A DNA stretch of 64,000 nt from a virus: the IMG/VR virus record IMGVR_UViG_3300037493_001906, positions 1 through 64,000 of that record; one strand, 5' to 3'. The position numbers and the translations under genes are program-made. This document shows positions 1 through 64,000 of the stretch, piece by piece. The notes under the pieces are model-generated. The model ran no database searches. It had not been told where the DNA came from and worked only from the letters and a program-made list of their open reading frames with translations. The stretch's first letter is position 1. Each line of letters starts with the position of its first letter.

Positions 1-342
1 CTGGGGTTTGATGAACCTTGTATGGCAATATATTACTCAAAAGATAAATCTTTTAGCTGGCATCATCATAAAGATCATACTAATAATGAACCTACACTAG
101 ATTCTGGTGAGTTTAATATATCAGCACCACTATGTCAACAAGCATTTAGATGGTTTAGAGAGAAGTATAAAGTAGATTCTATAATTCAGCCAACATATTC
201 TACAAAATACCAATATAGAATGTTTCACATAGAAGGTAAAACAAAAGTTCAAATATATGGAGAGTATATGGGTAAAGAGTTTAAAACCTACGAAGAAGCA
301 GAACTTGCTTGTCTTAAGAAACTAATAGAAATTGTAAAATAA
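1..342 (+). CDS. Hypothetical protein, 5'-truncated by the window; paralog of 1123..1497
   Basis: The frame is open from nt 1 (LGFDEPC-MAIYY...), matching LGFDESC of 1123..1497. Both share APLxQQAFRWFREK and EEAELACLxKLIEIVK. Confidence 0.85.
   Translation: MGFDEPCMAIYYSKDKSFSWHHHKDHTNNEPTLDSGEFNISAPLCQQAFRWFREKYKVDSIIQPTYSTKYQYRMFHIEGKTKVQIYGEYMGKEFKTYEEAELACLKKLIEIVK
136..165 (+). repeat. 30-bp perfect direct repeat, second copy at 1279..1308; a second 25-bp perfect block at 292..316 = 1423..1447
   Basis: CAACAAGCATTTAGATGGTTTAGAGAGAAG and GAAGAAGCAGAACTTGCTTGTCTTA each occur twice, inside the two paralogous genes. Confidence 0.95.
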
Positions 343-551
343 TGGGAGATGTAGAACAAGGAACCTGTAGTATATGCAGAGAACAAGAAGTTCCGGTAAG
401 TAGAAAATACTACAGGTATGCTATTGATTGCGAATGTTGTAATGGTGTTGGTAATCATCACTTTGCCATCGTATGGTATTGTAAAAAATGCACACCAAAA
501 CCACCAGAAAGGATTCATGTAACAATTAAACCTTATGAAGAAAAAGACTAA
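342..551 (+). CDS. Small Cys-rich, probably Zn-binding, hypothetical protein (69 aa)
   Basis: CSIC, CECC and CKKC motifs; start and stop overlap the neighbouring genes (TAATG). Confidence 0.7.
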   Translation: MGDVEQGTCSICREQEVPVSRKYYRYAIDCECCNGVGNHHFAIVWYCKKCTPKPPERIHVTIKPYEEKD

Positions 552-700
552 TGAAGATACTAATCTTAGTAGGAACATCTAGTAATGAGCATCATCCTCT
601 AATGGATCAGGTTCAAAAAGAGACATGGGATGTAGCTTGTATGTTATTAATTAGAATTGGAATAAGCTTTAGCTTAGTAGGACTATTCACTAGAAAATAA
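551..700 (+). CDS. Small hypothetical protein (49 aa) with hydrophobic C-terminus; not in ORF track
   Basis: MKILILVGTSSNEHHPLMDQVQKETWDVACMLLIRIGISFSLVGLFTRK*; the ATG overlaps the upstream stop (TAATG). Confidence 0.55.
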   Translation: MKILILVGTSSNEHHPLMDQVQKETWDVACMLLIRIGISFSLVGLFTRK

Positions 701-704
701 AACA

Positions 705-803
705 ATGAAAACACTTAACTTTATATTAACTCTTGTAGGCTTTGGTCTATGGTTTTATGCTGGATACTGTATAGGTAAAGCTAATAACAAAAAAGATGAA
801 TAA
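705..803 (+). CDS. Small single-pass membrane peptide (32 aa); not in ORF track
   Basis: MKTLNFILTLVGFGLWFYAGYCIGKANNKKDE*; hydrophobic core with a charged tail; fills the gap in a tightly packed operon. Confidence 0.55.
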   Translation: MKTLNFILTLVGFGLWFYAGYCIGKANNKKDE

Positions 804-921
804 CTTTATATGTAGTGAGTGTGGTACCAAGTACAGCTCACCAGAATTAACACCTCCTCCAAGTATTAAATGGAGTGATGGTCATGTATGTACACCTAAA
901 CCTGTAGACAATGGAAAATGA
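796..921 (+). CDS. Small Zn-ribbon-like peptide (41 aa); not in ORF track
   Basis: MNNFICSECGTKYSSPELTPPPSIKWSDGHVCTPKPVDNGK*; CxxC plus HxC; overlaps both neighbours. Confidence 0.55.
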   Translation: MNNFICSECGTKYSSPELTPPPSIKWSDGHVCTPKPVDNGK

Positions 922-1126
922 GTTTAACCAAGAGGAGTGGAATCTTAAGATAAGAGAAGCTTCAGCAAAATGGTTTGAAGAAAACCCAGACTATAATCCT
1001 GGTCTTAACTATTATGACTCAGGAGAGATAATTATACCCGAAGATCCTGAGTATTACAGAGTACCAAGGGATATGTGGTTTGATTATCATGATGCTAAGT
1101 ATAATACTAAAATGGATAGAAGATGA
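911..1126 (+). CDS. Hypothetical protein (71 aa)
   Basis: ORF in packed operon; ATGA overlap with the next gene. Confidence 0.7.
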   Translation: MENEFNQEEWNLKIREASAKWFEENPDYNPGLNYYDSGEIIIPEDPEYYRVPRDMWFDYHDAKYNTKMDRR

Positions 1127-1497
1127 ATAAAGAATTTATACCTTATGAACAAGCATTAGCTTTAAAAGAATTAGGATTTGATGAATCTTGTTTTGGATCT
1201 TATGATCCATTTGGATCTAAACAATTAAGTTATAGTGGAATTTACACTTATGGTAATTGTATAGCAGCACCACTATACCAACAAGCATTTAGATGGTTTA
1301 GAGAGAAGCATGATTTACAAGCTTCTAATATTATGTTTAGTAATGGTAAGTATGATACTGGAATTACTAGATATAAAGGAACTCAAAGTGTATGGGGAAA
1401 TGGACCTATTTATGATACCTTTGAAGAAGCAGAACTTGCTTGTCTTATTAAACTAATTGAAATTGTTAAAATAAATAACAATGAGTTGGACTTATAA
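1123..1497 (+). CDS. Hypothetical protein (124 aa); paralog of 1..342
   Basis: MNKEFIPYEQALALKELGFDE...QQAFRWFREK...EEAELACL blocks shared with the first ORF. Confidence 0.85.
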   Translation: MNKEFIPYEQALALKELGFDESCFGSYDPFGSKQLSYSGIYTYGNCIAAPLYQQAFRWFREKHDLQASNIMFSNGKYDTGITRYKGTQSVWGNGPIYDTFEEAELACLIKLIEIVKINNNELDL

Positions 1498-1900
1498 AGG
1501 AGCTGTCTTTATGGATCATATGATACCTGAAGGAGCTGTTGGATTTGTTTATGTTATGTCTGCTATTATTGGTGGTAAATCTGTAAGCTACATAGGTAAG
1601 AAGAATTTCTATGCTAACAGAAAAGTAAAGCTTGGTAAGAAAGCTTTACCCACTGATAAGAGAAAGAAAGGATATAAGCAAGTCCAAAAGTTAGACTATC
1701 AAAATTACTTCAGTAGCAATGAAGTTCTCAAGGCTGCAAAAGTAGTTGGTGTAGCCATTAAGAGAGAGATAATACAAATCTGTTTTAGCAAAACAGAATT
1801 AACTTATTATGAAACCAAGCTTCAATTTATGCATGGAGTATTGGAATCTGATATTTATCTCAATGGAAATATATTAGGAAGGTTTTATAAATTAAAATAA
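1481..1900 (+). CDS. GIY-YIG-like nuclease, stand-alone (139 aa)
   Basis: GFVY-x12-YIGKK motif pair, a downstream conserved Glu (YYETKLQ) and the YLNGNI tail typical of small phage GIY-YIG proteins. Confidence 0.65.
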   Translation: MSWTYKGAVFMDHMIPEGAVGFVYVMSAIIGGKSVSYIGKKNFYANRKVKLGKKALPTDKRKKGYKQVQKLDYQNYFSSNEVLKAAKVVGVAIKREIIQICFSKTELTYYETKLQFMHGVLESDIYLNGNILGRFYKLK

Positions 1901-2229
1901 TGGCTATATGTATTAATCCAGGAATGTTAATTAACCTTAGAGATAATAATGTGCTTGGTGTAAATATATTTTGGGAATCTAATTTACATATAAAGTCAGT
2001 AAAGTTAATTGGTACTAAACTTAAATTATATCAAGATGAATTATCTGATTTGGGTATAGATATATTGTTAACTAATAGATTACACCATAATTTTTTACAA
2101 GGATATATTAATATCTTTTTTAAAACTATGTCCTATAGAATAACTGTAGTGGATTTTAGTGAAACAAAAAATTTTGATTATCAAAGAGTAACAGAAGAAT
2201 TTTATACAGGAATAATAAGAGCAATATAA
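1900..2229 (+). CDS. Hypothetical protein (109 aa)
   Basis: ORF coupled to both neighbours by TAATG overlaps. Confidence 0.7.
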   Translation: MAICINPGMLINLRDNNVLGVNIFWESNLHIKSVKLIGTKLKLYQDELSDLGIDILLTNRLHHNFLQGYINIFFKTMSYRITVVDFSETKNFDYQRVTEEFYTGIIRAI

Positions 2230-2606
2230 TGGAGACAATAAAATTAAATTATGAATCATTATTAAAAATGATTAAGTCAAATGATGCTGAAAATAAAACA
2301 GTGGCATTAGAAGCAATGAAGAATGCTAAGGTTAAGGAAAACTTTGTATGTCTTTCTCTGCTATTAAAGTTTGGAAACATATCACAAGATGAATTACACT
2401 ACTTATCTGAGATTGGTAAAATTTATGATTTCAAATTCAGTAACATAACCTTTGGACTTATCTATGATAAGATGGAGAAACTTAGAGTACCTGTTGACCA
2501 AGTAGAGTTATTCATAAAAGAGTTTAATAAGTTTATTAAAAATAAATTAAAATATGGATATACTTTTATTAATGGTGTTGAAATTAGTTTAAGAGGATTT
2601 GAATGA
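2229..2606 (+). CDS. Hypothetical helical protein (125 aa); member of the local KSxDxEN paralog family
   Basis: LNYESLLKMIKSNDAENKTVALEAMKNA motif shared with 2603..3019, 6755..7225 and part of 7227..8321. Confidence 0.8.
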   Translation: METIKLNYESLLKMIKSNDAENKTVALEAMKNAKVKENFVCLSLLLKFGNISQDELHYLSEIGKIYDFKFSNITFGLIYDKMEKLRVPVDQVELFIKEFNKFIKNKLKYGYTFINGVEISLRGFE

Positions 2607-3019
2607 ACCACAAATTAACATCAGAAGAATTTTATAACATTCTTAATATGCTTAAGTCAGAAGATATTGAGAATAAAATTGTTGCATTAAATCTAATTGA
2701 GAATTTAAATGCAAAGAAGAATATAGTATATATTCTGTTATTCTATAAAAAGTATAATGATCTTAAACTCTGGATAAGCAATGCACCTAAGCAACTACAA
2801 ATGATTAGGCAAAGGTGTATACAAACAGATGGAGATACAGATCAACAACTTAGTCTTTCCTTTAATAAAATATTTAGAATAGTTAGAACAACTAATTATC
2901 TAGATGAAGAAGATGTAAACATAATATTTGATATGTATGCTCTTGAACTTAGTAAGATTGCAGGAAGACTGCTAAACAAATCAACTAAAATTATATTAAC
3001 AATAGAAACAAATGAGTAA
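2603..3019 (+). CDS. Hypothetical helical protein (138 aa); KSxDxEN paralog
   Basis: LTSEEFYNILNMLKSEDIENKIVALNLIENLN motif. Confidence 0.8.
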   Translation: MNHKLTSEEFYNILNMLKSEDIENKIVALNLIENLNAKKNIVYILLFYKKYNDLKLWISNAPKQLQMIRQRCIQTDGDTDQQLSLSFNKIFRIVRTTNYLDEEDVNIIFDMYALELSKIAGRLLNKSTKIILTIETNE

Positions 3020-4220
3020 TAAAGTAGAGCAGCTAGCCAAAGCTAGTAAAGACTTAATGCTTAGTGAGCCATTCTATGGAATGTTTCTCATTATGTTAAA
3101 TAAAAGATGGGATGACAATATCCCTACTGCAGGTGTATGCTTAAATGGAATCAACTATCAGCTACTTATTAGTGAAAAGTATTGGTCTACACTAAGTGAA
3201 AGTCACCATATAGGATTACTCAAGCATGAGTTACTTCATATAGGCTTCTTTCATTTAACAGACTATGCAAGTTTAACAGATAGAGACGTAGCTAATATAG
3301 CAATGGACCTAGAGATTAATCAGTATATAGCCAGTCATCTTCTCCCACCTGGAGGAATGGTGCTTTCTATGTTCCCTGAATTAAATTTAGAACCAAAGAA
3401 AGGCACACATTATTACTATGAAAAACTCCAACAAGGAAAGAAAGATGGTAATTGTCCTAACCTAAACAAGATGCTTGAAGGTATGGGTCAAGGACAAATG
3501 ACTATTAGTATTGATGTAAAAGGTAAATCATCAAATGCACAGATGCCTGACCATAGTACATGGAAAGATATGGAAAACTTGTCTGAAGCTGAGCAAAAGC
3601 TGATACAAAAACAAGTGGAACATATTCTTAAAGAGGTAGCAGAACAAGCACAGAAAGCTTGTGGTAATGTACCTGGAGAGTTTAGTGAAATATTAGATAG
3701 GATAAATCATAGAGAGGCACCCAAGTTTGATTGGCGTGGTTATCTAAGAAGGTTTACTGGAGGTTCTACCAAAATCTTTACAAAGAAAACCAGAAGGAAG
3801 TATAATAAAAGGTATGATGAGAATCCAGGTTTGAAGATTAAACCTAAGAGACACATACTTGTTGCTATAGATACATCAGGATCTGTTAGCTCAAATGAAT
3901 TAAAAGAGTTCTTGGGTGAGATGCACCATATTCAAAAAACAGGAACTGAGATTACAGTAGTTCAGGCTGACACTGCAATAAGCCATATAGAAAAATTTAA
4001 CCATAGAAAAGAATTTCAAGTCTTTGGTAGAGGTGGGACAACTTTCCAACCTGTAGTTGATTATTATAATGCAAACCTACACAAGTATACGTGTATGTTT
4101 TATTTTACTGATGGCGAAGCATCTGCTCCTACAAAAGCAAAAGGTAGAATGCTGTGGGTATTAAGTAGTAAATCAAATATTAACCCTGACCTGATAGGTC
4201 CACAAATTAAATTAAACTAA
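3012..4220 (+). CDS. Metallopeptidase-like plus VWA domain protein (DUF2201-like), MoxR partner
   Basis: HExxH motif (HELLH) in the N-terminal half; MIDAS motif DTSGS, GRGGT and YFTDG in the C-terminal VWA domain; adjacent to a MoxR-type ATPase. Confidence 0.85.
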   Translation: MSNKVEQLAKASKDLMLSEPFYGMFLIMLNKRWDDNIPTAGVCLNGINYQLLISEKYWSTLSESHHIGLLKHELLHIGFFHLTDYASLTDRDVANIAMDLEINQYIASHLLPPGGMVLSMFPELNLEPKKGTHYYYEKLQQGKKDGNCPNLNKMLEGMGQGQMTISIDVKGKSSNAQMPDHSTWKDMENLSEAEQKLIQKQVEHILKEVAEQAQKACGNVPGEFSEILDRINHREAPKFDWRGYLRRFTGGSTKIFTKKTRRKYNKRYDENPGLKIKPKRHILVAIDTSGSVSSNELKEFLGEMHHIQKTGTEITVVQADTAISHIEKFNHRKEFQVFGRGGTTFQPVVDYYNANLHKYTCMFYFTDGEASAPTKAKGRMLWVLSSKSNINPDLIGPQIKLN

Positions 4221-4240
4221 ATTTTAAACACACAAAACAC

Positions 4241-4377
4241 ATGGCAGCAAATACAAGAGTAAAGTTAAATTCAGAAGAGCTTAAGGATTATTTAAGACAC
4301 ATGATTACGAATAACATAGTTATTCAAGAGAGAGGTATCACTCCTATCTCATCAAATATTGAAGGAGAAGCTGGGAT
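4241..4377 (+). CDS. MoxR-like AAA+ ATPase, exon 1 (45 codons plus 2 nt)
   Basis: MAANTRVKLNSEELKDYLRHMITNNIVIQERGITPISSNIEGEAG-(AT). Joining to 5484 restores Walker A GEAGIGKTS. Confidence 0.9.
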
Positions 4378-5483
4378 TAATTCAAAATAATTTGTATATT
4401 GCAAACATGAAAAAATTATTCAAAGAATGTTTGCATAAAAATCTAAGTAATAAGTCAGGTATATACATTATAAAATGTAATGAACACACTTATATAGGTA
4501 GTAGTTGTAATCTATACTATAGATTAAAAAGACACGTGAGTGATCTTAATAATTTAAAACATAGTAATAAATTTTTACAAAACTTATATAATAAATATGG
4601 TTCAGACATTATAATATTTGATATAATTGAATATTGTAATATTGAAACTCTAATAATTAGAGAAACATATTATATAAAAACTATGTCACCTGATATTAAT
4701 CATGATTTAAATCCTGTAAAAAGAACTTTTAAAAAAGAATCTATAGAAAAGATTTCTAAAAGTTTAAAACAGTTATATAAATTAGGATTAAAAAACCCTT
4801 TTTCTAAAGAAGTACATAGATATAAACCCGATGGAAAATACATTGATTCACATGAATCATGCTGTGCTGCAGGTAGAAAATTAAATCTTAATGGATCTAA
4901 AATTTCTAAAGCAGCATCAGGTAAAGGAAGTTCATCTGGTGGGTATTTATGGTCTTATGAGAAAGTTGATAAACTAATAAAAAACATAAATCAATCTAAA
5001 AGAGTAAGATCTTTAGATATAAATAATAATGTGATTCACACATGGTTATCTATAAATGATTTATGTAAAGATTTAAAAATTAGTCATTCAGCTACATCAT
5101 TACGAATTAAAAAAGGTAATTATTACAACGGTTTAAAATACAAATTTATCTAGTTCCAGGATAAAATTGGGTGAATTGCTGGAAACTCCTTAGAGTCTTA
5201 TTAGCTACAACATAACTAGAAATGGTAAGTGTGAATGCAGAAAATAGTAAGAATTGGACAATCAGCAGCCAAGCATAAATCTAAAAGGTTTGTGAAGGTT
5301 CAACGACTAGGTATTGAAACTAAGTTCCTCAACGGATTATCTCCAACTGAGTTCTGCTTAGAATATAAAATACCCAAGAGTGCCCGACAATTAAGTTTGA
5401 AAGACAACTTAATTGAAGATATAGTCTGAACTATAGTGAAAGCTATAGAAGTAAAGATAAAGAGCTTTACGATAACATAATTG
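4378..5483 (+). mobile_element. Group I self-splicing intron (probably subgroup IA), about 1106 nt
   Basis: The 5' exon ends in U (4377) and the intron ends in G (5483). Core elements: P AATTGCTGGAAA 5174-5185, Q AATCAGCAGC 5260-5269, R GTTCAACGACTAG 5298-5310, S AAGATATAGTCT 5416-5427. P7 GACTA/TAGTC; P8 and P9 hairpins with GAAA loops. The internal guide TAGTTCCAG (5151-5159) pairs with CTGGGATTA, with a U.G pair at the splice site. Confidence 0.93.
4407..5153 (+). CDS. Intron-encoded GIY-YIG homing endonuclease (248 aa) with C-terminal NUMOD-like DNA-binding modules
   Basis: SGIY-x9-YIGSS-x5-RL motif, conserved Glu (RETYYI) and an HTH-like KEVHRYKPDGKYIDSHES...GGYLWSY module. The ATG at 4407 is preferred over the track's TTG at 4359, which lies in exon 1. 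Confidence 0.88.
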   Translation: MKKLFKECLHKNLSNKSGIYIIKCNEHTYIGSSCNLYYRLKRHVSDLNNLKHSNKFLQNLYNKYGSDIIIFDIIEYCNIETLIIRETYYIKTMSPDINHDLNPVKRTFKKESIEKISKSLKQLYKLGLKNPFSKEVHRYKPDGKYIDSHESCCAAGRKLNLNGSKISKAASGKGSSSGGYLWSYEKVDKLIKNINQSKRVRSLDINNNVIHTWLSINDLCKDLKISHSATSLRIKKGNYYNGLKYKFI

Positions 5484-6753
5484 AGGTAAGACTTCAACTA
5501 TTGTGCAACTAGCTAAAGAACTTGATATGAATTTTATCAGGCTTAACTTAGCTGAGATAGAAGAGCTAGGGGATTTGGTAGGATTTCCATTGAGACAATT
5601 TGAGATGTGTAAAGAAGGAAAAATGGTAGCTCAGACTATCCAAGTTCCTGAAACAAGAATGGTTCCTGTTATGGTTAAACAAACTATAACTGAAAACAGA
5701 CAAGTTCAGAAACAAGTAATGGGTGGTGATGGAAAACTTATGATGAGAACTGTTACTGTTCCTGTGAGCGTAGAGGTTGAAGTAGAGGAGATGCAAGAAC
5801 AAACTATTATGGTAGATAGAAATATCCAAGCCAATGATGGTGCTTGTATTTGGGTTGATGAGCATGCAGTAAATGAGTATGCTAAACAAAACTTTAGCTT
5901 TACAGGTAAGAAAAGAATGTCTTATTGTCCTCCAGAATGGATTACTGGTTTAGATAACAGACCAGGTATCCTTTGCCTAGATGATTATACTAGGGCAGAC
6001 CAAAGATTTATTCAGGCCTGTATGACTCTTATTGAGACACAAACTTATATGTCTTGGGAACTTCCTAAAGGTTGGACTATTATTCTAACTACTAATCCTG
6101 ATGATGGAGAGTATCTTGTTACACCAATGGATGATGCTCAGAAGACTAGGTTTGTAACTATTGACCTTAAGTTTGATGTTAATTGCTGGGCTAAGTGGGC
6201 TGAGCAAGCAGGAATAGATGGCAGGTGTGTTAATTTCTTATTGTTACATCCTGAGTTGGTACAAGGAACTTGTAATGCAAGGTCTATTGTTACCTTCTTC
6301 AATGCTATTTATTCTATAGAAGACTTTAGTTCTCAGCTACCACTAATCCAAATGATTGGTGAAGGTTCAGTAGGACCAGAGTTCAGCTATATGTTTACCA
6401 CATTTATCAATAACAAACTTGATAAGTTGGTAACTCCAAAAGATATTTTGCTTCATGACAATGAGCCTTATATCATAGGTGAATTAAGAAATTGTATTGG
6501 TAGAGGTGCAGATTATAGAGCTGATATTGCTAGTGTTTTAACTACTAGGTTAATCAACTTTACTATTAACTATTCCAATACTAATTCTATTACTCAAAAG
6601 GTAATTGATAGATTAATTAAACTATCCACAGATGAGGAGACTTTAACTGATGATCTCAAATATGTTTTGATTAAGAAAGTTCTTAATGGTAACAAAACTA
6701 AGTTTAACAAGCTTATGACTAATGGTGATGTCATGAGAATAGCAATGAAGTAA
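5484..6753 (+). CDS. MoxR-like AAA+ ATPase, exon 2 (spliced product 468 aa)
   Basis: GKTS completing Walker A, ELGDLVGFP, Walker B LCLDDYTRAD, sensor-1 TTNP, arginine finger AQKTRF. Confidence 0.9.
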
Positions 6754-6754
6754 T

Positions 6755-7225
6755 ATGATTGAAACAACAAATCAAGTGGGGTCAGCAGTAGCTGATCCCA
6801 CTATTCTTACAGAAGAGACATATAATACATTAGTAAAAATAACAAAGAGTAATGACCCTGAAAATATTAAATTAGTTCAGGTTATACTTACTCAACTTAA
6901 TATAGAGAAATCTATATGGTGGATATATCAATTAGCAAAGAATACTTATGCTAATAATTTAGTAAACCTTAGAACCAAAGCAGGTAGGAAGTTTAGAGAT
7001 GATGCTAACTTATTTATGTTAGCAGGATCATCAGAACATAGTTTTGCTTATTGGTGTAATAAAAAAGGATGGCTTACTCCTGAAATATTTATGAAGTGTA
7101 AAAAATATATAATTGCTAAACTTAAAAGTAATGCAAGTGTAGATCCATTTTATACAGTACACATAGAGTTAAGTGAAGAGTTTAAAAGATTAGACCCAAG
7201 TGATGTAGTACAAAAATTAAAATAG
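6755..7225 (+). CDS. Hypothetical protein (156 aa); KSxDxEN paralog
   Basis: LTEETYNTLVKITKSNDPENIKLVQVILTQLN motif. Confidence 0.8.
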   Translation: MIETTNQVGSAVADPTILTEETYNTLVKITKSNDPENIKLVQVILTQLNIEKSIWWIYQLAKNTYANNLVNLRTKAGRKFRDDANLFMLAGSSEHSFAYWCNKKGWLTPEIFMKCKKYIIAKLKSNASVDPFYTVHIELSEEFKRLDPSDVVQKLK

Positions 7226-7226
7226 T

Positions 7227-8321
7227 ATGAAAAATATTAAAAAGTTTATTAATGTAGATAAGTTTGATACTGCTTCTGGGTTTGAATATAGTGAAGTTTA
7301 TTATTTAAACATCAGAGGTAGAGATAAAGTAGATGACTTACTAAACAAATATAAGTATACACCTGCTAAGGGAGATAGATTATTCTTTCTACCTGGATGT
7401 ACTGTTCCTAGATTTAAACTCACAGCTTATTGTGGTAAGCATGAAGTTGCTGTAAGTAAAACAATTGAAAAAGCCAATGTAAAGTTCTATGGTGAAAAAG
7501 CAATTGATAATTTATTTACAAGGACTTCTAATTATAGCTGGGACAAACAATTATTTATTGCATTCTTAAGACAGCATTTTTTACATTATCAAAGTACATT
7601 AGACCTTATACTTACTCTTAATAATTGTGAAGGTGAACATGTATATTATAATTGGTCTGCTCAACGTAATATGAATAAAGTAGTAGATGATGATAAGCAT
7701 CCTGAAGATATTGAGTGGGATTCTAGATATTCTCATAAACTTATAGATTATGATGCAGCTCTACTACTTCAAGATGCAATAGATGACCCAAACTTTTATA
7801 GCCAAAATGAAATCTTAAAAGATATTAATGGTGGTAATGTTATGGATGGTAATATGCACCATAATATTAAAAGGTTATTCAACTCTTCTGATGACAAAGA
7901 TCATAAAGTTGCTATGGAATGTATGGCAAATTGTGATTATGAAAAAAGTTGTGTATATTTGTTGCTCCTATTCAAAGAGTTTGGTGGTAAGATTTATGAT
8001 CACTCTGCCAGAAATCAAGTTAACTTCAAAGCTTTAATCAAGTTTTTTGATATAAGCACTCACCGTATTAGAGGATTTTCATTAGATAACATAATGAATA
8101 CTTTAATTCAGAAGAAGCTTTTAAACAAATCCAATCTTGATACTCTAATGCCTTTAGCAATAGAAGATTGTTATACTCCAAGTCATGACCATTTTAAAGT
8201 TACTGGTGTAGAACCAACTCAAACAGTACTCGAAGCAACAGAAGAAAGCATTCTTAATAAGGACTGTGATACAGAAATTATTAGTGATTATCATGACCAA
8301 ATCAAACCTCACTTGGATTAA
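7227..8321 (+). CDS. Hypothetical protein (364 aa) containing a diverged KSxDxEN-type domain at about 7839-7986
   Basis: MHHNIKRLFNSSDDKDHKVAMECMANCDYEKSCVYLLLLFKEFG aligns by eye with the three paralogs. Confidence 0.8.
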   Translation: MKNIKKFINVDKFDTASGFEYSEVYYLNIRGRDKVDDLLNKYKYTPAKGDRLFFLPGCTVPRFKLTAYCGKHEVAVSKTIEKANVKFYGEKAIDNLFTRTSNYSWDKQLFIAFLRQHFLHYQSTLDLILTLNNCEGEHVYYNWSAQRNMNKVVDDDKHPEDIEWDSRYSHKLIDYDAALLLQDAIDDPNFYSQNEILKDINGGNVMDGNMHHNIKRLFNSSDDKDHKVAMECMANCDYEKSCVYLLLLFKEFGGKIYDHSARNQVNFKALIKFFDISTHRIRGFSLDNIMNTLIQKKLLNKSNLDTLMPLAIEDCYTPSHDHFKVTGVEPTQTVLEATEESILNKDCDTEIISDYHDQIKPHLD

Positions 8322-8338
8322 TTATTAAATGTAATTAT

Positions 8339-9358
8339 ATGTCTATACCAATTGAAGAACAGAATAAACTTATAGAACAGTTTTATTTCAAAAGACTTTA
8401 CTTAAGTTATTCTGCATTGAATAAATTTCTTTATTCTCCTACTACATATTATAATCAATATGTATTACAACTATGGGAGGAAAGAACAGATAGCTATCTT
8501 ATAGATGGCAAAGTGATCCATTGTCTTTTATTAGATAATGGATCATTTGATCAGCAGTTTAAATTATTACCAGGCAATCTCCCCACAGGTAATACTAGAA
8601 CTGTTGTAGATAAAGTGTATGCAAAGTATATAAGAGAAGATTCTAAAACAAGAGAAGTTAAAACTCTTGCCTCTATGGAAACTGACATTATAGAAGTATT
8701 AAAGGAGATAGGATTACATCAAGCTCTCAAAACTGACAAACAAAGAATTGAGAAGATTGTAAGTACTGAAACAGAAAGCTATTGGACTTTCCTAGAAACA
8801 AAGGGTAATAGAGATCTTATTGACCAAGAAACTTATGATAGATGCAATGAGTCTGTTCAAATTTTAAAAGCTAATCCAACAGTATATAACTTATTGGGAT
8901 TAGGTTTAACAGAATTTGATGAGGGTTATGAAGTTTATAATGAGCTATTGGTTAGTGTAGATACTACATTTAACTTTGGTATTAAAGGTATTATTGATAA
9001 TATTAAAATAGACTATTTCAAAAAGACTATTTTTATCAATGACCTTAAGACCACGGGTAAAACTATTACTGAGTTTCAAGACACAATACAGTTTTATAAT
9101 TACTGGATGCAAGCTGCAATATATACCAGACTAGTGTTTGGTCAATGGTTTCAGCAGTTGACTCCTGATTGGAAGGTTCAATTTACATTTATTGTAATTG
9201 ATAAGTATAATCAGGTATATCCATTTGAAGTATCAGAAGCAACCATGTTATCATGGCAGGAGAAATTAGAAGGCAAACTACAGGAATTTGATTGGCACTA
9301 TACCAATAAAGATTATTCACTACCTTATGCATTTCTAACAGGTCAAATTATATTATAA
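8339..9358 (+). CDS. PD-(D/E)XK (RecB-family) exonuclease
   Basis: LSYSAL start, GKVIH, KGIIDNIKID, DLKTT and YWMQAAIY motifs. Confidence 0.85.
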   Translation: MSIPIEEQNKLIEQFYFKRLYLSYSALNKFLYSPTTYYNQYVLQLWEERTDSYLIDGKVIHCLLLDNGSFDQQFKLLPGNLPTGNTRTVVDKVYAKYIREDSKTREVKTLASMETDIIEVLKEIGLHQALKTDKQRIEKIVSTETESYWTFLETKGNRDLIDQETYDRCNESVQILKANPTVYNLLGLGLTEFDEGYEVYNELLVSVDTTFNFGIKGIIDNIKIDYFKKTIFINDLKTTGKTITEFQDTIQFYNYWMQAAIYTRLVFGQWFQQLTPDWKVQFTFIVIDKYNQVYPFEVSEATMLSWQEKLEGKLQEFDWHYTNKDYSLPYAFLTGQIIL

Positions 9359-9360
9359 TT

Positions 9361-9924
9361 ATGAAAATTAAATCTTTATACAAGGAGTATTTCCAAAAGA
9401 GTAGGGTGTTTCTATACCCAGCTCTTGATATTAAAAGAGGAGTTAGTGTGACTCCAATGGAAACTTATATGTCTTGGGAGGGTAACTATGCTCTTTCAGA
9501 TGCTAAGTTGTGTTGCTTATATCATTTAAGAGATGATGATGAATTTAATGTCTTTGAGAAGCATAAACTATTGGGCAATAAATTGTTCCATGACTTTAAG
9601 CAAGTAGAAGATAAAAAAGGAGTTTATATATTTGACTTCAGTTCCTTATCTGAAGATTGGAATGCTGTAGTAAATGGCAAGTATTCCAAACTCTCAAATG
9701 ATTATAAGAAAAAGATAAGAAACTATATAGGATTAAGCAGTCCTAATCTTCCTTATATAGATTCATTCCTCTATCCACTTAGGTATATTCCGTTATATGC
9801 TGAGATGATGGATGTAAGTGAATCCTTATTATTGGAGGTAGGAGAATTATGTTCCCTGCCAGATTTTGATTTAGAGACACTTAAAATTTCTATATTAAAT
9901 CTAGAATTAAAAGAAAATGTTTAA
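9361..9924 (+). CDS. Hypothetical protein (187 aa)
   Basis: Long ORF in the replication operon; no recognisable motif. Confidence 0.8.
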   Translation: MKIKSLYKEYFQKSRVFLYPALDIKRGVSVTPMETYMSWEGNYALSDAKLCCLYHLRDDDEFNVFEKHKLLGNKLFHDFKQVEDKKGVYIFDFSSLSEDWNAVVNGKYSKLSNDYKKKIRNYIGLSSPNLPYIDSFLYPLRYIPLYAEMMDVSESLLLEVGELCSLPDFDLETLKISILNLELKENV

Positions 9925-9951
9925 TTTAGCATCAAATTTAAAACTCAATTT

Positions 9952-10362
9952 ATGTCAGTAAAACCAACAATGTTGCTTGTCACTAGCCTGTGGCAAGAAA
10001 AGAAATCTTTTAGGTTAATGCCTATTAGTGTTGAATGTCCTTTCTCAGAAGGTATTTATGATCCTGATTCTAAAGTACTTGTTGTTATGTCAATAACTAC
10101 TAAAGAATCTGTACACATGCTTCCTAAGTTAGATGATAATGGAGACCCTACAAAAGCCAAAGGTCCAAGACAAAATGGTAAACTATATAGAGAACACAGA
10201 GTTACTCTAGATACTTACAATGAACATTACATCATGGAAAAAGAAGAGATAGAAAACTTCATTAACATGTTTGCTGTCAATGCTAAAGACTTTAACTATG
10301 GTACTTTTATGTCAGGTATTGTTACTCCTGATGTATCTAATATCCAAATTGTAAGTAAATAA
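9952..10362 (+). CDS. Hypothetical protein (136 aa)
   Basis: ORF with an A/T-rich leader; no recognisable motif. Confidence 0.8.
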   Translation: MSVKPTMLLVTSLWQEKKSFRLMPISVECPFSEGIYDPDSKVLVVMSITTKESVHMLPKLDDNGDPTKAKGPRQNGKLYREHRVTLDTYNEHYIMEKEEIENFINMFAVNAKDFNYGTFMSGIVTPDVSNIQIVSK

Positions 10363-10374
10363 ATAAACTAGTAT

Positions 10375-10421
10375 CTAGCAGGACAACGGTATGTTGTGTG
10401 TGTTCATACTAGTCCTGCTAG
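10375..10421 (+). promoter_or_regulatory. Stem-loop in the intergenic region upstream of the DNA polymerase gene
   Basis: Perfect 10-bp inverted repeat CTAGCAGGAC (10375-10384)/GTCCTGCTAG (10412-10421) with an inner GTATG/CATAC stem. No U-tract follows. Confidence 0.6.
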
Positions 10422-10436
10422 TATATTAGTATTAAC

Positions 10437-10457
10437 ATGGGGGAACAGCTTAACTGA
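10437..10457 (+). other. Mini upstream ORF MGEQLN*, in frame with the polymerase start
   Basis: ATG GGG GAA CAG CTT AAC TGA ACA AGA CAT ATG(10467). Confidence 0.35.
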
Positions 10458-10466
10458 ACAAGACAT

Positions 10467-12380
10467 ATGGAAAGAAACCCAACTAATTGGGTCATGGACT
10501 ACGAGACCATGATTAATTGCACAGTAGCGTGCTTTGAGGATTATAAAACAGAGGAAACCAAAACCTTTATAATCCATGAATTACAAAATGATTTTCTAGA
10601 ACTATATCAGTTTCTTGAAGAAAATAAGAAGTACAAAGAAAGACACATTAGCTTTAATGGATTAGGATTTGATAGCCAAATAACTGAATTTATTCTTAGG
10701 AATAAAGGTATGTTTAATTGGATGTCAGCTCCTGAGATTTGTACTGCTATCTATTTAAAAGCCCAAGAAATTATTAGTAAGCAAGATACTGGAGAGTTCA
10801 ATGAGTTTAGTGAAAAGGATTTGTCTATACAACAGATAGATGTTTTTAAACTAAATCATTGGGATAACCCAGCTAAAAGATCTTCTCTTAAGTGGATTCA
10901 GTATAGTATGGATTGGGATAATATCCAAGAAATGCCTATACACCATGACACTATTATTAATACTAGAGAACAGTTAGACTTAATTGTTGGCTATTGTAGA
11001 AATGATGTGAAGTCCACCAAGAGAATAATGGAGTTGAGTAAAGACCAAATTAATCTTAGAGCCCAACTTACTAAAGATTATGGAATCAATCTTTATAATG
11101 CTTCTGAGCCTAGAATATCTAAGGAATTGTTTCTTCATTTCCTATCTGAAAAGACAGGTATGAAAAAGTATGACCTTAGACAAGGTAGAACAAAGAGATC
11201 TAATATGTCTATTAGAGATATTATATTGCCTTATGTTAATTTCAAGACCCCAATATTTCAGGACTTACTTGATAACTTTAAACAAGTAGTAGTAGACCCT
11301 AACAATACTAAGGGTGGGTTTAAGTATTCAATTAAATATAAAGGAGTAAAAACTGACTTTGGTTTAGGTGGTGTACATGGTGCTAGAGACAGTGGTATCT
11401 ATGAGTCAACTGAGGATATGATTATTATGACTTCAGATGTTACAAGCTTCTATCCAAATTTAGCAATCAGAAATAAGTGGGCCCCTGCTCATCTTCCTCA
11501 AAAGGAATTTATAGATCAGTATGAGTGGTTCTTTGATGAAAGAAAAGTTATACCTAAGAAGGATCCACGTAATTATGTGTATAAGATTATTCTAAATAGT
11601 ACTTATGGTCTAAGCAATGACAAGAATGCATTCCTGTATGACCCAGAGTTTACTATGAAGATTACTATGAATGGCCAACTTACACTAATGATGCTCTATG
11701 AAATGCTTGCTGAGGGGATACCAAATTGTGTACCTCTAATGCAGAATACAGATGGTGTAGAAATGATTATACCTAAAGAGTATAAGGAAAAGTATCTATC
11801 TATTTGTGCTGAGTGGGAGAAGATAACTAATCTCCAACTTGAACATGACGAGTATAGCAAGATGATATTGGCAGATGTCAATAATTATATTGCTGTTAAC
11901 AAAGCAGGTAAGTACAAATGTAAAGGTAGGTTTGAGTTTGAAGACCTTGCTCTACATAAGAACAAGAGTTTCTTAATAGTACCCAAAGCAATATTCAATT
12001 ATTTTGTTAATGATATTCCACCTGAAAGATTTCTAATGGAGAACAAAAATATATTTGATTATTGTGGAGGAGTAAAGATTAAAGGAGATTGGAAGTTTAT
12101 GCAAACATGTGTTGTAGATGGCCATATTGTTCATGAACCTTTACAAAAAACTATTAGATATTATGTATCTGAAAAGGGTTGCAAAATTATTAAAGTAAAT
12201 AAAACTGACAGAAGAGAGATTCAACTTGAGTCAGGTAAATGGTTAGTTACTGATTTTAGTAAGTCAGTACAGTTACCATGGGAAGAGTATGGGATAGATG
12301 AATCTTATTATCTAGACAAGATATATAGAGAGATTTATAACATAGTTCCTAAAGTATCAAATCAATTAACACTATTTTAA
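10467..12380 (+). CDS. DNA polymerase, family B (637 aa)
   Basis: Exo I DYET, Exo II FNGLGFD, Exo III YCRND; polymerase motifs SDVTSFYPN, KIILNSTYG and QNTDG. Confidence 0.93.
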   Translation: MERNPTNWVMDYETMINCTVACFEDYKTEETKTFIIHELQNDFLELYQFLEENKKYKERHISFNGLGFDSQITEFILRNKGMFNWMSAPEICTAIYLKAQEIISKQDTGEFNEFSEKDLSIQQIDVFKLNHWDNPAKRSSLKWIQYSMDWDNIQEMPIHHDTIINTREQLDLIVGYCRNDVKSTKRIMELSKDQINLRAQLTKDYGINLYNASEPRISKELFLHFLSEKTGMKKYDLRQGRTKRSNMSIRDIILPYVNFKTPIFQDLLDNFKQVVVDPNNTKGGFKYSIKYKGVKTDFGLGGVHGARDSGIYESTEDMIIMTSDVTSFYPNLAIRNKWAPAHLPQKEFIDQYEWFFDERKVIPKKDPRNYVYKIILNSTYGLSNDKNAFLYDPEFTMKITMNGQLTLMMLYEMLAEGIPNCVPLMQNTDGVEMIIPKEYKEKYLSICAEWEKITNLQLEHDEYSKMILADVNNYIAVNKAGKYKCKGRFEFEDLALHKNKSFLIVPKAIFNYFVNDIPPERFLMENKNIFDYCGGVKIKGDWKFMQTCVVDGHIVHEPLQKTIRYYVSEKGCKIIKVNKTDRREIQLESGKWLVTDFSKSVQLPWEEYGIDESYYLDKIYREIYNIVPKVSNQLTLF

Positions 12381-12387
12381 AAACATA

Positions 12388-13527
12388 ATGGAAATGGCAA
12401 AAAGACCAATCTTAACAACACAAGAGTATTTAATTAATGCTGCACTTCCAGAGGCTACAGATACCTATACTGTAATTCCTCATGGAACTATTATTGACAC
12501 AACAAGAACTGCCCTTAAAGCAAAGGGCTTAGAGATAGAGCGTGAGCTTTATCGTTGCAATGAAGGTGCACAAATTGCATCTGGTATATATCATATTAAA
12601 CATGGTAATGACCCTGATATGGGTATGTTATTTGCGTGGACTAATTCATATGATAAGTCTACAAAGTTTAAGTGCACTATGGGTGGATATGTACATGAAT
12701 CTTTATCTACAGTAGTTGGAGGTAATATGGGTTCTTGGGGTAGAAAACACACAGGTAATGCAGATAACCTTGCACTAAATCAAATTGATGACCAAATTAC
12801 AAATGCAGATACTTATTTTGCTCAGCTAATTGCAGAGAAAGATATTATGAAAACTATCTCTATTACAGAACAAAATAGAGCAGAACTAATGGGTAGAATT
12901 TATTTTATCCATGAGCTTTTGACTGGTGAGCAATTGTCTTTGGTTAAACAACAATTTGAAAATCCATCCTTTACTTATTCAGGCGTAGATAACTCTCTAT
13001 GGAAAATGTATAACAACATTATCTTTGCTCTACAGAAGGCACATCCAAGAACTTGGTTAGACCAACAAAGGATGATTCATTGGTTCCTTATGCAGAATAC
13101 TACATCAGGACAAACAGTAAGTCCAAGTGTAGTCACACAGGATAGCATTGTCACTGAAAGTAATCCTCAAGTAAGTCCAAATCAATTATCATTACTAGAC
13201 CAAATTGAGGAAATGCAATCTCAAGAAGCTTATTCTGTAAATGAAATTGAAACTGTACTAGGTCATCAAGTAATTAGCCAAGTATATTCTGGTTCTGATT
13301 TTGATATTGATAGCAATATTCAAGCAGATGAAGAAGCAGATATGATGAAGGTTGAGGAAGTTGAAGTAGAGAGAGAAGAAGAAACAACACCAATGCCAGC
13401 AGAAGGTATTGATGATTGGGCTAATGATACTTGGCCTTGCCTAGGTTGTAATGAAACTCAAGCACCTACAGCAATGTTCTTTGATGGTCAATTATGTCAA
13501 TCTTGTTATACCAAACAGAATGGATAA
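12388..13527 (+). CDS. DUF932-like protein with an acidic tail and C-terminal CxxC...CxxC finger (379 aa)
   Basis: TYTVIPH, WTNSYDKS and GSWGRKHTG resemble DUF932; acidic low-complexity region; CLGC...CQSC at the end. Confidence 0.6.
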   Translation: MEMAKRPILTTQEYLINAALPEATDTYTVIPHGTIIDTTRTALKAKGLEIERELYRCNEGAQIASGIYHIKHGNDPDMGMLFAWTNSYDKSTKFKCTMGGYVHESLSTVVGGNMGSWGRKHTGNADNLALNQIDDQITNADTYFAQLIAEKDIMKTISITEQNRAELMGRIYFIHELLTGEQLSLVKQQFENPSFTYSGVDNSLWKMYNNIIFALQKAHPRTWLDQQRMIHWFLMQNTTSGQTVSPSVVTQDSIVTESNPQVSPNQLSLLDQIEEMQSQEAYSVNEIETVLGHQVISQVYSGSDFDIDSNIQADEEADMMKVEEVEVEREEETTPMPAEGIDDWANDTWPCLGCNETQAPTAMFFDGQLCQSCYTKQNG

Positions 13528-13762
13528 ATCAACAGTATGTCCACATTGTGGATTTGAAATCAGTCAGTATCAGGGATTAACTCTCCCTGATACTACTCCT
13601 GAAGAAGGAGACATTACTATATGTGGAGAATGTAAAGATTGGAGCATATATATTGATGGTAAACTAGAAGTACCTAGTGATGCTGTTAAAACAGAAATGC
13701 CAAAAGAGTTCCGTGAAGATTTAGAAATTATAATTAAAAATCTAAAAAAGAAAAATGGATAG
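13520..13762 (+). CDS. Small Zn-ribbon protein (80 aa)
   Basis: CPHC...CGEC. The start is reassigned to the ATG at 13520, overlapping the upstream stop region, instead of the track's 13451. Confidence 0.7.
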   Translation: MDKSTVCPHCGFEISQYQGLTLPDTTPEEGDITICGECKDWSIYIDGKLEVPSDAVKTEMPKEFREDLEIIIKNLKKKNG

Positions 13763-14117
13763 AGAAAATTTTAATAAAATTGTAGAAGCTAGATGTGAAT
13801 CAATTAAAACTACTCTAGTTAAAAAGAGTGAAGAATACTCTACAGTTAATAATGTATTTCATAATTTTGATGACTCAGTAGGAATAGCATTTGCAAAATC
13901 TCCAGAGATGGTGGCCTGGGAATATATGACCAAGCATCTACAATCTATTAGAGACTTAGTAGAACAAACTCAACACGGCTATGCAGGTTTTCCTAAAGAA
14001 GAAATGATAAATGAAAAGATTGGTGATGCAGTCAATTATCTAATATTAATTGAAGGCATGTTTAAACAAAGAATAAAAGAATATAATAATAGAGGAATAA
14101 ATAATTATCCTTTTTAA
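13755..14117 (+). CDS. All-alpha NTP pyrophosphohydrolase-like protein (DUF1599/MazG-like, 120 aa)
   Basis: KKSEEY...HNF...KHLQS...EKIGDAVNYLIL pattern typical of this fold in phages. Confidence 0.55.
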   Translation: MDRENFNKIVEARCESIKTTLVKKSEEYSTVNNVFHNFDDSVGIAFAKSPEMVAWEYMTKHLQSIRDLVEQTQHGYAGFPKEEMINEKIGDAVNYLILIEGMFKQRIKEYNNRGINNYPF

Positions 14118-14136
14118 AATTGTGTGTGTGTTATAA

Positions 14137-14171
14137 GGGGAAGGGCTTCGTGCTCTTCCCCTTTTTTTTTT
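14137..14171 (+). terminator. Rho-independent terminator at the convergence of the early (+) and late (-) gene blocks; possibly bidirectional
   Basis: Stem GGGGAAGGGC-TTCGT-GCTCTTCCCC followed by T10; its last base abuts the stop of the 1934 aa gene. Confidence 0.9.
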
Positions 14172-17100
14172 CAATTTCCCTTTTTAGTTGAAATAGTATT
14201 GGCTTTACTAAAGTTGGTAAGCATTTGAGCAGGGTCAGTATTAGAACCATTAAGTCCAAATGATTTACCAAAATGATTCCATACCTTATCACTGCCTTGT
14301 TGTTGCCAATCATAATTACCAACTCTTCTAGCATACTCAGCACGCTTATCTCCTGTCATAGAAAAATATATATCTGTTAATATATTCTGATAAGTATCTG
14401 TAGTAGGACCAAATGCTATTGACTTAAGATCAACAACAGAAGATATATCATCTAAGCCCCAACCAATCAAAGGAATAAATTGATCATTCTCAGATTTTAC
14501 TTGAAGCAATTGATTTAATATATGTAAGTTTATAAAACCTCCAAAATCAAATTCACCTGCTTCAGATGAAGTGAAAGGTATAGGAAGAGGTCCACTCATT
14601 TGTCTAAGCTTTTCATATCTATCTTCATCATCATCATCCCAACCAAACATAGAACTTGCAAGCCACATTAATATCATTAAGCTTATAACTTCCATAGATG
14701 TTTTAATTATAGCTTTTCTATCCTGAGTAGTTAAGTCTGCAAAGTTGGCTGTCTTAAAAAATTTAAGTATACCTTGCACAGCAGTTAAATAATAACCCTG
14801 GTCAATCTCTCCATAGCCAATGTTCCATCTTTTTTTACCATACCTATTCATAAGCATAGTAGTAAAATATCTTTTTAACCAAGTAACCATTCTACCTAAA
14901 AGGTATCTTTGCATCTCAGGTTGGTCAAGTTTTGAATAAGCACCATTTTGTTTATTCATAACTACATGTATCCTACTTTTAAAGTCTTTAAACTTTTGAC
15001 CAACTAACATCTCTCCCTGTTCATTATAAGTAATGCCCCACTCAGGATCAACACCTTCTTTAAGTTGAATCTTTCCATCTCTTAGTTCCCATGCATCCAT
15101 ATAGTTAATGGTTTTATTACCCATAGGAATTTTCTTAGTATACATCATTGCAGCAAAAGTCTGCATAGTTGCTTGTACCTCAGTCCATGCACGGAAGTTT
15201 GTTAACCATGACATAGATGCTGCATCTTTTAATAGAGTCCTAGTTGTAGCTTCACCAAACTTCTTACGGAATCTGTCTTGACTTGGATCAAATATCTCAG
15301 CAAGCTGATGCTGTAATCCTCTATCTCCTTTAGTATATGCATCACCAAAGGTTAATGCTCCCATATATTTAGTTGCCCATCCTTCACCCTTTATAAGATT
15401 AGGAGGAGTTATATCTGTACCAGCTGTTGATGTTATAAAAGCTTGGAACTTTGCACCCATTGCATTTTTAATAGCTGAAGGTATATTTAATGCAAAGAAA
15501 GAATGAGCAGCTCTTTTGAATAAAAAGTTTTGTGCTATTTGTAATTTTGCATTATCCTTTCCAAAACCTGTTGTAGTCTGACCTCTAAATTCTCTTTCAT
15601 AAAAATTATTAAATGTATCTCTTCTAACATATTTACCTTTCTTATTTAAATATGTTATTTCACCTGTGTTAATAAAATTACTTCTAACAATTTTATCAGG
15701 TTCTTTAAGATTGGTAGGGTCATTAAGAATATTTTTTAAACCCTGAGCAATAGGATTCATCTTAACTAATTGCTTATGATGTTCAGCACCATATAAATAT
15801 CTAAACATAGAATCTATAATATTTGTACTTACATCATCTACATCTAAGTTATAAAGACCTGATATAGGAATGTTTTCAATTTGATCTCCATATGCATCTG
15901 CTCTTACAAGCATATTATTTTCATCCCAATTCCATTGAGATTCACTTTCTTTACTAGTTCTTAATGTACGTATATACTCTTTAAGTCTTTCATATAACCA
16001 CATGATTGGATTATATGTAGGCTTTTTAGTTTTAACTTTTTCTTGAGTACCTACTTTTTCTTTTCTAGTTTGATAGCTTTCTAATGAAGATTTTTCAAAC
16101 CTTGGAAAATCTAAATAAAGTTTACCTTGTTTACCTAAACCTTCTTGATTCTTAATATGAACTTCTTTTAGTTTTTCTAATAGCTTAAACATCTTAGCAT
16201 CTTGAGAATTTTTATTTGTCTCATATGCTGTTTTTAATCTATGATATTCTTCATTCCTATATGGATTGTTTGGTACATTCTTAGGAAGAAACTCTCCTTT
16301 GTTATCTATGTGAAGACCAACAATCTTTTTTACTGCACCTTTAGTTCCATCCTCATTAACAATGCTAGCATCATATCCAGTTCTATATTCTTTTTTTACT
16401 GACCTAGAATAATACTTAAGCTTAGGTAAACCTTTTATTATTTCCTTTGTACCATCTAACTTTGTTATAGTAGTTGTTTCATAATACTTAGTATCATTAG
16501 GAACAATGTTATTCCAAACATATAGTCTCTCAAATGTATCTACCTTTTGCTTAGCTGCTTCACTATATGCACTTTTAGATATATGATTATTTAAAAACCA
16601 TTCTTGAAATTCAGGACTTTTCTCAGCCATCATATTAAGAAAGTCTTCATCATATATAGAGTTTATATTGTCAATAGTAAAGTAATTGTGTCCAAGTATA
16701 CTATATATATTATCATCAGCTACTTTAGATAACCAATAATTAGCAGCATCAAGATAATATTCTGTAGGGTCTTTTCTTTGAAGCTCATTTAGTTCTGCAA
16801 AATAAGTTCCTAAGTCTGCTTTTTCCTCAGCATTTAAACCTGAATTATCTTTCCTATTAAGTAATTCAAAATAGTATTTAAGTTCAGATTTTGAAAGAGC
16901 AGTCTTTTGTTTTTTTTGTGTAAGGTCAGTGAAGTCATTAAACTCTTCTACTGTAAGTCCAGTAAATCCTGCATACTCTTCCTTTGCTTTTTCAATTTCT
17001 TCTTGAGCTTTTTTTATTGTACCTATTCTTCCTTTAGGAATCTTATTACCAACAGGTTGTCCATCATCATCTCTATAGCCACTGGTTATGTCAATGATTG

Positions 17101-19975
17101 TTGTCCATTGTTTTGAAAAATCTAATTTACTTTGAGGTAGCTTAGATAGGATAGCTTGAATATTATTTATTATTTGTTTTCTTTTTTCATAAAAGGTTGG
17201 CTTTATAACTACTCTTATGTTATCATTAAGCCACATTAGTCTTTCCTTTTCATAAGCTCTTTTAAACTCTGGAGTATTAGGAGATAGTTTTAAATCAATA
17301 AGCTTTTGAAATATGACTTGTTCTTTATTTATTAAAGCATTTTGAAATACTTCAGGACGTGGTTTATATTGATAGAATTTTTTTGAAGCTTTTTTATATT
17401 CTTGTATTCTTTCTGCTATAGCAAGATCATCTCCCTCTTTTTTTGAACCATCAGGATAATACAAAGAAGCAAGAAGCTTATACTCATTCCACAACACGCT
17501 CATTTCATCAGTAACTTTCTCCACATCATATTCTCCAGTTGGACTATTGATAAGTCTCATCCTATTGAATATATCATTTCTTGCTTTAGCTGCTAATAAA
17601 CCTGCCTTATCTTTTTCAAATAAAGATTGTGTTTCATAATACTCATCAGTATACTCTTGATGAAAATAATTACGTAGAAGGGTTTTCTTTTTATCAAGAA
17701 GAACAATTAGTTTTTCTCTATCCTCTTCAGAATTAAATTTATTGAATTGAGTTTGAGCAGCATTAATATCATGGTCTAATTTATCTATATCATATCTATA
17801 ATCTTTCCACTCATTAAGTAAAGTCCACACCTCTTTAATTCCAAACTCACCTTTTTGATTAGTAAAACCCATCTTATCTACAAATCCAAGTTGTCTACCT
17901 AAACCACCAATATTTGTAAACTTAATGCCAGCATCTTTAATTAAAGGATCAAGTTGACTGATAACATCATTTATTCTAGACTGAGCCCTTGCCTCCATCT
18001 CAGTAATATTATCTTTATAGAATTTAGCAAAGCCTCCTATAATTGGATCTGTATTATATAAGTATCCTTCAAAATATGAATTAGCATAATGTGCATCTTT
18101 GCCTTCTCCTTTTAATGCTCTCTCTACTTTATCTTTAGTAACATAAAATCCATTGAAACTTGCATTGTATGCATTTTGATAAAAGACTTCTTCATCAGAA
18201 GATAAATCTTCTCCTATGTTTTTACGAGCACGTAAAGCTTGATACTTTGTATACTGTGCTTCAGGCATACCATAGAACTCTATATAAGATTTGTCTATAG
18301 CAGATTGACTAGCACCACGTTTCTTAAATGATTTGATTTGTTCTTCAAATAATTCAGCGGCTCTCTCATTCATATCCTTCCACTGGTTATAAATAATATC
18401 AGTTAGCCCTGTTCTATTAATCTCATTTATGCTATCCTCTGAACGCTCAATAGATGTCTCAATTCTATTTAGTAAAGCTACTAAAGGTGATGTTGAAGCT
18501 GACTCAGCCTTACCTAATAACTGCTTACTCTCAGCAACATACTTTTTCCAATAGCCTAGAATATGACCATAATAAAAAGCCTTATGTACATTGTCTTTAT
18601 TCTCTGGGTCTTTCTTGAGTTCTTTTAAATGTTTATCAAGTCTCTCCATCATATACTCAAGACGTATGATACTATTTATTACAGCTGTAATTTCATCCTG
18701 TACTTGATCTATATCACCCTCTAGTTCAGCCATTTTTTTATCAAGTGTCTGAGCATACTTGTTTAGATTAGAAGTTATCTCTTGTAAGTCACCTCTACTA
18801 AATTCATCAGCAAGTACTGCAGCCATTCCCTCATAGTTCTTATTTTTTCTTAAGAGTTCTATTTGTTTAGGAGCACCCTCATACATTCTTCTTGCTAGTG
18901 TAGTAATAATATTATAATGACCTGCATTAATAATATTTGTAAACTCTTCAAGGTATTTACTTATATCTTGATTGTAAGCTACTAAATCTTCTTGATTAAC
19001 ATCTTCAGTATTAATAGTTATTTTACCACCTGTTTCTAATGTTTGTGCTAAATCATTAAGTGTAGTATTAACATCAAGTTTAGATATTTTAATCCCTTGG
19101 CCAAATACTTTTCTTAATGCTTGTTTAAATGCATATAGAATATTATCTATTATTTTCTTAAAGCCCGTGGACGGTACTATATTTTGTTGTTCTAAATTAT
19201 ATGCTTTAGTAAGAGCCTTAACTAAAACCTCTTCAGCTACAAGATTTTGATATTTAATTTCTTGTTCAAATCTTTCTTGGTCATCAGCTATGTTTTCTAA
19301 TCCTCTTTTTAAATCCTCATATTCAGAATAAGCTTCAGTTAATAAACCTGGTTCAACTGCAATAGCATCTGAATATAGTTTCTTAAATAAAGCAGGATTA
19401 GTTTTTTGTATACTCCTTATTAATGGGTGACTAAACTCATGTAATACTGATTTGGTATTTATTTTGCCTTCAATAAAGTACACTTTATCTCCATAGAAAA
19501 ATGCAGGGGCCTTACCTATTACATAAGGATTTCTTGAATTCTTAGTTAGTTCAACAGCTTGTTCTGAAGTGATAACAAGATAATCAATACCCAAAGCTTT
19601 AGACATCTTGTTTGCTATCTCAACAGCCCTACTTTGTTGTGAGCCTGAAATACTAAATGCATCAGGAGACAAATCCATATTAAGAATATCTAATCCACTT
19701 GCTGTATCAGGATCTTGAAAACTAAAGTCAAAAGTTTTTGCTTTAATTTCTGCTGATTGTGTATCTCTTCTTAATTCTTCTTGCTCAGCAGATTTAGGAG
19801 CTAACCTAAAATTTAATTTAGCAATGACTTGTTCAGGTGTACCAATCTCTCTATTGTTAAGTTCAGCTTCCATGAATTCTCTCATTGCTTCTACCTTACC
19901 AAGACCTGGTGTATTAACAAGTGCTTCCCATTTTTCTTTAATAATAGGGTCACTTAAATTAGGACATGTATACAT
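14171..19975 (-). CDS. Giant virion cargo/ejection protein (1934 aa) with an N-terminal zincin-like domain
   Basis: HEFSH (19427-19441) with downstream EEVLVKAL; long helical body; hydrophobic segment EVISLMILMWLASSMFG near the C-terminus; last gene of the RNAP cluster. Its only Cys is C4. Confidence 0.75.
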   Translation of the reverse strand: MYTCPNLSDPIIKEKWEALVNTPGLGKVEAMREFMEAELNNREIGTPEQVIAKLNFRLAPKSAEQEELRRDTQSAEIKAKTFDFSFQDPDTASGLDILNMDLSPDAFSISGSQQSRAVEIANKMSKALGIDYLVITSEQAVELTKNSRNPYVIGKAPAFFYGDKVYFIEGKINTKSVLHEFSHPLIRSIQKTNPALFKKLYSDAIAVEPGLLTEAYSEYEDLKRGLENIADDQERFEQEIKYQNLVAEEVLVKALTKAYNLEQQNIVPSTGFKKIIDNILYAFKQALRKVFGQGIKISKLDVNTTLNDLAQTLETGGKITINTEDVNQEDLVAYNQDISKYLEEFTNIINAGHYNIITTLARRMYEGAPKQIELLRKNKNYEGMAAVLADEFSRGDLQEITSNLNKYAQTLDKKMAELEGDIDQVQDEITAVINSIIRLEYMMERLDKHLKELKKDPENKDNVHKAFYYGHILGYWKKYVAESKQLLGKAESASTSPLVALLNRIETSIERSEDSINEINRTGLTDIIYNQWKDMNERAAELFEEQIKSFKKRGASQSAIDKSYIEFYGMPEAQYTKYQALRARKNIGEDLSSDEEVFYQNAYNASFNGFYVTKDKVERALKGEGKDAHYANSYFEGYLYNTDPIIGGFAKFYKDNITEMEARAQSRINDVISQLDPLIKDAGIKFTNIGGLGRQLGFVDKMGFTNQKGEFGIKEVWTLLNEWKDYRYDIDKLDHDINAAQTQFNKFNSEEDREKLIVLLDKKKTLLRNYFHQEYTDEYYETQSLFEKDKAGLLAAKARNDIFNRMRLINSPTGEYDVEKVTDEMSVLWNEYKLLASLYYPDGSKKEGDDLAIAERIQEYKKASKKFYQYKPRPEVFQNALINKEQVIFQKLIDLKLSPNTPEFKRAYEKERLMWLNDNIRVVIKPTFYEKRKQIINNIQAILSKLPQSKLDFSKQWTTIIDITSGYRDDDGQPVGNKIPKGRIGTIKKAQEEIEKAKEEYAGFTGLTVEEFNDFTDLTQKKQKTALSKSELKYYFELLNRKDNSGLNAEEKADLGTYFAELNELQRKDPTEYYLDAANYWLSKVADDNIYSILGHNYFTIDNINSIYDEDFLNMMAEKSPEFQEWFLNNHISKSAYSEAAKQKVDTFERLYVWNNIVPNDTKYYETTTITKLDGTKEIIKGLPKLKYYSRSVKKEYRTGYDASIVNEDGTKGAVKKIVGLHIDNKGEFLPKNVPNNPYRNEEYHRLKTAYETNKNSQDAKMFKLLEKLKEVHIKNQEGLGKQGKLYLDFPRFEKSSLESYQTRKEKVGTQEKVKTKKPTYNPIMWLYERLKEYIRTLRTSKESESQWNWDENNMLVRADAYGDQIENIPISGLYNLDVDDVSTNIIDSMFRYLYGAEHHKQLVKMNPIAQGLKNILNDPTNLKEPDKIVRSNFINTGEITYLNKKGKYVRRDTFNNFYEREFRGQTTTGFGKDNAKLQIAQNFLFKRAAHSFFALNIPSAIKNAMGAKFQAFITSTAGTDITPPNLIKGEGWATKYMGALTFGDAYTKGDRGLQHQLAEIFDPSQDRFRKKFGEATTRTLLKDAASMSWLTNFRAWTEVQATMQTFAAMMYTKKIPMGNKTINYMDAWELRDGKIQLKEGVDPEWGITYNEQGEMLVGQKFKDFKSRIHVVMNKQNGAYSKLDQPEMQRYLLGRMVTWLKRYFTTMLMNRYGKKRWNIGYGEIDQGYYLTAVQGILKFFKTANFADLTTQDRKAIIKTSMEVISLMILMWLASSMFGWDDDDEDRYEKLRQMSGPLPIPFTSSEAGEFDFGGFINLHILNQLLQVKSENDQFIPLIGWGLDDISSVVDLKSIAFGPTTDTYQNILTDIYFSMTGDKRAEYARRVGNYDWQQQGSDKVWNHFGKSFGLNGSNTDPAQMLTNFSKANTISTKKGN

Positions 19976-19989
19976 TTATAATTTTATTA

Positions 19990-21714
19990 TTATCTAAAAC
20001 AATTGTTAAGAGCCTCTTGCACAGAATCATCATCTAATATGATTGTGTCATTTAATTGATTACCAAAGATAGCAAATTCTTTATTATTAACTTCATATTC
20101 TGCTACTTCAGCAGCACTCATATTATCTGGAAAAGTAAAGTATCTAAATCCTTTATTAGTAAATTTATATTTATCTTTTACAAAAGGTTGAAAATAAATA
20201 AGATCATTAAGGTCTTTTGCTCTACCCATATTTACTTTAGCTTCAAAGATTTGCTTCCAATCTTTCCAATAGTTATCAAATATCTCTGGGTATCTACCTT
20301 CCTTAGTTCTTAAAAAGAAATCAAGTATATATCTTTTAGGTTGTATTGTACCATCTTCTAAAGTCTCCATCTCTGTAGGGTGCTCTATATAACCTGAAAT
20401 AGTTACTGACTCAGCATTCTTATGATCCTTACCTATAAAAGTAGATTCTAAAGTCCAAGTTGGATACATATTTTTTATATTCTGATACCAACTTTGTTGT
20501 TCTAGAAAAGGAATAATTTCTTTAGTAAATTGTTTTTGTTTACGCTTACGCATTAACTCAAGACCTCTAGTTTCTAGCCAACGTAAAAACTTTGGAGCAT
20601 TAGCTTCTGAGTTAAACTGATTAAGAGTTATGACTCCATCAATATCATGAAGATCTTCACTAACTGCTCTAATCAATCTTCCATATTTTCTAATTACTTG
20701 TGATCCACTTAATTTATAATCTACAAAAGGATTATTAAATAAAGATTGAATTACTTCATTAGCAAATGGGTCTTGGTCTAAAGTTTTTTGATAAAACTTT
20801 TGTTCTAGATCTTCTCCTTTTAAATTTTTAAATACTCCAGGTTCTACCTCTTTATAGCTTCTAATAAATTTACTATATTCTCCTTTATATACATCATCAA
20901 CAATATCAAGTATAAGGTCTTTTAATTCCTCTTCCTTCATATTTGTATTAATAGCAGAACCAAATATTTTTTCATTTACCCAATTCCAAATTCTATTAAA
21001 TATATTTTTTGCAAAGTCTTGTTCATATTTATTTTTAAAGCCAAGATTTTCAAAAAAAGTTTTATCTACATCTGGATTATTTCTTTTTTCCCCTATAAAC
21101 TTATTATCAATACCTATTTGTAAAGCTTCAGCTATCATATGAATAATAGCTTGTCTATGTGCAAATGGATTAAATTTTTCATTATAGAATTCAATATCCT
21201 CACTAACTACTTCATGTACATTAGCATACTTATCATATACTTCTTGATACTTAGACCACTTATCAATGTTCTTCCAAATCTCTAAAGACAGTTTAGATTT
21301 CTTACCCATGAATGTATATATAATACTAGCACTCTGTAAGGCAAGGTCTTTATTTGTTATATTAGATTTTAAAGCTAAATATTTTTGAAGAGTATCAAAA
21401 GCTGCAGTTGGCTTACCATAGTTTAAATTAAGATTATCCAATATGTCATCTGCATTCTCTACTACTTCAATGTTCAAACCTTTAATAAAACCTATAAGAC
21501 CTTCTTTAAGTTTAGTATTAAATTTGTCTTGAATCTTATCACTATCTGAAGCATCTCCATTATCTATTCTAAGAAGCTCATCTGCAGTAGGAAAATCAAA
21601 TGTATCATTATTTTCCTGCCACTTGGCAATCATATAATCTAAATCATAATTAGGTATACCTGTGGCTTTACTTAAAGCTTTAAACTCAGGGCTATTTATA
21701 TTAATACAATTCAT
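19990..21714 (-). CDS. Cargo-cluster protein (574 aa): degenerate zincin-like domain plus Pol-beta-type nucleotidyltransferase domain
   Basis: LSGS(337-338)...LHDIDG(357-359)...YILDFF gives the hG[GS]...DhD...hD triad. NIFNRIWN is shared with the RNAP zincin region. Cys only at positions 3 and 572. Confidence 0.65.
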   Translation of the reverse strand: MNCININSPEFKALSKATGIPNYDLDYMIAKWQENNDTFDFPTADELLRIDNGDASDSDKIQDKFNTKLKEGLIGFIKGLNIEVVENADDILDNLNLNYGKPTAAFDTLQKYLALKSNITNKDLALQSASIIYTFMGKKSKLSLEIWKNIDKWSKYQEVYDKYANVHEVVSEDIEFYNEKFNPFAHRQAIIHMIAEALQIGIDNKFIGEKRNNPDVDKTFFENLGFKNKYEQDFAKNIFNRIWNWVNEKIFGSAINTNMKEEELKDLILDIVDDVYKGEYSKFIRSYKEVEPGVFKNLKGEDLEQKFYQKTLDQDPFANEVIQSLFNNPFVDYKLSGSQVIRKYGRLIRAVSEDLHDIDGVITLNQFNSEANAPKFLRWLETRGLELMRKRKQKQFTKEIIPFLEQQSWYQNIKNMYPTWTLESTFIGKDHKNAESVTISGYIEHPTEMETLEDGTIQPKRYILDFFLRTKEGRYPEIFDNYWKDWKQIFEAKVNMGRAKDLNDLIYFQPFVKDKYKFTNKGFRYFTFPDNMSAAEVAEYEVNNKEFAIFGNQLNDTIILDDDSVQEALNNCFR

Positions 21715-21718
21715 AATT

Positions 21719-24700
21719 TTATTTACCTCCTAAACATTTAATTTTGTGTTCTCTCCACTCATCATCTTTAATAGCCCAAACATGCTTCATACCAATACCA
21801 AACATCTCAGTTAACTTTGCTCCATATTTAGTCCATTGGTCTTTAATAGTATTAGGTACAGTAGATTGAGTTTGTGATGCATTAGCTAAAGCTAGTACAG
21901 CTTTTCTATCTCCACTTGTTTCAGGCCATGCCATTAGCTTACCAGTAGTACCAGATATAATCTGATTCTTTTTATTTACTATGTATGTAGAATTTTTATG
22001 TGTAACCACTACTGCTCTACCTTCTTTAACTGCTAAGTTAGCAAATATCTTATTCCTGTCTACACTATCTTCTTTAAATACTTCTTGACCAGATTGATTA
22101 AATATATTATTTTCTTTTATAGTATAGGTTTGAGTTTGTTTACCTTTAGGAGTATAAGTAATAGTTCTATCCCCAGTGGTAACTTGTGGTTGAGTAATAA
22201 CTTTAGAAACTTCTTTAGTATTATCAATACCTATTTCAGCAAGTTTTGTATTAAGATATTTCCAAGATTTAGGAGCTGTGTTTTTCATGTCAGAAATTTG
22301 ACCTTCACCAAAAGGCATTTCAGCACTAAACTTAATCCCTTTATAGTTTGACAGATTTTGTTTAATTATATCAATATCATCATCAATTTCTTGTTTGAAT
22401 TCTTTAAATTTATCATCTGTCCACTGAGTTCTTTTATCATCTACCATAGTAGTAATAGGAAAAGCATTATCTAATCCTCTTATTACAGCTTGTGTAGTTC
22501 CAGGATAAGTTTTACCTAATCCATATATAGCACTATATCTTGTCTCATCTCCTATCTTATTGGACCCAGAACTACGTTTTGCATTATCTGTAAATAAATA
22601 TAAGTAATCACTATCTTTTTTTACAGACTCTCTAGTGAACCTTTGTGATTTATCTAGAGGAATTACTTCAACACTAGTAGATGATTGAGTAACTTTAGCC
22701 TCTTTAGTTTTTTTAGTACTAGTCTTTCTAGGCTTTTCAGTTTCTTCTTTTACTTCCTTATACTCTTTAATAGCATATACATATCTAGCTTCTTCACCAG
22801 TAACATACTTAGAAGAAAAACTATTGTTCTTCTCAAAGTCCTTCATATTAGTAAAGCCTTCTCCTTTAGCAAATACATCTACAGGAACCTTATTAGATAA
22901 ACCTGGAATAGCTTCACCATACTTGTCTATCTTAACAAAGTTATCACCTTGTCTGACATACTTACCAAGTAGTTTCACTGCTACCCTAGTGCCATCATTA
23001 GCTGTGTATATACCAGTTTCTAATTTTTCCTTTTCAGTTCTATTAGTAATATACTTAGTACCAGCTTTAATCTTAGATATGTTCTCTCCTTTAAATTTAA
23101 TAGGCCCTAACTCTTCATAAGTGATGTTACTATCATCCAACATAGCATTTAATCTATGTTGTTGAGTATCTTTTTGTATCTCTTTTTTATCTCTAGCAGG
23201 ATTATAATCTTGTATTTGCATATCCATTACTCTATATCTAGAGCGTTTGTTCTTTGCATAGTCCATAAAGCGATCATTGAACTTATCCAAAGTATTATAA
23301 TTTGCATTCTCAACAAAGTCCTTAGTATAGTTTTCAAGATCTTGTAATAGTGCACTTTGGTCTACTAGTCTATTAAGAGAGTATATACCTGAAGTATTAA
23401 AACCACTTTGGAACATAGCATATGTAGCAAACTTATTAAAGAAAGCAGCTACTCTATCTTTTTCAGCTTGAGAAGCATCAATATCTAATTTAGTTGAGTC
23501 AGCAAGTTCTAATAGATTTTCATGATAAATATTAAGTAAGTCTGCCTCCATATTAGGATCATTGAGGATTATATTACTTACTCTTTCTCCATCTATAATA
23601 TCTGAACTAGCAGCTAAATTTTGAAGTAATAAGTATTTCTTTACTAATTCTGGGTATTCTACTTGAATGTTTACTAATTGGTCAGCAGCTGTAGCATTAC
23701 TATTGAACATATGCCATATGTTATTAGTATTCTCCAAGGCTAAATCTGTTAAAAAATCTTCATATACAAGTTCTTCAATCTTTCTTGCTCTAAAGTCTTT
23801 TGTCTCACCTTTTACTTTAGGTATACCATTAAAGTATTCAAACTTATTTCTTACATCTAGTCTGGTTTTATACTCATCCCATGTACCAGATCTTTCAATT
23901 CTATCTCTGATAAGCTCATTTTCTACCATAAACCTATAGAAGCTTTGTGGAGTTTTAAAGGTTTCAGGAAGCATATCTTCTATAGGAACATCTACACCAT
24001 CTACATCAATAGCTCTTTCCATACCACCATCAATAATAGCATCATATTGATCTTCAAGTAACTGTTTATTTATAAAGATTACTCTCTTACCTTTTACAAG
24101 ATCTATTTTTACAGCTTGACCTTCATCAGTAAAAGACTTAATCTCTATTCCTTTATAGTTTTTAATAGTATCTAAGTCAAACTGATTTTGAGCATTTTGG
24201 TAGATAAATGCAGGAAGAGCATTCCTCCATCTACTTATAAATTTATCTTTATCACCATATAAAGCATTAATTTCTGGGCCTGATGTTTCTTGTATCAACT
24301 CAGATAAACTATTCATAATAACAGGATTAGTACCTAACTTAAAGAAATCCTTCCATAAGTTAATTTGGAAATCTTGTATAAAGAAACTACCAATAGGTGA
24401 ATCCCTTATAATAGAATCTAAGAAATCATCAGGAAGCATAGCATTTTGACTCATTGTATTAAACAAATCTATTTTGCTTTGTGCTTCAAACAAGTTAGTT
24501 GTTCTTGATGTATCAAAATTAGTACTTTGTTTTACACTAGTAATAGTGTCAGCAATATCTTCTAATTCTAAGAAATGTAAAAATACAGCTATATCATCAG
24601 CACTATATTTATGAGCTTTTTTTGAAGTTACAGTTTGATGAAAATCTTTAATTCTATTTAAAAGATTTGCTTCAACTTTATCTTCATCAAAAAATTTAAT

Positions 24701-27700
24701 TTGAGTACCTAATGGACCTTCTGCTTTATCTTTATTAGTAAGGCGCAAAGTCACATCATTTAAATAAAATTGGCCTTTATCTCCTCTAAGCAACTTTGGA
24801 TTAAATCCATTATTAATAAGTATTTGGTTTCTTGCATGTCCTTTTGCTCCACCAAATAAAGGAGCTGTATCCATAGGATCAGCATAGGTACTATCTGCTA
24901 ATTTTTTCTTTTTTACATAATCTCTAACAATAGGTTGAGATACAAAATAAATAGCTTGCTTAAGTGGAACACCTGCCTGTATCATAAATAATAATGTTCC
25001 AGATAATTCTTTATTACCCTGGATGTTAAATATCCATGCATCTTTAGCTACGTCAACCCAGCCATTGATCATTTGAGCAATTATCTCAGAAATACTATTT
25101 TCTCCATTAGCATCATATAATTCAGATAAAGAAATAACTTCTTCATTCTTAGAATTCTTAACTGTATTATGCTTTAATAATATAGTAAGTCTTTTTTCTA
25201 AATCAGCTACCTCAAGATTTTTTACATAATAAGGTTTAAGAACAGCACCAATTCTATTAAATACAGTATTGTAAGTATTATCTACAGCACCAAGACCAAG
25301 AGTTTGTTTACCTACATTATTAGAAGTATGCTTATAAAGGTTATACATGTACTCAAAAATCTTTGTGCCACTGATTCTATTTATTCTAGCATCTAATTCT
25401 TTGAGTTCATCTTTTTCTTTAGTAGTAGCTTTTCCTTGGTCCTCTTTATCTTTAAGCAACTTTAATCTCTCACGGTCCTTTGGTAAGTCTTCATCTATTC
25501 TAGATTTAGTATTATATGTAGAGACATATTGACTTAACTCATCAGCTATAGGCTTAAGTAAATCAGTACTATTAGGAGTAACCATAGCTACAAAATTAGC
25601 ATCAAGCTCTAGTATTCTTTGCATACTATTTAATAACCTGTTCTCTAATCCTTCTGCTGTAGTTGTATCTGTATGTAGGGAAGCAAACTTTGGAGAATGT
25701 TTTTTAATAAAACTAATAACAAGTTTATCATCTTCAGTTAAATCAGGGCTCTTTCTATCTGCTAATATTCTTTCAATATTTTGGTTTGATAAATCAAGAT
25801 CTTTTCCTTCTGAATCTTCTGCTCCTAGTTTATATAATTCTTTTCTTCCTCTTTCTGTTGTCCAATACTTCCAATTAACATTAGAAGAAATATTAGGCAT
25901 CATAAAAGTAATCTTATCAATATCGTAGTCACCACCTGTTTTAGCTACAAGTTCTGGTGGCAATACAACTGCATTACCAATTGCTGGATCTAAAAACTCA
26001 TATACTTCAGCAAACTCCATAGAGTTTAATAACTGTACAGGAATACGTGTTCCTATAATAGTAATCATTTGTCTATTATCTCCAGTATTAAGCCACTCTT
26101 CATTTTTAAGCATTTCATTAAGACGCTCCCTAGTTTCTATTGGCTTCTTATCATTATGCTTTAAATATAATAGATTAATAAAATCTCCTTGTAAAGAGAT
26201 TTTAATTTTCATAGCTCTAGTTATACCATTAGAACCTTTACCTTTTTCATAAAATGGTAATTCAGTTTCTCCATACTTAGCTTTTTGAGCTTCAGTCATG
26301 TTTGCAGATGAAACATATTCCCATCCAGTTCCTGCTACTTGAACAAGAGCTTCTCCATTTATCTTCTGTTTAACTATTCTATTCATTACTATAGAAGTAA
26401 GAATTTTTTCTATCTTCTCAGCTGAAATAGAAACAGAAAGGTCATGTGCTAATTTACCTTTTTCATTTTTCTTTATGAAGTTAAGCTCATGATCTGCTAA
26501 ACCTTGTCTACCAAGTTCATTAACTAGAAAATCTTGAAGCTTATCATTTAATACAACCTCACCATTAACAACCTCAAGATTCATATCTTTCTTGAGTTTA
26601 TTCATTTTGAATGTTGTAAGATTGATTATATCATCTTCATAGTTCTTTATAAGAGTATAGTATTTTGAATTAGATTTTCTAGCTTCTTCTCTTTTTTCAA
26701 ATAGCTTTTTAAACCTATCACCAAAATTACCTTTATCAATATACTCATTAAGATCTTGAAGTTCTACTGGTGTAAGACCTAATGCATCCCAGTTCTTTCT
26801 TCTTTTTTCCTTAGACAATGAACTTTGAAAATCTAAAGGCATTTTATATGCCATAAGACCATTCTCAATAAGCTTACGCATCTGAGTAGGTATAATAACA
26901 GTGCCTTTAAATTCAGGAGCAATCCTTAATTGATCTTTTAAAAATTGTAAGTAAACAGTATTAGGTGTTATTACATCATTGTTAAAGTCTCTACCATCTA
27001 CATAGAATTTGTCTTTAACAGTTTTACCATTCTCAATTTTAAATATATTAGAGATCTTAGAACCAGATTCAAAGGTAGCATAATCAATACCGTCCCTCAT
27101 CATTCTATCATGCAACTTCTCTAAGTTAGTTCCCTCAATAACATTAGGTATAAGAGGTACCAAAGAGAACTTATGCATTGCATTTAATGGAGGCATATCA
27201 TCTCCAGTTTGAATAGCTCCTGCATATTGGAATTTTTTTACAGGGAAGAAGTTTAATACAGCTACTTTATCTACATGAACTCCATTTACTATATCATTAT
27301 ATAAGTCTTCTTGAGCATCAGACCATTCACTTTGTAACATAGAAACAACTCTATAAAAGTCAAAAGTAATCCAACCTTGACCATCTGCTTCATTCATTTC
27401 CTTATAAGCTTTTAAATTCTTCTCTAACTTTACAGTTAACTCTTGAGTGAATTTTTTAAGTTTAAGTTTATCCCCTTTGAAGTTTTTAGTAGCTTTTGCA
27501 ATAGCATCTTTTTCAATAGCATCATAAATAGTTTTATAGTATTTAGAAGGTACAATATTATCTTTAAAGATACCTGCTTCATAACTACCACTTGTTGATA
27601 GCATTTTTTCTTGAATGTCTTTTGATCCATCAGCAATTCTCTTAGCAGCCCATCTTCTACCTAAACCATTAACATAGTTAATGCTATCTTCATCTGTGGC

Positions 27701-30700
27701 CATTATATTACCAGTAGAACCAAAACCAGCATTACGTTTATGAAACTCTTCTTTAGCAAGATTATATTGAGCAATATCACCATAAAACATTACCATTGAC
27801 TCAACATTATTTATAAAAGTATTAACTACAAAGGATCTAATAAGAGCGTTTTTAGTTTGTTTATCTGATTCAGTAGCTGGACCATCTATAATAATATCTT
27901 CAGCTAAATCTCTAGTTTTATCTATAAGGTTATTATCTATATATAAACTATTTAAATCAAAATGTTTAGCTACTTCATTAAATTGCTTCTCAAAATATTT
28001 AGTTACATCTTGTCTGATTTGTTTATCTAAATCTGAATTATAATCTAGTACATCTTCAAGAGTCAATACATCTTTTTTAGAAGCTAATGTTTTATTTATA
28101 GCCTCCATTATGTCTGTCCTAATTTTTTTTGTAGATAGAACATCTTCAAAAACAAGTATATTCTGACCTTGTTCTAAATATCTAGGGTCATAGTTAAGAC
28201 TTTTTTCTTTAGATAAAAGTTTAAGTTTTGATATTCTTTGAATCTCAGAATCTAAATAACCACTAAGTATGTCATCATAAGTCTCCATATAACCTGGTAC
28301 TTTAGCTGGACTTCTTTCAGATGCTTTTTGTGAATAAAACTTAATTGTATCTACGTAAAGATTATTAGTACCACCATTTAAAAGTTTATTAATAAAAGTA
28401 ATATAGGAATTACTTTTATCTGCATGTCGCATAAGCTCAGTTTTACCTGATAACAACATTGCATGAAAATCAATAATAGATTTAGTATACTCATCTGATG
28501 AAGCTGATGATACACCTTCTTTATTACTTCCATCTATAAATTGACCACCACTAAGATTAGCAAGATTGATTTTTACATCTTTAGCATTTATATCAATACT
28601 AGTCTTACGTTTTAATCCTTTTTTATTTTTATTACCTTTTTTATATTCTGATAAATCAAATATTGAATTAAACCATACAGAGCTTTTAATCCAAGGATTT
28701 TTTGCCATATCATATTGACTCATATGTGGCAAAGCAATAAGTTCTGCATAACTATCTACACTATTAATTGTGTCTATAGTAATACTAATACTATTATGTA
28801 AACTTTGTTCATATTGACTTTTACCTTCTGCATTAGTTACATTAAAAGTAGAGACACTATCTGAGTATCTAGCTTCTAAACTAGCTAAAGCATTTAATAA
28901 ACCCATATTTCCTTGAAATATGCCATTTAATCCATATACCTTAGCTTGACCTTTTTCTAATAAACTATTTAATTTTTGAAGAATATAAATTGGCTTACCT
29001 GTATTGTTCTCTTCCAGATCAGATATTATATCATCATTATAAGAAAGCTTTACTCCTATATCATTTAAGAAATCAATTACAGAAACATCATCTGCAAAAT
29101 TTTCAGAATACTCATCATAGTATTTATTAACTATACTTTGAATATCTAGATAACTCATATTAAACTTATCTTTATCTATAAGTTCTTTATGAATATAAGT
29201 TGTTGGTACATTATTAAAAGCATTAGTCCATCTAGTAATAGTCTTACGAGTTTCTGAAGAGCTAGCCCCGTATGTAGCAGAGTAATTTACAACTTGTGCA
29301 CCATCTTCTTCTAATTCAGTTGTTTTTCTAATGTTTAATTGAAGAAGTGGAATATTAGCTTTACAGAATGTCTGCCAAAAAGATAACCAAAGCTTAAACT
29401 CTTTATCTGTTTTTGCTCCTGTGGGCGGACCAAGTTTTTGTATAAGTTCATTAATAACTGGATCAAACTTTGCTGCTTGTTTTAAAGCATCATACATAGA
29501 AATTTTATCTAGTTTACCTCTTGTAGCTTTAACAACTTTATTCCAAGCAACATATGATTCTGTTAAATCACTAACCCCTAAATCATTTTTTATAGTTTCT
29601 CCATCATCATCATATTTGTGTAAACTTTTAAGTAGGTATTTAATTTCTGGTGCAGCTTGACTCATTATTGAATCTTCATTACCATTCTTCTTACCAATAC
29701 CATCTCTGCCTTTATTCATAGTGTCTGCTTCATTTGTTACATCAAATAAAGCTGTCCTATCTTCATCAGTTATAAATTTACTTTTTTCAATATGCCAAGC
29801 TATAATACCTTTATCTTTATTTTTAGTAAGATTTTTAGTATCCCCAAAATTCTTAATTACAAACTCTAATAGGTCAATCTTAGACTCATATCTTGATTTT
29901 GATTCAGGTCTTATACCTTTTTTACTAGCTTCTTTATCTGCTAATTCTTGTTTTATATCAGGTAGTATCTTTGATTCTAATCTTTTTTTAACTAGTAAAT
30001 ATGCATAGCGTAGTTTCTCTTTATCTTTAAATAATTCAGTAGTATACTTATAAGAAGTTACTCCAGTTTTTTTTGCTGATCCAACAATCAACTCATTAAC
30101 AATATCAGATATTATTGAGTCAATTGATTTTGTAATAAGATTTGATTTTTGATAATCAAGCATTTCAATACCCGTAGTTTTAACTAAGGGCTTAATACCT
30201 GTCTTATTTAAGACACCAATTGTTTTATCTCTATTGTTACTATTAAATGAAAAATTAGTTAAGTCACCTATTCTTAATTTTTCATAAAGTTCATACACTC
30301 CTTCAAAACCTAAAGGATTAGATACTACATCAGAATAATTTGCTTTACCAAATAGTTCTTTTAAAAAATTCCAGATTCTATTAAATATATTGTTTCTTAC
30401 TGGAGCCTCTTTATCAATCTTTGTTCCTCCAGATAACATGTAGTTTCTAAAGTCCTCAGCAAGGTATTCTTCTAGTTGCCATACATCAGCATCTGCAAAA
30501 GTAGTTATCTTACCATCATATGCAGTGAAACTACCTTTTCTTTTACGTGCTTCTGAATAAAGTTTTTGTTTTTGTTCTTTAGTTAAAAAAGTTTGAGTAA
30601 AGCCATGCCATGCTTCATGATATAAATCAGAATAATCTGCACTTCTTTCTTTATTTACAGTGCCATCTTGATTATGATAAGTGTAAAGTTTAATACCATG

Positions 30701-33562
30701 AATAGACCAAGTTGCAATAGACCCTGGTTGTCTTACATTTATAGCACGCACAAGTACTTCATATGGGAACCACTGTCTTAATGGATGTTTTTCATACCAC
30801 TCTTTAGCAGCTTTAATTTGTTCTTCTGTAGCAGATGTACCAAATTTCTTTTGTTGCTCATTCTTATATAAATGATCTTTAAGATCCTCTTCACTTAAGT
30901 TATCATCTTCAGCTGGTTTGTTAGAAGGTGGTGGTGCTTGAGGTTTCTTTTTAGGTTCAGGCTTACGCACCACTTTAACAGGTTCAGATTTAAGTACATC
31001 TTCAGCATAGCCATCTATTTGATAAGTATCTATATCATAACCCTCTTCTTTAAGACTTTCTAGTTTTGCTACCTCATTGTCTTCTGTAGAGTAATTATTT
31101 AGATTAGATAATATATCTGGATTAGTTTGAATCATGGCAATGTCCGCCTTGTCAAGAAGTTCAGTATCATTAATGATAACTGTTTTACCTGCTTCAACTT
31201 GTTTATCAATCTCTTTTCTTACAGAATCATAAATTGCTTCTCTTATATTTTTTGATAAAGAATTAAAAGCTTTAATGTTTACAGAGTTAGAAGCATCCTT
31301 TTTAACTTTGTGGCCCACATCTTTTCTTTTCTTAAATGCACTGATAATCATATCAGAATCAGTAATCACATTACCATTTGCTTCTGCTAGAGTAGACGAG
31401 CCAGAACCAGGAGTTATAAAAACAGATTTGCTTTCATAAAATTCATGTACCTCAGAGTCTTCTGTAATAATATCTTTATCCTCTTCTTCAACTTTGGCTT
31501 TAGGAACAATGATTTTATTAATATCACTTTGTCTAGGGTAATATATAAGATTATTATCTGATTGAGTTACTCCACCATCTGATTGAACTACAGCTGTGGT
31601 AGAGAAGTTATCTATAATAAACTGTTTATATTTTTCTTTTTCAGTAGTAAGAACTAAATCAGTACCTACTTTATTTATTATAGGATTAAAATAAGTATTA
31701 GACAAAAGTTGTTTATTAATAATACTAAACTTAGGAAAGTTAATATGTATTATAGAATCACCTTTTTCTCTTTTAATAACTATATAGTTTTCTTGATTTG
31801 ATTGAGCCTGGGCTAATATATTATCAACTTGAGTTTTTAAATTCTTTGATGTATATTCATTTATATAATAAAAGTTAGCACCACTTTCTTCTGCTTGTTT
31901 CCTTTTTGCTTCTGTAGATAACTCCTTTTGAATTCTAACTGATGATTTATCTTTTAAACTAGGAACATAATCTTTATCAACATTTTCAATATAAGGTTTA
32001 CTCAAATGCTCTTTTAATGCCTCAACTATTTTAGCACGATCTTTTTTACCAGATGGAGAATTACTATTGAAATCCATCTTATAAGCTTTCTCATTTATAA
32101 TAACAACTGGTTTATTATCTTTTTTAGAAATTTTAAGAGCAACACCATTTATATTTTCTGGAATAAACTGTTCAATATATTTTTTTCTATCCTTAACAGA
32201 TAGGTCTTCTCCATTTACTTTAATAGGTTGAGTAAACAAATTAATAATAGTATCAAAAAGTTTATTATCCTTGATGGTAGGTTTTGATATAGCAACAGGT
32301 TCCTCAGTATACGTAGGTTTAAAATAAAACTGATTTTCAGCTACTGTATTATATTGTTTTGCATTTTGTTTTGTAGCCTGAAATATATTACTTATAGTTT
32401 CTTCATTAACTTTATCTAATGAAGTAAGACTATAATTATTTACAAGTATTCTATTTCCTGTAGCATTAACAATGTCAGCAACTACAAAAGGATTGTTTAC
32501 AGATTTATTATTTACTATTTCAAATAACTTATGTAGAAAAGTATACTGAGCACTCATCTCATTTAAAACTTGTTTCTCTATCTGCTCCTTTTTTTTAGGA
32601 GAATGAGAAGGAAGGGTTGAAAGTTTTTCATTAACAAGTTTAGCATGAAGTTTTATCATATCTCCATGCAATATTTTTAGATAACCTGGAGCACCTTTTA
32701 TAGTAGATTTATTTGCCTCTTCTGTTGTTAATGCAATTTTACCATTGTACATTGGTGGCACATCCAAAGTTCTAAAGTATGCTATTTCACCATTTGGATC
32801 TATATTACCACTCTCATTAAACTTTAAAAAATTACCATTAGCATCAGCAACAATCATATACATGTCACCTTTATAAGCATCAATACCATTATCTTTTCCA
32901 AAGGTATCTATTGTACTTGCATGTTCTTTTAAATTTTGACCAGCAGCTAATACCAATGATATACCAGGTACTTTTAATCCAGGTAGTGTCATTTCTCTAC
33001 CTGATGTAATACCATTTAATTCAACTTGTTCTGCAAAAGTTCTAGTTATATTATCTAATGTAGCTTTATTGATTTGTGTTCTCTTGGGTTTTTCTTTTGC
33101 TTTTTGCTCCATCCTGCTTCTTAAAATAGGATAGGTCATATCAAATAAAGATATAGTTTCTTTAGAAGACGCTGGTGGTGGATTATCTTCTAATTCAATA
33201 GGCTCAATATCCTCTTCATCAGACTCTGTATCTAAATCAAGATCAGATATTAACTCCTTTACATTTTCATATCTTGTTTGAAGTGTTTGAAGATCACCAA
33301 TATTTAATCCTTTGTTTAGATATTGAACTATCAATTTTGGTGATGCAATAAAAATCTGAAACATTAACAATGGAACTAATTTTGTTGCATCTAAAGCAAG
33401 TTCAGAATCTATTTCACTTTCTATTTTAAAATAAAATTCTTTTATAAACTCATTTATATCAAAGCTTTCATTAGCAGCTTGTTTATTTGCAACACCTTCA
33501 AATAAAATAGCGGCTAGATATTTTCTTATAGCTATTTTATTTAGAGCAGAACATTTAATCAT
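21719..33562 (-). CDS. Virion-encapsidated, crAss-like multidomain DNA-dependent RNA polymerase (3947 aa)
   Basis: GTRIP (about 26040-26054) and GGDYDIDK catalytic DxDxD (25916-25930); ADGQGWI (about 27370-27390) and HKFSL motifs of the beta-like half; zincin HEAWH (30605-30619). Size and context match crAss-like virion RNAPs. Confidence 0.9.
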   Translation of the reverse strand: MIKCSALNKIAIRKYLAAILFEGVANKQAANESFDINEFIKEFYFKIESEIDSELALDATKLVPLLMFQIFIASPKLIVQYLNKGLNIGDLQTLQTRYENVKELISDLDLDTESDEEDIEPIELEDNPPPASSKETISLFDMTYPILRSRMEQKAKEKPKRTQINKATLDNITRTFAEQVELNGITSGREMTLPGLKVPGISLVLAAGQNLKEHASTIDTFGKDNGIDAYKGDMYMIVADANGNFLKFNESGNIDPNGEIAYFRTLDVPPMYNGKIALTTEEANKSTIKGAPGYLKILHGDMIKLHAKLVNEKLSTLPSHSPKKKEQIEKQVLNEMSAQYTFLHKLFEIVNNKSVNNPFVVADIVNATGNRILVNNYSLTSLDKVNEETISNIFQATKQNAKQYNTVAENQFYFKPTYTEEPVAISKPTIKDNKLFDTIINLFTQPIKVNGEDLSVKDRKKYIEQFIPENINGVALKISKKDNKPVVIINEKAYKMDFNSNSPSGKKDRAKIVEALKEHLSKPYIENVDKDYVPSLKDKSSVRIQKELSTEAKRKQAEESGANFYYINEYTSKNLKTQVDNILAQAQSNQENYIVIKREKGDSIIHINFPKFSIINKQLLSNTYFNPIINKVGTDLVLTTEKEKYKQFIIDNFSTTAVVQSDGGVTQSDNNLIYYPRQSDINKIIVPKAKVEEEDKDIITEDSEVHEFYESKSVFITPGSGSSTLAEANGNVITDSDMIISAFKKRKDVGHKVKKDASNSVNIKAFNSLSKNIREAIYDSVRKEIDKQVEAGKTVIINDTELLDKADIAMIQTNPDILSNLNNYSTEDNEVAKLESLKEEGYDIDTYQIDGYAEDVLKSEPVKVVRKPEPKKKPQAPPPSNKPAEDDNLSEEDLKDHLYKNEQQKKFGTSATEEQIKAAKEWYEKHPLRQWFPYEVLVRAINVRQPGSIATWSIHGIKLYTYHNQDGTVNKERSADYSDLYHEAWHGFTQTFLTKEQKQKLYSEARKRKGSFTAYDGKITTFADADVWQLEEYLAEDFRNYMLSGGTKIDKEAPVRNNIFNRIWNFLKELFGKANYSDVVSNPLGFEGVYELYEKLRIGDLTNFSFNSNNRDKTIGVLNKTGIKPLVKTTGIEMLDYQKSNLITKSIDSIISDIVNELIVGSAKKTGVTSYKYTTELFKDKEKLRYAYLLVKKRLESKILPDIKQELADKEASKKGIRPESKSRYESKIDLLEFVIKNFGDTKNLTKNKDKGIIAWHIEKSKFITDEDRTALFDVTNEADTMNKGRDGIGKKNGNEDSIMSQAAPEIKYLLKSLHKYDDDGETIKNDLGVSDLTESYVAWNKVVKATRGKLDKISMYDALKQAAKFDPVINELIQKLGPPTGAKTDKEFKLWLSFWQTFCKANIPLLQLNIRKTTELEEDGAQVVNYSATYGASSSETRKTITRWTNAFNNVPTTYIHKELIDKDKFNMSYLDIQSIVNKYYDEYSENFADDVSVIDFLNDIGVKLSYNDDIISDLEENNTGKPIYILQKLNSLLEKGQAKVYGLNGIFQGNMGLLNALASLEARYSDSVSTFNVTNAEGKSQYEQSLHNSISITIDTINSVDSYAELIALPHMSQYDMAKNPWIKSSVWFNSIFDLSEYKKGNKNKKGLKRKTSIDINAKDVKINLANLSGGQFIDGSNKEGVSSASSDEYTKSIIDFHAMLLSGKTELMRHADKSNSYITFINKLLNGGTNNLYVDTIKFYSQKASERSPAKVPGYMETYDDILSGYLDSEIQRISKLKLLSKEKSLNYDPRYLEQGQNILVFEDVLSTKKIRTDIMEAINKTLASKKDVLTLEDVLDYNSDLDKQIRQDVTKYFEKQFNEVAKHFDLNSLYIDNNLIDKTRDLAEDIIIDGPATESDKQTKNALIRSFVVNTFINNVESMVMFYGDIAQYNLAKEEFHKRNAGFGSTGNIMATDEDSINYVNGLGRRWAAKRIADGSKDIQEKMLSTSGSYEAGIFKDNIVPSKYYKTIYDAIEKDAIAKATKNFKGDKLKLKKFTQELTVKLEKNLKAYKEMNEADGQGWITFDFYRVVSMLQSEWSDAQEDLYNDIVNGVHVDKVAVLNFFPVKKFQYAGAIQTGDDMPPLNAMHKFSLVPLIPNVIEGTNLEKLHDRMMRDGIDYATFESGSKISNIFKIENGKTVKDKFYVDGRDFNNDVITPNTVYLQFLKDQLRIAPEFKGTVIIPTQMRKLIENGLMAYKMPLDFQSSLSKEKRRKNWDALGLTPVELQDLNEYIDKGNFGDRFKKLFEKREEARKSNSKYYTLIKNYEDDIINLTTFKMNKLKKDMNLEVVNGEVVLNDKLQDFLVNELGRQGLADHELNFIKKNEKGKLAHDLSVSISAEKIEKILTSIVMNRIVKQKINGEALVQVAGTGWEYVSSANMTEAQKAKYGETELPFYEKGKGSNGITRAMKIKISLQGDFINLLYLKHNDKKPIETRERLNEMLKNEEWLNTGDNRQMITIIGTRIPVQLLNSMEFAEVYEFLDPAIGNAVVLPPELVAKTGGDYDIDKITFMMPNISSNVNWKYWTTERGRKELYKLGAEDSEGKDLDLSNQNIERILADRKSPDLTEDDKLVISFIKKHSPKFASLHTDTTTAEGLENRLLNSMQRILELDANFVAMVTPNSTDLLKPIADELSQYVSTYNTKSRIDEDLPKDRERLKLLKDKEDQGKATTKEKDELKELDARINRISGTKIFEYMYNLYKHTSNNVGKQTLGLGAVDNTYNTVFNRIGAVLKPYYVKNLEVADLEKRLTILLKHNTVKNSKNEEVISLSELYDANGENSISEIIAQMINGWVDVAKDAWIFNIQGNKELSGTLLFMIQAGVPLKQAIYFVSQPIVRDYVKKKKLADSTYADPMDTAPLFGGAKGHARNQILINNGFNPKLLRGDKGQFYLNDVTLRLTNKDKAEGPLGTQIKFFDEDKVEANLLNRIKDFHQTVTSKKAHKYSADDIAVFLHFLELEDIADTITSVKQSTNFDTSRTTNLFEAQSKIDLFNTMSQNAMLPDDFLDSIIRDSPIGSFFIQDFQINLWKDFFKLGTNPVIMNSLSELIQETSGPEINALYGDKDKFISRWRNALPAFIYQNAQNQFDLDTIKNYKGIEIKSFTDEGQAVKIDLVKGKRVIFINKQLLEDQYDAIIDGGMERAIDVDGVDVPIEDMLPETFKTPQSFYRFMVENELIRDRIERSGTWDEYKTRLDVRNKFEYFNGIPKVKGETKDFRARKIEELVYEDFLTDLALENTNNIWHMFNSNATAADQLVNIQVEYPELVKKYLLLQNLAASSDIIDGERVSNIILNDPNMEADLLNIYHENLLELADSTKLDIDASQAEKDRVAAFFNKFATYAMFQSGFNTSGIYSLNRLVDQSALLQDLENYTKDFVENANYNTLDKFNDRFMDYAKNKRSRYRVMDMQIQDYNPARDKKEIQKDTQQHRLNAMLDDSNITYEELGPIKFKGENISKIKAGTKYITNRTEKEKLETGIYTANDGTRVAVKLLGKYVRQGDNFVKIDKYGEAIPGLSNKVPVDVFAKGEGFTNMKDFEKNNSFSSKYVTGEEARYVYAIKEYKEVKEETEKPRKTSTKKTKEAKVTQSSTSVEVIPLDKSQRFTRESVKKDSDYLYLFTDNAKRSSGSNKIGDETRYSAIYGLGKTYPGTTQAVIRGLDNAFPITTMVDDKRTQWTDDKFKEFKQEIDDDIDIIKQNLSNYKGIKFSAEMPFGEGQISDMKNTAPKSWKYLNTKLAEIGIDNTKEVSKVITQPQVTTGDRTITYTPKGKQTQTYTIKENNIFNQSGQEVFKEDSVDRNKIFANLAVKEGRAVVVTHKNSTYIVNKKNQIISGTTGKLMAWPETSGDRKAVLALANASQTQSTVPNTIKDQWTKYGAKLTEMFGIGMKHVWAIKDDEWREHKIKCLGGK

Positions 33563-33567
33563 TGTTA

Positions 33568-36500
33568 TTATATATTACAATTGTTTATATCATTAATCAT
33601 GTCATCAAAGAAATTTTGAGAAGTTTTACCTAACTTAGTTACATCAGTTTCTACTGAATCTACTAAATCTTTTATCTCTTCAGTATCATCTTCTTGAACA
33701 TCTTTATAACCCTCATCCATATCTTCAATATCATCTTGAGTAGGTTTAACAGCTGCTTTAGGACCAGAATTAAATCCATTAACAATGTGAGCAATTTGGT
33801 CTTTATAGTCATCAATATCAATCTCCATAGAATTTGCAAAGTTTTTTGAAGCCCACTCAAATTGAGTAACCAAAGATACAATATTATCTTCATTTGACAC
33901 AACATACATCTTCTTGCCATTCTTTAAAATTACTAATTTTCCTTTAGTTAAATCTTCCCATTTAACTGAATTGGCTAGCTCATTCATTTTAGCATTAACA
34001 AGAGTTGTTATTTTAATAGAAGCTGGGATTATGCCACTAGATTTTAAATCTAGAGCTTTATTATGCCACTCAGTTAAAGAATCTTCATCATTAATTTTTT
34101 CATACTCTTCCATTAGACTAGTATACTCATCTATAGTATTTTCTTCTTCTTCTTCTGTTTCTTCAGCATCAAACTTAAGTTGTTTTGATTTACTTAAGTT
34201 ATCAAGCATATCAAAAAACTTAGCTTTATATTTTTTATAAATCTCATCAATAAGTGTATCCTTTTGAGACTTCATATACTCTTTAACTGATGCAGGATCA
34301 ATAGAATAATTATCTACAATATCATTTAAGGACTCTTCAATATCTTTTATTTTTTCATCTAAAGTTAATTTATCAAGTGTTTTATACTTTTCAATAAAAT
34401 CTGCAATAGTATCAAGTGTATCAATTACTTTTTCATAATATTTTTTAGCTTGCTTAATCATTGCTTCAGGATTCTCTACTTCAGTATAAGGCTTAAGCAT
34501 ATAGCCTTTAGCATTTTCACCTAATAAATCAATAGTATATCTATCACCTGTTTCTTGATCTTCTAGAATAACTAGCTCTTCTTTTTTTCCAGTTTCTTCA
34601 TTAACAAATACTCCAGCTTTTGTAATGACTTCTACAGGTCTTTCATTTAAATTCATAGAACCAGCTTCAGTAGTTACAATACCACTAAAGTTATGTTTTT
34701 TACCAACAGTATAAGGTAAGTCTGATTTAAGTTTTGATTTAGGAGATATTACTTCAGGTTCTTCATCTCTATCATATTCTTGATTGTAATCATCAATAAT
34801 ATCTAAAGCAGTTCCTCCAGATTGTACATAGGATTTAAAGTCATCATCAGCAAGAATAGCCTCAGTATCTCCTTCTACAGCTTCATCTAACTCTTCTTTA
34901 AATTGTTTATATCCTTTTATTAATTTATCAATAAGATTACCTTCTAAAGATTGCATTATAGCAAATGAAGTTGTACTTCTAACAGGTTCATTAGGACCTA
35001 GTTCTTCTTCTTCTGGTTGTTCTGGTGGTTGCTGTGAGACAGGAGTTTTACCTGCTGGTTTCATCTCAGTAGGTTTACCTTCTTCTGTAGTTGAAGTTTC
35101 TGCAGTAGTAACTTTTTTACCAGCTAGTTCAGCGTACTCTGTTATTACTTTTACTGCTTCCTCATATTTAGGATTGTCCTTATTAACAATTTCTTTATTA
35201 GTTACATTATAAAAGTTTTCAGGAACATTAAAATCATTAATGCTTTCTATATCATCAGGTAAAACAAATAGTCCTAGATCATATATCTTATTAAGCATGT
35301 CATTTTTAAGACGTAGTTTATTAAAGTTTTTTAAAGCATTATCCAAGAAAAACAATCTTTGTGTTTTTATTTCACTAACAATATTAGACTGCAATTTCCT
35401 ATATTGTTCAAAGTAGTCTGGATTACTTAAAAAGTTAATTGCTTTTACGGTACTAAAAGAATCTACTTGTAAATGCAAAAAGTCTTTTATCTGCCTAAAA
35501 GCTTCATCTAGTTGGTCATCAAAAGCATAACCCTTTTTCATATCAGTAACATGGCCAAGGTATTCTTTATATGTATTGTATAGTTCACCTATGGCAAAAC
35601 TAACATCATCTCCATATACTTTATCAAATTCACCTTTTACAGTAGCAGCTTTAACTACTGAAATACTTTTTATACTTACATATTTAGTTTTACCAGAAGC
35701 AGTTTCTACAAGAACTTTATCTCCTTTTATATCTACAATTTTAAACTTCTCTGCAGTTTTATCATGAGTAGCAATGGCTCCTGGTCTTACTTTAAGTTGT
35801 TTAGCTTTTTCACTTCTTTCTTTTTTAGTCATGGGTTTTTTCTCAGCCTTAAGCTGAGTCATATAAAAGTCCCGTGTACTATCCCATTTTTTAAGTAATT
35901 CAACTTGTTTTTCTAAAGGTTTAACCTGCTTCTGTTGTTCAGGAGTACCTTTCTTCATAATACTGATTTGGTCACTCAATGTTTGAATAGTAGTAGTTCT
36001 AGCTATTCCATCAATAAGGAGACTTACATCATGTGCTGCTGCATTAGCAACAGGGGTACCATTTTGATTTACATTAACTAAGTTTTGAAACACTTCACTT
36101 TGGCCAGCAAGATTTCTAGAGATAGACTCCATCCTTTCAGATATTCTAGTAAAATCTTCCATAGAAAAAAGAAGATCAGCTACAGTATTTTCATGAGCTT
36201 CATAGTCATGATACTCTCTGTCAAATCCTTCAGGATTTTTCTTTTGAGAATATAGCCAAGGATTAAATGGATTAGGAAATTTATCTTCTACTTTCTTATA
36301 CCTTAGATCATATCTCTCTATTCTTTCTTTTAGTGTATTTAAATTTTTTCTATTACTACCTGATTCTTTAACTGTAGTATTAGTTGCATCTGCAAGATCT
36401 TGATCACTTAGTTTAAGCATGTCATCTGCCCAATCTGTAACTAATTTTTTATTACCAGTTTTAATAATATGATGAAAATACTGAGCATTACCTTGATCAG

Positions 36501-38382
36501 CCATATCAAAAGCTGTCTTTGTATCTCCTCTATCTATAGCTTTATTTCTTTCTTCAAAAGCAAGTTTAACTGCAGTGGCCATAGTATTATTATGATCACC
36601 ATATATTTGAAAATTATTCAATACATGATTAGCAGCATTTAATGTACTATTTGATTCTTGTTCTTGTCTTTCTTTTTCTAAAGCTACCTTATCTGTTTTT
36701 GTATAAGCTGTAACTGCTTTTTGTTTTACAGTTTGATATGCAGCAGTACCTCCCTGGATAATACTACCCATTAAGTAACCTGATAAAAAAGTATTTAAAC
36801 CTTCTGCGTTAAATTGATTATCTACTCCTTTGCCTAATGCATCTATTACTTTATAATATCCAACCTGTGATGGGTCTTCATATATTTTTCTATAATAATC
36901 TTTATACCCATAAGATATGGCTTCCTGCATACTTTCTTGTAAACCTTCTGCTAAGTTACCTAGTATATAGCGTTTACTCCAAGGTAGATAAGCTGATTTA
37001 GTTAAAACATCAAATGCTTTTTTTCTAGTGCTTTTAACACCAGTTTCATATGCAGCTTGTCCAATTTTCCATTCCTTTGCTGCTGTCTTCTTTAAAAATC
37101 TATTGCCAGCATGTTCTATTGATTTTGCAACTTGAGCACCTGGTTTCCATCCTTTAAATAAATTTTCAAATACTAATTTATTAGTAAAATAAATAGCACC
37201 AACATTTGCTAGTTTAACATTTGCTTTAGTATTTTGTGCAGCTTGATAAATTTCTTCAGCTACTTTTTGATCAGGCATACTACCATGATCATTAAAATAT
37301 TTATCAGTTAATTCATCTTGTAAATCTGTTGAAGCACTTTCTCCTTCAAATCTTGATTCACTATAAGCAAGGTTAAGTTCACGGGCATCTCTATAAAAGT
37401 TACCAAAAGTTTTAGTAGCTTTTGCAAGTTCCCCCATATTCTTTACACCTCTACCTCCCTGATATAAATCCTTTGCCCATTGTGTAGTATGTGATAACGG
37501 ATTTAAAAACTCAAGTGTTCCTACTGCAGCTGTCTTTGCCATATTTCCTGCATTAGAAAGTGTCCAGAAATCTTTAGCCTTATCTACTGCTGATAATTCT
37601 CTAATTAATTGACTTGATCTATCTATACCTTTTGCAAGTTTACCAAAGATCATACTATTTCTTGCAATCTGTCCAGGAACAAGAGCACTAGCTCCTCCCA
37701 TAGTAAATGCTTCTGCAGCAGTAAGTGCAAAATCTTCAAGTATAACTTCAGATATAATACCAAAAGTATATGTAGATTGTAATACTTGATTATTTATCCA
37801 AGATCCAATTCCTGGTCTAGAAGACATACCAATGTCCATTCCTCTTTGCATTGCTTCATTGGCATCTTTTTCATCTCCATAAACAGATTTAAAAGCTGAA
37901 TAAACAAGAGCAGGAATTTGAGTAGTCATTCTACTAAAGTCATCCCACCAGGAACCTTTTTCATTATACCAAGTCTCATTATCTCTGTATGGAGAAAAGC
38001 CTATCTTACCAAATAAGTTATGACCATAGTATCTTTCAAAATTACCTGACTTAGTATCATTACCAAATGAATAAGACTTTGCATACTTTAAAGGATCTTC
38101 TGCATAACTAGCACCTTGCATAAAGTTTTTTACACCTTTAACAAAGTCTTCTGTATTATCAGTTTTATTCTTAGCACCAGGCATAGGACCTGTATGATAA
38201 TTACCAACTACTTGTTCAACTGCTAAACTGACTGGAGGTACAGGATCTGGTAATACAGGTAGTATAGGTGAGTTAACTTTAAGAGCAGCTAATGGATCAT
38301 ATGCAGCTTCTGTCTCAATAGGAGACATATTGAGACTAAGATCTGGTTGATCTTGGTTTGGTAAATACATTTCTTCTCCCAT
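33568..38382 (-). CDS. Giant virion cargo/ejection protein (1604 aa)
   Basis: Immediately upstream of the RNAP; Gly/Ala-rich amphipathic segments, an SH3/KOW-like beta module (about 35690-35800) and an acidic C-terminal third. Its only Cys is C1602. Confidence 0.75.
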   Translation of the reverse strand: MGEEMYLPNQDQPDLSLNMSPIETEAAYDPLAALKVNSPILPVLPDPVPPVSLAVEQVVGNYHTGPMPGAKNKTDNTEDFVKGVKNFMQGASYAEDPLKYAKSYSFGNDTKSGNFERYYGHNLFGKIGFSPYRDNETWYNEKGSWWDDFSRMTTQIPALVYSAFKSVYGDEKDANEAMQRGMDIGMSSRPGIGSWINNQVLQSTYTFGIISEVILEDFALTAAEAFTMGGASALVPGQIARNSMIFGKLAKGIDRSSQLIRELSAVDKAKDFWTLSNAGNMAKTAAVGTLEFLNPLSHTTQWAKDLYQGGRGVKNMGELAKATKTFGNFYRDARELNLAYSESRFEGESASTDLQDELTDKYFNDHGSMPDQKVAEEIYQAAQNTKANVKLANVGAIYFTNKLVFENLFKGWKPGAQVAKSIEHAGNRFLKKTAAKEWKIGQAAYETGVKSTRKKAFDVLTKSAYLPWSKRYILGNLAEGLQESMQEAISYGYKDYYRKIYEDPSQVGYYKVIDALGKGVDNQFNAEGLNTFLSGYLMGSIIQGGTAAYQTVKQKAVTAYTKTDKVALEKERQEQESNSTLNAANHVLNNFQIYGDHNNTMATAVKLAFEERNKAIDRGDTKTAFDMADQGNAQYFHHIIKTGNKKLVTDWADDMLKLSDQDLADATNTTVKESGSNRKNLNTLKERIERYDLRYKKVEDKFPNPFNPWLYSQKKNPEGFDREYHDYEAHENTVADLLFSMEDFTRISERMESISRNLAGQSEVFQNLVNVNQNGTPVANAAAHDVSLLIDGIARTTTIQTLSDQISIMKKGTPEQQKQVKPLEKQVELLKKWDSTRDFYMTQLKAEKKPMTKKERSEKAKQLKVRPGAIATHDKTAEKFKIVDIKGDKVLVETASGKTKYVSIKSISVVKAATVKGEFDKVYGDDVSFAIGELYNTYKEYLGHVTDMKKGYAFDDQLDEAFRQIKDFLHLQVDSFSTVKAINFLSNPDYFEQYRKLQSNIVSEIKTQRLFFLDNALKNFNKLRLKNDMLNKIYDLGLFVLPDDIESINDFNVPENFYNVTNKEIVNKDNPKYEEAVKVITEYAELAGKKVTTAETSTTEEGKPTEMKPAGKTPVSQQPPEQPEEEELGPNEPVRSTTSFAIMQSLEGNLIDKLIKGYKQFKEELDEAVEGDTEAILADDDFKSYVQSGGTALDIIDDYNQEYDRDEEPEVISPKSKLKSDLPYTVGKKHNFSGIVTTEAGSMNLNERPVEVITKAGVFVNEETGKKEELVILEDQETGDRYTIDLLGENAKGYMLKPYTEVENPEAMIKQAKKYYEKVIDTLDTIADFIEKYKTLDKLTLDEKIKDIEESLNDIVDNYSIDPASVKEYMKSQKDTLIDEIYKKYKAKFFDMLDNLSKSKQLKFDAEETEEEEENTIDEYTSLMEEYEKINDEDSLTEWHNKALDLKSSGIIPASIKITTLVNAKMNELANSVKWEDLTKGKLVILKNGKKMYVVSNEDNIVSLVTQFEWASKNFANSMEIDIDDYKDQIAHIVNGFNSGPKAAVKPTQDDIEDMDEGYKDVQEDDTEEIKDLVDSVETDVTKLGKTSQNFFDDMINDINNCNI

Positions 38383-38384
38383 AG

Positions 38385-41351
38385 TTATTGTCCTATTCCA
38401 AATGCTTTCATATTACTTTCAAACTTAGCTAATAAAGCTTCTGTTGGATCTTGTTCTGCTTCACTACCAAACACCTGTTGATATTTTAATACATCATTAG
38501 GATTCATTATATATGTTTTATTTTTAATTGCAGCAGCATTTCTTTTTGCAATTTCATTAAGATAATATTCCCAACCTTGATATAAGCTTTCACCACTTTT
38601 AGAAGCTGGATATGGAAAATTATAGATTGGATCATCTTCTACTAGTTTACCATCTACTACTTTATTTAAAACACCTGATGCATGAATAACACCATCTTCA
38701 TCCATTTTACTTAAAGTGATTCTTCCTCCTTTAGGAACTTCTACTGTTAAATCTTTATGTGCTAATAAAACATCTATAGGTCTGTGTGCTGTTGCTTTAG
38801 CAAATGTGTGATTTTTATTTTTAATATAGAAGCTGACACCATCTACAATTTGTGGAACATCTGCCCAAGTTTTAGTAGTACCCTGTCCTTTATTATCTTT
38901 TATAAAATCTTGATTAAACTTAACTGTTACACGTTGATACTCAGGATTACTAAGACCTATAGATTGATAAGATACTCTTCCCATTTTTTGTTCAAGTTCT
39001 TCATCTGTTGATGCTGTATTAATAGCATTTGTAAAAGCATTAATAGCTTGTTGAGCTAATGCACTATTATCTTTACTTAAGTCTCCTTCTTCACCAGCAA
39101 TACCAAAACCATATTTTGTAAATGGATCTTGATCAGAAGCATTTTTTGCAGAAATAAATCCTCTCATACCATCTCCAGCAACTTGCCCTGGTATAATATC
39201 ATATGTAATTTGCTTCATTGAATTTACATAACCTGCTTTTTTAGATAACCCAGGAAGGTTATATACAGATTCTGTATTCTTTGAATTGTTATAAGTTTGT
39301 CTATATAGTTTTGCTACATCATAATATACAGCCTCCGCATCTGAATTAGAAATGTCAGTACCTAAAGCTCCTTTTACTTCACCTTTATATCTATCTACAA
39401 ATTCTGATTTAGTAAGATTTGATCCATCATTTCTAAAATAAATAGACCAACCTAAATTAACTCTTGCATTAGATATACCACTTTCAAGAGCTTCTCTTTT
39501 AACTATCTTATTATTCTTTCTCCATTCTGCATTGCCTAATTCATAAAGATCATTATGAACAGCATATTCACCTAATATTTTTTGACCCTCACCTTTAACA
39601 AATTCTCCATGAGAAGGAATATTAGAATTAAGTTTAGCTTCATTTTGAGCATTAGCAAAAAACTTGGTAGTATTTGCTTCACCTTTCTCAGCATTATTTA
39701 ATAATAAAATATAGTCATCAATCTTGCGTCCCTTTTCATCAACAAAATCACCTCTTCCAATATCATAATTTTCCTTATAGATATTTTTAAGAGTTTGTTT
39801 TGCAAATGATACTTCTGCAGGATCTTTTGAGTTAGATACTATACCTATTAATTGTTGAGTATAACCTTTAATATATTCTGATTTTAATGGAGCAACTCCT
39901 GTACCCGCCTTAACAAAAGTATTTATTTCATCAAGTTTATTTACAGCACCAGAAGTTCCAATATTCTGATCTTCTATTGTTGCAGTATTGCCTCCTGAAA
40001 AAGCAGATCCTCTTGCTTTATTTTGGACCTCCATCTGTTTAATAGTAAAATCAAATATTTGTTTTTCTCTTTCATTTCTTCTAGCTAAATCAGCTGTAAG
40101 TTGAGTATTATCTAAAGTATTTCTTCTTGATAAATCAGCATCAAATTTAGCTTTAACATAAGGATCCGCTTCTATTTTAGTAACACCACCTGTTAATAAT
40201 GCTGCTCTAATTGCTGAATCTCCAATTTCTTTAACCATTAAAGAATTAGCAGTAATAGCATCTACTCTTTGACGTTTAGCATCTCTGTTATCTCCTACAA
40301 AGAATATACTATTAGCTATACCTTCTGATTTCTCAGCATGTCTTTTAGCTGCAGTAGAAAGAGCAACATCTAAACTAGCAGCAACATAATCATTTGATAA
40401 GCCATCATCTCCAGTTGTACCTTTATTCTTAATTGTCTTAGCAAGAATGTTTTGTCTATTCTTTTTATTGATCTCATCTTCTCTTGCCTTTTCTGCTTTT
40501 ATTCTTGATTCAGTTATAAAAGAATCTACAGTAGAGAAATATTCATCTTCAGCTTTGATCTCATCACCACCAAGTTCTTGTGCTCTTGTCTTTATCCAAG
40601 TTTTACGTTTTACATAAGACTGAGTTTCATACATGTCTTGAATCATTGGATCACTTGCAAATACATTAAGAAGTAAATCTTTATAAGATACTGCTATTAA
40701 AGAACCATTCTTCATAGTCATTTGATACATGCCATTACTACTCATTATAACACCAGAAAGACCAAACCCATTATCTCCACCTTTAGATAAAAGACCATTA
40801 AGATATGATACAGCTTTTTGAGGTACATTAATATAAGGTACATACTCACCTGGAGACATTTTCATTGCCTCTTCTTTACCAGCCTTCATGTATTCTTCAG
40901 CTCTAAGTTTAAGAGCATTTACTCCTGTATCCCAATATTGACCATCACATTTAGTAGGATCTCCACAATTAAGTTTAAAGGATTCAGCATTTTCTAATTG
41001 TTGATTATATTTTTTAGTATAAACAATGTCTTGTACAAGATCTTTATTTTGACTAAAAGAATCAAATACTGAATTAGCTGATTCAACATTTTGTTGCAAA
41101 GACAAATCAAGTCCTGATATTTTTTTAATATCCTGATCAATTAACTTAAAGTACTCATTTCTTTTTTGAATATTATCCTGACGCATCATAGGAGAATTAA
41201 GCAAAGTACCATAAGTTTGACTTAATGCCTTATAATTTGTATCATACTGACCTTGTTTTTTTTGTAATACATTATTAAGAAAATTGTAATCAGGTTGAAA
41301 AGGCTGAAACTCAGGAATATAATCTGTAACTTGTGGAATATAAGATGCCAT
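38385..41351 (-). CDS. Virion cargo/internal protein (988 aa)
   Basis: N-terminal YIPQ...FQPFQPDY followed by a long helical region; lies between the GG-motif proteins and the RNAP cluster. Confidence 0.65.
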   Translation of the reverse strand: MASYIPQVTDYIPEFQPFQPDYNFLNNVLQKKQGQYDTNYKALSQTYGTLLNSPMMRQDNIQKRNEYFKLIDQDIKKISGLDLSLQQNVESANSVFDSFSQNKDLVQDIVYTKKYNQQLENAESFKLNCGDPTKCDGQYWDTGVNALKLRAEEYMKAGKEEAMKMSPGEYVPYINVPQKAVSYLNGLLSKGGDNGFGLSGVIMSSNGMYQMTMKNGSLIAVSYKDLLLNVFASDPMIQDMYETQSYVKRKTWIKTRAQELGGDEIKAEDEYFSTVDSFITESRIKAEKAREDEINKKNRQNILAKTIKNKGTTGDDGLSNDYVAASLDVALSTAAKRHAEKSEGIANSIFFVGDNRDAKRQRVDAITANSLMVKEIGDSAIRAALLTGGVTKIEADPYVKAKFDADLSRRNTLDNTQLTADLARRNEREKQIFDFTIKQMEVQNKARGSAFSGGNTATIEDQNIGTSGAVNKLDEINTFVKAGTGVAPLKSEYIKGYTQQLIGIVSNSKDPAEVSFAKQTLKNIYKENYDIGRGDFVDEKGRKIDDYILLLNNAEKGEANTTKFFANAQNEAKLNSNIPSHGEFVKGEGQKILGEYAVHNDLYELGNAEWRKNNKIVKREALESGISNARVNLGWSIYFRNDGSNLTKSEFVDRYKGEVKGALGTDISNSDAEAVYYDVAKLYRQTYNNSKNTESVYNLPGLSKKAGYVNSMKQITYDIIPGQVAGDGMRGFISAKNASDQDPFTKYGFGIAGEEGDLSKDNSALAQQAINAFTNAINTASTDEELEQKMGRVSYQSIGLSNPEYQRVTVKFNQDFIKDNKGQGTTKTWADVPQIVDGVSFYIKNKNHTFAKATAHRPIDVLLAHKDLTVEVPKGGRITLSKMDEDGVIHASGVLNKVVDGKLVEDDPIYNFPYPASKSGESLYQGWEYYLNEIAKRNAAAIKNKTYIMNPNDVLKYQQVFGSEAEQDPTEALLAKFESNMKAFGIGQ

Positions 41352-41405
41352 TTTTTTTATTGTAAATTTATAACAAATATTTAAAGTTTAATAAACATAT
41401 AAAGT

Positions 41406-44400
41406 TTATCCTTGCTCGTCATCAAATGTAGCTCCAGCAGTAGGATAACCTTGAACAGTTGATTTATCTTGTTTATATTGAGCATATGCATCATTTGGAA
41501 CTTTACCTGCATCAATCATCATTAAGAGTTTAACTGCATTATTAAGATCAGCAGCACTAGCTGTTGCTAATTGAGGATTACCTTGAATAGCTTCTCTAAC
41601 ATAATCTTGATAAGTTTTTCTAACTGAGTCAGATGGTTTAAAACTTCTTGGATCATGGAACACTAATGAACCACCTCTTGAAGGATCAACAGCAAATTGT
41701 GGATATAATGAATTAAGTGATGCTGTATTTGCTCTATTAGTTATAGCTTGAACATAATTATTAACTAAAGTATTTTTAGCTTGTCTTTTAGAGTTATCAA
41801 ATAATTGATTTGCTATTGTATTCTTATCATATAATCCTGTTTGTTCCTGAGCTCTGATTGCAGCAGCTTGATTCATTAAAGCTGCATTTTCTCTAGAAAA
41901 TGTATTTGCTAAATTAACATTAAGATTATTTACTCTACCTAATGTATTAGCTGCTTGTTCAGCTGCTTTTCCTTGCATTTCTCCATATCTAGAATTAAAT
42001 GCTTGAGGTCCAGTAAAAGATGATAATGCTTGAGCACCTATATTTAATTGTTCTGCATTCTCAGCTAGTTCTCTTTCAGGAGAAAAATATGTTGGTGTAG
42101 GAGTATACACAGGGGTAGTAGCTTGCCAAGGACTATATTTATTAATAGTAGCATAATCAGATGCAGCATTAGCTGTTTTTATAATATCTTGTAACCACCA
42201 AGCTGGATTAGGATTGGCTCTTTGTAATTGATTAAGATGAGAAACTTTAGTTGTATCTGGTTCACCTGTTGTAGTTGTAGTAGCAGGACCAGCTGTAGTA
42301 GTTGGTTGTTGTTCTTTTTGCTGAGCTTTTTCAATTTTTAATTTTTTGAGATCAGCTAAATATTGTTTTGTTCTACGTCCAAATAAACCTTCTGCGTTTT
42401 CTTCTAAATCATATTTTTTTAAACCTTTATTAACTCCATATGTAGTTTTTTGTGGGTCAGCTGAAATAATTTTTCTAGCTCTATTAGGAAGATACTCATG
42501 ATATTTTCTTTGAAAAAGTTGTGTCTTAGGACTATACTTATTTGAATCACCTGCTGATTCTTTTTCAGCTTCTTCATATAATTTTACAAGTTCATTGTAC
42601 TTTTCTTCAGGTAATACATTTTCTGTTTCTTCAAAATCACCTATTGAATCATCTTCATATACTGGTCTAATCTTATCTTCTGATGGACTATACTGATATT
42701 TTTTAATTTTCTTGGTACCTCCAACTTGAAAATAATCATCTATGGCACCACCATATTTTTTAATTACTTGTACGTCATCTGAACCAGATCTATCAGTAGT
42801 AATAGGAACAGCCTTTTGTTGAACTACAGGTTCATTATTTTGTGTAGTTGCCTCTGCTGTTCTTGCAGCTTCCTGACCTTGATTAGTAGCTTCTAAAGCT
42901 TGTCTAAGTGATTGTCTTTCTGCTTCAGCTTTTGCATCTGCAGCTCTTTTTATCCTTATAGCTTCTTCCTGTTCTGAAATAGTTTGTAGATTTTTATTAG
43001 CTTGTTCCCTAAGTGCATTATTTTCTTGACTATTTTGACTACCTCTTGTTTGACCAGTAAGATTAGCTGCTACATTTATGCCACCAATAGTTTTACCTAA
43101 TCCAGTACCTAATAAGTAAGATTCATTTAATACATCTTTAAGTTCTGATGCTGGTTTTACTGCTTGTCTCGCAGCACTTGAAGCTTTCATTCTAGTTACA
43201 ATAGGTGTTGCAGAAACTTTAACTGCTTGTTTTTCTGCTGTATTGATTGCAGCTTTAGCAGCTGCAACATTTGATCTTGTAGCTGGTGCACCTGTTTTAT
43301 AAAGAACTTGACCTACTTTACTTTTTTCAGTCATATTAGTTATATCTTTTGCTTCCTTAGAAAGTTTACCAGCAAGTTTAGATTTTTTAATAATAGCAGC
43401 ATGTTCCAATGCAAGCTCAGCAGCTGATTTACCAATATTAGTTGCAACATGTTTACCCGTTGTTCTAGCAGATATTTCAGCTGCTTTTTTTGCAACAGCT
43501 TTATATCCCATTGAACCAAGTTTAGCAATTGCTTCAGGACCAAGTAATGCAAGATTCACTGGGTCTAAAAGTAAATCAGTTAAAAAAGCACCTGTTCCAG
43601 ATTGTATACCCATAGCTTCACTTGGTGTTCTCCAGTTTTGATAATTACTTAAAAAGTCACCAGGATGCATAAGTTGACTTGGATTTGCAACAGCTTCTGT
43701 TATCATTCTTTGAGGTGCACTTAATGCTTTACCTGTTTGTTCTAATGCACTTCCAATCCAATCACCAAGTTGTGCTTTAGGTAATCCTCCATAAGCCATT
43801 TCATATTGGTCAAACATGCCTCCATGTTTACGTACTTGTAATTGCTGTAGGACACCGCCATAAGCAGCAGTCATATTATCACCTTCACTTGTTTCATCAT
43901 CTCCTTCACCAGGATTTATTTGAACAAATTCAGATGGATCAATTTGCATTGATTCTAAATATGGTGTTGCTATAGAAGGGATGCCTTGAGGAAAACCTTT
44001 TTTAGATTCTTGAATAAGACCTAACTTAGCAAGTTTAAGATTGTAGTTAGCAATCATTTGCTCAGCAGTACTTCTTTGAAGATCATCAGTATCTGGATCT
44101 GCAAGTACTTTTTTATATTTATTTATATTATATTTCTTAGCAATATCTGCAGGAGTATATCCACCTTTTTTTTCAGACATACCAAATTGAGCTAAGATAG
44201 CTGGATCTTTAATCCTCATCTTAGCTGTATCACTAAATATAAAAGAGTCATCAGGAAGATTTAAAGGTGTGCCTCCTTCATAATGTCTTTTGCCTCCAAT
44301 TTTAAAAGTATCAGGAATACCACCTGCTCCAGGAGTCATTGCTACTTCACCTCTTTCAGCTTCAAGATTTGCTTCATTTCTTGGTACTGGACCAATAGTT

Positions 44401-44558
44401 GAATTTACATCTACATCAGGTGCTGACATTTTACCTGCCATAATTGGCCAAGGCATAACATTGGAATTGAAACCAAGACCTGCTCTAAGACCTTGCAACT
44501 TTACTTCTGCCCCTGATTTAAGATTAGGCATTCTGGTTATTCTAACTTTTCTTTTCAT
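41406..44558 (-). CDS. Virion internal/cargo protein (1050 aa) with xxGG motifs
   Basis: Conserved-looking N-terminal domain (ANLEAERGE...GKRHYEGG...FIFSD), MAYGGLPKAQLG and KKYGG motifs, Ala-rich amphipathic middle. Confidence 0.7.
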   Translation of the reverse strand: MKRKVRITRMPNLKSGAEVKLQGLRAGLGFNSNVMPWPIMAGKMSAPDVDVNSTIGPVPRNEANLEAERGEVAMTPGAGGIPDTFKIGGKRHYEGGTPLNLPDDSFIFSDTAKMRIKDPAILAQFGMSEKKGGYTPADIAKKYNINKYKKVLADPDTDDLQRSTAEQMIANYNLKLAKLGLIQESKKGFPQGIPSIATPYLESMQIDPSEFVQINPGEGDDETSEGDNMTAAYGGVLQQLQVRKHGGMFDQYEMAYGGLPKAQLGDWIGSALEQTGKALSAPQRMITEAVANPSQLMHPGDFLSNYQNWRTPSEAMGIQSGTGAFLTDLLLDPVNLALLGPEAIAKLGSMGYKAVAKKAAEISARTTGKHVATNIGKSAAELALEHAAIIKKSKLAGKLSKEAKDITNMTEKSKVGQVLYKTGAPATRSNVAAAKAAINTAEKQAVKVSATPIVTRMKASSAARQAVKPASELKDVLNESYLLGTGLGKTIGGINVAANLTGQTRGSQNSQENNALREQANKNLQTISEQEEAIRIKRAADAKAEAERQSLRQALEATNQGQEAARTAEATTQNNEPVVQQKAVPITTDRSGSDDVQVIKKYGGAIDDYFQVGGTKKIKKYQYSPSEDKIRPVYEDDSIGDFEETENVLPEEKYNELVKLYEEAEKESAGDSNKYSPKTQLFQRKYHEYLPNRARKIISADPQKTTYGVNKGLKKYDLEENAEGLFGRRTKQYLADLKKLKIEKAQQKEQQPTTTAGPATTTTTGEPDTTKVSHLNQLQRANPNPAWWLQDIIKTANAASDYATINKYSPWQATTPVYTPTPTYFSPERELAENAEQLNIGAQALSSFTGPQAFNSRYGEMQGKAAEQAANTLGRVNNLNVNLANTFSRENAALMNQAAAIRAQEQTGLYDKNTIANQLFDNSKRQAKNTLVNNYVQAITNRANTASLNSLYPQFAVDPSRGGSLVFHDPRSFKPSDSVRKTYQDYVREAIQGNPQLATASAADLNNAVKLLMMIDAGKVPNDAYAQYKQDKSTVQGYPTAGATFDDEQG

Positions 44559-44563
44559 ATTAA

Positions 44564-47227
44564 TTAGTCTAAGTATTCTATTTGTCCTCCGTTAGCAAGT
44601 ATATTTTGTATTTCATCTTCTGATAATTCATATACATCATCTTGATCAACATCACCACCTTCAGCATATTGACCACCATACCTTGATACATATGAAGGTG
44701 TTATACCTGCCATTGTTCCTGTTGTATATGCATCAGGTGTAAGTGTTCCTGTACCCATGCCAGTAAATACATAATCACCTCTATCAGGTTGTTGCCAAGC
44801 AAGAAACTGATTATCTGCTAAAGTATTCTTTTTTATTTTTTGTTGTATATCATAATTTTCATTAGCATTTGCAAAACCTGTTAATGCATTAGTACCTGCC
44901 ATAATCCAGTTTGCTAATGGTTCACCTGTAATACCTAATTTCTTTTTACCTTTAAGGCTCCAGTCAAAATATTTAGAATCAGGAGATTTACCACTCAATG
45001 GTTCAGGATTGGTTTTAAATTGATCTCCTGTTAGTTGTCCTTGAGGAGCACCAAATGTACCAACTGCAGTAGGAGTTGGTTGATTACCACCCCATGCGTC
45101 TGCATAACCATATCCACTAATAGTATTAGGTCCATTAATAGTATTAGTATTAGTATTTGCTGGAGCTTTATAATGTGGTACTGCATTTTTTTTCCAGGTT
45201 TCAGCAGGAGATTCTGACCAATTTGCATATGGAGCACCTTCACTTTGTGTTGCATATGGTGCACCAACTTGACTATTATACATTTGTGCTTTAGGAAGAC
45301 CACCTAATTTTTTAGTTTGTAAATATGGTGGGACAAGTGTATTATAAACAGGCATACCTGCTGTTCCTGTTGGTTTAGCAATACCTGCTGGTATATTATA
45401 TGGAGTAGGATGTGCTGAAGGAATTGGAGCTGCTTGAGCTGGTTGAGTTTGATCACTCATTTTTGTTCCTTCAAATTCAATTGGATCTAAATGAGATCTA
45501 AACTTGTAAGTTACACTTTTAGGGCCTTTATTAAACAATCTGCCAAGACCAGTACTCATCTTTTCTTCTCTTGATAAGAGATGTGTATCTGATGGATTAT
45601 ACTTAGAAAGTAATTCACTCCAGTTAGCAGAAGTGCCTGTATTACCTCTTGCCTTCCATTTAATATAAGGAGAATAGTTTGTAGGAAAATATCTTAATCC
45701 TTGAGAATCATATTCTCCTTGATTAGAAGTATATTGATTATATCCTTGTTGTTGACCTTGTTGTTGATCTTGAGGTATATCTAATGTTTTCCACTCACCT
45801 GTACGTGGATCATAGAAAGTAGATTTATTTTTTTGACCATAATTAGCTTGAGCAGCTTTAGTTGCTTTATCAATATAATCTTGATATTGTTTATCATAAT
45901 CATTTTTATATTGTAATGAATAAGGACCTTTTTGACCAGTAATTAATCCTACTTGTGCATGTGGAATAAAGTTATTATAAATATCTTGAGTTGTACTACC
46001 AAAATCTTTCCAAGCATTTTTTCTTTGATCATCATATCCTTGAGCTTGATTTATTAAAGCTAATTGATTTTGTGCAGTTGCAGGATTATAATCATTGTAT
46101 GGATTCTGAGTATTATCACTTCCTACTGAAGTACCATATTGAGCATAAGCAGTTTGTTGTTCTTCTTGTTCAGTTTGATAAGTAGGATTATTAAAATATT
46201 CTGGTATTACTGATTGTATATGTTGTTGAGCTTCTTGTTGTGCTTCTTTTTGTAAATTAACTAAAGCATTATTTTGAAGATTAGATACAAAAGCATTACG
46301 GTATTGTTCAAGATAATCATCTTGACTATCTCCATCTGCTGAACCACCCTTTTGTTTTCTAGATAATTTCTTTACACCACCTTGTTTAAGATAAGTATTA
46401 CCCATTCCTACATTACCACCATATTGATTAGCTGATCCATCTGAGCTACCACCATCTTGCATATAACCACCACAGTTCATACAAGGCATGTCATTAGCTC
46501 CATCTGGTAATCCTCCACCTACATTATAACTAGGAACATATGGAGTGTGAGCATGTATCCAAGCATCTACTGGTTGCTGAGGAAAAGCAATCTCATCAGT
46601 TAATCCACCTTCTTCATAAAATCCAAAAGGAGTATTAGGTTTCCACCCACTATTATAAAAATGATTAGCAGTAGGCTGTTGAGGAAAAGCTACTTCATCT
46701 GTGTATCCACCATAAGCCATTTGAGGACCTTCCATTTGTTCTTCTTCAGGACCTTGTTGTTGCATAGGTTCTTGAGCTTCTTGCTCTGGAGATTCTTGTG
46801 GTTCACCTTGTGCTTGTTGAGGAGAAGGATGTTGTTGTAGATACTGTATTGTAGTTTGTAATATCTTAGTAGCTTGATCTTGAGGTACACCCATCTTTAC
46901 AAGTTCTTGTAGTATTTGTTGAGGCTGGGCACCTTGTTGAAGTTGTTGAGCAATTTTAGCCATCAACTGTTGCATTTGTGCATCTTGTTGATTTCCTCCA
47001 TCTTGATAAAAACCAAAGGGAACATTGGGTCTAAAACCTTCTGAGTAAAATTTATTGGCTGTCGGTTGTTGTGGAAAACCTACTTCATTAGTAAGTCCAC
47101 CCATTGCCATTTGTTTACCATATTTTGCCATAAAGACTTGTTCATCAGGATATTGACTATAAAAAGATTTTCTACCTTGTGGGGTATCAGGAAATCCTGC
47201 TGCCTTTAACATTTGTGCTGCTGTCAT
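44564..47227 (-). CDS. Low-complexity Gln/Gly/Pro-rich virion protein (887 aa) with GG-bounded repeats
   Basis: At least 12 xxGG motifs; three FPQQP repeats; C-terminal ELSEDEIQNILANGGQIEYLD. Confidence 0.75.
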   Translation of the reverse strand: MTAAQMLKAAGFPDTPQGRKSFYSQYPDEQVFMAKYGKQMAMGGLTNEVGFPQQPTANKFYSEGFRPNVPFGFYQDGGNQQDAQMQQLMAKIAQQLQQGAQPQQILQELVKMGVPQDQATKILQTTIQYLQQHPSPQQAQGEPQESPEQEAQEPMQQQGPEEEQMEGPQMAYGGYTDEVAFPQQPTANHFYNSGWKPNTPFGFYEEGGLTDEIAFPQQPVDAWIHAHTPYVPSYNVGGGLPDGANDMPCMNCGGYMQDGGSSDGSANQYGGNVGMGNTYLKQGGVKKLSRKQKGGSADGDSQDDYLEQYRNAFVSNLQNNALVNLQKEAQQEAQQHIQSVIPEYFNNPTYQTEQEEQQTAYAQYGTSVGSDNTQNPYNDYNPATAQNQLALINQAQGYDDQRKNAWKDFGSTTQDIYNNFIPHAQVGLITGQKGPYSLQYKNDYDKQYQDYIDKATKAAQANYGQKNKSTFYDPRTGEWKTLDIPQDQQQGQQQGYNQYTSNQGEYDSQGLRYFPTNYSPYIKWKARGNTGTSANWSELLSKYNPSDTHLLSREEKMSTGLGRLFNKGPKSVTYKFRSHLDPIEFEGTKMSDQTQPAQAAPIPSAHPTPYNIPAGIAKPTGTAGMPVYNTLVPPYLQTKKLGGLPKAQMYNSQVGAPYATQSEGAPYANWSESPAETWKKNAVPHYKAPANTNTNTINGPNTISGYGYADAWGGNQPTPTAVGTFGAPQGQLTGDQFKTNPEPLSGKSPDSKYFDWSLKGKKKLGITGEPLANWIMAGTNALTGFANANENYDIQQKIKKNTLADNQFLAWQQPDRGDYVFTGMGTGTLTPDAYTTGTMAGITPSYVSRYGGQYAEGGDVDQDDVYELSEDEIQNILANGGQIEYLD
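46514..47101 (-). repeat. Three intragenic repeats of about 32-36 codons: 46994-47101, 46604-46711, 46514-46609
   Basis: GGLTNEVGFPQQPTANKFYSEGFRPNVPFGFYQDGG / GGYTDEVAFPQQPTANHFYNSGWKPNTPFGFYEEGG / GGLTDEIAFPQQPVDAWIHAHTPYVPSYNVGG. Confidence 0.9.
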
Positions 47228-47279
47228 GTGATATATTTTATGCTACTAATTTACAAATTTATTTTTAAACATTATAAGT

Positions 47280-50200
47280 TTATTCATATTTACTAAGCCA
47301 TCCTATAGATCCACCTAATTTTTTAGTAGGTATGGCTAAACCTGCACCTGTTTTTTTATTAGTGTTAAAATCATACCAGGTCTTATTATTAAGCTTTCCA
47401 TTTTTACTTCCTGGTTTAGCAGAATAACTACCTAAATCATGATAAGTAATAATTAAATCATCAGGTTTTATTTTATAGTCTTTTATAATTTGTTCTGCTT
47501 GACTTTTAATTTGAGTTAAACTTCCTGCAAAATCAATTGCAAGATTTTTACCATCTATTAAATAAGTAACAGATCCTCCTCCAAATTTACCATAAGCATC
47601 TTTACCTAAACCTTTAGCAAATATAAAAAATGTATTCTGTTTATCTTTTGTTTGTAAAGTAGAAATGGAACTATTAAATCCTACAGGTTGAGCAGCACTA
47701 TTCCAATCAATATCAGTAAATCTATATTGTCGTAATTCATCAGCAATTTTATCTCCCTTGGTTATTTCACTTTCTTTTTTATATTTTATATTTACTTTAC
47801 CATCTGGTTTTTTTGTATATGTAGTATAATAAGGATCTTTAACAGTACTACCAGGATTGTTTGCTTTATGATTTTTTAAAGAAGAAGGAATAACACTTCC
47901 ATCTTTATTATATTTAATATTTTTATGCATAACAAATGTTGCACTATTTTTTTCATCTTCTAGTGCTTTATCTTTTGTTATATCATAATCATATAAAAAG
48001 TGTGCAATTCCAGCAACATTGTTATATTCAGATTCACTATCTAATCTTGCTGTAGGAATATAATCAAAACCTTTATCATTATCAAATACATTTATATATG
48101 AAATATATCCTTCCTTGGTTCTACTTAATTCTTTATATTGTGGAGTAACATTAATTTTATTATTTTTTGATTGTGTTGTATTTTGTGCAGTATTTTGTAC
48201 TGTTGTTACAACTTTATTTTGTACCTTCTCTGTTGCTTTATCTTTAGAAGCATCACCTGCTCCATACTTAATCCAAGCTCTATCTATAATTGCAGGAATA
48301 GATTCAATATTTTTATTTACTGTATTTAATATTTCACCTGATTCTTTTTGAGCATATTCTAATCCAGAAATAATATTGTCTAATATTGATGGTTCTGAAA
48401 CATTAATTGTTGAAGTAACCTTTTTAGGTGTAGTTTTAACAGTAGATTGAGGTTGAGATTTTACTGGTGTAGGAGCTGGTGTATTAGTTTTTGGAACAAC
48501 AACTTTTGTTTGTGTTACAGGTTTAACTACAGGCTTAGTTGATACAGGTGGTGTAGTAGGTTTTACTACAGGTTTAACAGTAGGCTTAACTACTGGTTGG
48601 GTTGGTGCAGTTACTCTTACTACTGGCTTTTCTGCAGGCTGTTCTACAACAACAGTTTTTTTCCTTAATATTGGAGCTTTCTTTCTTACTAAAGGTGTAG
48701 GTTCTATTACATCTTCTTTAATAGGTCTTGCTTCTATTCTTGGAATCAAAGTCATATCAGGATCTCTTACTACAACTGGCTCTGGTGTTTTAGCAGAATT
48801 TTTATAAGCCCATGATGTATCTAAATCTGGTGTTCTTTGATCTGAAGGTCTTCCTGCTGCTATTGGATTTTTAGAACTACCATATACAGTAGGATCAAGA
48901 TATACTTTACCATCTTGACCCATATAAGAACCTCCACCTTGATAAGTATCTAACCAACCACCTAATTTTTTGTCAGGAACAAGATAGTCAGGACCTATTT
49001 CTTCACTTCTTAAATACTCTCTTCCTTCTGGAGATTCTGCTGCTCTTGCTTCTCCTTCTGCTGTCCAAAAAGAACCATACATATCAGGATTAACTTGATA
49101 ATTATATACAGCTTCTGGATCTGCAAATTGAAAAGATGGATTGTCCATTAAAAATTGATTAGTTAATTCTTCTTGATCTACCATCCTTCTATTAAAATAA
49201 GGATAGTCAGCATCTACTTCAGTTATAGCAGGAGCTTTTCTAGCTAAACCATAAGGATCATATTCTGGTATTCTTAATCTACCTGCTAGAGCTTGTTGTC
49301 TATGATATAACTCATGTATCATATCTTTGTCACCTCTGTCTTTACTTAAGTATATAGTATCAGATTGAGGTTCATATGATGCATTACCTTCTTGGTCTCT
49401 TATTATAAAAGGACCACCACCTTGATAAATAGGACCATCTGTTTTACCACCTGGTCCAAATTTATCTATTGTACCACCATAAGCTTTTTTATTTTTAGAT
49501 TGATAATCTAGTAAGGCAGCTTTAGTTTCATTTCCATATATACCATCATATGTACCATATTTATTAGTAGATTTAGGTAATTTATATCCTCTATTACTTA
49601 ATTCTTTTTGTAATGCTTGTGTATCAAAATCTTTTTTATTAGAATCTAAAGCAGATAATTCTTTGTTTGTATAATAAACTTTATTATAGTTTGCTTTTCT
49701 TCCCAAAGAAAAAATTTCATCCTGTATTGAAGATATATCTTCATAGTTTTTTTGTGATAAGGTATTAAGTTTTTCCCAGGACATACCATTTGGTGTAGTA
49801 GTATTGTCTAAATGCTTATAATATTCTTTTTGTATTTTATTTAATTTATCAAGTTTTATTTTATTTTTTTCTAATTGATTTTTTATTTCTATATTATCAT
49901 TATAATATATTCTATCATAGACCTCATAAGGTTTTCCTATCCCCATAGAAATATCTTCTGTCTTAAAATTAAAGTTTGAATATCTTCCTTTATATGGATT
50001 TAAATCATAAGTGTCATAATAAGAAAAATATTTTCCTCGTTTATCTTCTCCTCTATTTACTGTAAATTGACCAAGAATACCTGAATCATCAGTCATTTGA
50101 AAACTACCTTTATGTTTAGATGCTTCTTTTAATAAGTTTTCAGTAAAAAAGTCATCTTGAATATTATAATATATTGGGGTATTATTAGTTTTTGTAATTG

Positions 50201-51680
50201 TTGGTTTATACTTAGATACTCCAAAAGTATTACCTTTTTGGGGTTTTCCTAAATATAAATTCAAAGCATCATCACCAGAAGGATCATAATATTTTAAACC
50301 ATTATCTTGCAAACCTTTTTCAGAATTATTATTAACAACAGCATTTAAAACTCTTTTTACAGGCTCTAAAATATTTCCATCTCCTGTTATATACTCATTC
50401 TTTATATTTTTAGAAATCCTATCTCTTACAAAATTATTTGGTAATAGTTGTTGATTAGTAATTCCTGTTTCTTTTAATTGTTGTGCAGGAGTACCAGCAT
50501 AATTAGTATTAAATCTTTGATTATTATACATAAACTCTTTTTCTCCTGCTTTTCTTGCAGCACTAAAAGCTTGCCCTTTTGTTTTATATTTAGAATAATC
50601 TTCTACTCCCCAGTTATAAGGATTTATCCAACTAGGTATAAATTCACCTAACTGAGCTTTAGGTAGAGAAATGTCACCACCATAAGCTTTATTAGAAGTA
50701 TCATAAATAAGTTCACCAATTTCTGTAGCAAGAACTCCTCTATTTGCATTTAAAGCTTTTTTTACAACAGGATTAGTTATAAACTTTGATAGTCCAAATC
50801 TTTGTGCGGTAAGAGGAAAATAAAATCCAGATTTAGATACTGCAGGACTACCAATGTTTGCTAGTGTTTGTGCAAATGTATTTGGTGTTACATTAGCAAT
50901 TGCTCTTTTATAACCTTGACTAGCTAAAGCACTTCCCAAACCAACACCAGTTAGATTGCCAACCATACTATTATAATCTTTGTCTTTATAGTTATAGTAT
51001 GCTTGATCTGCATCAACAGCAGCACCTAATGTATTTCCTAACCAACCAATTCCTTGAGCAATTGGATGTGGTATAAATTGACCAAGTTGCATTATATCTG
51101 TAGCAATATCTAATGGATATAATATATTTTTTTGTATATTTTTTGTATAAATTTCAGATTTTGCATCTTGATTTATTAAATCTTGTAATTCTTTAGTTCT
51201 ATTGTAGGGGCCAACAAAAGTTTGATTATTATGCAGACGTATATCTTTATCTCTTTGTTCTATTTGACGTACTTTATTTTCTATATTAGTATTTGTTTTA
51301 TCTTTTTTAATTATATATCCTGGTTGAGCTTTAGGTAAATTATCTAGCCATCCTCCATTTTTAGCAACAGGTGTTTCTTTAACATAGGGAGTGCCCATAT
51401 TATGCATACCTGAATAAGGAGGAAGATATTGCCCATTAGCCATTAATGGTATCCCAGTCTGAGACATATCTATCATACCTGTTGGAGTATGAATGTCAAT
51501 AGAAGATCTATCTCTGTATGGTGAGTCATCTCTATAACCCATCATACTAAGTTCATCATCAAAAGCATTTAACCAATCTTCAGTAGAAGAGTGACCAATG
51601 ACTTTCTTTTTATCTTTAGGTATACTCTTATTAGATTTTGCATTCCTAAAATCTTCTGAAAATTGATTTTTATTTCCCAT
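47280..51680 (-). CDS. Mosaic virion protein (1466 aa) with a peptidoglycan-binding module, a zincin-like motif and a P/V/T/K linker
   Basis: PG_binding_1-like TQALQKELSNRGY...DGIYGNETKAALLDYQ (49501-49625); HELYH (49302-49316); modules separated by KxxGG motifs. Confidence 0.7.
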   Translation of the reverse strand: MGNKNQFSEDFRNAKSNKSIPKDKKKVIGHSSTEDWLNAFDDELSMMGYRDDSPYRDRSSIDIHTPTGMIDMSQTGIPLMANGQYLPPYSGMHNMGTPYVKETPVAKNGGWLDNLPKAQPGYIIKKDKTNTNIENKVRQIEQRDKDIRLHNNQTFVGPYNRTKELQDLINQDAKSEIYTKNIQKNILYPLDIATDIMQLGQFIPHPIAQGIGWLGNTLGAAVDADQAYYNYKDKDYNSMVGNLTGVGLGSALASQGYKRAIANVTPNTFAQTLANIGSPAVSKSGFYFPLTAQRFGLSKFITNPVVKKALNANRGVLATEIGELIYDTSNKAYGGDISLPKAQLGEFIPSWINPYNWGVEDYSKYKTKGQAFSAARKAGEKEFMYNNQRFNTNYAGTPAQQLKETGITNQQLLPNNFVRDRISKNIKNEYITGDGNILEPVKRVLNAVVNNNSEKGLQDNGLKYYDPSGDDALNLYLGKPQKGNTFGVSKYKPTITKTNNTPIYYNIQDDFFTENLLKEASKHKGSFQMTDDSGILGQFTVNRGEDKRGKYFSYYDTYDLNPYKGRYSNFNFKTEDISMGIGKPYEVYDRIYYNDNIEIKNQLEKNKIKLDKLNKIQKEYYKHLDNTTTPNGMSWEKLNTLSQKNYEDISSIQDEIFSLGRKANYNKVYYTNKELSALDSNKKDFDTQALQKELSNRGYKLPKSTNKYGTYDGIYGNETKAALLDYQSKNKKAYGGTIDKFGPGGKTDGPIYQGGGPFIIRDQEGNASYEPQSDTIYLSKDRGDKDMIHELYHRQQALAGRLRIPEYDPYGLARKAPAITEVDADYPYFNRRMVDQEELTNQFLMDNPSFQFADPEAVYNYQVNPDMYGSFWTAEGEARAAESPEGREYLRSEEIGPDYLVPDKKLGGWLDTYQGGGSYMGQDGKVYLDPTVYGSSKNPIAAGRPSDQRTPDLDTSWAYKNSAKTPEPVVVRDPDMTLIPRIEARPIKEDVIEPTPLVRKKAPILRKKTVVVEQPAEKPVVRVTAPTQPVVKPTVKPVVKPTTPPVSTKPVVKPVTQTKVVVPKTNTPAPTPVKSQPQSTVKTTPKKVTSTINVSEPSILDNIISGLEYAQKESGEILNTVNKNIESIPAIIDRAWIKYGAGDASKDKATEKVQNKVVTTVQNTAQNTTQSKNNKINVTPQYKELSRTKEGYISYINVFDNDKGFDYIPTARLDSESEYNNVAGIAHFLYDYDITKDKALEDEKNSATFVMHKNIKYNKDGSVIPSSLKNHKANNPGSTVKDPYYTTYTKKPDGKVNIKYKKESEITKGDKIADELRQYRFTDIDWNSAAQPVGFNSSISTLQTKDKQNTFFIFAKGLGKDAYGKFGGGSVTYLIDGKNLAIDFAGSLTQIKSQAEQIIKDYKIKPDDLIITYHDLGSYSAKPGSKNGKLNNKTWYDFNTNKKTGAGLAIPTKKLGGSIGWLSKYE

Positions 51681-51681
51681 A

Positions 51682-54600
51682 TTATCTTGGCGAGTAAAGT
51701 TCTTTATTATTTGTTAGAATCACAAGCATTTTGTAAGGATTACCATTTGGATACTTTGTATTATCATTAACAGGATCTTTTCTTAACCAAACTGTATTAG
51801 TATAATGTCTGAATTTTTTTCTTTCAAAAAAGTCTTTAGCATAATTAAGATTAACTGTATTTAAAGTTCTAGCATAACCATTAGCCCCAGTATTCCAAAT
51901 CATTCTCTCTGCAAAACCAGGAATATTAGGATTAAAATATTCACCTCTGTCATCAGTAATATCCCAGAACTGATTAAACCTATACTTGTTTTCTTCTTTA
52001 GAATAGAGTATATCTATTACATTAGAACCAATAATTGGATAGGTAGTAATAAGTTGAGGATCTTTTTTAATTGCTGTAGAAAGATTTAATCTTAAGTATC
52101 CTGAAACCTGTTCAGTATTGTAAATAACAGCCTTGTCAAAATTATAATCAAGCACATGGAATCTATCAAACCCATTAGTATCATACTTGTAACATTCAAG
52201 TTGATACTCAATGCTTCTTAGAGTATTAACAGTTTGTACAGTATTAACCATATACTCTACTTCAAATGGATAGTTAATACCATAATAATTACAATAGCTT
52301 TGATAAGCTAAATTGTGTATCCATATTCCATTGTTATGAGTAGTCAAAAATGTATTCTTACCAGGGATAACCAAGTCAGGATGCCAATCATGATAACTTA
52401 TCCAAGAACCAATTTTAGGATCATAACTAATAGTCCAAGAAGCATCTTCAAAATAAAGTTGCCATACAGGAATTGGAGGTTGTCCTTGTATTGGATTTGG
52501 AACTAATTGAGTATCATCTCCAAGTTTAATAGCAAACATATAAGCATTATTCATATATATATTAAAGGTATTGTCTTTTAATATATCATCATATTGAACA
52601 GTTATAGATGCAGGTAAATCTGTTCTTAAGCTATAATCTTTCTTGGTAAAGTAAAGTAGACCATTTTGATTATCATAGATACTTTGTGTTCCTACACCAA
52701 TAACAGGATTGTTAGTTAATGCAAAATTTGGAAATTGTTGAACAAGTTTAAAGGGGAGGTAGAGAACTAACCACCACTTGATGTCATTCATTGAAAGCTC
52801 ATTAAGCGAGTTAGTATAGGAAAATATTTTCCCTTGGTTTTGGCTAATCCAATAAATACCCATTGGAGTATTAATTACACTTAATCTGTCTTGACAAGAA
52901 GCAAACTCATATGGCCTATCTGCATTAGTTATACTTTGTAAAGGTTGACTAAATAATCCACCATCACCAATAACAAGTTTAGTACCTAATCCAGTTTCTA
53001 AAGTATCTGTACCTTGGAACATAACAGGACTTTGAGATTCAAAGAATATCATAGCCCCACTTTTATTAATAGGTTTTATACAAGTTAATGTTGATTCAAA
53101 GTCTTTATAATTATTAATTAAGAATATACTCCAGTTATCTCTAAGACTTTCATACTGATTTGGTAAAGAATAAATAACTCTATTCTTACTATACACATAA
53201 CAGTCTTCTGCTAATACAGGATTATAATTATATCTTTGGGTTGCTGCCCAAGAAACATAATTTAAAAATAACTTAGAATAACTTAGACTTTGATCATACT
53301 TATAATAATTAGTAGCTTTTATAATACCTGTATTAAATAAGATATTTGTATCATCATAATAACCTGGGTCATAAAATCTTTCAGTATCTAATTCTCCCCA
53401 ATCTCTTTGAGCAAGATTGATTTCAGTTTCTACATAAAAATCTTTTACTCCAGAATTAAATAAGTAGAACCATGCATATTCCATAGAAAAGGAAAGTGAT
53501 GTAAAATTAGGTAGTACAACCCATGTTCCTGGCGTATTACTTACATCATCTAAACTATAATAACTACTAGGAGTAACAATAGCATTAGGATTAAATGTAT
53601 TAAAAAAAGTACCCATTGATGAGGTAAAATCTCCAGTTTGAAATTGATTAAAGTTTGCCCAATATCTTGGATAAGGAATCATTTCATTTTTAGTATAATC
53701 AAATTGTGTTCCATCAGGTTCACCATACATCCAATTATAAAAATAGAAGAATGTGTTTTTTTCAGTATACCTTCCTACATAAGTATCTCCACCAAATAAA
53801 GTTCCTGTAGTTGAATTAAGATTTAATACACCTGTTCTTGGATTAGGAATATATAAAGGTGTAGTACATGTTGAAACAGGAATAAGAGATATACTATTAA
53901 TTTGACCATATTGATTTATTAACCTTTGTTTTAATGAAGCATAGTGAGAAGATGCTGTTTGAGGTCTTGTTCCTTTTGGATATGTAGCTAATCTAAAGTT
54001 TACATCTGAACTATAATCTGCAGGATTCTGAGAAGAAAAAGATTGTTTAGATGGATTTTTTACCTGAAGGTTATTAAAGATTGAAGGCTCTGCTAAAGCC
54101 ACAACATCTGTAACTCTTATTCTACTAAAATCACCTGTATCAGGATTTTTTAATGTATTGCCAGTTTGAATAGCTACATAATTAGACCTATATAAATTAT
54201 TAATTCTGTAAGTAGAATTAAATGTTGCAATTTGAGGACCAATATATTGTGCATGATTAATAACCCTTCTTCTATCACCAGTTGTAGGTATTGCATAATC
54301 TGTATATAAACAATGTGAATGATACCTTAATGCATAATCTTTATAACTAATAACAGCTTTAAAAAAGTTTAATGCAGTGTCTGTACCTTGAGTAAAGTAA
54401 TTAAAAAATAAAGGAATATTAGCCGTTAAAGCACTCACACTTGCCATGGGCATGTTTTGATATGCCCCATCTGCTTGTTCAATGTTTACTGAACCAGTGT
54501 TTAATCCATTATGTGTTGCTGTTTCTACATTATAGGCTTTATTTAAACCATTATATATAAAAGTATCATCAGATTTTCCTAATAAATTATTTGACCATGA

Positions 54601-57132
54601 GGTAAGTAAACCACCTTTTAGATTATTATAGTTTTTAAAATAGTTTAATAATGTAGTACCTATTGCTGTACCACTTCCTGTATTATTAAAGTATGCAATA
54701 TCTGCTTGAGTAGGAGATGTTACAATTAAATCATTTTGATTAATTGTTGTATCTCCTGTTGTATCATCATTGCCTGATGCATAAGTATTAGTATTTATGT
54801 TTGCAAACAAAGGAAATACTGTTCCTGGACCAAGAGTACCACTAGTATTACGTGTAGCAATATCTGTACTTAAATTATAATTTACTTTATGAGGTAAGTT
54901 TTCTTCAGAAAAACCCTGCATATATGGAGATACATAATTTACTTTTCTTTGACCATTCATTGCAATAGCAGCAATACCAAGACCAGCTAAAGCAGATATT
55001 ACAAAACAAAAATCTTTAATTAATTTTTCTCTTGGATGCTTATCTGATAATTCAAATTTACCTGTTATATTACCATGAAATTCACCATGAATTTTTATTT
55101 CTTTAGCAGAGAGGAATGGATTAACAAAAGTTGTATCAGGACTATGAAAACTAAATATATTATTATTAATGGATGCTTGAGGATTATATCCAACTTGGTC
55201 AATCATACCTCCACCATATGGATATTTTTGACCAGTTGTAGGGGTAGTAGATAAGAATGGATCAGCACCAAGATCATTATAGGGATAGTTAGCATATAAA
55301 CCTTTTTTACCTGAATTATCAGGTAGAGTATATTCTCTCATATTATTTATGAGACCTTTAGCTAAAATGGTTTTATTACCATTTCTTGTTCCTCTAAAGA
55401 TTTCATAACCCACAATACCTACAACAGGAGTACCATCATTTTTAATTGGTGCCTTAATCTTATCAAATACTACACCAAGTATTCTTATATTTCCTGTTAC
55501 AGGATCTGTGTATAGACAAGTAGATCCTGGACCAGTATTTAAATCAGGAAATTTATGATGTCTAATTTGTCTACCACAAAGATCAAATTGACCTTTTATA
55601 GAAACTCCATTTCCTATTCCTGGTGTTGCAGCTTGAATATTATATGGTAATACTCCTGGAATATTAAAACCAGGATTTAAAGTATTTGTTTCTGAATTCC
55701 ATACTTCAGGATTATCATCTGGATATTGTTCTGATGATTCCCAATATCCCATAATACCTTCTCCAATAACAACACCACCATCTGATAATATAGTATTAGG
55801 AGCATTAGTAAAAACAGATGTATTACCTACAAACCATTCTTCATTTGTAAGATCACCAGTTATACTATCTAGAGCATTAGGTATTCCATCTATTCCAGGT
55901 GCATTAAATTTTGGTCTACCAGGAATATGATATGCAGAAGATTTATCTCCTGTATCATATACCCATCTTATAAAAAAAGAATAAACTTCATCTCTTAAGT
56001 AATTAGTTTTATTTCCACCTTTAATATAATAATCTGCAGGATATTCTATAGATTGCCATTTTGTAATAATTTGGTTAGCTAAAGGTTGGTAATTAAAATC
56101 TTCTTTTGAAGTAGGTCCTGTTCTAATTAAATATGAACCAACAGAATATGTAGCATCTGTTTTATCTATAATAGGTGTCATGATTGGAATCTGTTCAATA
56201 GGAAAAGTTGGCCAAGTATTATCTATTGTATCAAAACTAAGTCTTTGTTGATGTGTACTATATACACCTGCTAATTTTGCTACTGTTTGTTGATTTACTA
56301 CAGATATAATTACTATTTGAAATTCTGTAAATCTAGTATCTAAACTAGTTAATATAACATCTAATGAACAGGAAGAGTTATTATGATTAAATAATGATTG
56401 CACATTTGATATATACCAATCACTTATTTTTTGGCCATCTACAGTATATGCAATAGCAACCATGTATGAACCATTGAGTAGTGTTCCTGAACCAAAACCA
56501 TTTTGTACTTCTACACAAGGCGTATCAATAAAGGTAGCTAATCTTAATTTATTACAATCAAGATTCTTTGAATTTATTGTATTATTACAAGTAGCAGAGT
56601 TATTAGGATCTGGAACTTGAATCCAAGGAATAGGACTATTAGGATTTAAATAACTATTATCAGATACTGGGTCAATAGTAAAAGTAAGATTTCTTGTTGG
56701 ATTTAATCCATCATCCCAGTATGCCCTATATGTACAACTAACTACAGGTCTTGTTACACCCTTAATTAAATTGGTTGCAGAAAAATTAAGACAAGGATCA
56801 TTTACAACAGTTTCATATGTACATAATGATTCAGTAAAAATACCTATCTCATGACAAGGACCATTAGTAGTATAAATTAACCATTTATCTGCAGTGATAT
56901 GTATTGTTCCAATGATTTTAGGAATTGAAGTACCACAACCAGTATAGGTTATATTAATACAATTTATATTTGAAGGTTCATTACCTAACTTTCCTAAGTC
57001 ACCAGTTTTAGAATTGTTTATAGCATTTCTAGCCTGGGTCCAGGAATCATCAGGTAAGTGAAAATCATTTACATCTTCACTTAACTCTTTGTCAAATCTA
57101 CGTGTATTAATCTGATTAGTATCTTTTGCCAT
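51682..57132 (-). CDS. Tail muzzle/stabilization protein (P22 gp10-like, crAss-type; 1816 aa)
   Basis: N-terminal FDKELSEDVNDFHLPDDSWTQARNA, beta-rich body, NYLRDEVYSFFIRW and WISYHDW motifs; downstream of the probable ring genes. Confidence 0.7.
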   Translation of the reverse strand: MAKDTNQINTRRFDKELSEDVNDFHLPDDSWTQARNAINNSKTGDLGKLGNEPSNINCINITYTGCGTSIPKIIGTIHITADKWLIYTTNGPCHEIGIFTESLCTYETVVNDPCLNFSATNLIKGVTRPVVSCTYRAYWDDGLNPTRNLTFTIDPVSDNSYLNPNSPIPWIQVPDPNNSATCNNTINSKNLDCNKLRLATFIDTPCVEVQNGFGSGTLLNGSYMVAIAYTVDGQKISDWYISNVQSLFNHNNSSCSLDVILTSLDTRFTEFQIVIISVVNQQTVAKLAGVYSTHQQRLSFDTIDNTWPTFPIEQIPIMTPIIDKTDATYSVGSYLIRTGPTSKEDFNYQPLANQIITKWQSIEYPADYYIKGGNKTNYLRDEVYSFFIRWVYDTGDKSSAYHIPGRPKFNAPGIDGIPNALDSITGDLTNEEWFVGNTSVFTNAPNTILSDGGVVIGEGIMGYWESSEQYPDDNPEVWNSETNTLNPGFNIPGVLPYNIQAATPGIGNGVSIKGQFDLCGRQIRHHKFPDLNTGPGSTCLYTDPVTGNIRILGVVFDKIKAPIKNDGTPVVGIVGYEIFRGTRNGNKTILAKGLINNMREYTLPDNSGKKGLYANYPYNDLGADPFLSTTPTTGQKYPYGGGMIDQVGYNPQASINNNIFSFHSPDTTFVNPFLSAKEIKIHGEFHGNITGKFELSDKHPREKLIKDFCFVISALAGLGIAAIAMNGQRKVNYVSPYMQGFSEENLPHKVNYNLSTDIATRNTSGTLGPGTVFPLFANINTNTYASGNDDTTGDTTINQNDLIVTSPTQADIAYFNNTGSGTAIGTTLLNYFKNYNNLKGGLLTSWSNNLLGKSDDTFIYNGLNKAYNVETATHNGLNTGSVNIEQADGAYQNMPMASVSALTANIPLFFNYFTQGTDTALNFFKAVISYKDYALRYHSHCLYTDYAIPTTGDRRRVINHAQYIGPQIATFNSTYRINNLYRSNYVAIQTGNTLKNPDTGDFSRIRVTDVVALAEPSIFNNLQVKNPSKQSFSSQNPADYSSDVNFRLATYPKGTRPQTASSHYASLKQRLINQYGQINSISLIPVSTCTTPLYIPNPRTGVLNLNSTTGTLFGGDTYVGRYTEKNTFFYFYNWMYGEPDGTQFDYTKNEMIPYPRYWANFNQFQTGDFTSSMGTFFNTFNPNAIVTPSSYYSLDDVSNTPGTWVVLPNFTSLSFSMEYAWFYLFNSGVKDFYVETEINLAQRDWGELDTERFYDPGYYDDTNILFNTGIIKATNYYKYDQSLSYSKLFLNYVSWAATQRYNYNPVLAEDCYVYSKNRVIYSLPNQYESLRDNWSIFLINNYKDFESTLTCIKPINKSGAMIFFESQSPVMFQGTDTLETGLGTKLVIGDGGLFSQPLQSITNADRPYEFASCQDRLSVINTPMGIYWISQNQGKIFSYTNSLNELSMNDIKWWLVLYLPFKLVQQFPNFALTNNPVIGVGTQSIYDNQNGLLYFTKKDYSLRTDLPASITVQYDDILKDNTFNIYMNNAYMFAIKLGDDTQLVPNPIQGQPPIPVWQLYFEDASWTISYDPKIGSWISYHDWHPDLVIPGKNTFLTTHNNGIWIHNLAYQSYCNYYGINYPFEVEYMVNTVQTVNTLRSIEYQLECYKYDTNGFDRFHVLDYNFDKAVIYNTEQVSGYLRLNLSTAIKKDPQLITTYPIIGSNVIDILYSKEENKYRFNQFWDITDDRGEYFNPNIPGFAERMIWNTGANGYARTLNTVNLNYAKDFFERKKFRHYTNTVWLRKDPVNDNTKYPNGNPYKMLVILTNNKELYSPR

Positions 57133-57203
57133 TATCTAACTATTTTATCACCGTAGAGATCATTAGGATTTTTGTCCCACTGATACCAAGGATAACTCTT
57201 AAA
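57132..57203 (-). pseudogene. Orphan diverged copy of the last 23 codons of the 57677..58714 gene
   Basis: FKSYPWYQWDKNPNDLYGDKIVR* versus FKSYSWFQYDRNPNNYMGERVIR* (12/23 identical, most of the rest conservative). No start codon; its stop overlaps the muzzle ATG (TAATG). Confidence 0.88.
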
Positions 57204-57212
57204 CTTACTTTA

Positions 57213-57680
57213 TTATTTATGTTTTACAATATATTCAATTGCTTTAAGCATAATATTTATATTATCTTTAAATTTTCCAATACCTGTATTACAATTATCA
57301 CATAAAAAACCTCTAATTTTTTTAGTATTGTGACAATGATCTAATGAAAGATCTTTTTTTTGTGATGAGTTATGTTCACCACAAATGGCACAATAGCCGT
57401 TGTAAAAATCATAAAGTTTTTTATATTCTTGTTTAGTAATTTTTATACCCTGTTTTTTATAAGAAGACATTTTAACCCCTAATTTAAATTTTTCAGGATT
57501 TTGTTTTCTATAAATACTTGACTTTATTTTATTTTTTTCTAAATTTTTTGGAAGTTTAGCTCTTTTTTTTGCATCTTCATTTTTACAAAATTTGCAATGA
57601 GACGCATATCCAGACTTGTTTCTAGGTTCAACTCCAAATAAAGAAACCTCTTTATTTATTTTACATTTTGTACAAATCAT
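57213..57680 (-). CDS. Free-standing endonuclease VII-like (His-Me finger) homing endonuclease (155 aa)
   Basis: N-terminal CTKC...HCKFC finger; CAICG...LSLDHCH...IRGFLCDNCNTGIG EndoVII core. Confidence 0.88.
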   Translation of the reverse strand: MICTKCKINKEVSLFGVEPRNKSGYASHCKFCKNEDAKKRAKLPKNLEKNKIKSSIYRKQNPEKFKLGVKMSSYKKQGIKITKQEYKKLYDFYNGYCAICGEHNSSQKKDLSLDHCHNTKKIRGFLCDNCNTGIGKFKDNINIMLKAIEYIVKHK

Positions 57681-58714
57681 CTAATTACCCTTTCTCCCAT
57701 ATAATTGTTTGGATTACGATCATATTGAAACCAGCTATAACTTTTAAACATATCATAATATTTTGCATACTGAGCTCTACGATTAGTAGTCCATACTCTT
57801 TTCATTTCTGAGAAGTTAGGAGTATTAACAATAGTAAGAGCATAATTTCTTGCTGCTCTATATCCCTCTTGAATAAGTTGAATCTTAGCAGGACTAATAT
57901 TCTCATCATTCATGATAAGATTTTCTAGTATTCTTTTTTTAATAGCATACTCATAGTACTCATTTATCATATCATGATCTGGAACCATAAGATTACCTTC
58001 ATCATCTTCTAGATCACCTTGATAATTAACATATACTTTACCTGTTGTGAAACTGGTATAGAGATAGCCATTTTTTATCCAAGCAGAATTAACTGAATTA
58101 AGATACAAATTAGGACATCCACAATCTATTGATTCAGGATTCTCTAAAATTCTAATTGGCATTAATCTCTTATATGTATTAGTAGTTGTATTGATTCTCT
58201 GTACTAACTCATAGCAATCATTTTTACAATTCATAAATACCCTAGGCTTCCTACAGTAGTCACCAAATGGTTCTAAAGGATTGTAGTCTTGTGTAGAGCA
58301 TGCAGTAGAAGCAGCAATACAATTGCATGGTTCAAAATTGCATCTATTACAATTGACTGTAGGAGCTGCACAGACATCTATTGTTCCTGGAGTTTCTTGG
58401 TAAGGAGCTATTAGCTTTTCTTCAATCCAAGTACCTTGTGGCATAGCTTGTTGTACAGTAACTTCATCACAAATAAGTGCAAAGTTAAGAGTAAAGAAAT
58501 CATCAGGTAGTTTTACTCTTCCTTTTTCAACATCAAGTAATGCTTCTTTAGTCATCATAATCCTAAGACCAAGATCATAGTTAACTCTCTTAGCAACTTT
58601 AATAAGTTGTTGAGGTTCTATTTGATTTTGTAAAGCAGCATTTTGAAAATCAACCAGAGCTTCACTTAGAAGTTGATCAAATGTTCTATATTTAAGTGTA
58701 TAATTATACGACAT
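57677..58714 (-). CDS. Probable tail ring/tubular (head-tail connector) protein (345 aa)
   Basis: Position upstream of the muzzle gene; GKVYVNYQG...VPD...EYYEYAIKKRILE pattern resembles gp4-like ring proteins. Inferred from context. Confidence 0.5.
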   Translation of the reverse strand: MSYNYTLKYRTFDQLLSEALVDFQNAALQNQIEPQQLIKVAKRVNYDLGLRIMMTKEALLDVEKGRVKLPDDFFTLNFALICDEVTVQQAMPQGTWIEEKLIAPYQETPGTIDVCAAPTVNCNRCNFEPCNCIAASTACSTQDYNPLEPFGDYCRKPRVFMNCKNDCYELVQRINTTTNTYKRLMPIRILENPESIDCGCPNLYLNSVNSAWIKNGYLYTSFTTGKVYVNYQGDLEDDEGNLMVPDHDMINEYYEYAIKKRILENLIMNDENISPAKIQLIQEGYRAARNYALTIVNTPNFSEMKRVWTTNRRAQYAKYYDMFKSYSWFQYDRNPNNYMGERVIR

Positions 58715-58718
58715 TGTT

Positions 58719-59393
58719 TTATGTTCTTAGTTGACTTTGTTTATCATCTTGCCCTTCTGCATGCATTTGAACCATCAGACTTAATTCTTTTATTGCATTT
58801 TGCTCTACTTCAGCAAATAGGTATTCAGGATACTGTAGTTTATTATCTTGGATAGGAGCACATTCATCACCATCACAAAGTAAATATTCAATACTTTCTT
58901 CCCATAATCCTTCTACTCTTACTGCTTCCCAAGTTACATTAGGTAAATAAAGATAACCATTTAAATACCAATAATACTTAACATTGTTATATTTAAAGTT
59001 AGTGCTCTTTGTCATGGCTACATATGTAGCTGGCTGAGTTCTATAACAAAGTTGAGAGCCATCAATAGAACTTACTGTTCTAAAGATAGCTCCATAGTCA
59101 CCTTCTAATACTGTAGGTAGTTTATCTTTTGTACGCATAATTGTACAATTAGATTTTATATCATTACAACAAGCTTCTACTCTATCTACCTCAATTAGAT
59201 CTACACAAGGTAGTGGAACAAATAAACTTTGAAAGCTTAAGATCTTATTTAATACTTGTTGTTTTCTAATAGATAGTTTAGCATATTTTGTTACTATGCT
59301 ATATATAAGGCGATCTGTTAAAAAGGCATCTTCATTGACACCTTTCATAACATTTCTTATTCTTGATATTGATTCTCCTATAGTTAGTCCCAT
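58719..59393 (-). CDS. Probable tail ring/structural protein (224 aa)
   Basis: TIGESISRIR...LTDRLIYS and YYWYLNGYLYL; position in the crAss-like tail module. Confidence 0.5.
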   Translation of the reverse strand: MGLTIGESISRIRNVMKGVNEDAFLTDRLIYSIVTKYAKLSIRKQQVLNKILSFQSLFVPLPCVDLIEVDRVEACCNDIKSNCTIMRTKDKLPTVLEGDYGAIFRTVSSIDGSQLCYRTQPATYVAMTKSTNFKYNNVKYYWYLNGYLYLPNVTWEAVRVEGLWEESIEYLLCDGDECAPIQDNKLQYPEYLFAEVEQNAIKELSLMVQMHAEGQDDKQSQLRT

Positions 59394-59394
59394 G

Positions 59395-59982
59395 TTAATC
59401 TAGTTCAAATTCATTATAATCTTTTGTATGAAATTCAGTATTTGCTAACATCTGATGCTTATACTTTTTATTTTTAAATAAAACATTAATAGCTGTGAAG
59501 TTTTCTACCTGAACATATTTTTTCCAATTCTCAGGATAATGCTTTGCTACTGCTCTTGTAAATTCTCTTTCTCCTTTAAATTGCCAAAGCTCCCTATCTT
59601 GTAATCTATACTTACTAATAAAGTTAGTATAAAATATTTTAGCTATAAAATTGTCAGATTCAAAATTCCTATGCTTAACATTTTGATTTAACTCTTTAGA
59701 TTTTATATAATCAACATTATATTTTTTAGGAGGCATACATGTTCCTATAAATATATAACCTAACTCTTCTGGTAGTTCTGTGCCATCTCTATTTCCAATA
59801 GCATTTTCCCATATCCTTTTATTAAAAGTAACTATGATAGATTTAAGTGTACTATTTGATATATCTTTATATTGAGGATACTTCTCTTTAAACTTTAGAT
59901 ATAAGCTTTCATTAAGAATACTTGTTCTTTTTGCTCTAAATCTTGGAGCATTTAAGTCTGGCTTTTTGAAATAGTTTGTCAT
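59395..59982 (-). CDS. IHF/HU-like DNA-binding protein (195 aa)
   Basis: Basic; helix followed by DGTELPEELGYIFIG, resembling the IHF/HU core. IHF-like genes occur in crAss-like tail modules. Confidence 0.45.
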   Translation of the reverse strand: MTNYFKKPDLNAPRFRAKRTSILNESLYLKFKEKYPQYKDISNSTLKSIIVTFNKRIWENAIGNRDGTELPEELGYIFIGTCMPPKKYNVDYIKSKELNQNVKHRNFESDNFIAKIFYTNFISKYRLQDRELWQFKGEREFTRAVAKHYPENWKKYVQVENFTAINVLFKNKKYKHQMLANTEFHTKDYNEFELD

Positions 59983-59993
59983 AATAATACACC

Positions 59994-60006
59994 TTACTAT
60001 AATATA
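59994..60006 (-). promoter_or_regulatory. Candidate late-promoter element TATATTATAGTAA (copy 1)
   Basis: Exact 13-bp match to 62173..62185; both are intergenic and just upstream of an ATG. Confidence 0.5.
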
Positions 60007-60047
60007 CGTAATTTTTTTAAAGTTTAAAAATAAACTTTTAATCTGAC

Positions 60048-60080
60048 AAAAGCAAAAAGCCCAGATTTCTCTGAGCTTTT
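60048..60080 (-). terminator. Rho-independent terminator
   Basis: On the - strand: AAAAGCTCAG-AGAAAT-CTGGGCTTTT followed by TGCTTTT. Confidence 0.75.
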
Positions 60081-60125
60081 CACCTGTCAGTCACTGTTAT
60101 ACCAACAAACCGTGACATTTTTTTG

Positions 60126-60191
60126 TTAGGCTAGTGTAGTTGCTTTAACTATTACTGAACCACAGATTGTTTGAGGAATTGCAAAGGCCAT
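60126..60191 (-). CDS. Mini-ORF (21 aa) MAFAIPQTICGSVIVKATTLA, resembling a terminal FN3 strand; not in ORF track
   Basis: The leader AAAATAAAATGGC is identical to that of 60211..60687; the sequence parallels the C-terminus PPTVCGFNSITTSPLP of the 489 aa protein. Confidence 0.5.
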   Translation of the reverse strand: MAFAIPQTICGSVIVKATTLA

Positions 60192-60210
60192 TTTATTTTA
60201 TATTTAAAGG

Positions 60211-60687
60211 TTAAACTGTTTCACAACTAGATTCAATAAAAAATTCATATTCTGTATTTGCAAGGAGTCCTGTTACAGTTACTGTACCAATTGCACCAGC
60301 AAGTGGTGAGCCAAAATAAAGCCAAGTTGTTGTTCCAAATTTTCTATAACGTACTCTATAACTTGTAGCAGTACTAGGAATCCAAGATAATACAACTGAA
60401 GTTGCTGTATTTGCAATTGCACTAAATCCAGTTATAGGACTATAACATACATCTGGTGTATAACATGCATCAGGACCTACACCACCTTGTGTAGCTAAGA
60501 CTTGAATTATATCACATAACCTATCTCCTGTTTTAACAAGACCTACATCTGGACCAGTATAGATGATACAACATGCATCAAATGTTTCTGAGCATGGGTT
60601 TGGTGTAGGGCAAAGGAATTCATTACAGGGGGCTGGTGTTGTTAGCCCCACATCATGACATCCACAATCTTTATTTCCGCAAGCCAT
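60211..60687 (-). CDS. Cys-rich tail-associated protein with a C-terminal FN3-like domain (158 aa)
   Basis: CIIYTGPD...GDRL module shared with the 489 aa protein; FN3 signature VVLSW...YRVRYR...VTGLLANTEYEFFI. Confidence 0.7.
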   Translation of the reverse strand: MACGNKDCGCHDVGLTTPAPCNEFLCPTPNPCSETFDACCIIYTGPDVGLVKTGDRLCDIIQVLATQGGVGPDACYTPDVCYSPITGFSAIANTATSVVLSWIPSTATSYRVRYRKFGTTTWLYFGSPLAGAIGTVTVTGLLANTEYEFFIESSCETV

Positions 60688-60701
60688 TTTATTTTATTTT
60701 A

Positions 60702-62171
60702 TTAAGGTAAAGGACTAGTTGTTATTGAATTAAATCCACATACTGTAGGAGGACACTCAAGACATGCTGTAGGTACAATGGTTAATCTTACATTATATAC
60801 AGTAGATGATGTTAATGGAGTAAATGTTCCTGTTACAGGTACTGCAGATCCTGCAGCTTGAGATTGTGAACTTAAAAGTGTTCCATAAGTTGAATCATAA
60901 AGTTCTGCAGTATATGTATAATTACCAGAAAGACTAGTAAAATCATAACTTACACTTTCAGTATCAGCAGTTAAAGTAACCTCTGGACAATTTGCTGTAT
61001 TAACTATAGTATATGATAAACATGAATTACATGTTGCATTTGTAGCTGGATTAGTTAAACAAGGTAATATATCTACTGTAATATCTAAAGCTGTATTAAT
61101 TGGTGTACCTGAAAGATCAATAGTATATCCAGTAATGTTATTAAGATATGAAATAATATCAAAATTAACTAGAATTATACTACCTGCTGAATCTGTTACT
61201 TTAATTTGAGTAGTTCCACTGCATTGAATAAATCCAGTTGGAATAGTACCACTAATAAATATTGTTAATCCTGATTCAACTAATGTAGAAGTAAGACTTA
61301 GATCAATACCATCACATCCTGAAGGACAACAATTAACTTGAATATTTCTTACTGCTGTTCTAATATCACATACAGTAACCCACATATTTCCAAATGCTTG
61401 AGCTAAATTTGATACTGTATTAGTCCATCCAGGTAAAGATGACATTGTTGTTGTATTACTTGTAAGAGATATATCAGTATTTAAACCTGCACATTGCTTT
61501 ACAATATTAGTATAAATATCTACTGTACCTCCTGTTGCTGATCTAAGTTCACAAAATTGTGCTTCTAATGCTGCAAGTACTATATCCATTTCTTCTGGAA
61601 CACTTGGCAAAACACATACAGGAGTAACTGTTGGTGGTATGTATATAGGAGGAGTAGCATTTTCAAGAACAATAATTCTTGCTGTGTTGTCAGCTACTGC
61701 AGCTTGTAATGTAGTTATATCAATAACAATAGAGCATACTCTATTTGCTATAGAAGTAACATAGTCTGTTATTTGAGCTTGAGTAACTGTATCTCCAAAA
61801 CCATTAACATAATAAAAACAAGGTGCTAAGTCTATAACACAGTCTGGACATCCTGCAGATGTTGTTGTACCTAGTCTTCCTATTATTATTCCATTTTTAG
61901 TATTAAGATCACATATCTGAGTTATCAAAAACTGAATAAGTTCAGAATAGCTTTGAGGTGGACCTGAAGGAAAGCTAAAACAAGATAGATCATAGGTACT
62001 AACCTTTAATTCATCAAGGACTGCACAAAGTTCTGTAGCTAGTTTGTATATTACATCACTAATTGTATCTCCTTTACAAAGATTAATACATGGAATATCT
62101 GGCCCTTGCCAGAGTACACAATTGGATGAGATACTATTACATCCTTTTTCATCATAATTTAGTGGTTTCAT
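60702..62171 (-). CDS. Cys-rich tail/fiber-associated protein with coiled-coil segments and a C-terminal FN3-like domain (489 aa)
   Basis: CVLWQGPDIPC...GDTISDVIYKL module; heptad segment ITTLQAAVADNTARIIVLE; LTSSTVYNVRL. Confidence 0.65.
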   Translation of the reverse strand: MKPLNYDEKGCNSISSNCVLWQGPDIPCINLCKGDTISDVIYKLATELCAVLDELKVSTYDLSCFSFPSGPPQSYSELIQFLITQICDLNTKNGIIIGRLGTTTSAGCPDCVIDLAPCFYYVNGFGDTVTQAQITDYVTSIANRVCSIVIDITTLQAAVADNTARIIVLENATPPIYIPPTVTPVCVLPSVPEEMDIVLAALEAQFCELRSATGGTVDIYTNIVKQCAGLNTDISLTSNTTTMSSLPGWTNTVSNLAQAFGNMWVTVCDIRTAVRNIQVNCCPSGCDGIDLSLTSTLVESGLTIFISGTIPTGFIQCSGTTQIKVTDSAGSIILVNFDIISYLNNITGYTIDLSGTPINTALDITVDILPCLTNPATNATCNSCLSYTIVNTANCPEVTLTADTESVSYDFTSLSGNYTYTAELYDSTYGTLLSSQSQAAGSAVPVTGTFTPLTSSTVYNVRLTIVPTACLECPPTVCGFNSITTSPLP

Positions 62172-62172
62172 A

Positions 62173-62185
62173 TTACTATAATATA
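62173..62185 (-). promoter_or_regulatory. Candidate late-promoter element TATATTATAGTAA (copy 2)
   Basis: Identical to 59994..60006; ends 1 nt before the ATG at 62171. Confidence 0.5.
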
Positions 62186-62209
62186 TTAAATATTCCTCTA
62201 ATTAACAAA

Positions 62210-63247
62210 TTAATTTATTGAACAACTTTTATTTTGACATCCACAGGCATTATCTCCACATGTAGAGCATGATCCTGCAGTTTCACAACACTCAATATAG
62301 GTATTTTTTATGTTAGTTAAATCAACTAATTCTTTCTTAATATCCCATTTTTGAGAGTCTTCATCACAACAAGTTTCAAGACCATATCTTTTACTTATCA
62401 TTTGAGCATATACAGCATCTCCATATCTACAGTTTACATTTTCTGTATATAAAGTATCACAATCTCCACAATCTCTTGACTTACATTGAATACAATTAGA
62501 TACTGTGGACAGTGTATCAATAGTTATTTCAATATCATAATAAAGAGCACCTTCTGAGTAGGTTGTTTCTACTAACTTTAAACATCCTTTAGCTACTTCA
62601 AATCCTGCATTATTATAAGCATTAGTAATTACTATTGATTGTAACCAATCAATTCCACCATTTGCAGTGACTGTGGTAGAAAGAGCACCATCATAAACAA
62701 GTTGTAACACATTGCCTACAGAATTAATGTATTCTTTTCCAGAAGCACAATCTACTAGTACATAGAATTTATGAAAACAATCTGATGCACAATCTGAACA
62801 ACTTGAATATTGATTTAGTGGAGTTATTGTTTCTTGTGATGTTAATGGAGCTTCAGTTGGATTTAGTCTATAACAAGTAGATTCATATGGTCCTGTTGCT
62901 ACACATACAAAAGCTACATCATTTAAAAGTGTTCCACTAAAATTACCAAATGGTATAACAAAGGTATTTGAAGTATTGGAGCATTCTGTAACAATTAAGT
63001 TATTAGTTGTAATACCACAATTAATAATACAATCTTCACAGTTATTATAAATACCATCAACTGAATAATTAACTATACTAGTTATAGGATCTTCTGTAAA
63101 TGTTACTGTATAACAATTAGATCTAGTTAATTCACTATAAATACATATTATTTGTCCTAGTTCTATTTGAACTGATAACTGACTTTGATCAATTACTATT
63201 ATTGGTTGGTCAATATCACAAGGAGTAAGTAAATAATTTAAAGCCAT
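62210..63247 (-). CDS. Cys-rich repeat structural protein (345 aa)
   Basis: Three units of about 75-95 aa, each with the pattern YxLxxC...C[YL]xh...xxCxxC. Confidence 0.75.
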   Translation of the reverse strand: MALNYLLTPCDIDQPIIVIDQSQLSVQIELGQIICIYSELTRSNCYTVTFTEDPITSIVNYSVDGIYNNCEDCIINCGITTNNLIVTECSNTSNTFVIPFGNFSGTLLNDVAFVCVATGPYESTCYRLNPTEAPLTSQETITPLNQYSSCSDCASDCFHKFYVLVDCASGKEYINSVGNVLQLVYDGALSTTVTANGGIDWLQSIVITNAYNNAGFEVAKGCLKLVETTYSEGALYYDIEITIDTLSTVSNCIQCKSRDCGDCDTLYTENVNCRYGDAVYAQMISKRYGLETCCDEDSQKWDIKKELVDLTNIKNTYIECCETAGSCSTCGDNACGCQNKSCSIN

Positions 63248-63250
63248 TTC

Positions 63251-63973
63251 TTAACAGTTATTACAAGAATTACAATCTGAACAACCTGACTCACAATTAT
63301 TAGGACAAACAGGTTTAATATAACCAGGTCTTACTGGTCTTTCATTAGTTAACTTTGGTGGTTTAGGTGTAGGAATACATTGCTCACATCCTGTTTGCGT
63401 TGAAGTATCTGTAAAAGATACAGCTACATCAAGTGTTGCAGGTTCACCCTCACAAAATGGATCATATAATACCTTATAGCATTTAGTACCAAATTTTAAT
63501 ATTACTGTAGTATTAGCATATTGAGTTAAATTTGGATCTATTACATAGTCAAAGTCTGTTGCATCTTCACAATTAACTAATAGAAAACATCCTCTACATT
63601 TACTACAATCACTTAAAGTGTTTACTACAATAACATTTGTTTTTGTACCAGTACAAGTTTCAGGAATAGATACTCTCCAACATACTGTACTTCCTTGTAT
63701 TGTTATAACCTTATTTATATAAGTAGATAAATTAACAAGTGTTAATAATGTATTTGAAGAATTTGAACAATCAGTTAGTTTATATGCACCAGTACATTCA
63801 CAGCATTCAACATATGATCTAAGTACTGCTACTTCTGTTGTTAATCCTGTACATGATTCTGCAAGTTGAACATGCCAACAATTAGGTGTATCTGGAGGAA
63901 AAAGAGGACCTACTATAACTATTACTTCATTTAAGTAAAGTGATAAATCAGTAATAACATCAAGAGTATACAT
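63251..63973 (-). CDS. Cys-rich repeat structural protein (240 aa); paralogous repeats to 62210..63247
   Basis: Units YKLTDC...CWRV...SDCSKC and FLLVNC...CYKV...GCEQC, plus an N-terminal partial unit. Confidence 0.75.
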   Translation of the reverse strand: MYTLDVITDLSLYLNEVIVIVGPLFPPDTPNCWHVQLAESCTGLTTEVAVLRSYVECCECTGAYKLTDCSNSSNTLLTLVNLSTYINKVITIQGSTVCWRVSIPETCTGTKTNVIVVNTLSDCSKCRGCFLLVNCEDATDFDYVIDPNLTQYANTTVILKFGTKCYKVLYDPFCEGEPATLDVAVSFTDTSTQTGCEQCIPTPKPPKLTNERPVRPGYIKPVCPNNCESGCSDCNSCNNC

Positions 63974-64000
63974 TGGAAATTGACAATTTACTAATGTATA

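Follow-up and report, generated by a model that had tools for sequence, protein, structure and literature searches.

Why would four consecutive giant phage proteins, otherwise almost free of cysteine, keep this residue at the ends that face their neighbors? The question arises at positions 14171 to 38382 of the window (the whole 64,000-nucleotide stretch analyzed here), where the minus strand encodes proteins of 1604, 3947, 574, and 1934 aa that total 8059 residues and include just 7 Cys. Among phages of the human gut the crassviruses are the most abundant, and their RNA polymerase cargo, roughly 700 kDa or more, has to be packed and injected. In the cryo-EM map of crAss001 this cargo cannot be seen, its density being unresolved (PMC10172136).

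Six of the seven Cys lie close to the six neighbor-facing termini, at a distance of 3 to 5 residues, and the two outer ends of the series have none (Table 1). The seventh, C1400 of the 3947-aa protein (29363-29365), is internal and nonconserved. Cys content in the other genes of the 118-kb genome is about 1.5%, and among the 79 co-directional adjacent gene pairs of the whole genome, just these three carry a terminal Cys on both sides. An earlier note on this DNA had described the arrangement, and its open reading frames, lengths, Cys positions, and codon coordinates all proved exact, as did the out-of-frame character of the 5-, 4-, and 14-nt gaps and the M-x(1-2)-C pattern at the N termini. 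The C-terminal consensus that it proposed, DD-x7/8-C-x2/4-stop, fits the three C-tails of the window but is not a strict motif in relatives, where there is only an enrichment of acidic residues at positions -4 to -8 ahead of the Cys.

Table 1. Features of the cargo gene series, in order of transcription, with the catalytic motif of the polymerase
Feature	Coordinates	Strand	Details
First member, 1604 aa	33568..38382	-	Sole Cys C1602 (33577-33579), 3 residues from C terminus; N terminus Cys free
Junction 1	33563..33567	-	5-nt out-of-frame gap, 1604-aa gene to RNAP gene
Second member, 3947 aa, crAss-type virion RNA polymerase	21719..33562	-	Terminal C4 (33551-33553) and C3943 (21734-21736)
DYDID, aa 2545-2549	25916..25930	-	Match to DFDxD-type catalytic motif of crAss vRNAPs (10.1101/2020.03.07.982082)
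Junction 2	21715..21718	-	4-nt out-of-frame gap, RNAP gene to 574-aa gene
Third member, 574 aa	19990..21714	-	Both ends tagged: C3 (21706-21708) and C572 (19999-20001)
Junction 3	19976..19989	-	14-nt out-of-frame gap, 574-aa gene to 1934-aa gene
Last member, 1934 aa	14171..19975	-	Sole Cys C4 (19964-19966); C terminus Cys free

The identity of the second member is given by the sequence GGDYDIDK at aa 2543-2550. A profile of this region matches chain A of PDB 6VR4 (E = 2.2e-27), the virion RNA polymerase (vRNAP) of phage phi14:2, which is gp077 of the gp078-gp077-gp076 block and is also given as gp66. The profile was needed, in that the whole RNAP queried against PDB with phmmer gave no match. 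Scanned against PHROGs and Pfam, the four proteins gave a sole match, DUF7831, in the RNAP tail, and a phage collection searched by megablast and tblastn with the window and the 574-aa protein as queries returned none. Giant companion proteins flank the RNAP on one strand, downstream of tail and cargo genes, in the block order of phi14:2 and p-crAssphage. The 1604-aa protein shares 24-29% identity with its homologs, the proteins that open the series in relatives, and the 1934-aa protein has a zincin-like HEFSH motif (aa 179-183; 19427-19441) that is kept in relatives. Proteins of the block have been shown in virions for crAss001 and phi14:2 only (PMC10172136; 10.1101/2020.03.07.982082), and those packaged in crAss001 are gp47, gp49, and gp50 (PMC10172136). 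The best explanation of the four window proteins is that they are the virion-packaged, host-injected RNA polymerase cargo of a crAss-like phage.

The pattern is not peculiar to this genome. A survey of about 110 IMG/VR relatives covered 133 distinct junctions at which two large, Cys-poor open reading frames meet; Cys was present on both sides at 121, on neither side at 12, and on one side at none. Eleven of the 12 junctions that lack Cys are boundaries with an upstream non-series protein, and the remaining one, in relative L069, is a frameshift within a single RNAP gene. All series, from 2 to 6 genes long, obey the rule, and in the relatives surveyed the first N terminus and the last C terminus of a series never carry a Cys. 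Paired junctions have the N-side Cys at residue 3 to 6, preceded by 2 to 5 residues, and the C-side Cys 1 to 9 from the end, followed by 0 to 8 residues, in 118 of 121 cases (18 to 21 from the end in the other 3). The 145 distinct series proteins (343,994 aa) contain 206 terminal and 25 internal Cys, a single internal Cys being tolerated in about one-sixth of them. Alignments of RNAP C-tails and of N-modules have the Cys as their sole invariant column; a helix-cap-like [ST]D[ED]E motif occurs in the C-tails. Two expectations of the earlier note are borne out across relatives: terminal Cys are conserved there, always as a C-terminal and N-terminal pair, and first and last members lack the outer Cys. 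A scan with the N terminus of p-crAssphage gp44 retrieved only contigs 94 to 98% identical and added nothing.

The same terminal-Cys code is present in crAss001, phi14:2 (gp078/vRNAP gp077/gp076), p-crAssphage, crAss002, and Flavobacterium phage Fpv1. In phi14:2 the residues are gp078 C1797, gp077 C3 and C2179, and gp076 C3; in crAss001 they are gp47 C2339, gp50 C5 and C2404, and gp49 C5, in proteins of about 262, 277, and 155 kDa, respectively. With the cultured crassviruses the window phage shares a homologous RNAP, the block architecture, and the code, and it differs from them in its four members, its extra double-tagged 574-aa link, and its much larger RNAP (3947 aa). Cysteines of the RNAP cargo block go unmentioned in the papers on crAss001 and phi14:2 (PMC10172136; 10.1101/2020.03.07.982082), and our literature search found no paper stating the rule for crassviruses.

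Cys codons so close to gene ends might be a by-product of a nucleotide-level junction signal (translational coupling, RNA structure, or a promoter), of chance, or of annotation. As a nucleotide signal would have it, TGT is the codon at all six sites in the window, each no more than about 15 nt from a stop or start codon. Across the relatives, however, the junction Cys is encoded by TGT in 86% and TGC in 14% of cases, gap length runs from -4 to +120 nt, and the position of the Cys varies over 1 to 9 codons; a chance placement of one Cys in every inner 5-residue window, six in all, has P ~3e-16. Moreover, crAss001 gp47 (C-3) lies on the strand opposite to gp50 (C5, C-9) and gp49 (C5) and is not adjacent to gp50, and the inversion that separates these partner genes leaves the Cys pairing intact. 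This explanation is effectively refuted. Since both codons are used, gaps vary, and the crAss001 pairing outlives the inversion, the signal and the selection on it reside in the protein, not the DNA; gene adjacency, which the earlier note had made part of the rule, is not needed.

Because each gene is closed by a stop codon and the gaps are out of frame, any joining must be posttranslational. A translational polyprotein made by readthrough or frameshift fusion was rejected on the same grounds, in the window as in the relatives. Split inteins were also rejected: too few residues lie beyond the Cys, Asn is not preferred before the N-terminal Cys (A, I, S, V, or N precedes it, with no preference), and no intein Pfam match was obtained. 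Lipoprotein and CaaX-type signals were likewise discarded as explanations of the terminal Cys.

Cys pairs follow gene boundaries, being present where genes are split and absent where they are fused, and they do so through insertions as well. Relative L120 has a single fused 5002-aa protein with no terminal Cys, and fused homologs lack Cys where the split would fall; the idea that relic Cys pairs persist inside fused proteins was rejected, as none were found. Drobysheva et al. noted that the crAss RNAP block also exists in fused, "polyprotein" form (10.1101/2020.03.07.982082). Such forms contain the same modules in the same order as the split forms but without the Cys, and the split forms look like the fused thread in which disulfides have taken over from peptide bonds.

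Could each terminal Cys instead act separately, as an anchor to the capsid, the portal, or other cargo, in homodimerization, or as a processing or modification signal? Such roles would agree with the tail alignments, which reveal no conserved docking interface beyond the Cys, and with the one-sided C-terminal Cys that occur outside series in cargo-like proteins of the Intestiviridae (p-crAssphage gp47 and gp48; crAss002 gp30). They sit poorly with the lack of any one-sided junction in the survey and with outer series ends that never carry Cys. Independent roles would not require both Cys to be gained or lost jointly at each fission or fusion, and the inserted 574-aa module is tagged at each end. 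We therefore regard separate action as unlikely.

We think it probable that the cargo proteins form a head-to-tail disulfide chain in the virions of crAss-like phages. The disulfide chemistry of the terminal Cys is suggested by analogy with two virions. Intersubunit disulfides exist in crAss001 virions (PMC10172136). In the cryo-EM structure of cyanopodophage A4, gp27 Cys1715 and gp26 Cys5 form a disulfide within the pre-ejectosome, the C-terminal helix of gp27 sitting in a cleft of gp26 (PNAS 2025, PMC12002296). We found that in Anabaena phage A-4L these proteins, encoded by adjacent genes, have their only Cys at residue 1715 of 1717 (gp27) and residue 5 of 1114 (gp26). The signature is that of the window proteins, with a C-end Cys in the upstream protein, an N-end Cys in the downstream protein, and few Cys otherwise, and gp27 and gp26 are likewise virion-internal, ejected proteins. 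Where the earlier note was aware of no described system of this kind, a correction is due, a C-to-N disulfide between adjacent ejection proteins having been seen in A4 (PMC12002296). The A4 case is a single link that joins two proteins of a pentameric ring, with no RNAP, and was described as a local stabilizer, not as a rule (PMC12002296). Crassviruses, unlike A4, would have 1 to 5 links in series, at sites that are conserved throughout the phage order and follow fission, fusion, and insertion. Because the A4 proteins have no detectable sequence homology to crAss proteins (phmmer of A-4L gp26 to gp29 against all series ORFs gave no match at E <= 0.01), the precedent is an analogy only.

According to this model, cargo proteins would have been purged of Cys except for one, 3 to 5 residues in from every terminus next to another protein of the series. 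The acidic, probably helical C-terminal tail of one protein would meet the N-terminal module of the next, and the two thiols would make an interchain disulfide in the virion. The 1604-aa protein, the RNAP, the 574-aa protein, and the 1934-aa protein would then be joined, in this order, into an unbranched thread some 8,060 residues long. As a "virtual polyprotein," it could unfold and traverse the portal and the channel of the tail as one chain would. Such passage would be possible because the links are at the extreme ends and there is essentially no internal Cys. The reducing cytoplasm of the host would free the separate proteins from the thread. Which C end pairs with which N end, and that the links serve packaging, ejection, or release, is what we infer from this arrangement.

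The assembly of phages in a reducing cytoplasm counts against a disulfide, as do the anoxic habitats of gut crassviruses. The lack of a conserved docking interface in the tails, where nothing beyond the Cys would direct correct pairing, and the occasional internal Cys also weigh against the model. The neighbors might instead be linked through a shared metal ion (Zn or Fe), as the earlier note had offered as an option, or by a thioester- or thioether-type ligation. The both-or-neither pairing asks only that two Cys act jointly, the C-tails are acidic, and metal bridges, unlike disulfides, would form in a reducing cytoplasm. Consistent with a link of this kind, no thioredoxin, glutaredoxin, or Erv1/ALR-type oxidase was found in the genome, although that search was uninformative, since the Erv1 control also matched nowhere. 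Against a metal bridge, each end supplies one Cys, two ligands are insufficient for a stable Zn site, and the alignments contain no conserved adjacent His, Cys, or Asp column; the option thus gained no support. Splicing-type chemistry is a misfit in view of the lack of Asn preference before the N-terminal Cys and of any intein-sized fold, and at the same signature the A4 structure has a plain disulfide (PMC12002296). A nondisulfide link accordingly seems to us quite improbable, and the disulfide remains the preferred reading.

The capsid disulfides of polyoma- and papillomaviruses follow the principle proposed here, being formed in the particle outside the cell and reduced on entry. They join capsid subunits laterally, whereas the disulfides proposed for crassviruses would join cargo end to end. 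Coliphage N4 injects, as the window phage probably does, a giant vRNAP together with companion ejection proteins in which Cys is avoided: its ejected proteins (vRNAP gp50, gp51, and gp52) have no Cys in 4294 aa. Unlike the window phage, N4 has no terminal Cys, its polymerase belongs to an unrelated family, and its RNAP is a single polypeptide. The absence of Cys in N4 fits a general pressure against this residue in proteins threaded out of the capsid.

A broader and more tentative idea, which we hold to be possible but short of likely, is that the paired Cys constitute a "cysteine clasp" that is both generic and portable. Wherever the giant injected polyprotein is split, a Cys at the extreme tip of each partner would stand in for the peptide bond, so that cargo could be divided, shuffled between lineages, or enlarged by insertion (as with the 574-aa link) and yet exit the capsid as a single covalent thread, 6,000 to 14,000 residues long. 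Cutting of the thread by the reducing host cytoplasm might then set the time at which the virion RNA polymerase is released and perhaps also activated.

In comparison with relatives, the 574-aa protein behaves as an inserted, double-tagged member, in keeping with the earlier suggestion of an insertable link, and by its sequence it looks like a module from another crAss sublineage placed between the RNAP and the 1934-aa protein. On the best tree of the 574-type domain four changes between split and fused states are required, only one of which is forced by strongly supported branches. Its AF2 model (pLDDT 59 overall) predicts both termini to be flexible, with C572 on a C-terminal helix (residues 562-573, pLDDT <50), and Foldseek searches with the model gave only weak matches to Pol-beta-like nucleotidyltransferases (E >= 0.045). 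Complex prediction with the C-terminal 90 aa of the RNAP and the N-terminal 90 aa of the 574-aa protein gave a score of 0.16, which speaks neither for nor against binding.

By predicting which protein ends are joined, the rule provides a testable model of cargo order, stoichiometry, ejection, and release, and it points to a natural blueprint for concatenating proteins in a redox-cleavable way. It also identifies the giant ORFs of the injected set in uncultured phages, marks true gene starts, as in crAss002 gp33, and flags frameshifted assemblies, as in L069.

Four consecutive minus-strand ORFs in the window (ORF call) form a series of giant cargo proteins of 1604, 3947, 574, and 1934 aa. Residues 2543 to 2550 of the 3947-aa protein read GGDYDIDK, where all relatives have GSDFDIDK, and a profile of this region matched the virion RNA polymerase of phi14:2 (PDB 6VR4; E = 2e-27). 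On these two grounds, the region is the RNA polymerase (RNAP) cargo block of a crAss-like phage. Proteins of this block are packaged in the virions of crAss001 and phi14:2 and presumably injected (PMC10172136; 10.1101/2020.03.07.982082). Pfam and PHROG scans found no family for the other three proteins. Two HExxH sites, one in RNAP and one in the 1934-aa protein, may represent the zincin-like domains that have been reported for RNAP-block proteins of crAss phages.

Together, the four proteins contain 7 Cys in 8059 residues. Each of the six termini adjoining a neighbor has one of these at a distance of 3 to 5 residues, and neither outer terminus has any; the positions listed in the earlier note, which had been read by eye, match the translation exactly. 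The probability that 7 randomly placed Cys would put one into each of the six inner 5-residue windows is ∼3e-16. The three junctions (5, 4, and 14 nt) are out of frame, and all six terminal Cys codons are TGT. In the 118-kb genome as a whole, a terminal Cys on both sides occurs in 3 of 79 co-directional pairs of adjacent genes, all 3 of them here.

Cysteines and other features of the series, of other genes in the window, and of named phages
Genome	Feature	Coordinates	Strand	Detail
Window	1604-aa protein		-	C1602 (translation)
Window	3947-aa protein (RNAP)		-	C4, C1400, C3943 (translation)
Window	HEAWH (HExxH)	30605-30619	-	RNAP N-region, aa 982; conserved in relatives
Window	574-aa protein	19990-21714	-	C3, C572 (translation)
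Window	1934-aa protein		-	C4 (translation)
Window	HEFSH (HExxH)	19427-19441	-	1934-aa protein, aa 179; conserved in relatives
Window	Virion genes directly upstream	38385-51680		Cys-poor
Window	Cys-pair virion ORFs	38385-41351 and 44564-47227	-	C129/C135 and C249/C252
Window	Six-ORF run	57213-63973	-	3.5-9% Cys
phi14:2	gp078, 1797 aa			Sole Cys is last residue
phi14:2	vRNAP gp077, 2180 aa			C3 and C2179 only
phi14:2	gp076, 1421 aa			C3 only
crAss001	gp47			Only C2339 (3 from end)
crAss001	gp50			C5, C1334, C2404 (9 from end)
crAss001	gp49			C5 only
p-crAssphage	gp45 (upstream); no middle protein			Cys 2 from end
p-crAssphage	gp44 (downstream)			C3
crAss002	gp32 (upstream); no middle protein			Cys 2 from end
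crAss002 (NC_055828)	gp33 (downstream)	11088-23825		MSC at codon 33 of annotated ORF
Flavobacterium phage Fpv1	gp33, 4401 aa (upstream); no middle protein			Cys 2 from end
Flavobacterium phage Fpv1	gp34 (downstream)			C3

Three IMG/VR scans provided ∼110 relatives (25 to 60% identity), in which 133 junctions between consecutive large Cys-poor ORFs remained after removal of duplicates. Cys was present ≤10 residues from both ends at 118 junctions and on both sides, with the C-side residue 18 to 21 residues from the end, at 3; 12 had none on either side, and no junction was one-sided. Eleven of the 12 mark the boundary between an upstream nonseries protein and the first series member. The 12th, in the relative L069, is a single frameshift (∼9940-10112) that breaks one RNAP gene into 2181 and 1226 aa, with the downstream frame staying open back to the upstream stop. 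Because it has no Cys pair, this split is not a gene boundary; it reflects either an error of assembly or a programmed shift.

The N-side Cys is residue 3, 4, 5, or 6, and the C-side Cys mostly lies 1 to 4 residues from the end. Among 145 distinct complete series proteins (343,994 aa), 206 Cys are terminal and 25 internal. Series range from 2 to 6 genes, and in none of the relatives' series was a Cys found at the first N terminus or the last C terminus. The survey suggested in the earlier note favors its idea: outer ends are bare, and small inserted links are tagged at both ends. A wholly fused contig, encoding one 5002-aa protein, lacks terminal Cys, and in fused homologs we found neither a Cys at the site where others are split nor relic pairs.

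The signal acts at the level of protein, not DNA, since TGC makes up ∼14% of terminal Cys codons in relatives, gaps vary from -4 to +120 nt, tags persist in crAss001 although gp47 is on the strand opposite gp50 and gp49, and the Cys is fixed relative to the terminus. Its distance from the folded domain is not constant, with variable inserts of up to ∼95 residues directly after it. Alignments of the RNAP C-tails, which are highly divergent, and alignments of the N-terminal modules have a single invariant column each, the Cys. A single family of N-terminal modules (M-x-C-P-N-x-x-[SD]-P ... G-x-x-x-A ... W) is found at the start of different proteins depending on the lineage: RNAP in some (L118, L119, L121, and L096 to L107), a 574-type or 1934-type protein in others (window, 19900-19975). 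This module appears to be a portable N-terminal tag ∼40 residues long. The annotated start of crAss002 gp33 is 32 codons upstream of an MSC that matches the start of p-crAssphage gp44; the ATG of this MSC, which the terminal-Cys rule predicts to be the real start, is probably the true one.

The 574-aa protein provides an example of an inserted link. Judged by RNAP and the 1934-aa protein, the closest relatives of this phage are L053 and L062 (36 to 40% identity); both have three-gene series, their alignment with the 1934-aa protein begins at residue 1, and the 574-type domain is absent across both whole loci. The 574-aa protein is 52 to 61% identical to the N-terminal domain of 2342- to 2540-aa proteins of another sublineage, in which this domain has only the N-terminal Cys. 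From this distribution, the module was apparently acquired and then became free-standing between RNAP and the 1934-aa protein, with Cys at both ends. The best topology of the domain tree has four split/fused changes, of which well-supported branches force only one. Other small double-tagged links in relatives are 328 to 689 aa. An AF2 model shows a flexible tail whose terminal helix contains C572 (low confidence); residues ∼285 to 470 form a confident core (pLDDT 80 to 94) with an invariant EDLHDIDGV motif. Foldseek matched this core weakly, to Pol-beta-like nucleotidyltransferases only (Pol lambda, OAS1, and small alarmone synthetases; E ≥ 0.045), and the protein may be an injected nucleotidyltransferase.

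Because the rule is strictly both-or-neither and outer ends are bare, we argue that the Cys at the C terminus of one protein would act together with the Cys at the N terminus of a second. As each side offers just one Cys and no further ligand is conserved, a disulfide would be the simplest chemistry in crassviruses. The C-tails are acidic and end at the Cys, and they often start with a [ST]-D-[DE]-E that resembles a helix cap. Linked only at their extreme ends and lacking internal Cys, the proteins would make an unbranched thread that could be unfolded and pulled through the tail; its proposed functions would be co-packaging, ordered ejection, and release by reduction in the host. Against a disulfide, assembly takes place in a reducing cytoplasm, and a genome search found no redox enzyme in the phage. 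The tails show no feature that would account for pairing specificity, which counts against a chain. A further weak point is the lone C-terminal Cys of Intestiviridae cargo-like proteins outside the series (p-crAssphage gp47 and gp48; crAss002 gp30), which lie upstream of the RNAP block, end in ...CGG... or ...SCR, and lack an adjacent N-terminal partner. In the window, the C-tail of RNAP also ends in a comparable sequence, CLGGK.

Published structures support the disulfide reading. Virions of crAss001 contain several intersubunit disulfides, with gp47, gp49, and gp50 packaged but their density not resolved (PMC10172136), and in the cyanopodophage A4, cryo-EM revealed a disulfide from Cys1715 of gp27 to Cys5 of gp26, whose cleft holds the C-terminal helix of gp27 (PMC12002296). 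These are the sole Cys of the two proteins (1717 and 1114 aa) in the A-4L genome, where the genes are adjacent. The signature is that of the window series, although the proteins have no sequence homology to the crAss ones. For this type of link, the one A4 disulfide is a genuine precedent. The vRNAP of N4 is one polypeptide, and the three ejected proteins contain no Cys, which is consistent with a general pressure on ejected proteins to avoid residues that can cross-link. These cysteines are unmentioned in the phi14:2 vRNAP preprint (10.1101/2020.03.07.982082), the crAss001 structure paper (PMC10172136), and the N4 ejection-protein paper, and full-text literature searches found no description of the rule. 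What is new is that the rule is order-wide, that chains have several links, and that the pattern is coupled to the fission, fusion, and insertion of genes.

The phage's other genes contain ∼1.5% Cys. The run of six Cys-rich ORFs, which probably encode tail-fiber or receptor-binding proteins, is only a few kilobases from the cargo genes, which are nearly free of Cys; virion proteins fall into two sharply separate classes, Cys-rich and Cys-free. The virion proteins encoded directly upstream of the series have no Cys at their termini, and their Cys occur only as close internal pairs, one of which (C129/C135) is kept in two relatives at 128/134. The close spacing suggests intramolecular disulfides or metal sites.

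Follow-up and report, generated by a model that had tools for sequence, protein, structure and literature searches.

A homing-endonuclease cassette has very probably entered the gene for ring protein 1 (R1) of a crAss-like phage at its FKSY codons, replaced the last 23 codons of the gene and stranded the native gene end downstream. The window, i.e., the whole stretch of 64,000 nucleotides of IMG/VR record IMGVR_UViG_3300037493_001906 that was analyzed here, is derived from an environmental crAss-like phage. The initial annotation had read the locus as an endonuclease that brought a replacement C-terminus to a structural gene, and this reading holds, with an empty site available in the relative L042 and with the native tail of L042 matching the stranded copy in the window. 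The cassette is a very clean case of a known kind of event, the C-terminal replacement described for mitochondrial genes, in a new setting, a phage.

Organization of the R1-muzzle junction

On the minus strand of the window, the genes are arranged in the order ring protein 2, R1, endonuclease, a start-less copy of the R1 end and the muzzle gene. Ring protein 2, the upstream neighbor of R1 (58719..59393), matches the Pfam family PF25702 CrAss_Ring_2 (E 6.8e-18), while the muzzle protein of 1816 amino acids (51682..57132) is supported by matches to virion structural proteins in PHROG. The 345 amino acid long R1 (57677..58714) is identified both by its match to PF24228 CrAss_Ring_1 (E 1.6e-11, Pfam) and by its place between ring protein 2 and the muzzle, a gene order that is common to about 100 loci. 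A tblastn search with R1 against the GenBank phage collection returned no match.

The cassette comprises 545 bp (57204..57748, minus strand) and consists of the replacement R1 C-terminus with 23 codons and a TGA stop (57677..57748), the free-standing endonuclease gene encoding 155 amino acids (57213..57680) and a 9-nt spacer. The R1 stop codon overlaps the endonuclease start as ATGA at 57677-57680. The endonuclease gene terminates with TAA TAA and is followed by the spacer and by the relic, the displaced native R1 C-terminus of 23 codons and TAA (57132..57203, minus strand), whose stop codon overlaps the ATG of the muzzle gene (57130-57132). Both overlaps and the start-less second copy at this position had been described in the initial annotation and were found exactly as described. 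The cassette is bounded by a 13-nt direct repeat on the minus strand, the left copy of which contains the FKSY codons (57737..57749) and is identical in 12/13 nucleotides to the right copy (57192..57204).

The two copies of the R1 end share 12/23 residues, but their codons have diverged, with identity at 44/72 nucleotides and at only 10/23 third positions, again in line with the earlier description. This likeness is far beyond chance: when the R1 tail was compared without gaps to all six frames of the 64-kb window, the match next in rank reached only 8/23. The replacement tail maintains the positions that are conserved in tails of the clade, i.e., FKSY, W, D, NPN, G and the final R, and is identical in 41-47/72 nucleotides to all natural tails that were fetched. 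The length of the cassette, 545 = 3x181+2, places the relic in the reading frame of the endonuclease, with two stop codons between them. The relic contains no in-frame ATG, GTG or TTG and, lacking a start codon and lying behind two stop codons, is predicted to be untranslated. The muzzle start keeps the native 72 nucleotides of its upstream context, and the N-terminus of the muzzle protein is 97% identical to that of L042. For the suggested role of the relic in muzzle initiation, no evidence was found, and the interval between endonuclease and muzzle contains neither a terminator nor a special RNA structure.

Comparison with endonuclease-free relatives

A direct comparison is provided by L042, an endonuclease-free relative with approximately 97% DNA identity over 4.4 kb, which has a lone R1 tail and a TAATG overlap between this tail and the muzzle gene. 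The sole large gap in the alignment of the window and L042 is one block of 545 bp, and the R1 body is 92-100% identical to L042 at the DNA level as far as the FKSY codons. The single L042 tail is identical to the relic in 23/23 residues and 64/72 nucleotides, but to the replacement tail in only 12/23 residues and 43/72 nucleotides. The downstream copy is therefore the displaced native R1 end, as had been proposed from the window itself. The proposal that the upstream tail came with the element is equally borne out, because the tail and the endonuclease are missing from L042 together, as a single contiguous block. The tails of L043 to L045 are also closer to the relic than to the replacement tail. 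Hence, the expectation that endonuclease-free relatives should carry one C-terminus, coupled to the muzzle by TAATG and in L042 nearer to the relic, was confirmed, and none of the relatives compared carries both copies of the R1 end.

The relic and the L042 tail differ by 8 nucleotides in 6 codons, and all of these differences are synonymous, whereas only 16% of random single changes would be expected to be so; the relic was therefore coding until recently. Together with the undecayed state of the relic, these exclusively synonymous differences argue for a recent insertion. The Ser codon within the 13-nt repeat is AGT in both window copies, but TCG or TCA in L042-L045, and TCG at the FKSY position of L042. 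Had L042 lost the cassette by deletion through the 13-nt repeat, AGT would remain there, and thus it displays the ancestral arrangement and not a secondary loss. A co-conversion tract from a diverged donor is not visible upstream, as the 75 nucleotides before the junction are identical to L042. This implies either a last donor with a nearly identical genome or a left crossover exactly within the FKSY codons.

As a side observation, the AGT codon in both repeat copies hints at a right crossover inside the relic, although this hint is weak because AGT is common at this Ser position among more distant relatives (28/56).

A single tail was also found in about 97 further relatives, where 24-116 nucleotides separate the FKSY position from the muzzle start, and none of them carries an endonuclease homologue. 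Five more distant relatives contain an unrelated small ORF at this place. The donor of the replacement tail was sought by a region-restricted protein search with the R1 end, at near and shorter lengths, and by nucleotide comparison with all fetched tails; it was not found by these routes, and the nearest natural tail reaches 17/23 residues, with at most 47/72 identical nucleotides. Viral contigs gave 0 matches to a degenerate DNA pattern built from the first 11 distinctive codons of the replacement tail.

The endonuclease, its homologues and alternative explanations

The 155 amino acid long protein is an Endo VII-motif (F-CphI-like, DHHRN) HNH endonuclease. It has a CxxC...CxxC region at the N-terminus and a catalytic domain at the C-terminus, where PF02945 spans residues 77-151 of 155 (E 3.9e-23), and its PHROG assignment is 'endonuclease VII'. 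All catalytic and Zn-binding residues of the motif CX2-4C ... DH(D)H ... R ... CX2C-N are present, and C97, C100, D114, H115, H117, R123, C127, C130 and N131 are invariant among 14 homologues. In the endonuclease clade the motif is located C-terminally, as in the window protein, while it is N-terminal in the resolvase clade (PMC6083498, section 9); according to Fang et al. 2018, proteins of this type fall in the endonuclease and not in the resolvase clade (PMC6083498). The protein is 34% identical to F-CphI over 108 amino acids (E 1e-20), with both C-termini reached, and F-CphI is a biochemically proven homing endonuclease (PMC6083498). The best match among solved structures is the site-specific restriction enzyme Hpy99I, which scores better than T4 Endo VII, where only residues 80-142 align with residues 6-73 (E 7e-7). 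The complete set of DHHRN residues, the similarity to F-CphI and the sporadic presence of the gene, which is absent from L042 and about 97 other relatives but has homologues at the same junction in L122 and L123, thus agree with the initial assignment as a putative homing endonuclease. Classification as a Holliday junction resolvase of the T4 endonuclease VII type is not supported, because the alignment covers only the catalytic part and no whole-length match exists.

L122 and L123 encode endonuclease homologues with 46-50% identity directly after R1, although their R1 proteins are only 40-47% identical to that of the window. No relic was seen in either locus, and thus tail replacement is not obligatory in the endonuclease clade. 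Two further homologues, seen as protein sequences only, end in frame with residues of the R1 tail of another lineage, P0008 with 15/15 and P0009 with 10/12 residues; judged from these sequences, the ends are putative leftover R1 tails of their own lineage. The occurrence of homologues at the same junction in distant lineages, some of them with their own relics, is a signature of site-specific homing. The nearest homologue, located on a 1.2-kb contig, is 81% identical, and P0002 to P0007 cover the range of 59-81%. Scanning genome contigs with the endonuclease alignment yielded nothing. The Endo VII-motif family is huge, with 96,698 representatives at E<=1e-3, and fusions of R1 and endonuclease did not stand out among the top hits listed.

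The same data bear on other origins of the block. It could be a passive acquisition, through homeologous or illegitimate recombination of crAss-like phages in the same cell, with the nuclease serving as a resolvase, a debranching enzyme or a weapon against competitors, or being inactive in homing. True resolvases, such as T4 gp49, do belong to PF02945, the 13-nt repeat at the junctions could provide microhomology, a diverged co-conversion tract is not visible, and the predicted homing activity is deduced by comparison with related proteins. We nevertheless consider this scenario unlikely: the motif is C-terminal, the match to T4 Endo VII is limited to the catalytic part and the protein is closer to F-CphI and Hpy99I (PMC6083498). 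Moreover, its absence from about 100 relatives, one of them 97% identical, does not fit a core function, and the recurrence of homologues at one junction in distant lineages, in some cases with their own relics, points to site-specific homing. Since the record is a viral contig derived from a metagenome, two strain variants of the R1 end might have been joined by an assembly artefact, but this appears very improbable here, where a complete 468-nt ORF with a precise stop/start overlap lies between the copies, where the same kind of gene occupies the same junction in independent contigs, and where two independent homologues carry relics of R1 tails.

Two homologous copies in direct orientation with a short repeat at their bounds would also result from tandem duplication of the R1 end in situ, followed by divergence of one copy and later arrival of the endonuclease between them. 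This explanation is just as improbable as an artefact, because the downstream copy matches L042 in 23/23 residues and the upstream copy in only 12/23, in a genome that is otherwise approximately 97% identical, which would demand an impossible rate of divergence within 72 nucleotides. In addition, tail and endonuclease are absent from L042 as one block, and two near-identical tails without endonuclease occur in none of the about 97 relatives. Finally, many Endo VII-motif endonucleases of T7-like and other phages are encoded within introns (PMC6083498), and a self-splicing intron or intein could restore the native R1 end and leave the upstream tail unused. The probability of such splicing is minimal: neither strand of 56800-58100 gave an Rfam match at E<=1, the reading frame of the endonuclease differs from that of R1, which argues against an intein, the upstream tail is in frame, family-typical and provided with its own stop codon, and the RNA around the relic folds no better than shuffled sequence. 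An intron- or intein-encoded endonuclease was rejected on the basis of the Rfam result and the reading frame.

Known systems and a possible mechanism

The closest known systems are the mobile ORFs (mORFs) with C-terminal replacement of fungal mitochondria, found in atp6 of Allomyces macrogynus and in atp6, atp9, cox2 and nad3 of Glomus sp. (PMC3630166 and its reference 48). As in the window, they consist of a host-gene core, a foreign C-terminus in frame, an endonuclease ORF and the stranded native C-terminus (PMC3630166). In both cases, the native copy is nearly identical to that of an element-free relative and differs only by synonymous changes, while the inserted copy, which stems from another lineage, is about 60-70% identical at the DNA level. 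For Glomus atp6, the native and inserted copies show 91% and 63.5% identity, respectively, compared to 89% (64/72) and 61% (44/72) in the window. Differences concern the host gene, which is a phage virion gene instead of an organellar respiratory gene; the nuclease, which is of the Endo VII-motif/HNH type instead of LAGLIDADG or GIY-YIG; the duplicated piece, which is very short with 23 codons; and the relic, which directly adjoins, and overlaps, the start of the essential gene that follows it.

F-CphI of cyanophage S-PM2 is likewise a free-standing phage gene product of 142-155 amino acids (PMC6083498), with an N-terminal CxxC region, a C-terminal Endo VII motif and the same Zn-binding and catalytic residues. 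However, its gene adjoins the intron-containing psbA and its target is the intron insertion site (PMC6083498); it neither supplies a substitute coding sequence nor leaves a relic behind. The free-standing endonucleases of intron-less homing in T4, such as SegB and MobE, are encoded between genes or at gene ends, are present or absent among close relatives, and spread by double-strand break and repair with co-conversion of flanking markers (PMC2330249, PMC2790892, PMC2988022). In these T-even phages, homing simply converts the flanks without leaving a second copy of a gene end, and the enzymes belong to the GIY-YIG or HNH_3 families, unlike the Endo VII-motif enzyme of the window. T4 endonuclease VII (gp49) and Hpy99I share the beta-beta-alpha-metal catalytic core, but in gp49, which resolves junctions, the core is N-terminal and is joined by a dimerisation domain, and Hpy99I has a methylase as its partner; neither of the two represents a mobile cassette. 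Our literature search, of partial coverage, retrieved no phage precedent for C-terminal replacement by a free-standing endonuclease, which is not proof of absence.

In the favored model, the cassette entered at the FKSY codons, where 23 codons of R1 remained, and it supplies a diverged, family-typical substitute for these 23 codons in frame with the R1 body. R1 thereby stays complete, while the native 23 codons are displaced downstream, still abutting the muzzle start. During mixed infection, the endonuclease may cut R1 alleles that lack it, at the FKSY junction or spanning it. Repair of the break would copy the cassette-bearing genome, in which the R1 body provides homology on the left, and the relic together with the muzzle start on the right. 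Genomes that already bear the cassette are probably immune, since the insertion splits the target and since the replacement tail differs from the native tail at 28/72 nucleotides; the same divergence would suppress recombination between the two copies, by which the cassette would be lost. In line with the initial annotation, the cut site is predicted to lie at or near the FKSY codons, and the replacement tail to be resistant to cleavage.

A broader reading is more tentative. The endonuclease clade may be a long-term specialist of the crAss-like R1/muzzle junction, which crosses between lineages by means of a portable, functional 'adapter' C-terminus. Carrying its own adapter would enable it to enter lineages with R1 tails that are too diverged to recombine. 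The relic would act as the right arm in each round of homing, and would sometimes be fused to the endonuclease, restoring the coupling to the muzzle gene. If so, the loci would represent a decay series, from the full relic (window) via fused partial relics (P0008, P0009) to none (L122, L123), and this clade would be the first equivalent of the mitochondrial mORF elements in phages.

Under the favored explanation of the window locus, in which the cassette imported the R1 end, the coding sequence of an essential virion gene can be invaded by a selfish nuclease that brings a spare gene end, which requires neither an intron nor an intein, and phages, too, host the mitochondrial strategy of a mobile ORF with a duplicated C-terminus. 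With both the empty and the filled site and both the native and the imported end known, the case is resolved unusually well, and the target can therefore be predicted to within about a dozen bases. For annotation, short start-less copies of gene ends beside nuclease genes should be considered as relics, and chimeric R1 tails can occur in crAss-like phages. Such elements appear to have a hot spot in the ring/muzzle module.

Two copies of the ring protein 1 end and the empty site

The 118-kb viral record that contains the window carries the tail module of a crAss-like phage around 51682-59393. On the minus strand, ring protein 2 (58719-59393; PF25702) is followed by ring protein 1 (R1; 57677-58714, 345 amino acids; PF24228), an endonuclease of 155 amino acids (57213-57680) and, next in gene order, a muzzle-type virion protein of 1816 amino acids (51682-57132). 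The endonuclease contains a Recombination endonuclease VII domain (PF02945, E 3.9e-23, residues 77-151); its start overlaps the R1 stop in the sequence ATGA, and its 3' end reads TAA TAA. The second copy of the R1 end, a relic of 23 codons on the same strand (57132-57203), begins 9 nt past the endonuclease. It lacks any start codon in frame and ends in a TAA that overlaps the muzzle ATG. Relic and endonuclease share a reading frame, with TAA TAA and two codons between them (57204-57215, minus strand). The two R1 ends that the initial annotation had placed on either side of the endonuclease are indeed present: they are identical in 12/23 residues, 44/72 nt and 10/23 third positions. Because the next-best match to the R1 tail in all six frames of the window reaches only 8/23 residues, the pair is real beyond chance.

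Searching viral and metagenome contigs with R1 yielded 103 related loci. About 97 of them include the R1 end together with the muzzle start; in these, the distance from the FKSY codons of R1 to the muzzle start is 24-116 nt, which leaves space for a single tail only, and no endonuclease homologue was found. An unrelated ORF of 120-136 amino acids occupies the R1/muzzle junction in five more distant loci. Stop and start overlap as TAATG or TGATG in 38 of 78 distinct junction sequences; in most of the rest, a few bases separate the two codons. The closest relative, the endonuclease-free locus L042 (R1 93% identical in protein, DNA about 97% over 4.4 kb), aligns to this region with one 545-bp gap (57204-57748), which contains the present R1 tail, the endonuclease and the spacer. 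Its sole tail matches the relic in 23/23 residues and 64/72 nt and is coupled to the muzzle start by TAATG. Likewise, the tails of L043 to L045 (80-82%) match the relic in 59-60/72 nt and the present tail in 44-45/72. The expectation that endonuclease-free relatives would have one tail, joined to the muzzle gene by TAATG and nearer to the relic, was thus borne out. Within the muzzle gene, identity to L042 falls from about 97% to 67-71% over some 200 nt with several small indels (54700-54899, minus strand), which by its pattern is a local mosaic or hypervariable stretch of the muzzle protein.

Direction, age and origin of the cassette

These comparisons show that a contiguous foreign block was placed at the FKSY codons and that the native R1 end was displaced downstream. 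The cassette is flanked by a 13-nt direct repeat over the FKSY codons, whose copies are identical at 12/13 positions. The Ser codon is AGT in both copies versus TCG or TCA in L042 to L045. As cassette loss across the repeat would leave AGT, which is absent from L042, L042 represents the ancestral empty site. Relic and L042 differ by eight changes in six codons, all of them synonymous, against an expectation of 16% for random single changes here. The changes therefore arose while the stretch was still coding, and the relic has hardly had time to decay, which makes this a recent insertion.

Over the 75 nt that precede the junction, the window and L042 do not differ, so there is no visible sign of conversion from a diverged donor. 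Two histories would fit: the last donor, itself carrying the cassette, was nearly identical to this genome, or the left crossover took place within the FKSY codons. AGT at the third codon of the relic would fit a right crossover within the relic, and hence a donor that already had one, but this hint is weak because AGT is frequent in more distant relatives (28/56).

The imported tail retains the conserved positions of the clade (FKSY, W, D, NPN, G and the final R), so that it looks like a working R1 end of another lineage. The closest natural tails share 16-17/23 residues with it (P0292, P0041, P0028). No fetched tail exceeded 47/72 nt at the DNA level, and the donor lineage is outside the sampled sequences.

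The endonuclease and its predicted mode of spread

Fourteen homologues, with identities down to 46%, keep C97, C100, D114, H115, H117, R123, C127, C130 and N131. The resulting pattern, CX2C...DHxH...R...CX2C-N, is essential in F-CphI, a free-standing homing endonuclease of cyanophage S-PM2 (Fang et al., PMC6083498), which is 34% identical to the window enzyme over 108 residues (E 1e-20). In both proteins the motif is C-terminal, a position by which the endonuclease clade is told apart from resolvases of the T4 gp49 type (Fang et al., PMC6083498). Among solved structures, the site-specific Hpy99I (E 5e-10) is a better match than T4 endonuclease VII (E 7e-7), for which the match is limited to the catalytic core. 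No second copy occurs in the genome of the window. Related genes are dispersed over 1,639 GenBank phage records, none of which reaches 60% identity, with the best 15 of these at 34-38%; annotations among the matches listed include 'endonuclease VII' and 'HNH endonuclease'. These comparisons show the enzyme family to be competent.

The enzyme is predicted to cut R1 at empty sites. Repair of the break on a filled genome as template would copy the cassette, the R1 body serving as left homology arm and the relic plus the muzzle start as right arm. The recognition site most probably extends across the FKSY junction, because the 75 nt upstream and the relic persist essentially unchanged in the filled genome; a site wholly within either flank would leave the phage open to attack by its own enzyme, unless such self-exposure is tolerated, as it is by some HNH enzymes. 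The 28/72 differences between the tails would prevent both cleavage and recombinational loss of the cassette. The muzzle gene retains its native 72-nt leader and TAATG, and the coupling of R1 to muzzle is broken. A role of the relic in muzzle translation is possible but unsupported: neither a terminator nor an unusual RNA structure was found.

Passive acquisition of the block together with a non-homing nuclease is a less probable alternative, which fits poorly with the site fidelity of the endonuclease clade and with the absence of the gene from about 100 relatives. Duplication of the R1 end in situ is ruled out because only one of the two copies agrees closely with L042. An intron or intein is also ruled out, as Rfam gave no match and the endonuclease ORF does not share the frame of R1. 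The precise ORF and the independent parallels make an assembly artefact unlikely. Replacement of the R1 C-terminus by a homing-endonuclease cassette is the best explanation.

Known systems and other insertions in the ring/muzzle module

Mobile endonuclease ORFs of fungal mitochondria also bring a foreign C-terminus into a gene and leave the native one stranded, as in Allomyces atp6 and Glomus atp6, atp9, cox2 and nad3 (PMC3630166). The native end of Glomus atp6 shares 91% of its DNA and 100% of its protein sequence with a relative, and the inserted end is 63.5% identical (PMC3630166); the corresponding values here are 89%, 100% and 61%. The likeness is one of architecture, whereas the host gene is a phage virion gene, the nuclease is of the Endo VII-motif type instead of LAGLIDADG or GIY-YIG, and the relic overlaps the start of the next gene. 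In T-even phages, free-standing endonucleases are reported to spread by co-conversion and to leave no duplicated gene end (PMC2988022, PMC2790892, PMC2330249). No phage precedent for C-terminal replacement was found in the literature searched; as this coverage was partial, we regard the locus as a variant of a known architecture and do not claim a new principle.

The best two IMG/VR homologues of the endonuclease, at L122 (50%) and L123 (46%), lie directly after R1 in crAss-like phages; the R1 proteins there share only 40-47% identity with that of the window. The site has thus been used more than once. In L123 the gene fills the space from R1 to the muzzle gene, with its stop overlapping the muzzle ATG; the L122 gene is followed by a small ORF and then the muzzle gene. 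No relic was seen at either locus. P0008 and P0009, known as proteins only, are 58% identical to the window endonuclease and have 172 amino acids. The residues added at their C-termini correspond to R1 tails of a different lineage (15/15 with the P0101 end; 10/12 with P0121 or P0061), so the endonuclease frame runs into a partial relic, whereas TAA TAA separates the same-frame relic in the window. The three conditions of the relic (full, partial and fused, or absent) may represent stages of decay.

In a more distant clade of these phages, an extra ORF of 119-136 amino acids lies between R1 and the muzzle gene (L122:3470-3856; L022:4809-5219; L117:3883-4245; L118:887-1270; L119:1555-1914; L120:1678-2046). 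The L122 ORF has an HExxH-like motif (HEIFH) and no Pfam match. Some R1 proteins exceed the usual length by 140-240 residues (L112:815-2278, 487 amino acids; P0053, 582; P0141, 560); they keep a normal C-terminal tail and therefore carry an internal insertion.

At L006, where R1 is 62% identical to that of the window, a 232-amino-acid GIY-YIG protein (3299-3997, plus strand; PF01541, E 2e-7) lies between ring protein 2 and R1 with zero intergenic space and no duplicated gene end seen. This is apparently a second free-standing endonuclease in the module, unrelated to the first, which suggests a ring/muzzle hot spot. Elsewhere in the window, a 277-amino-acid open frame contains a GIY-YIG domain (4455-4691, plus strand; E 1.7e-9) and may encode another homing endonuclease.
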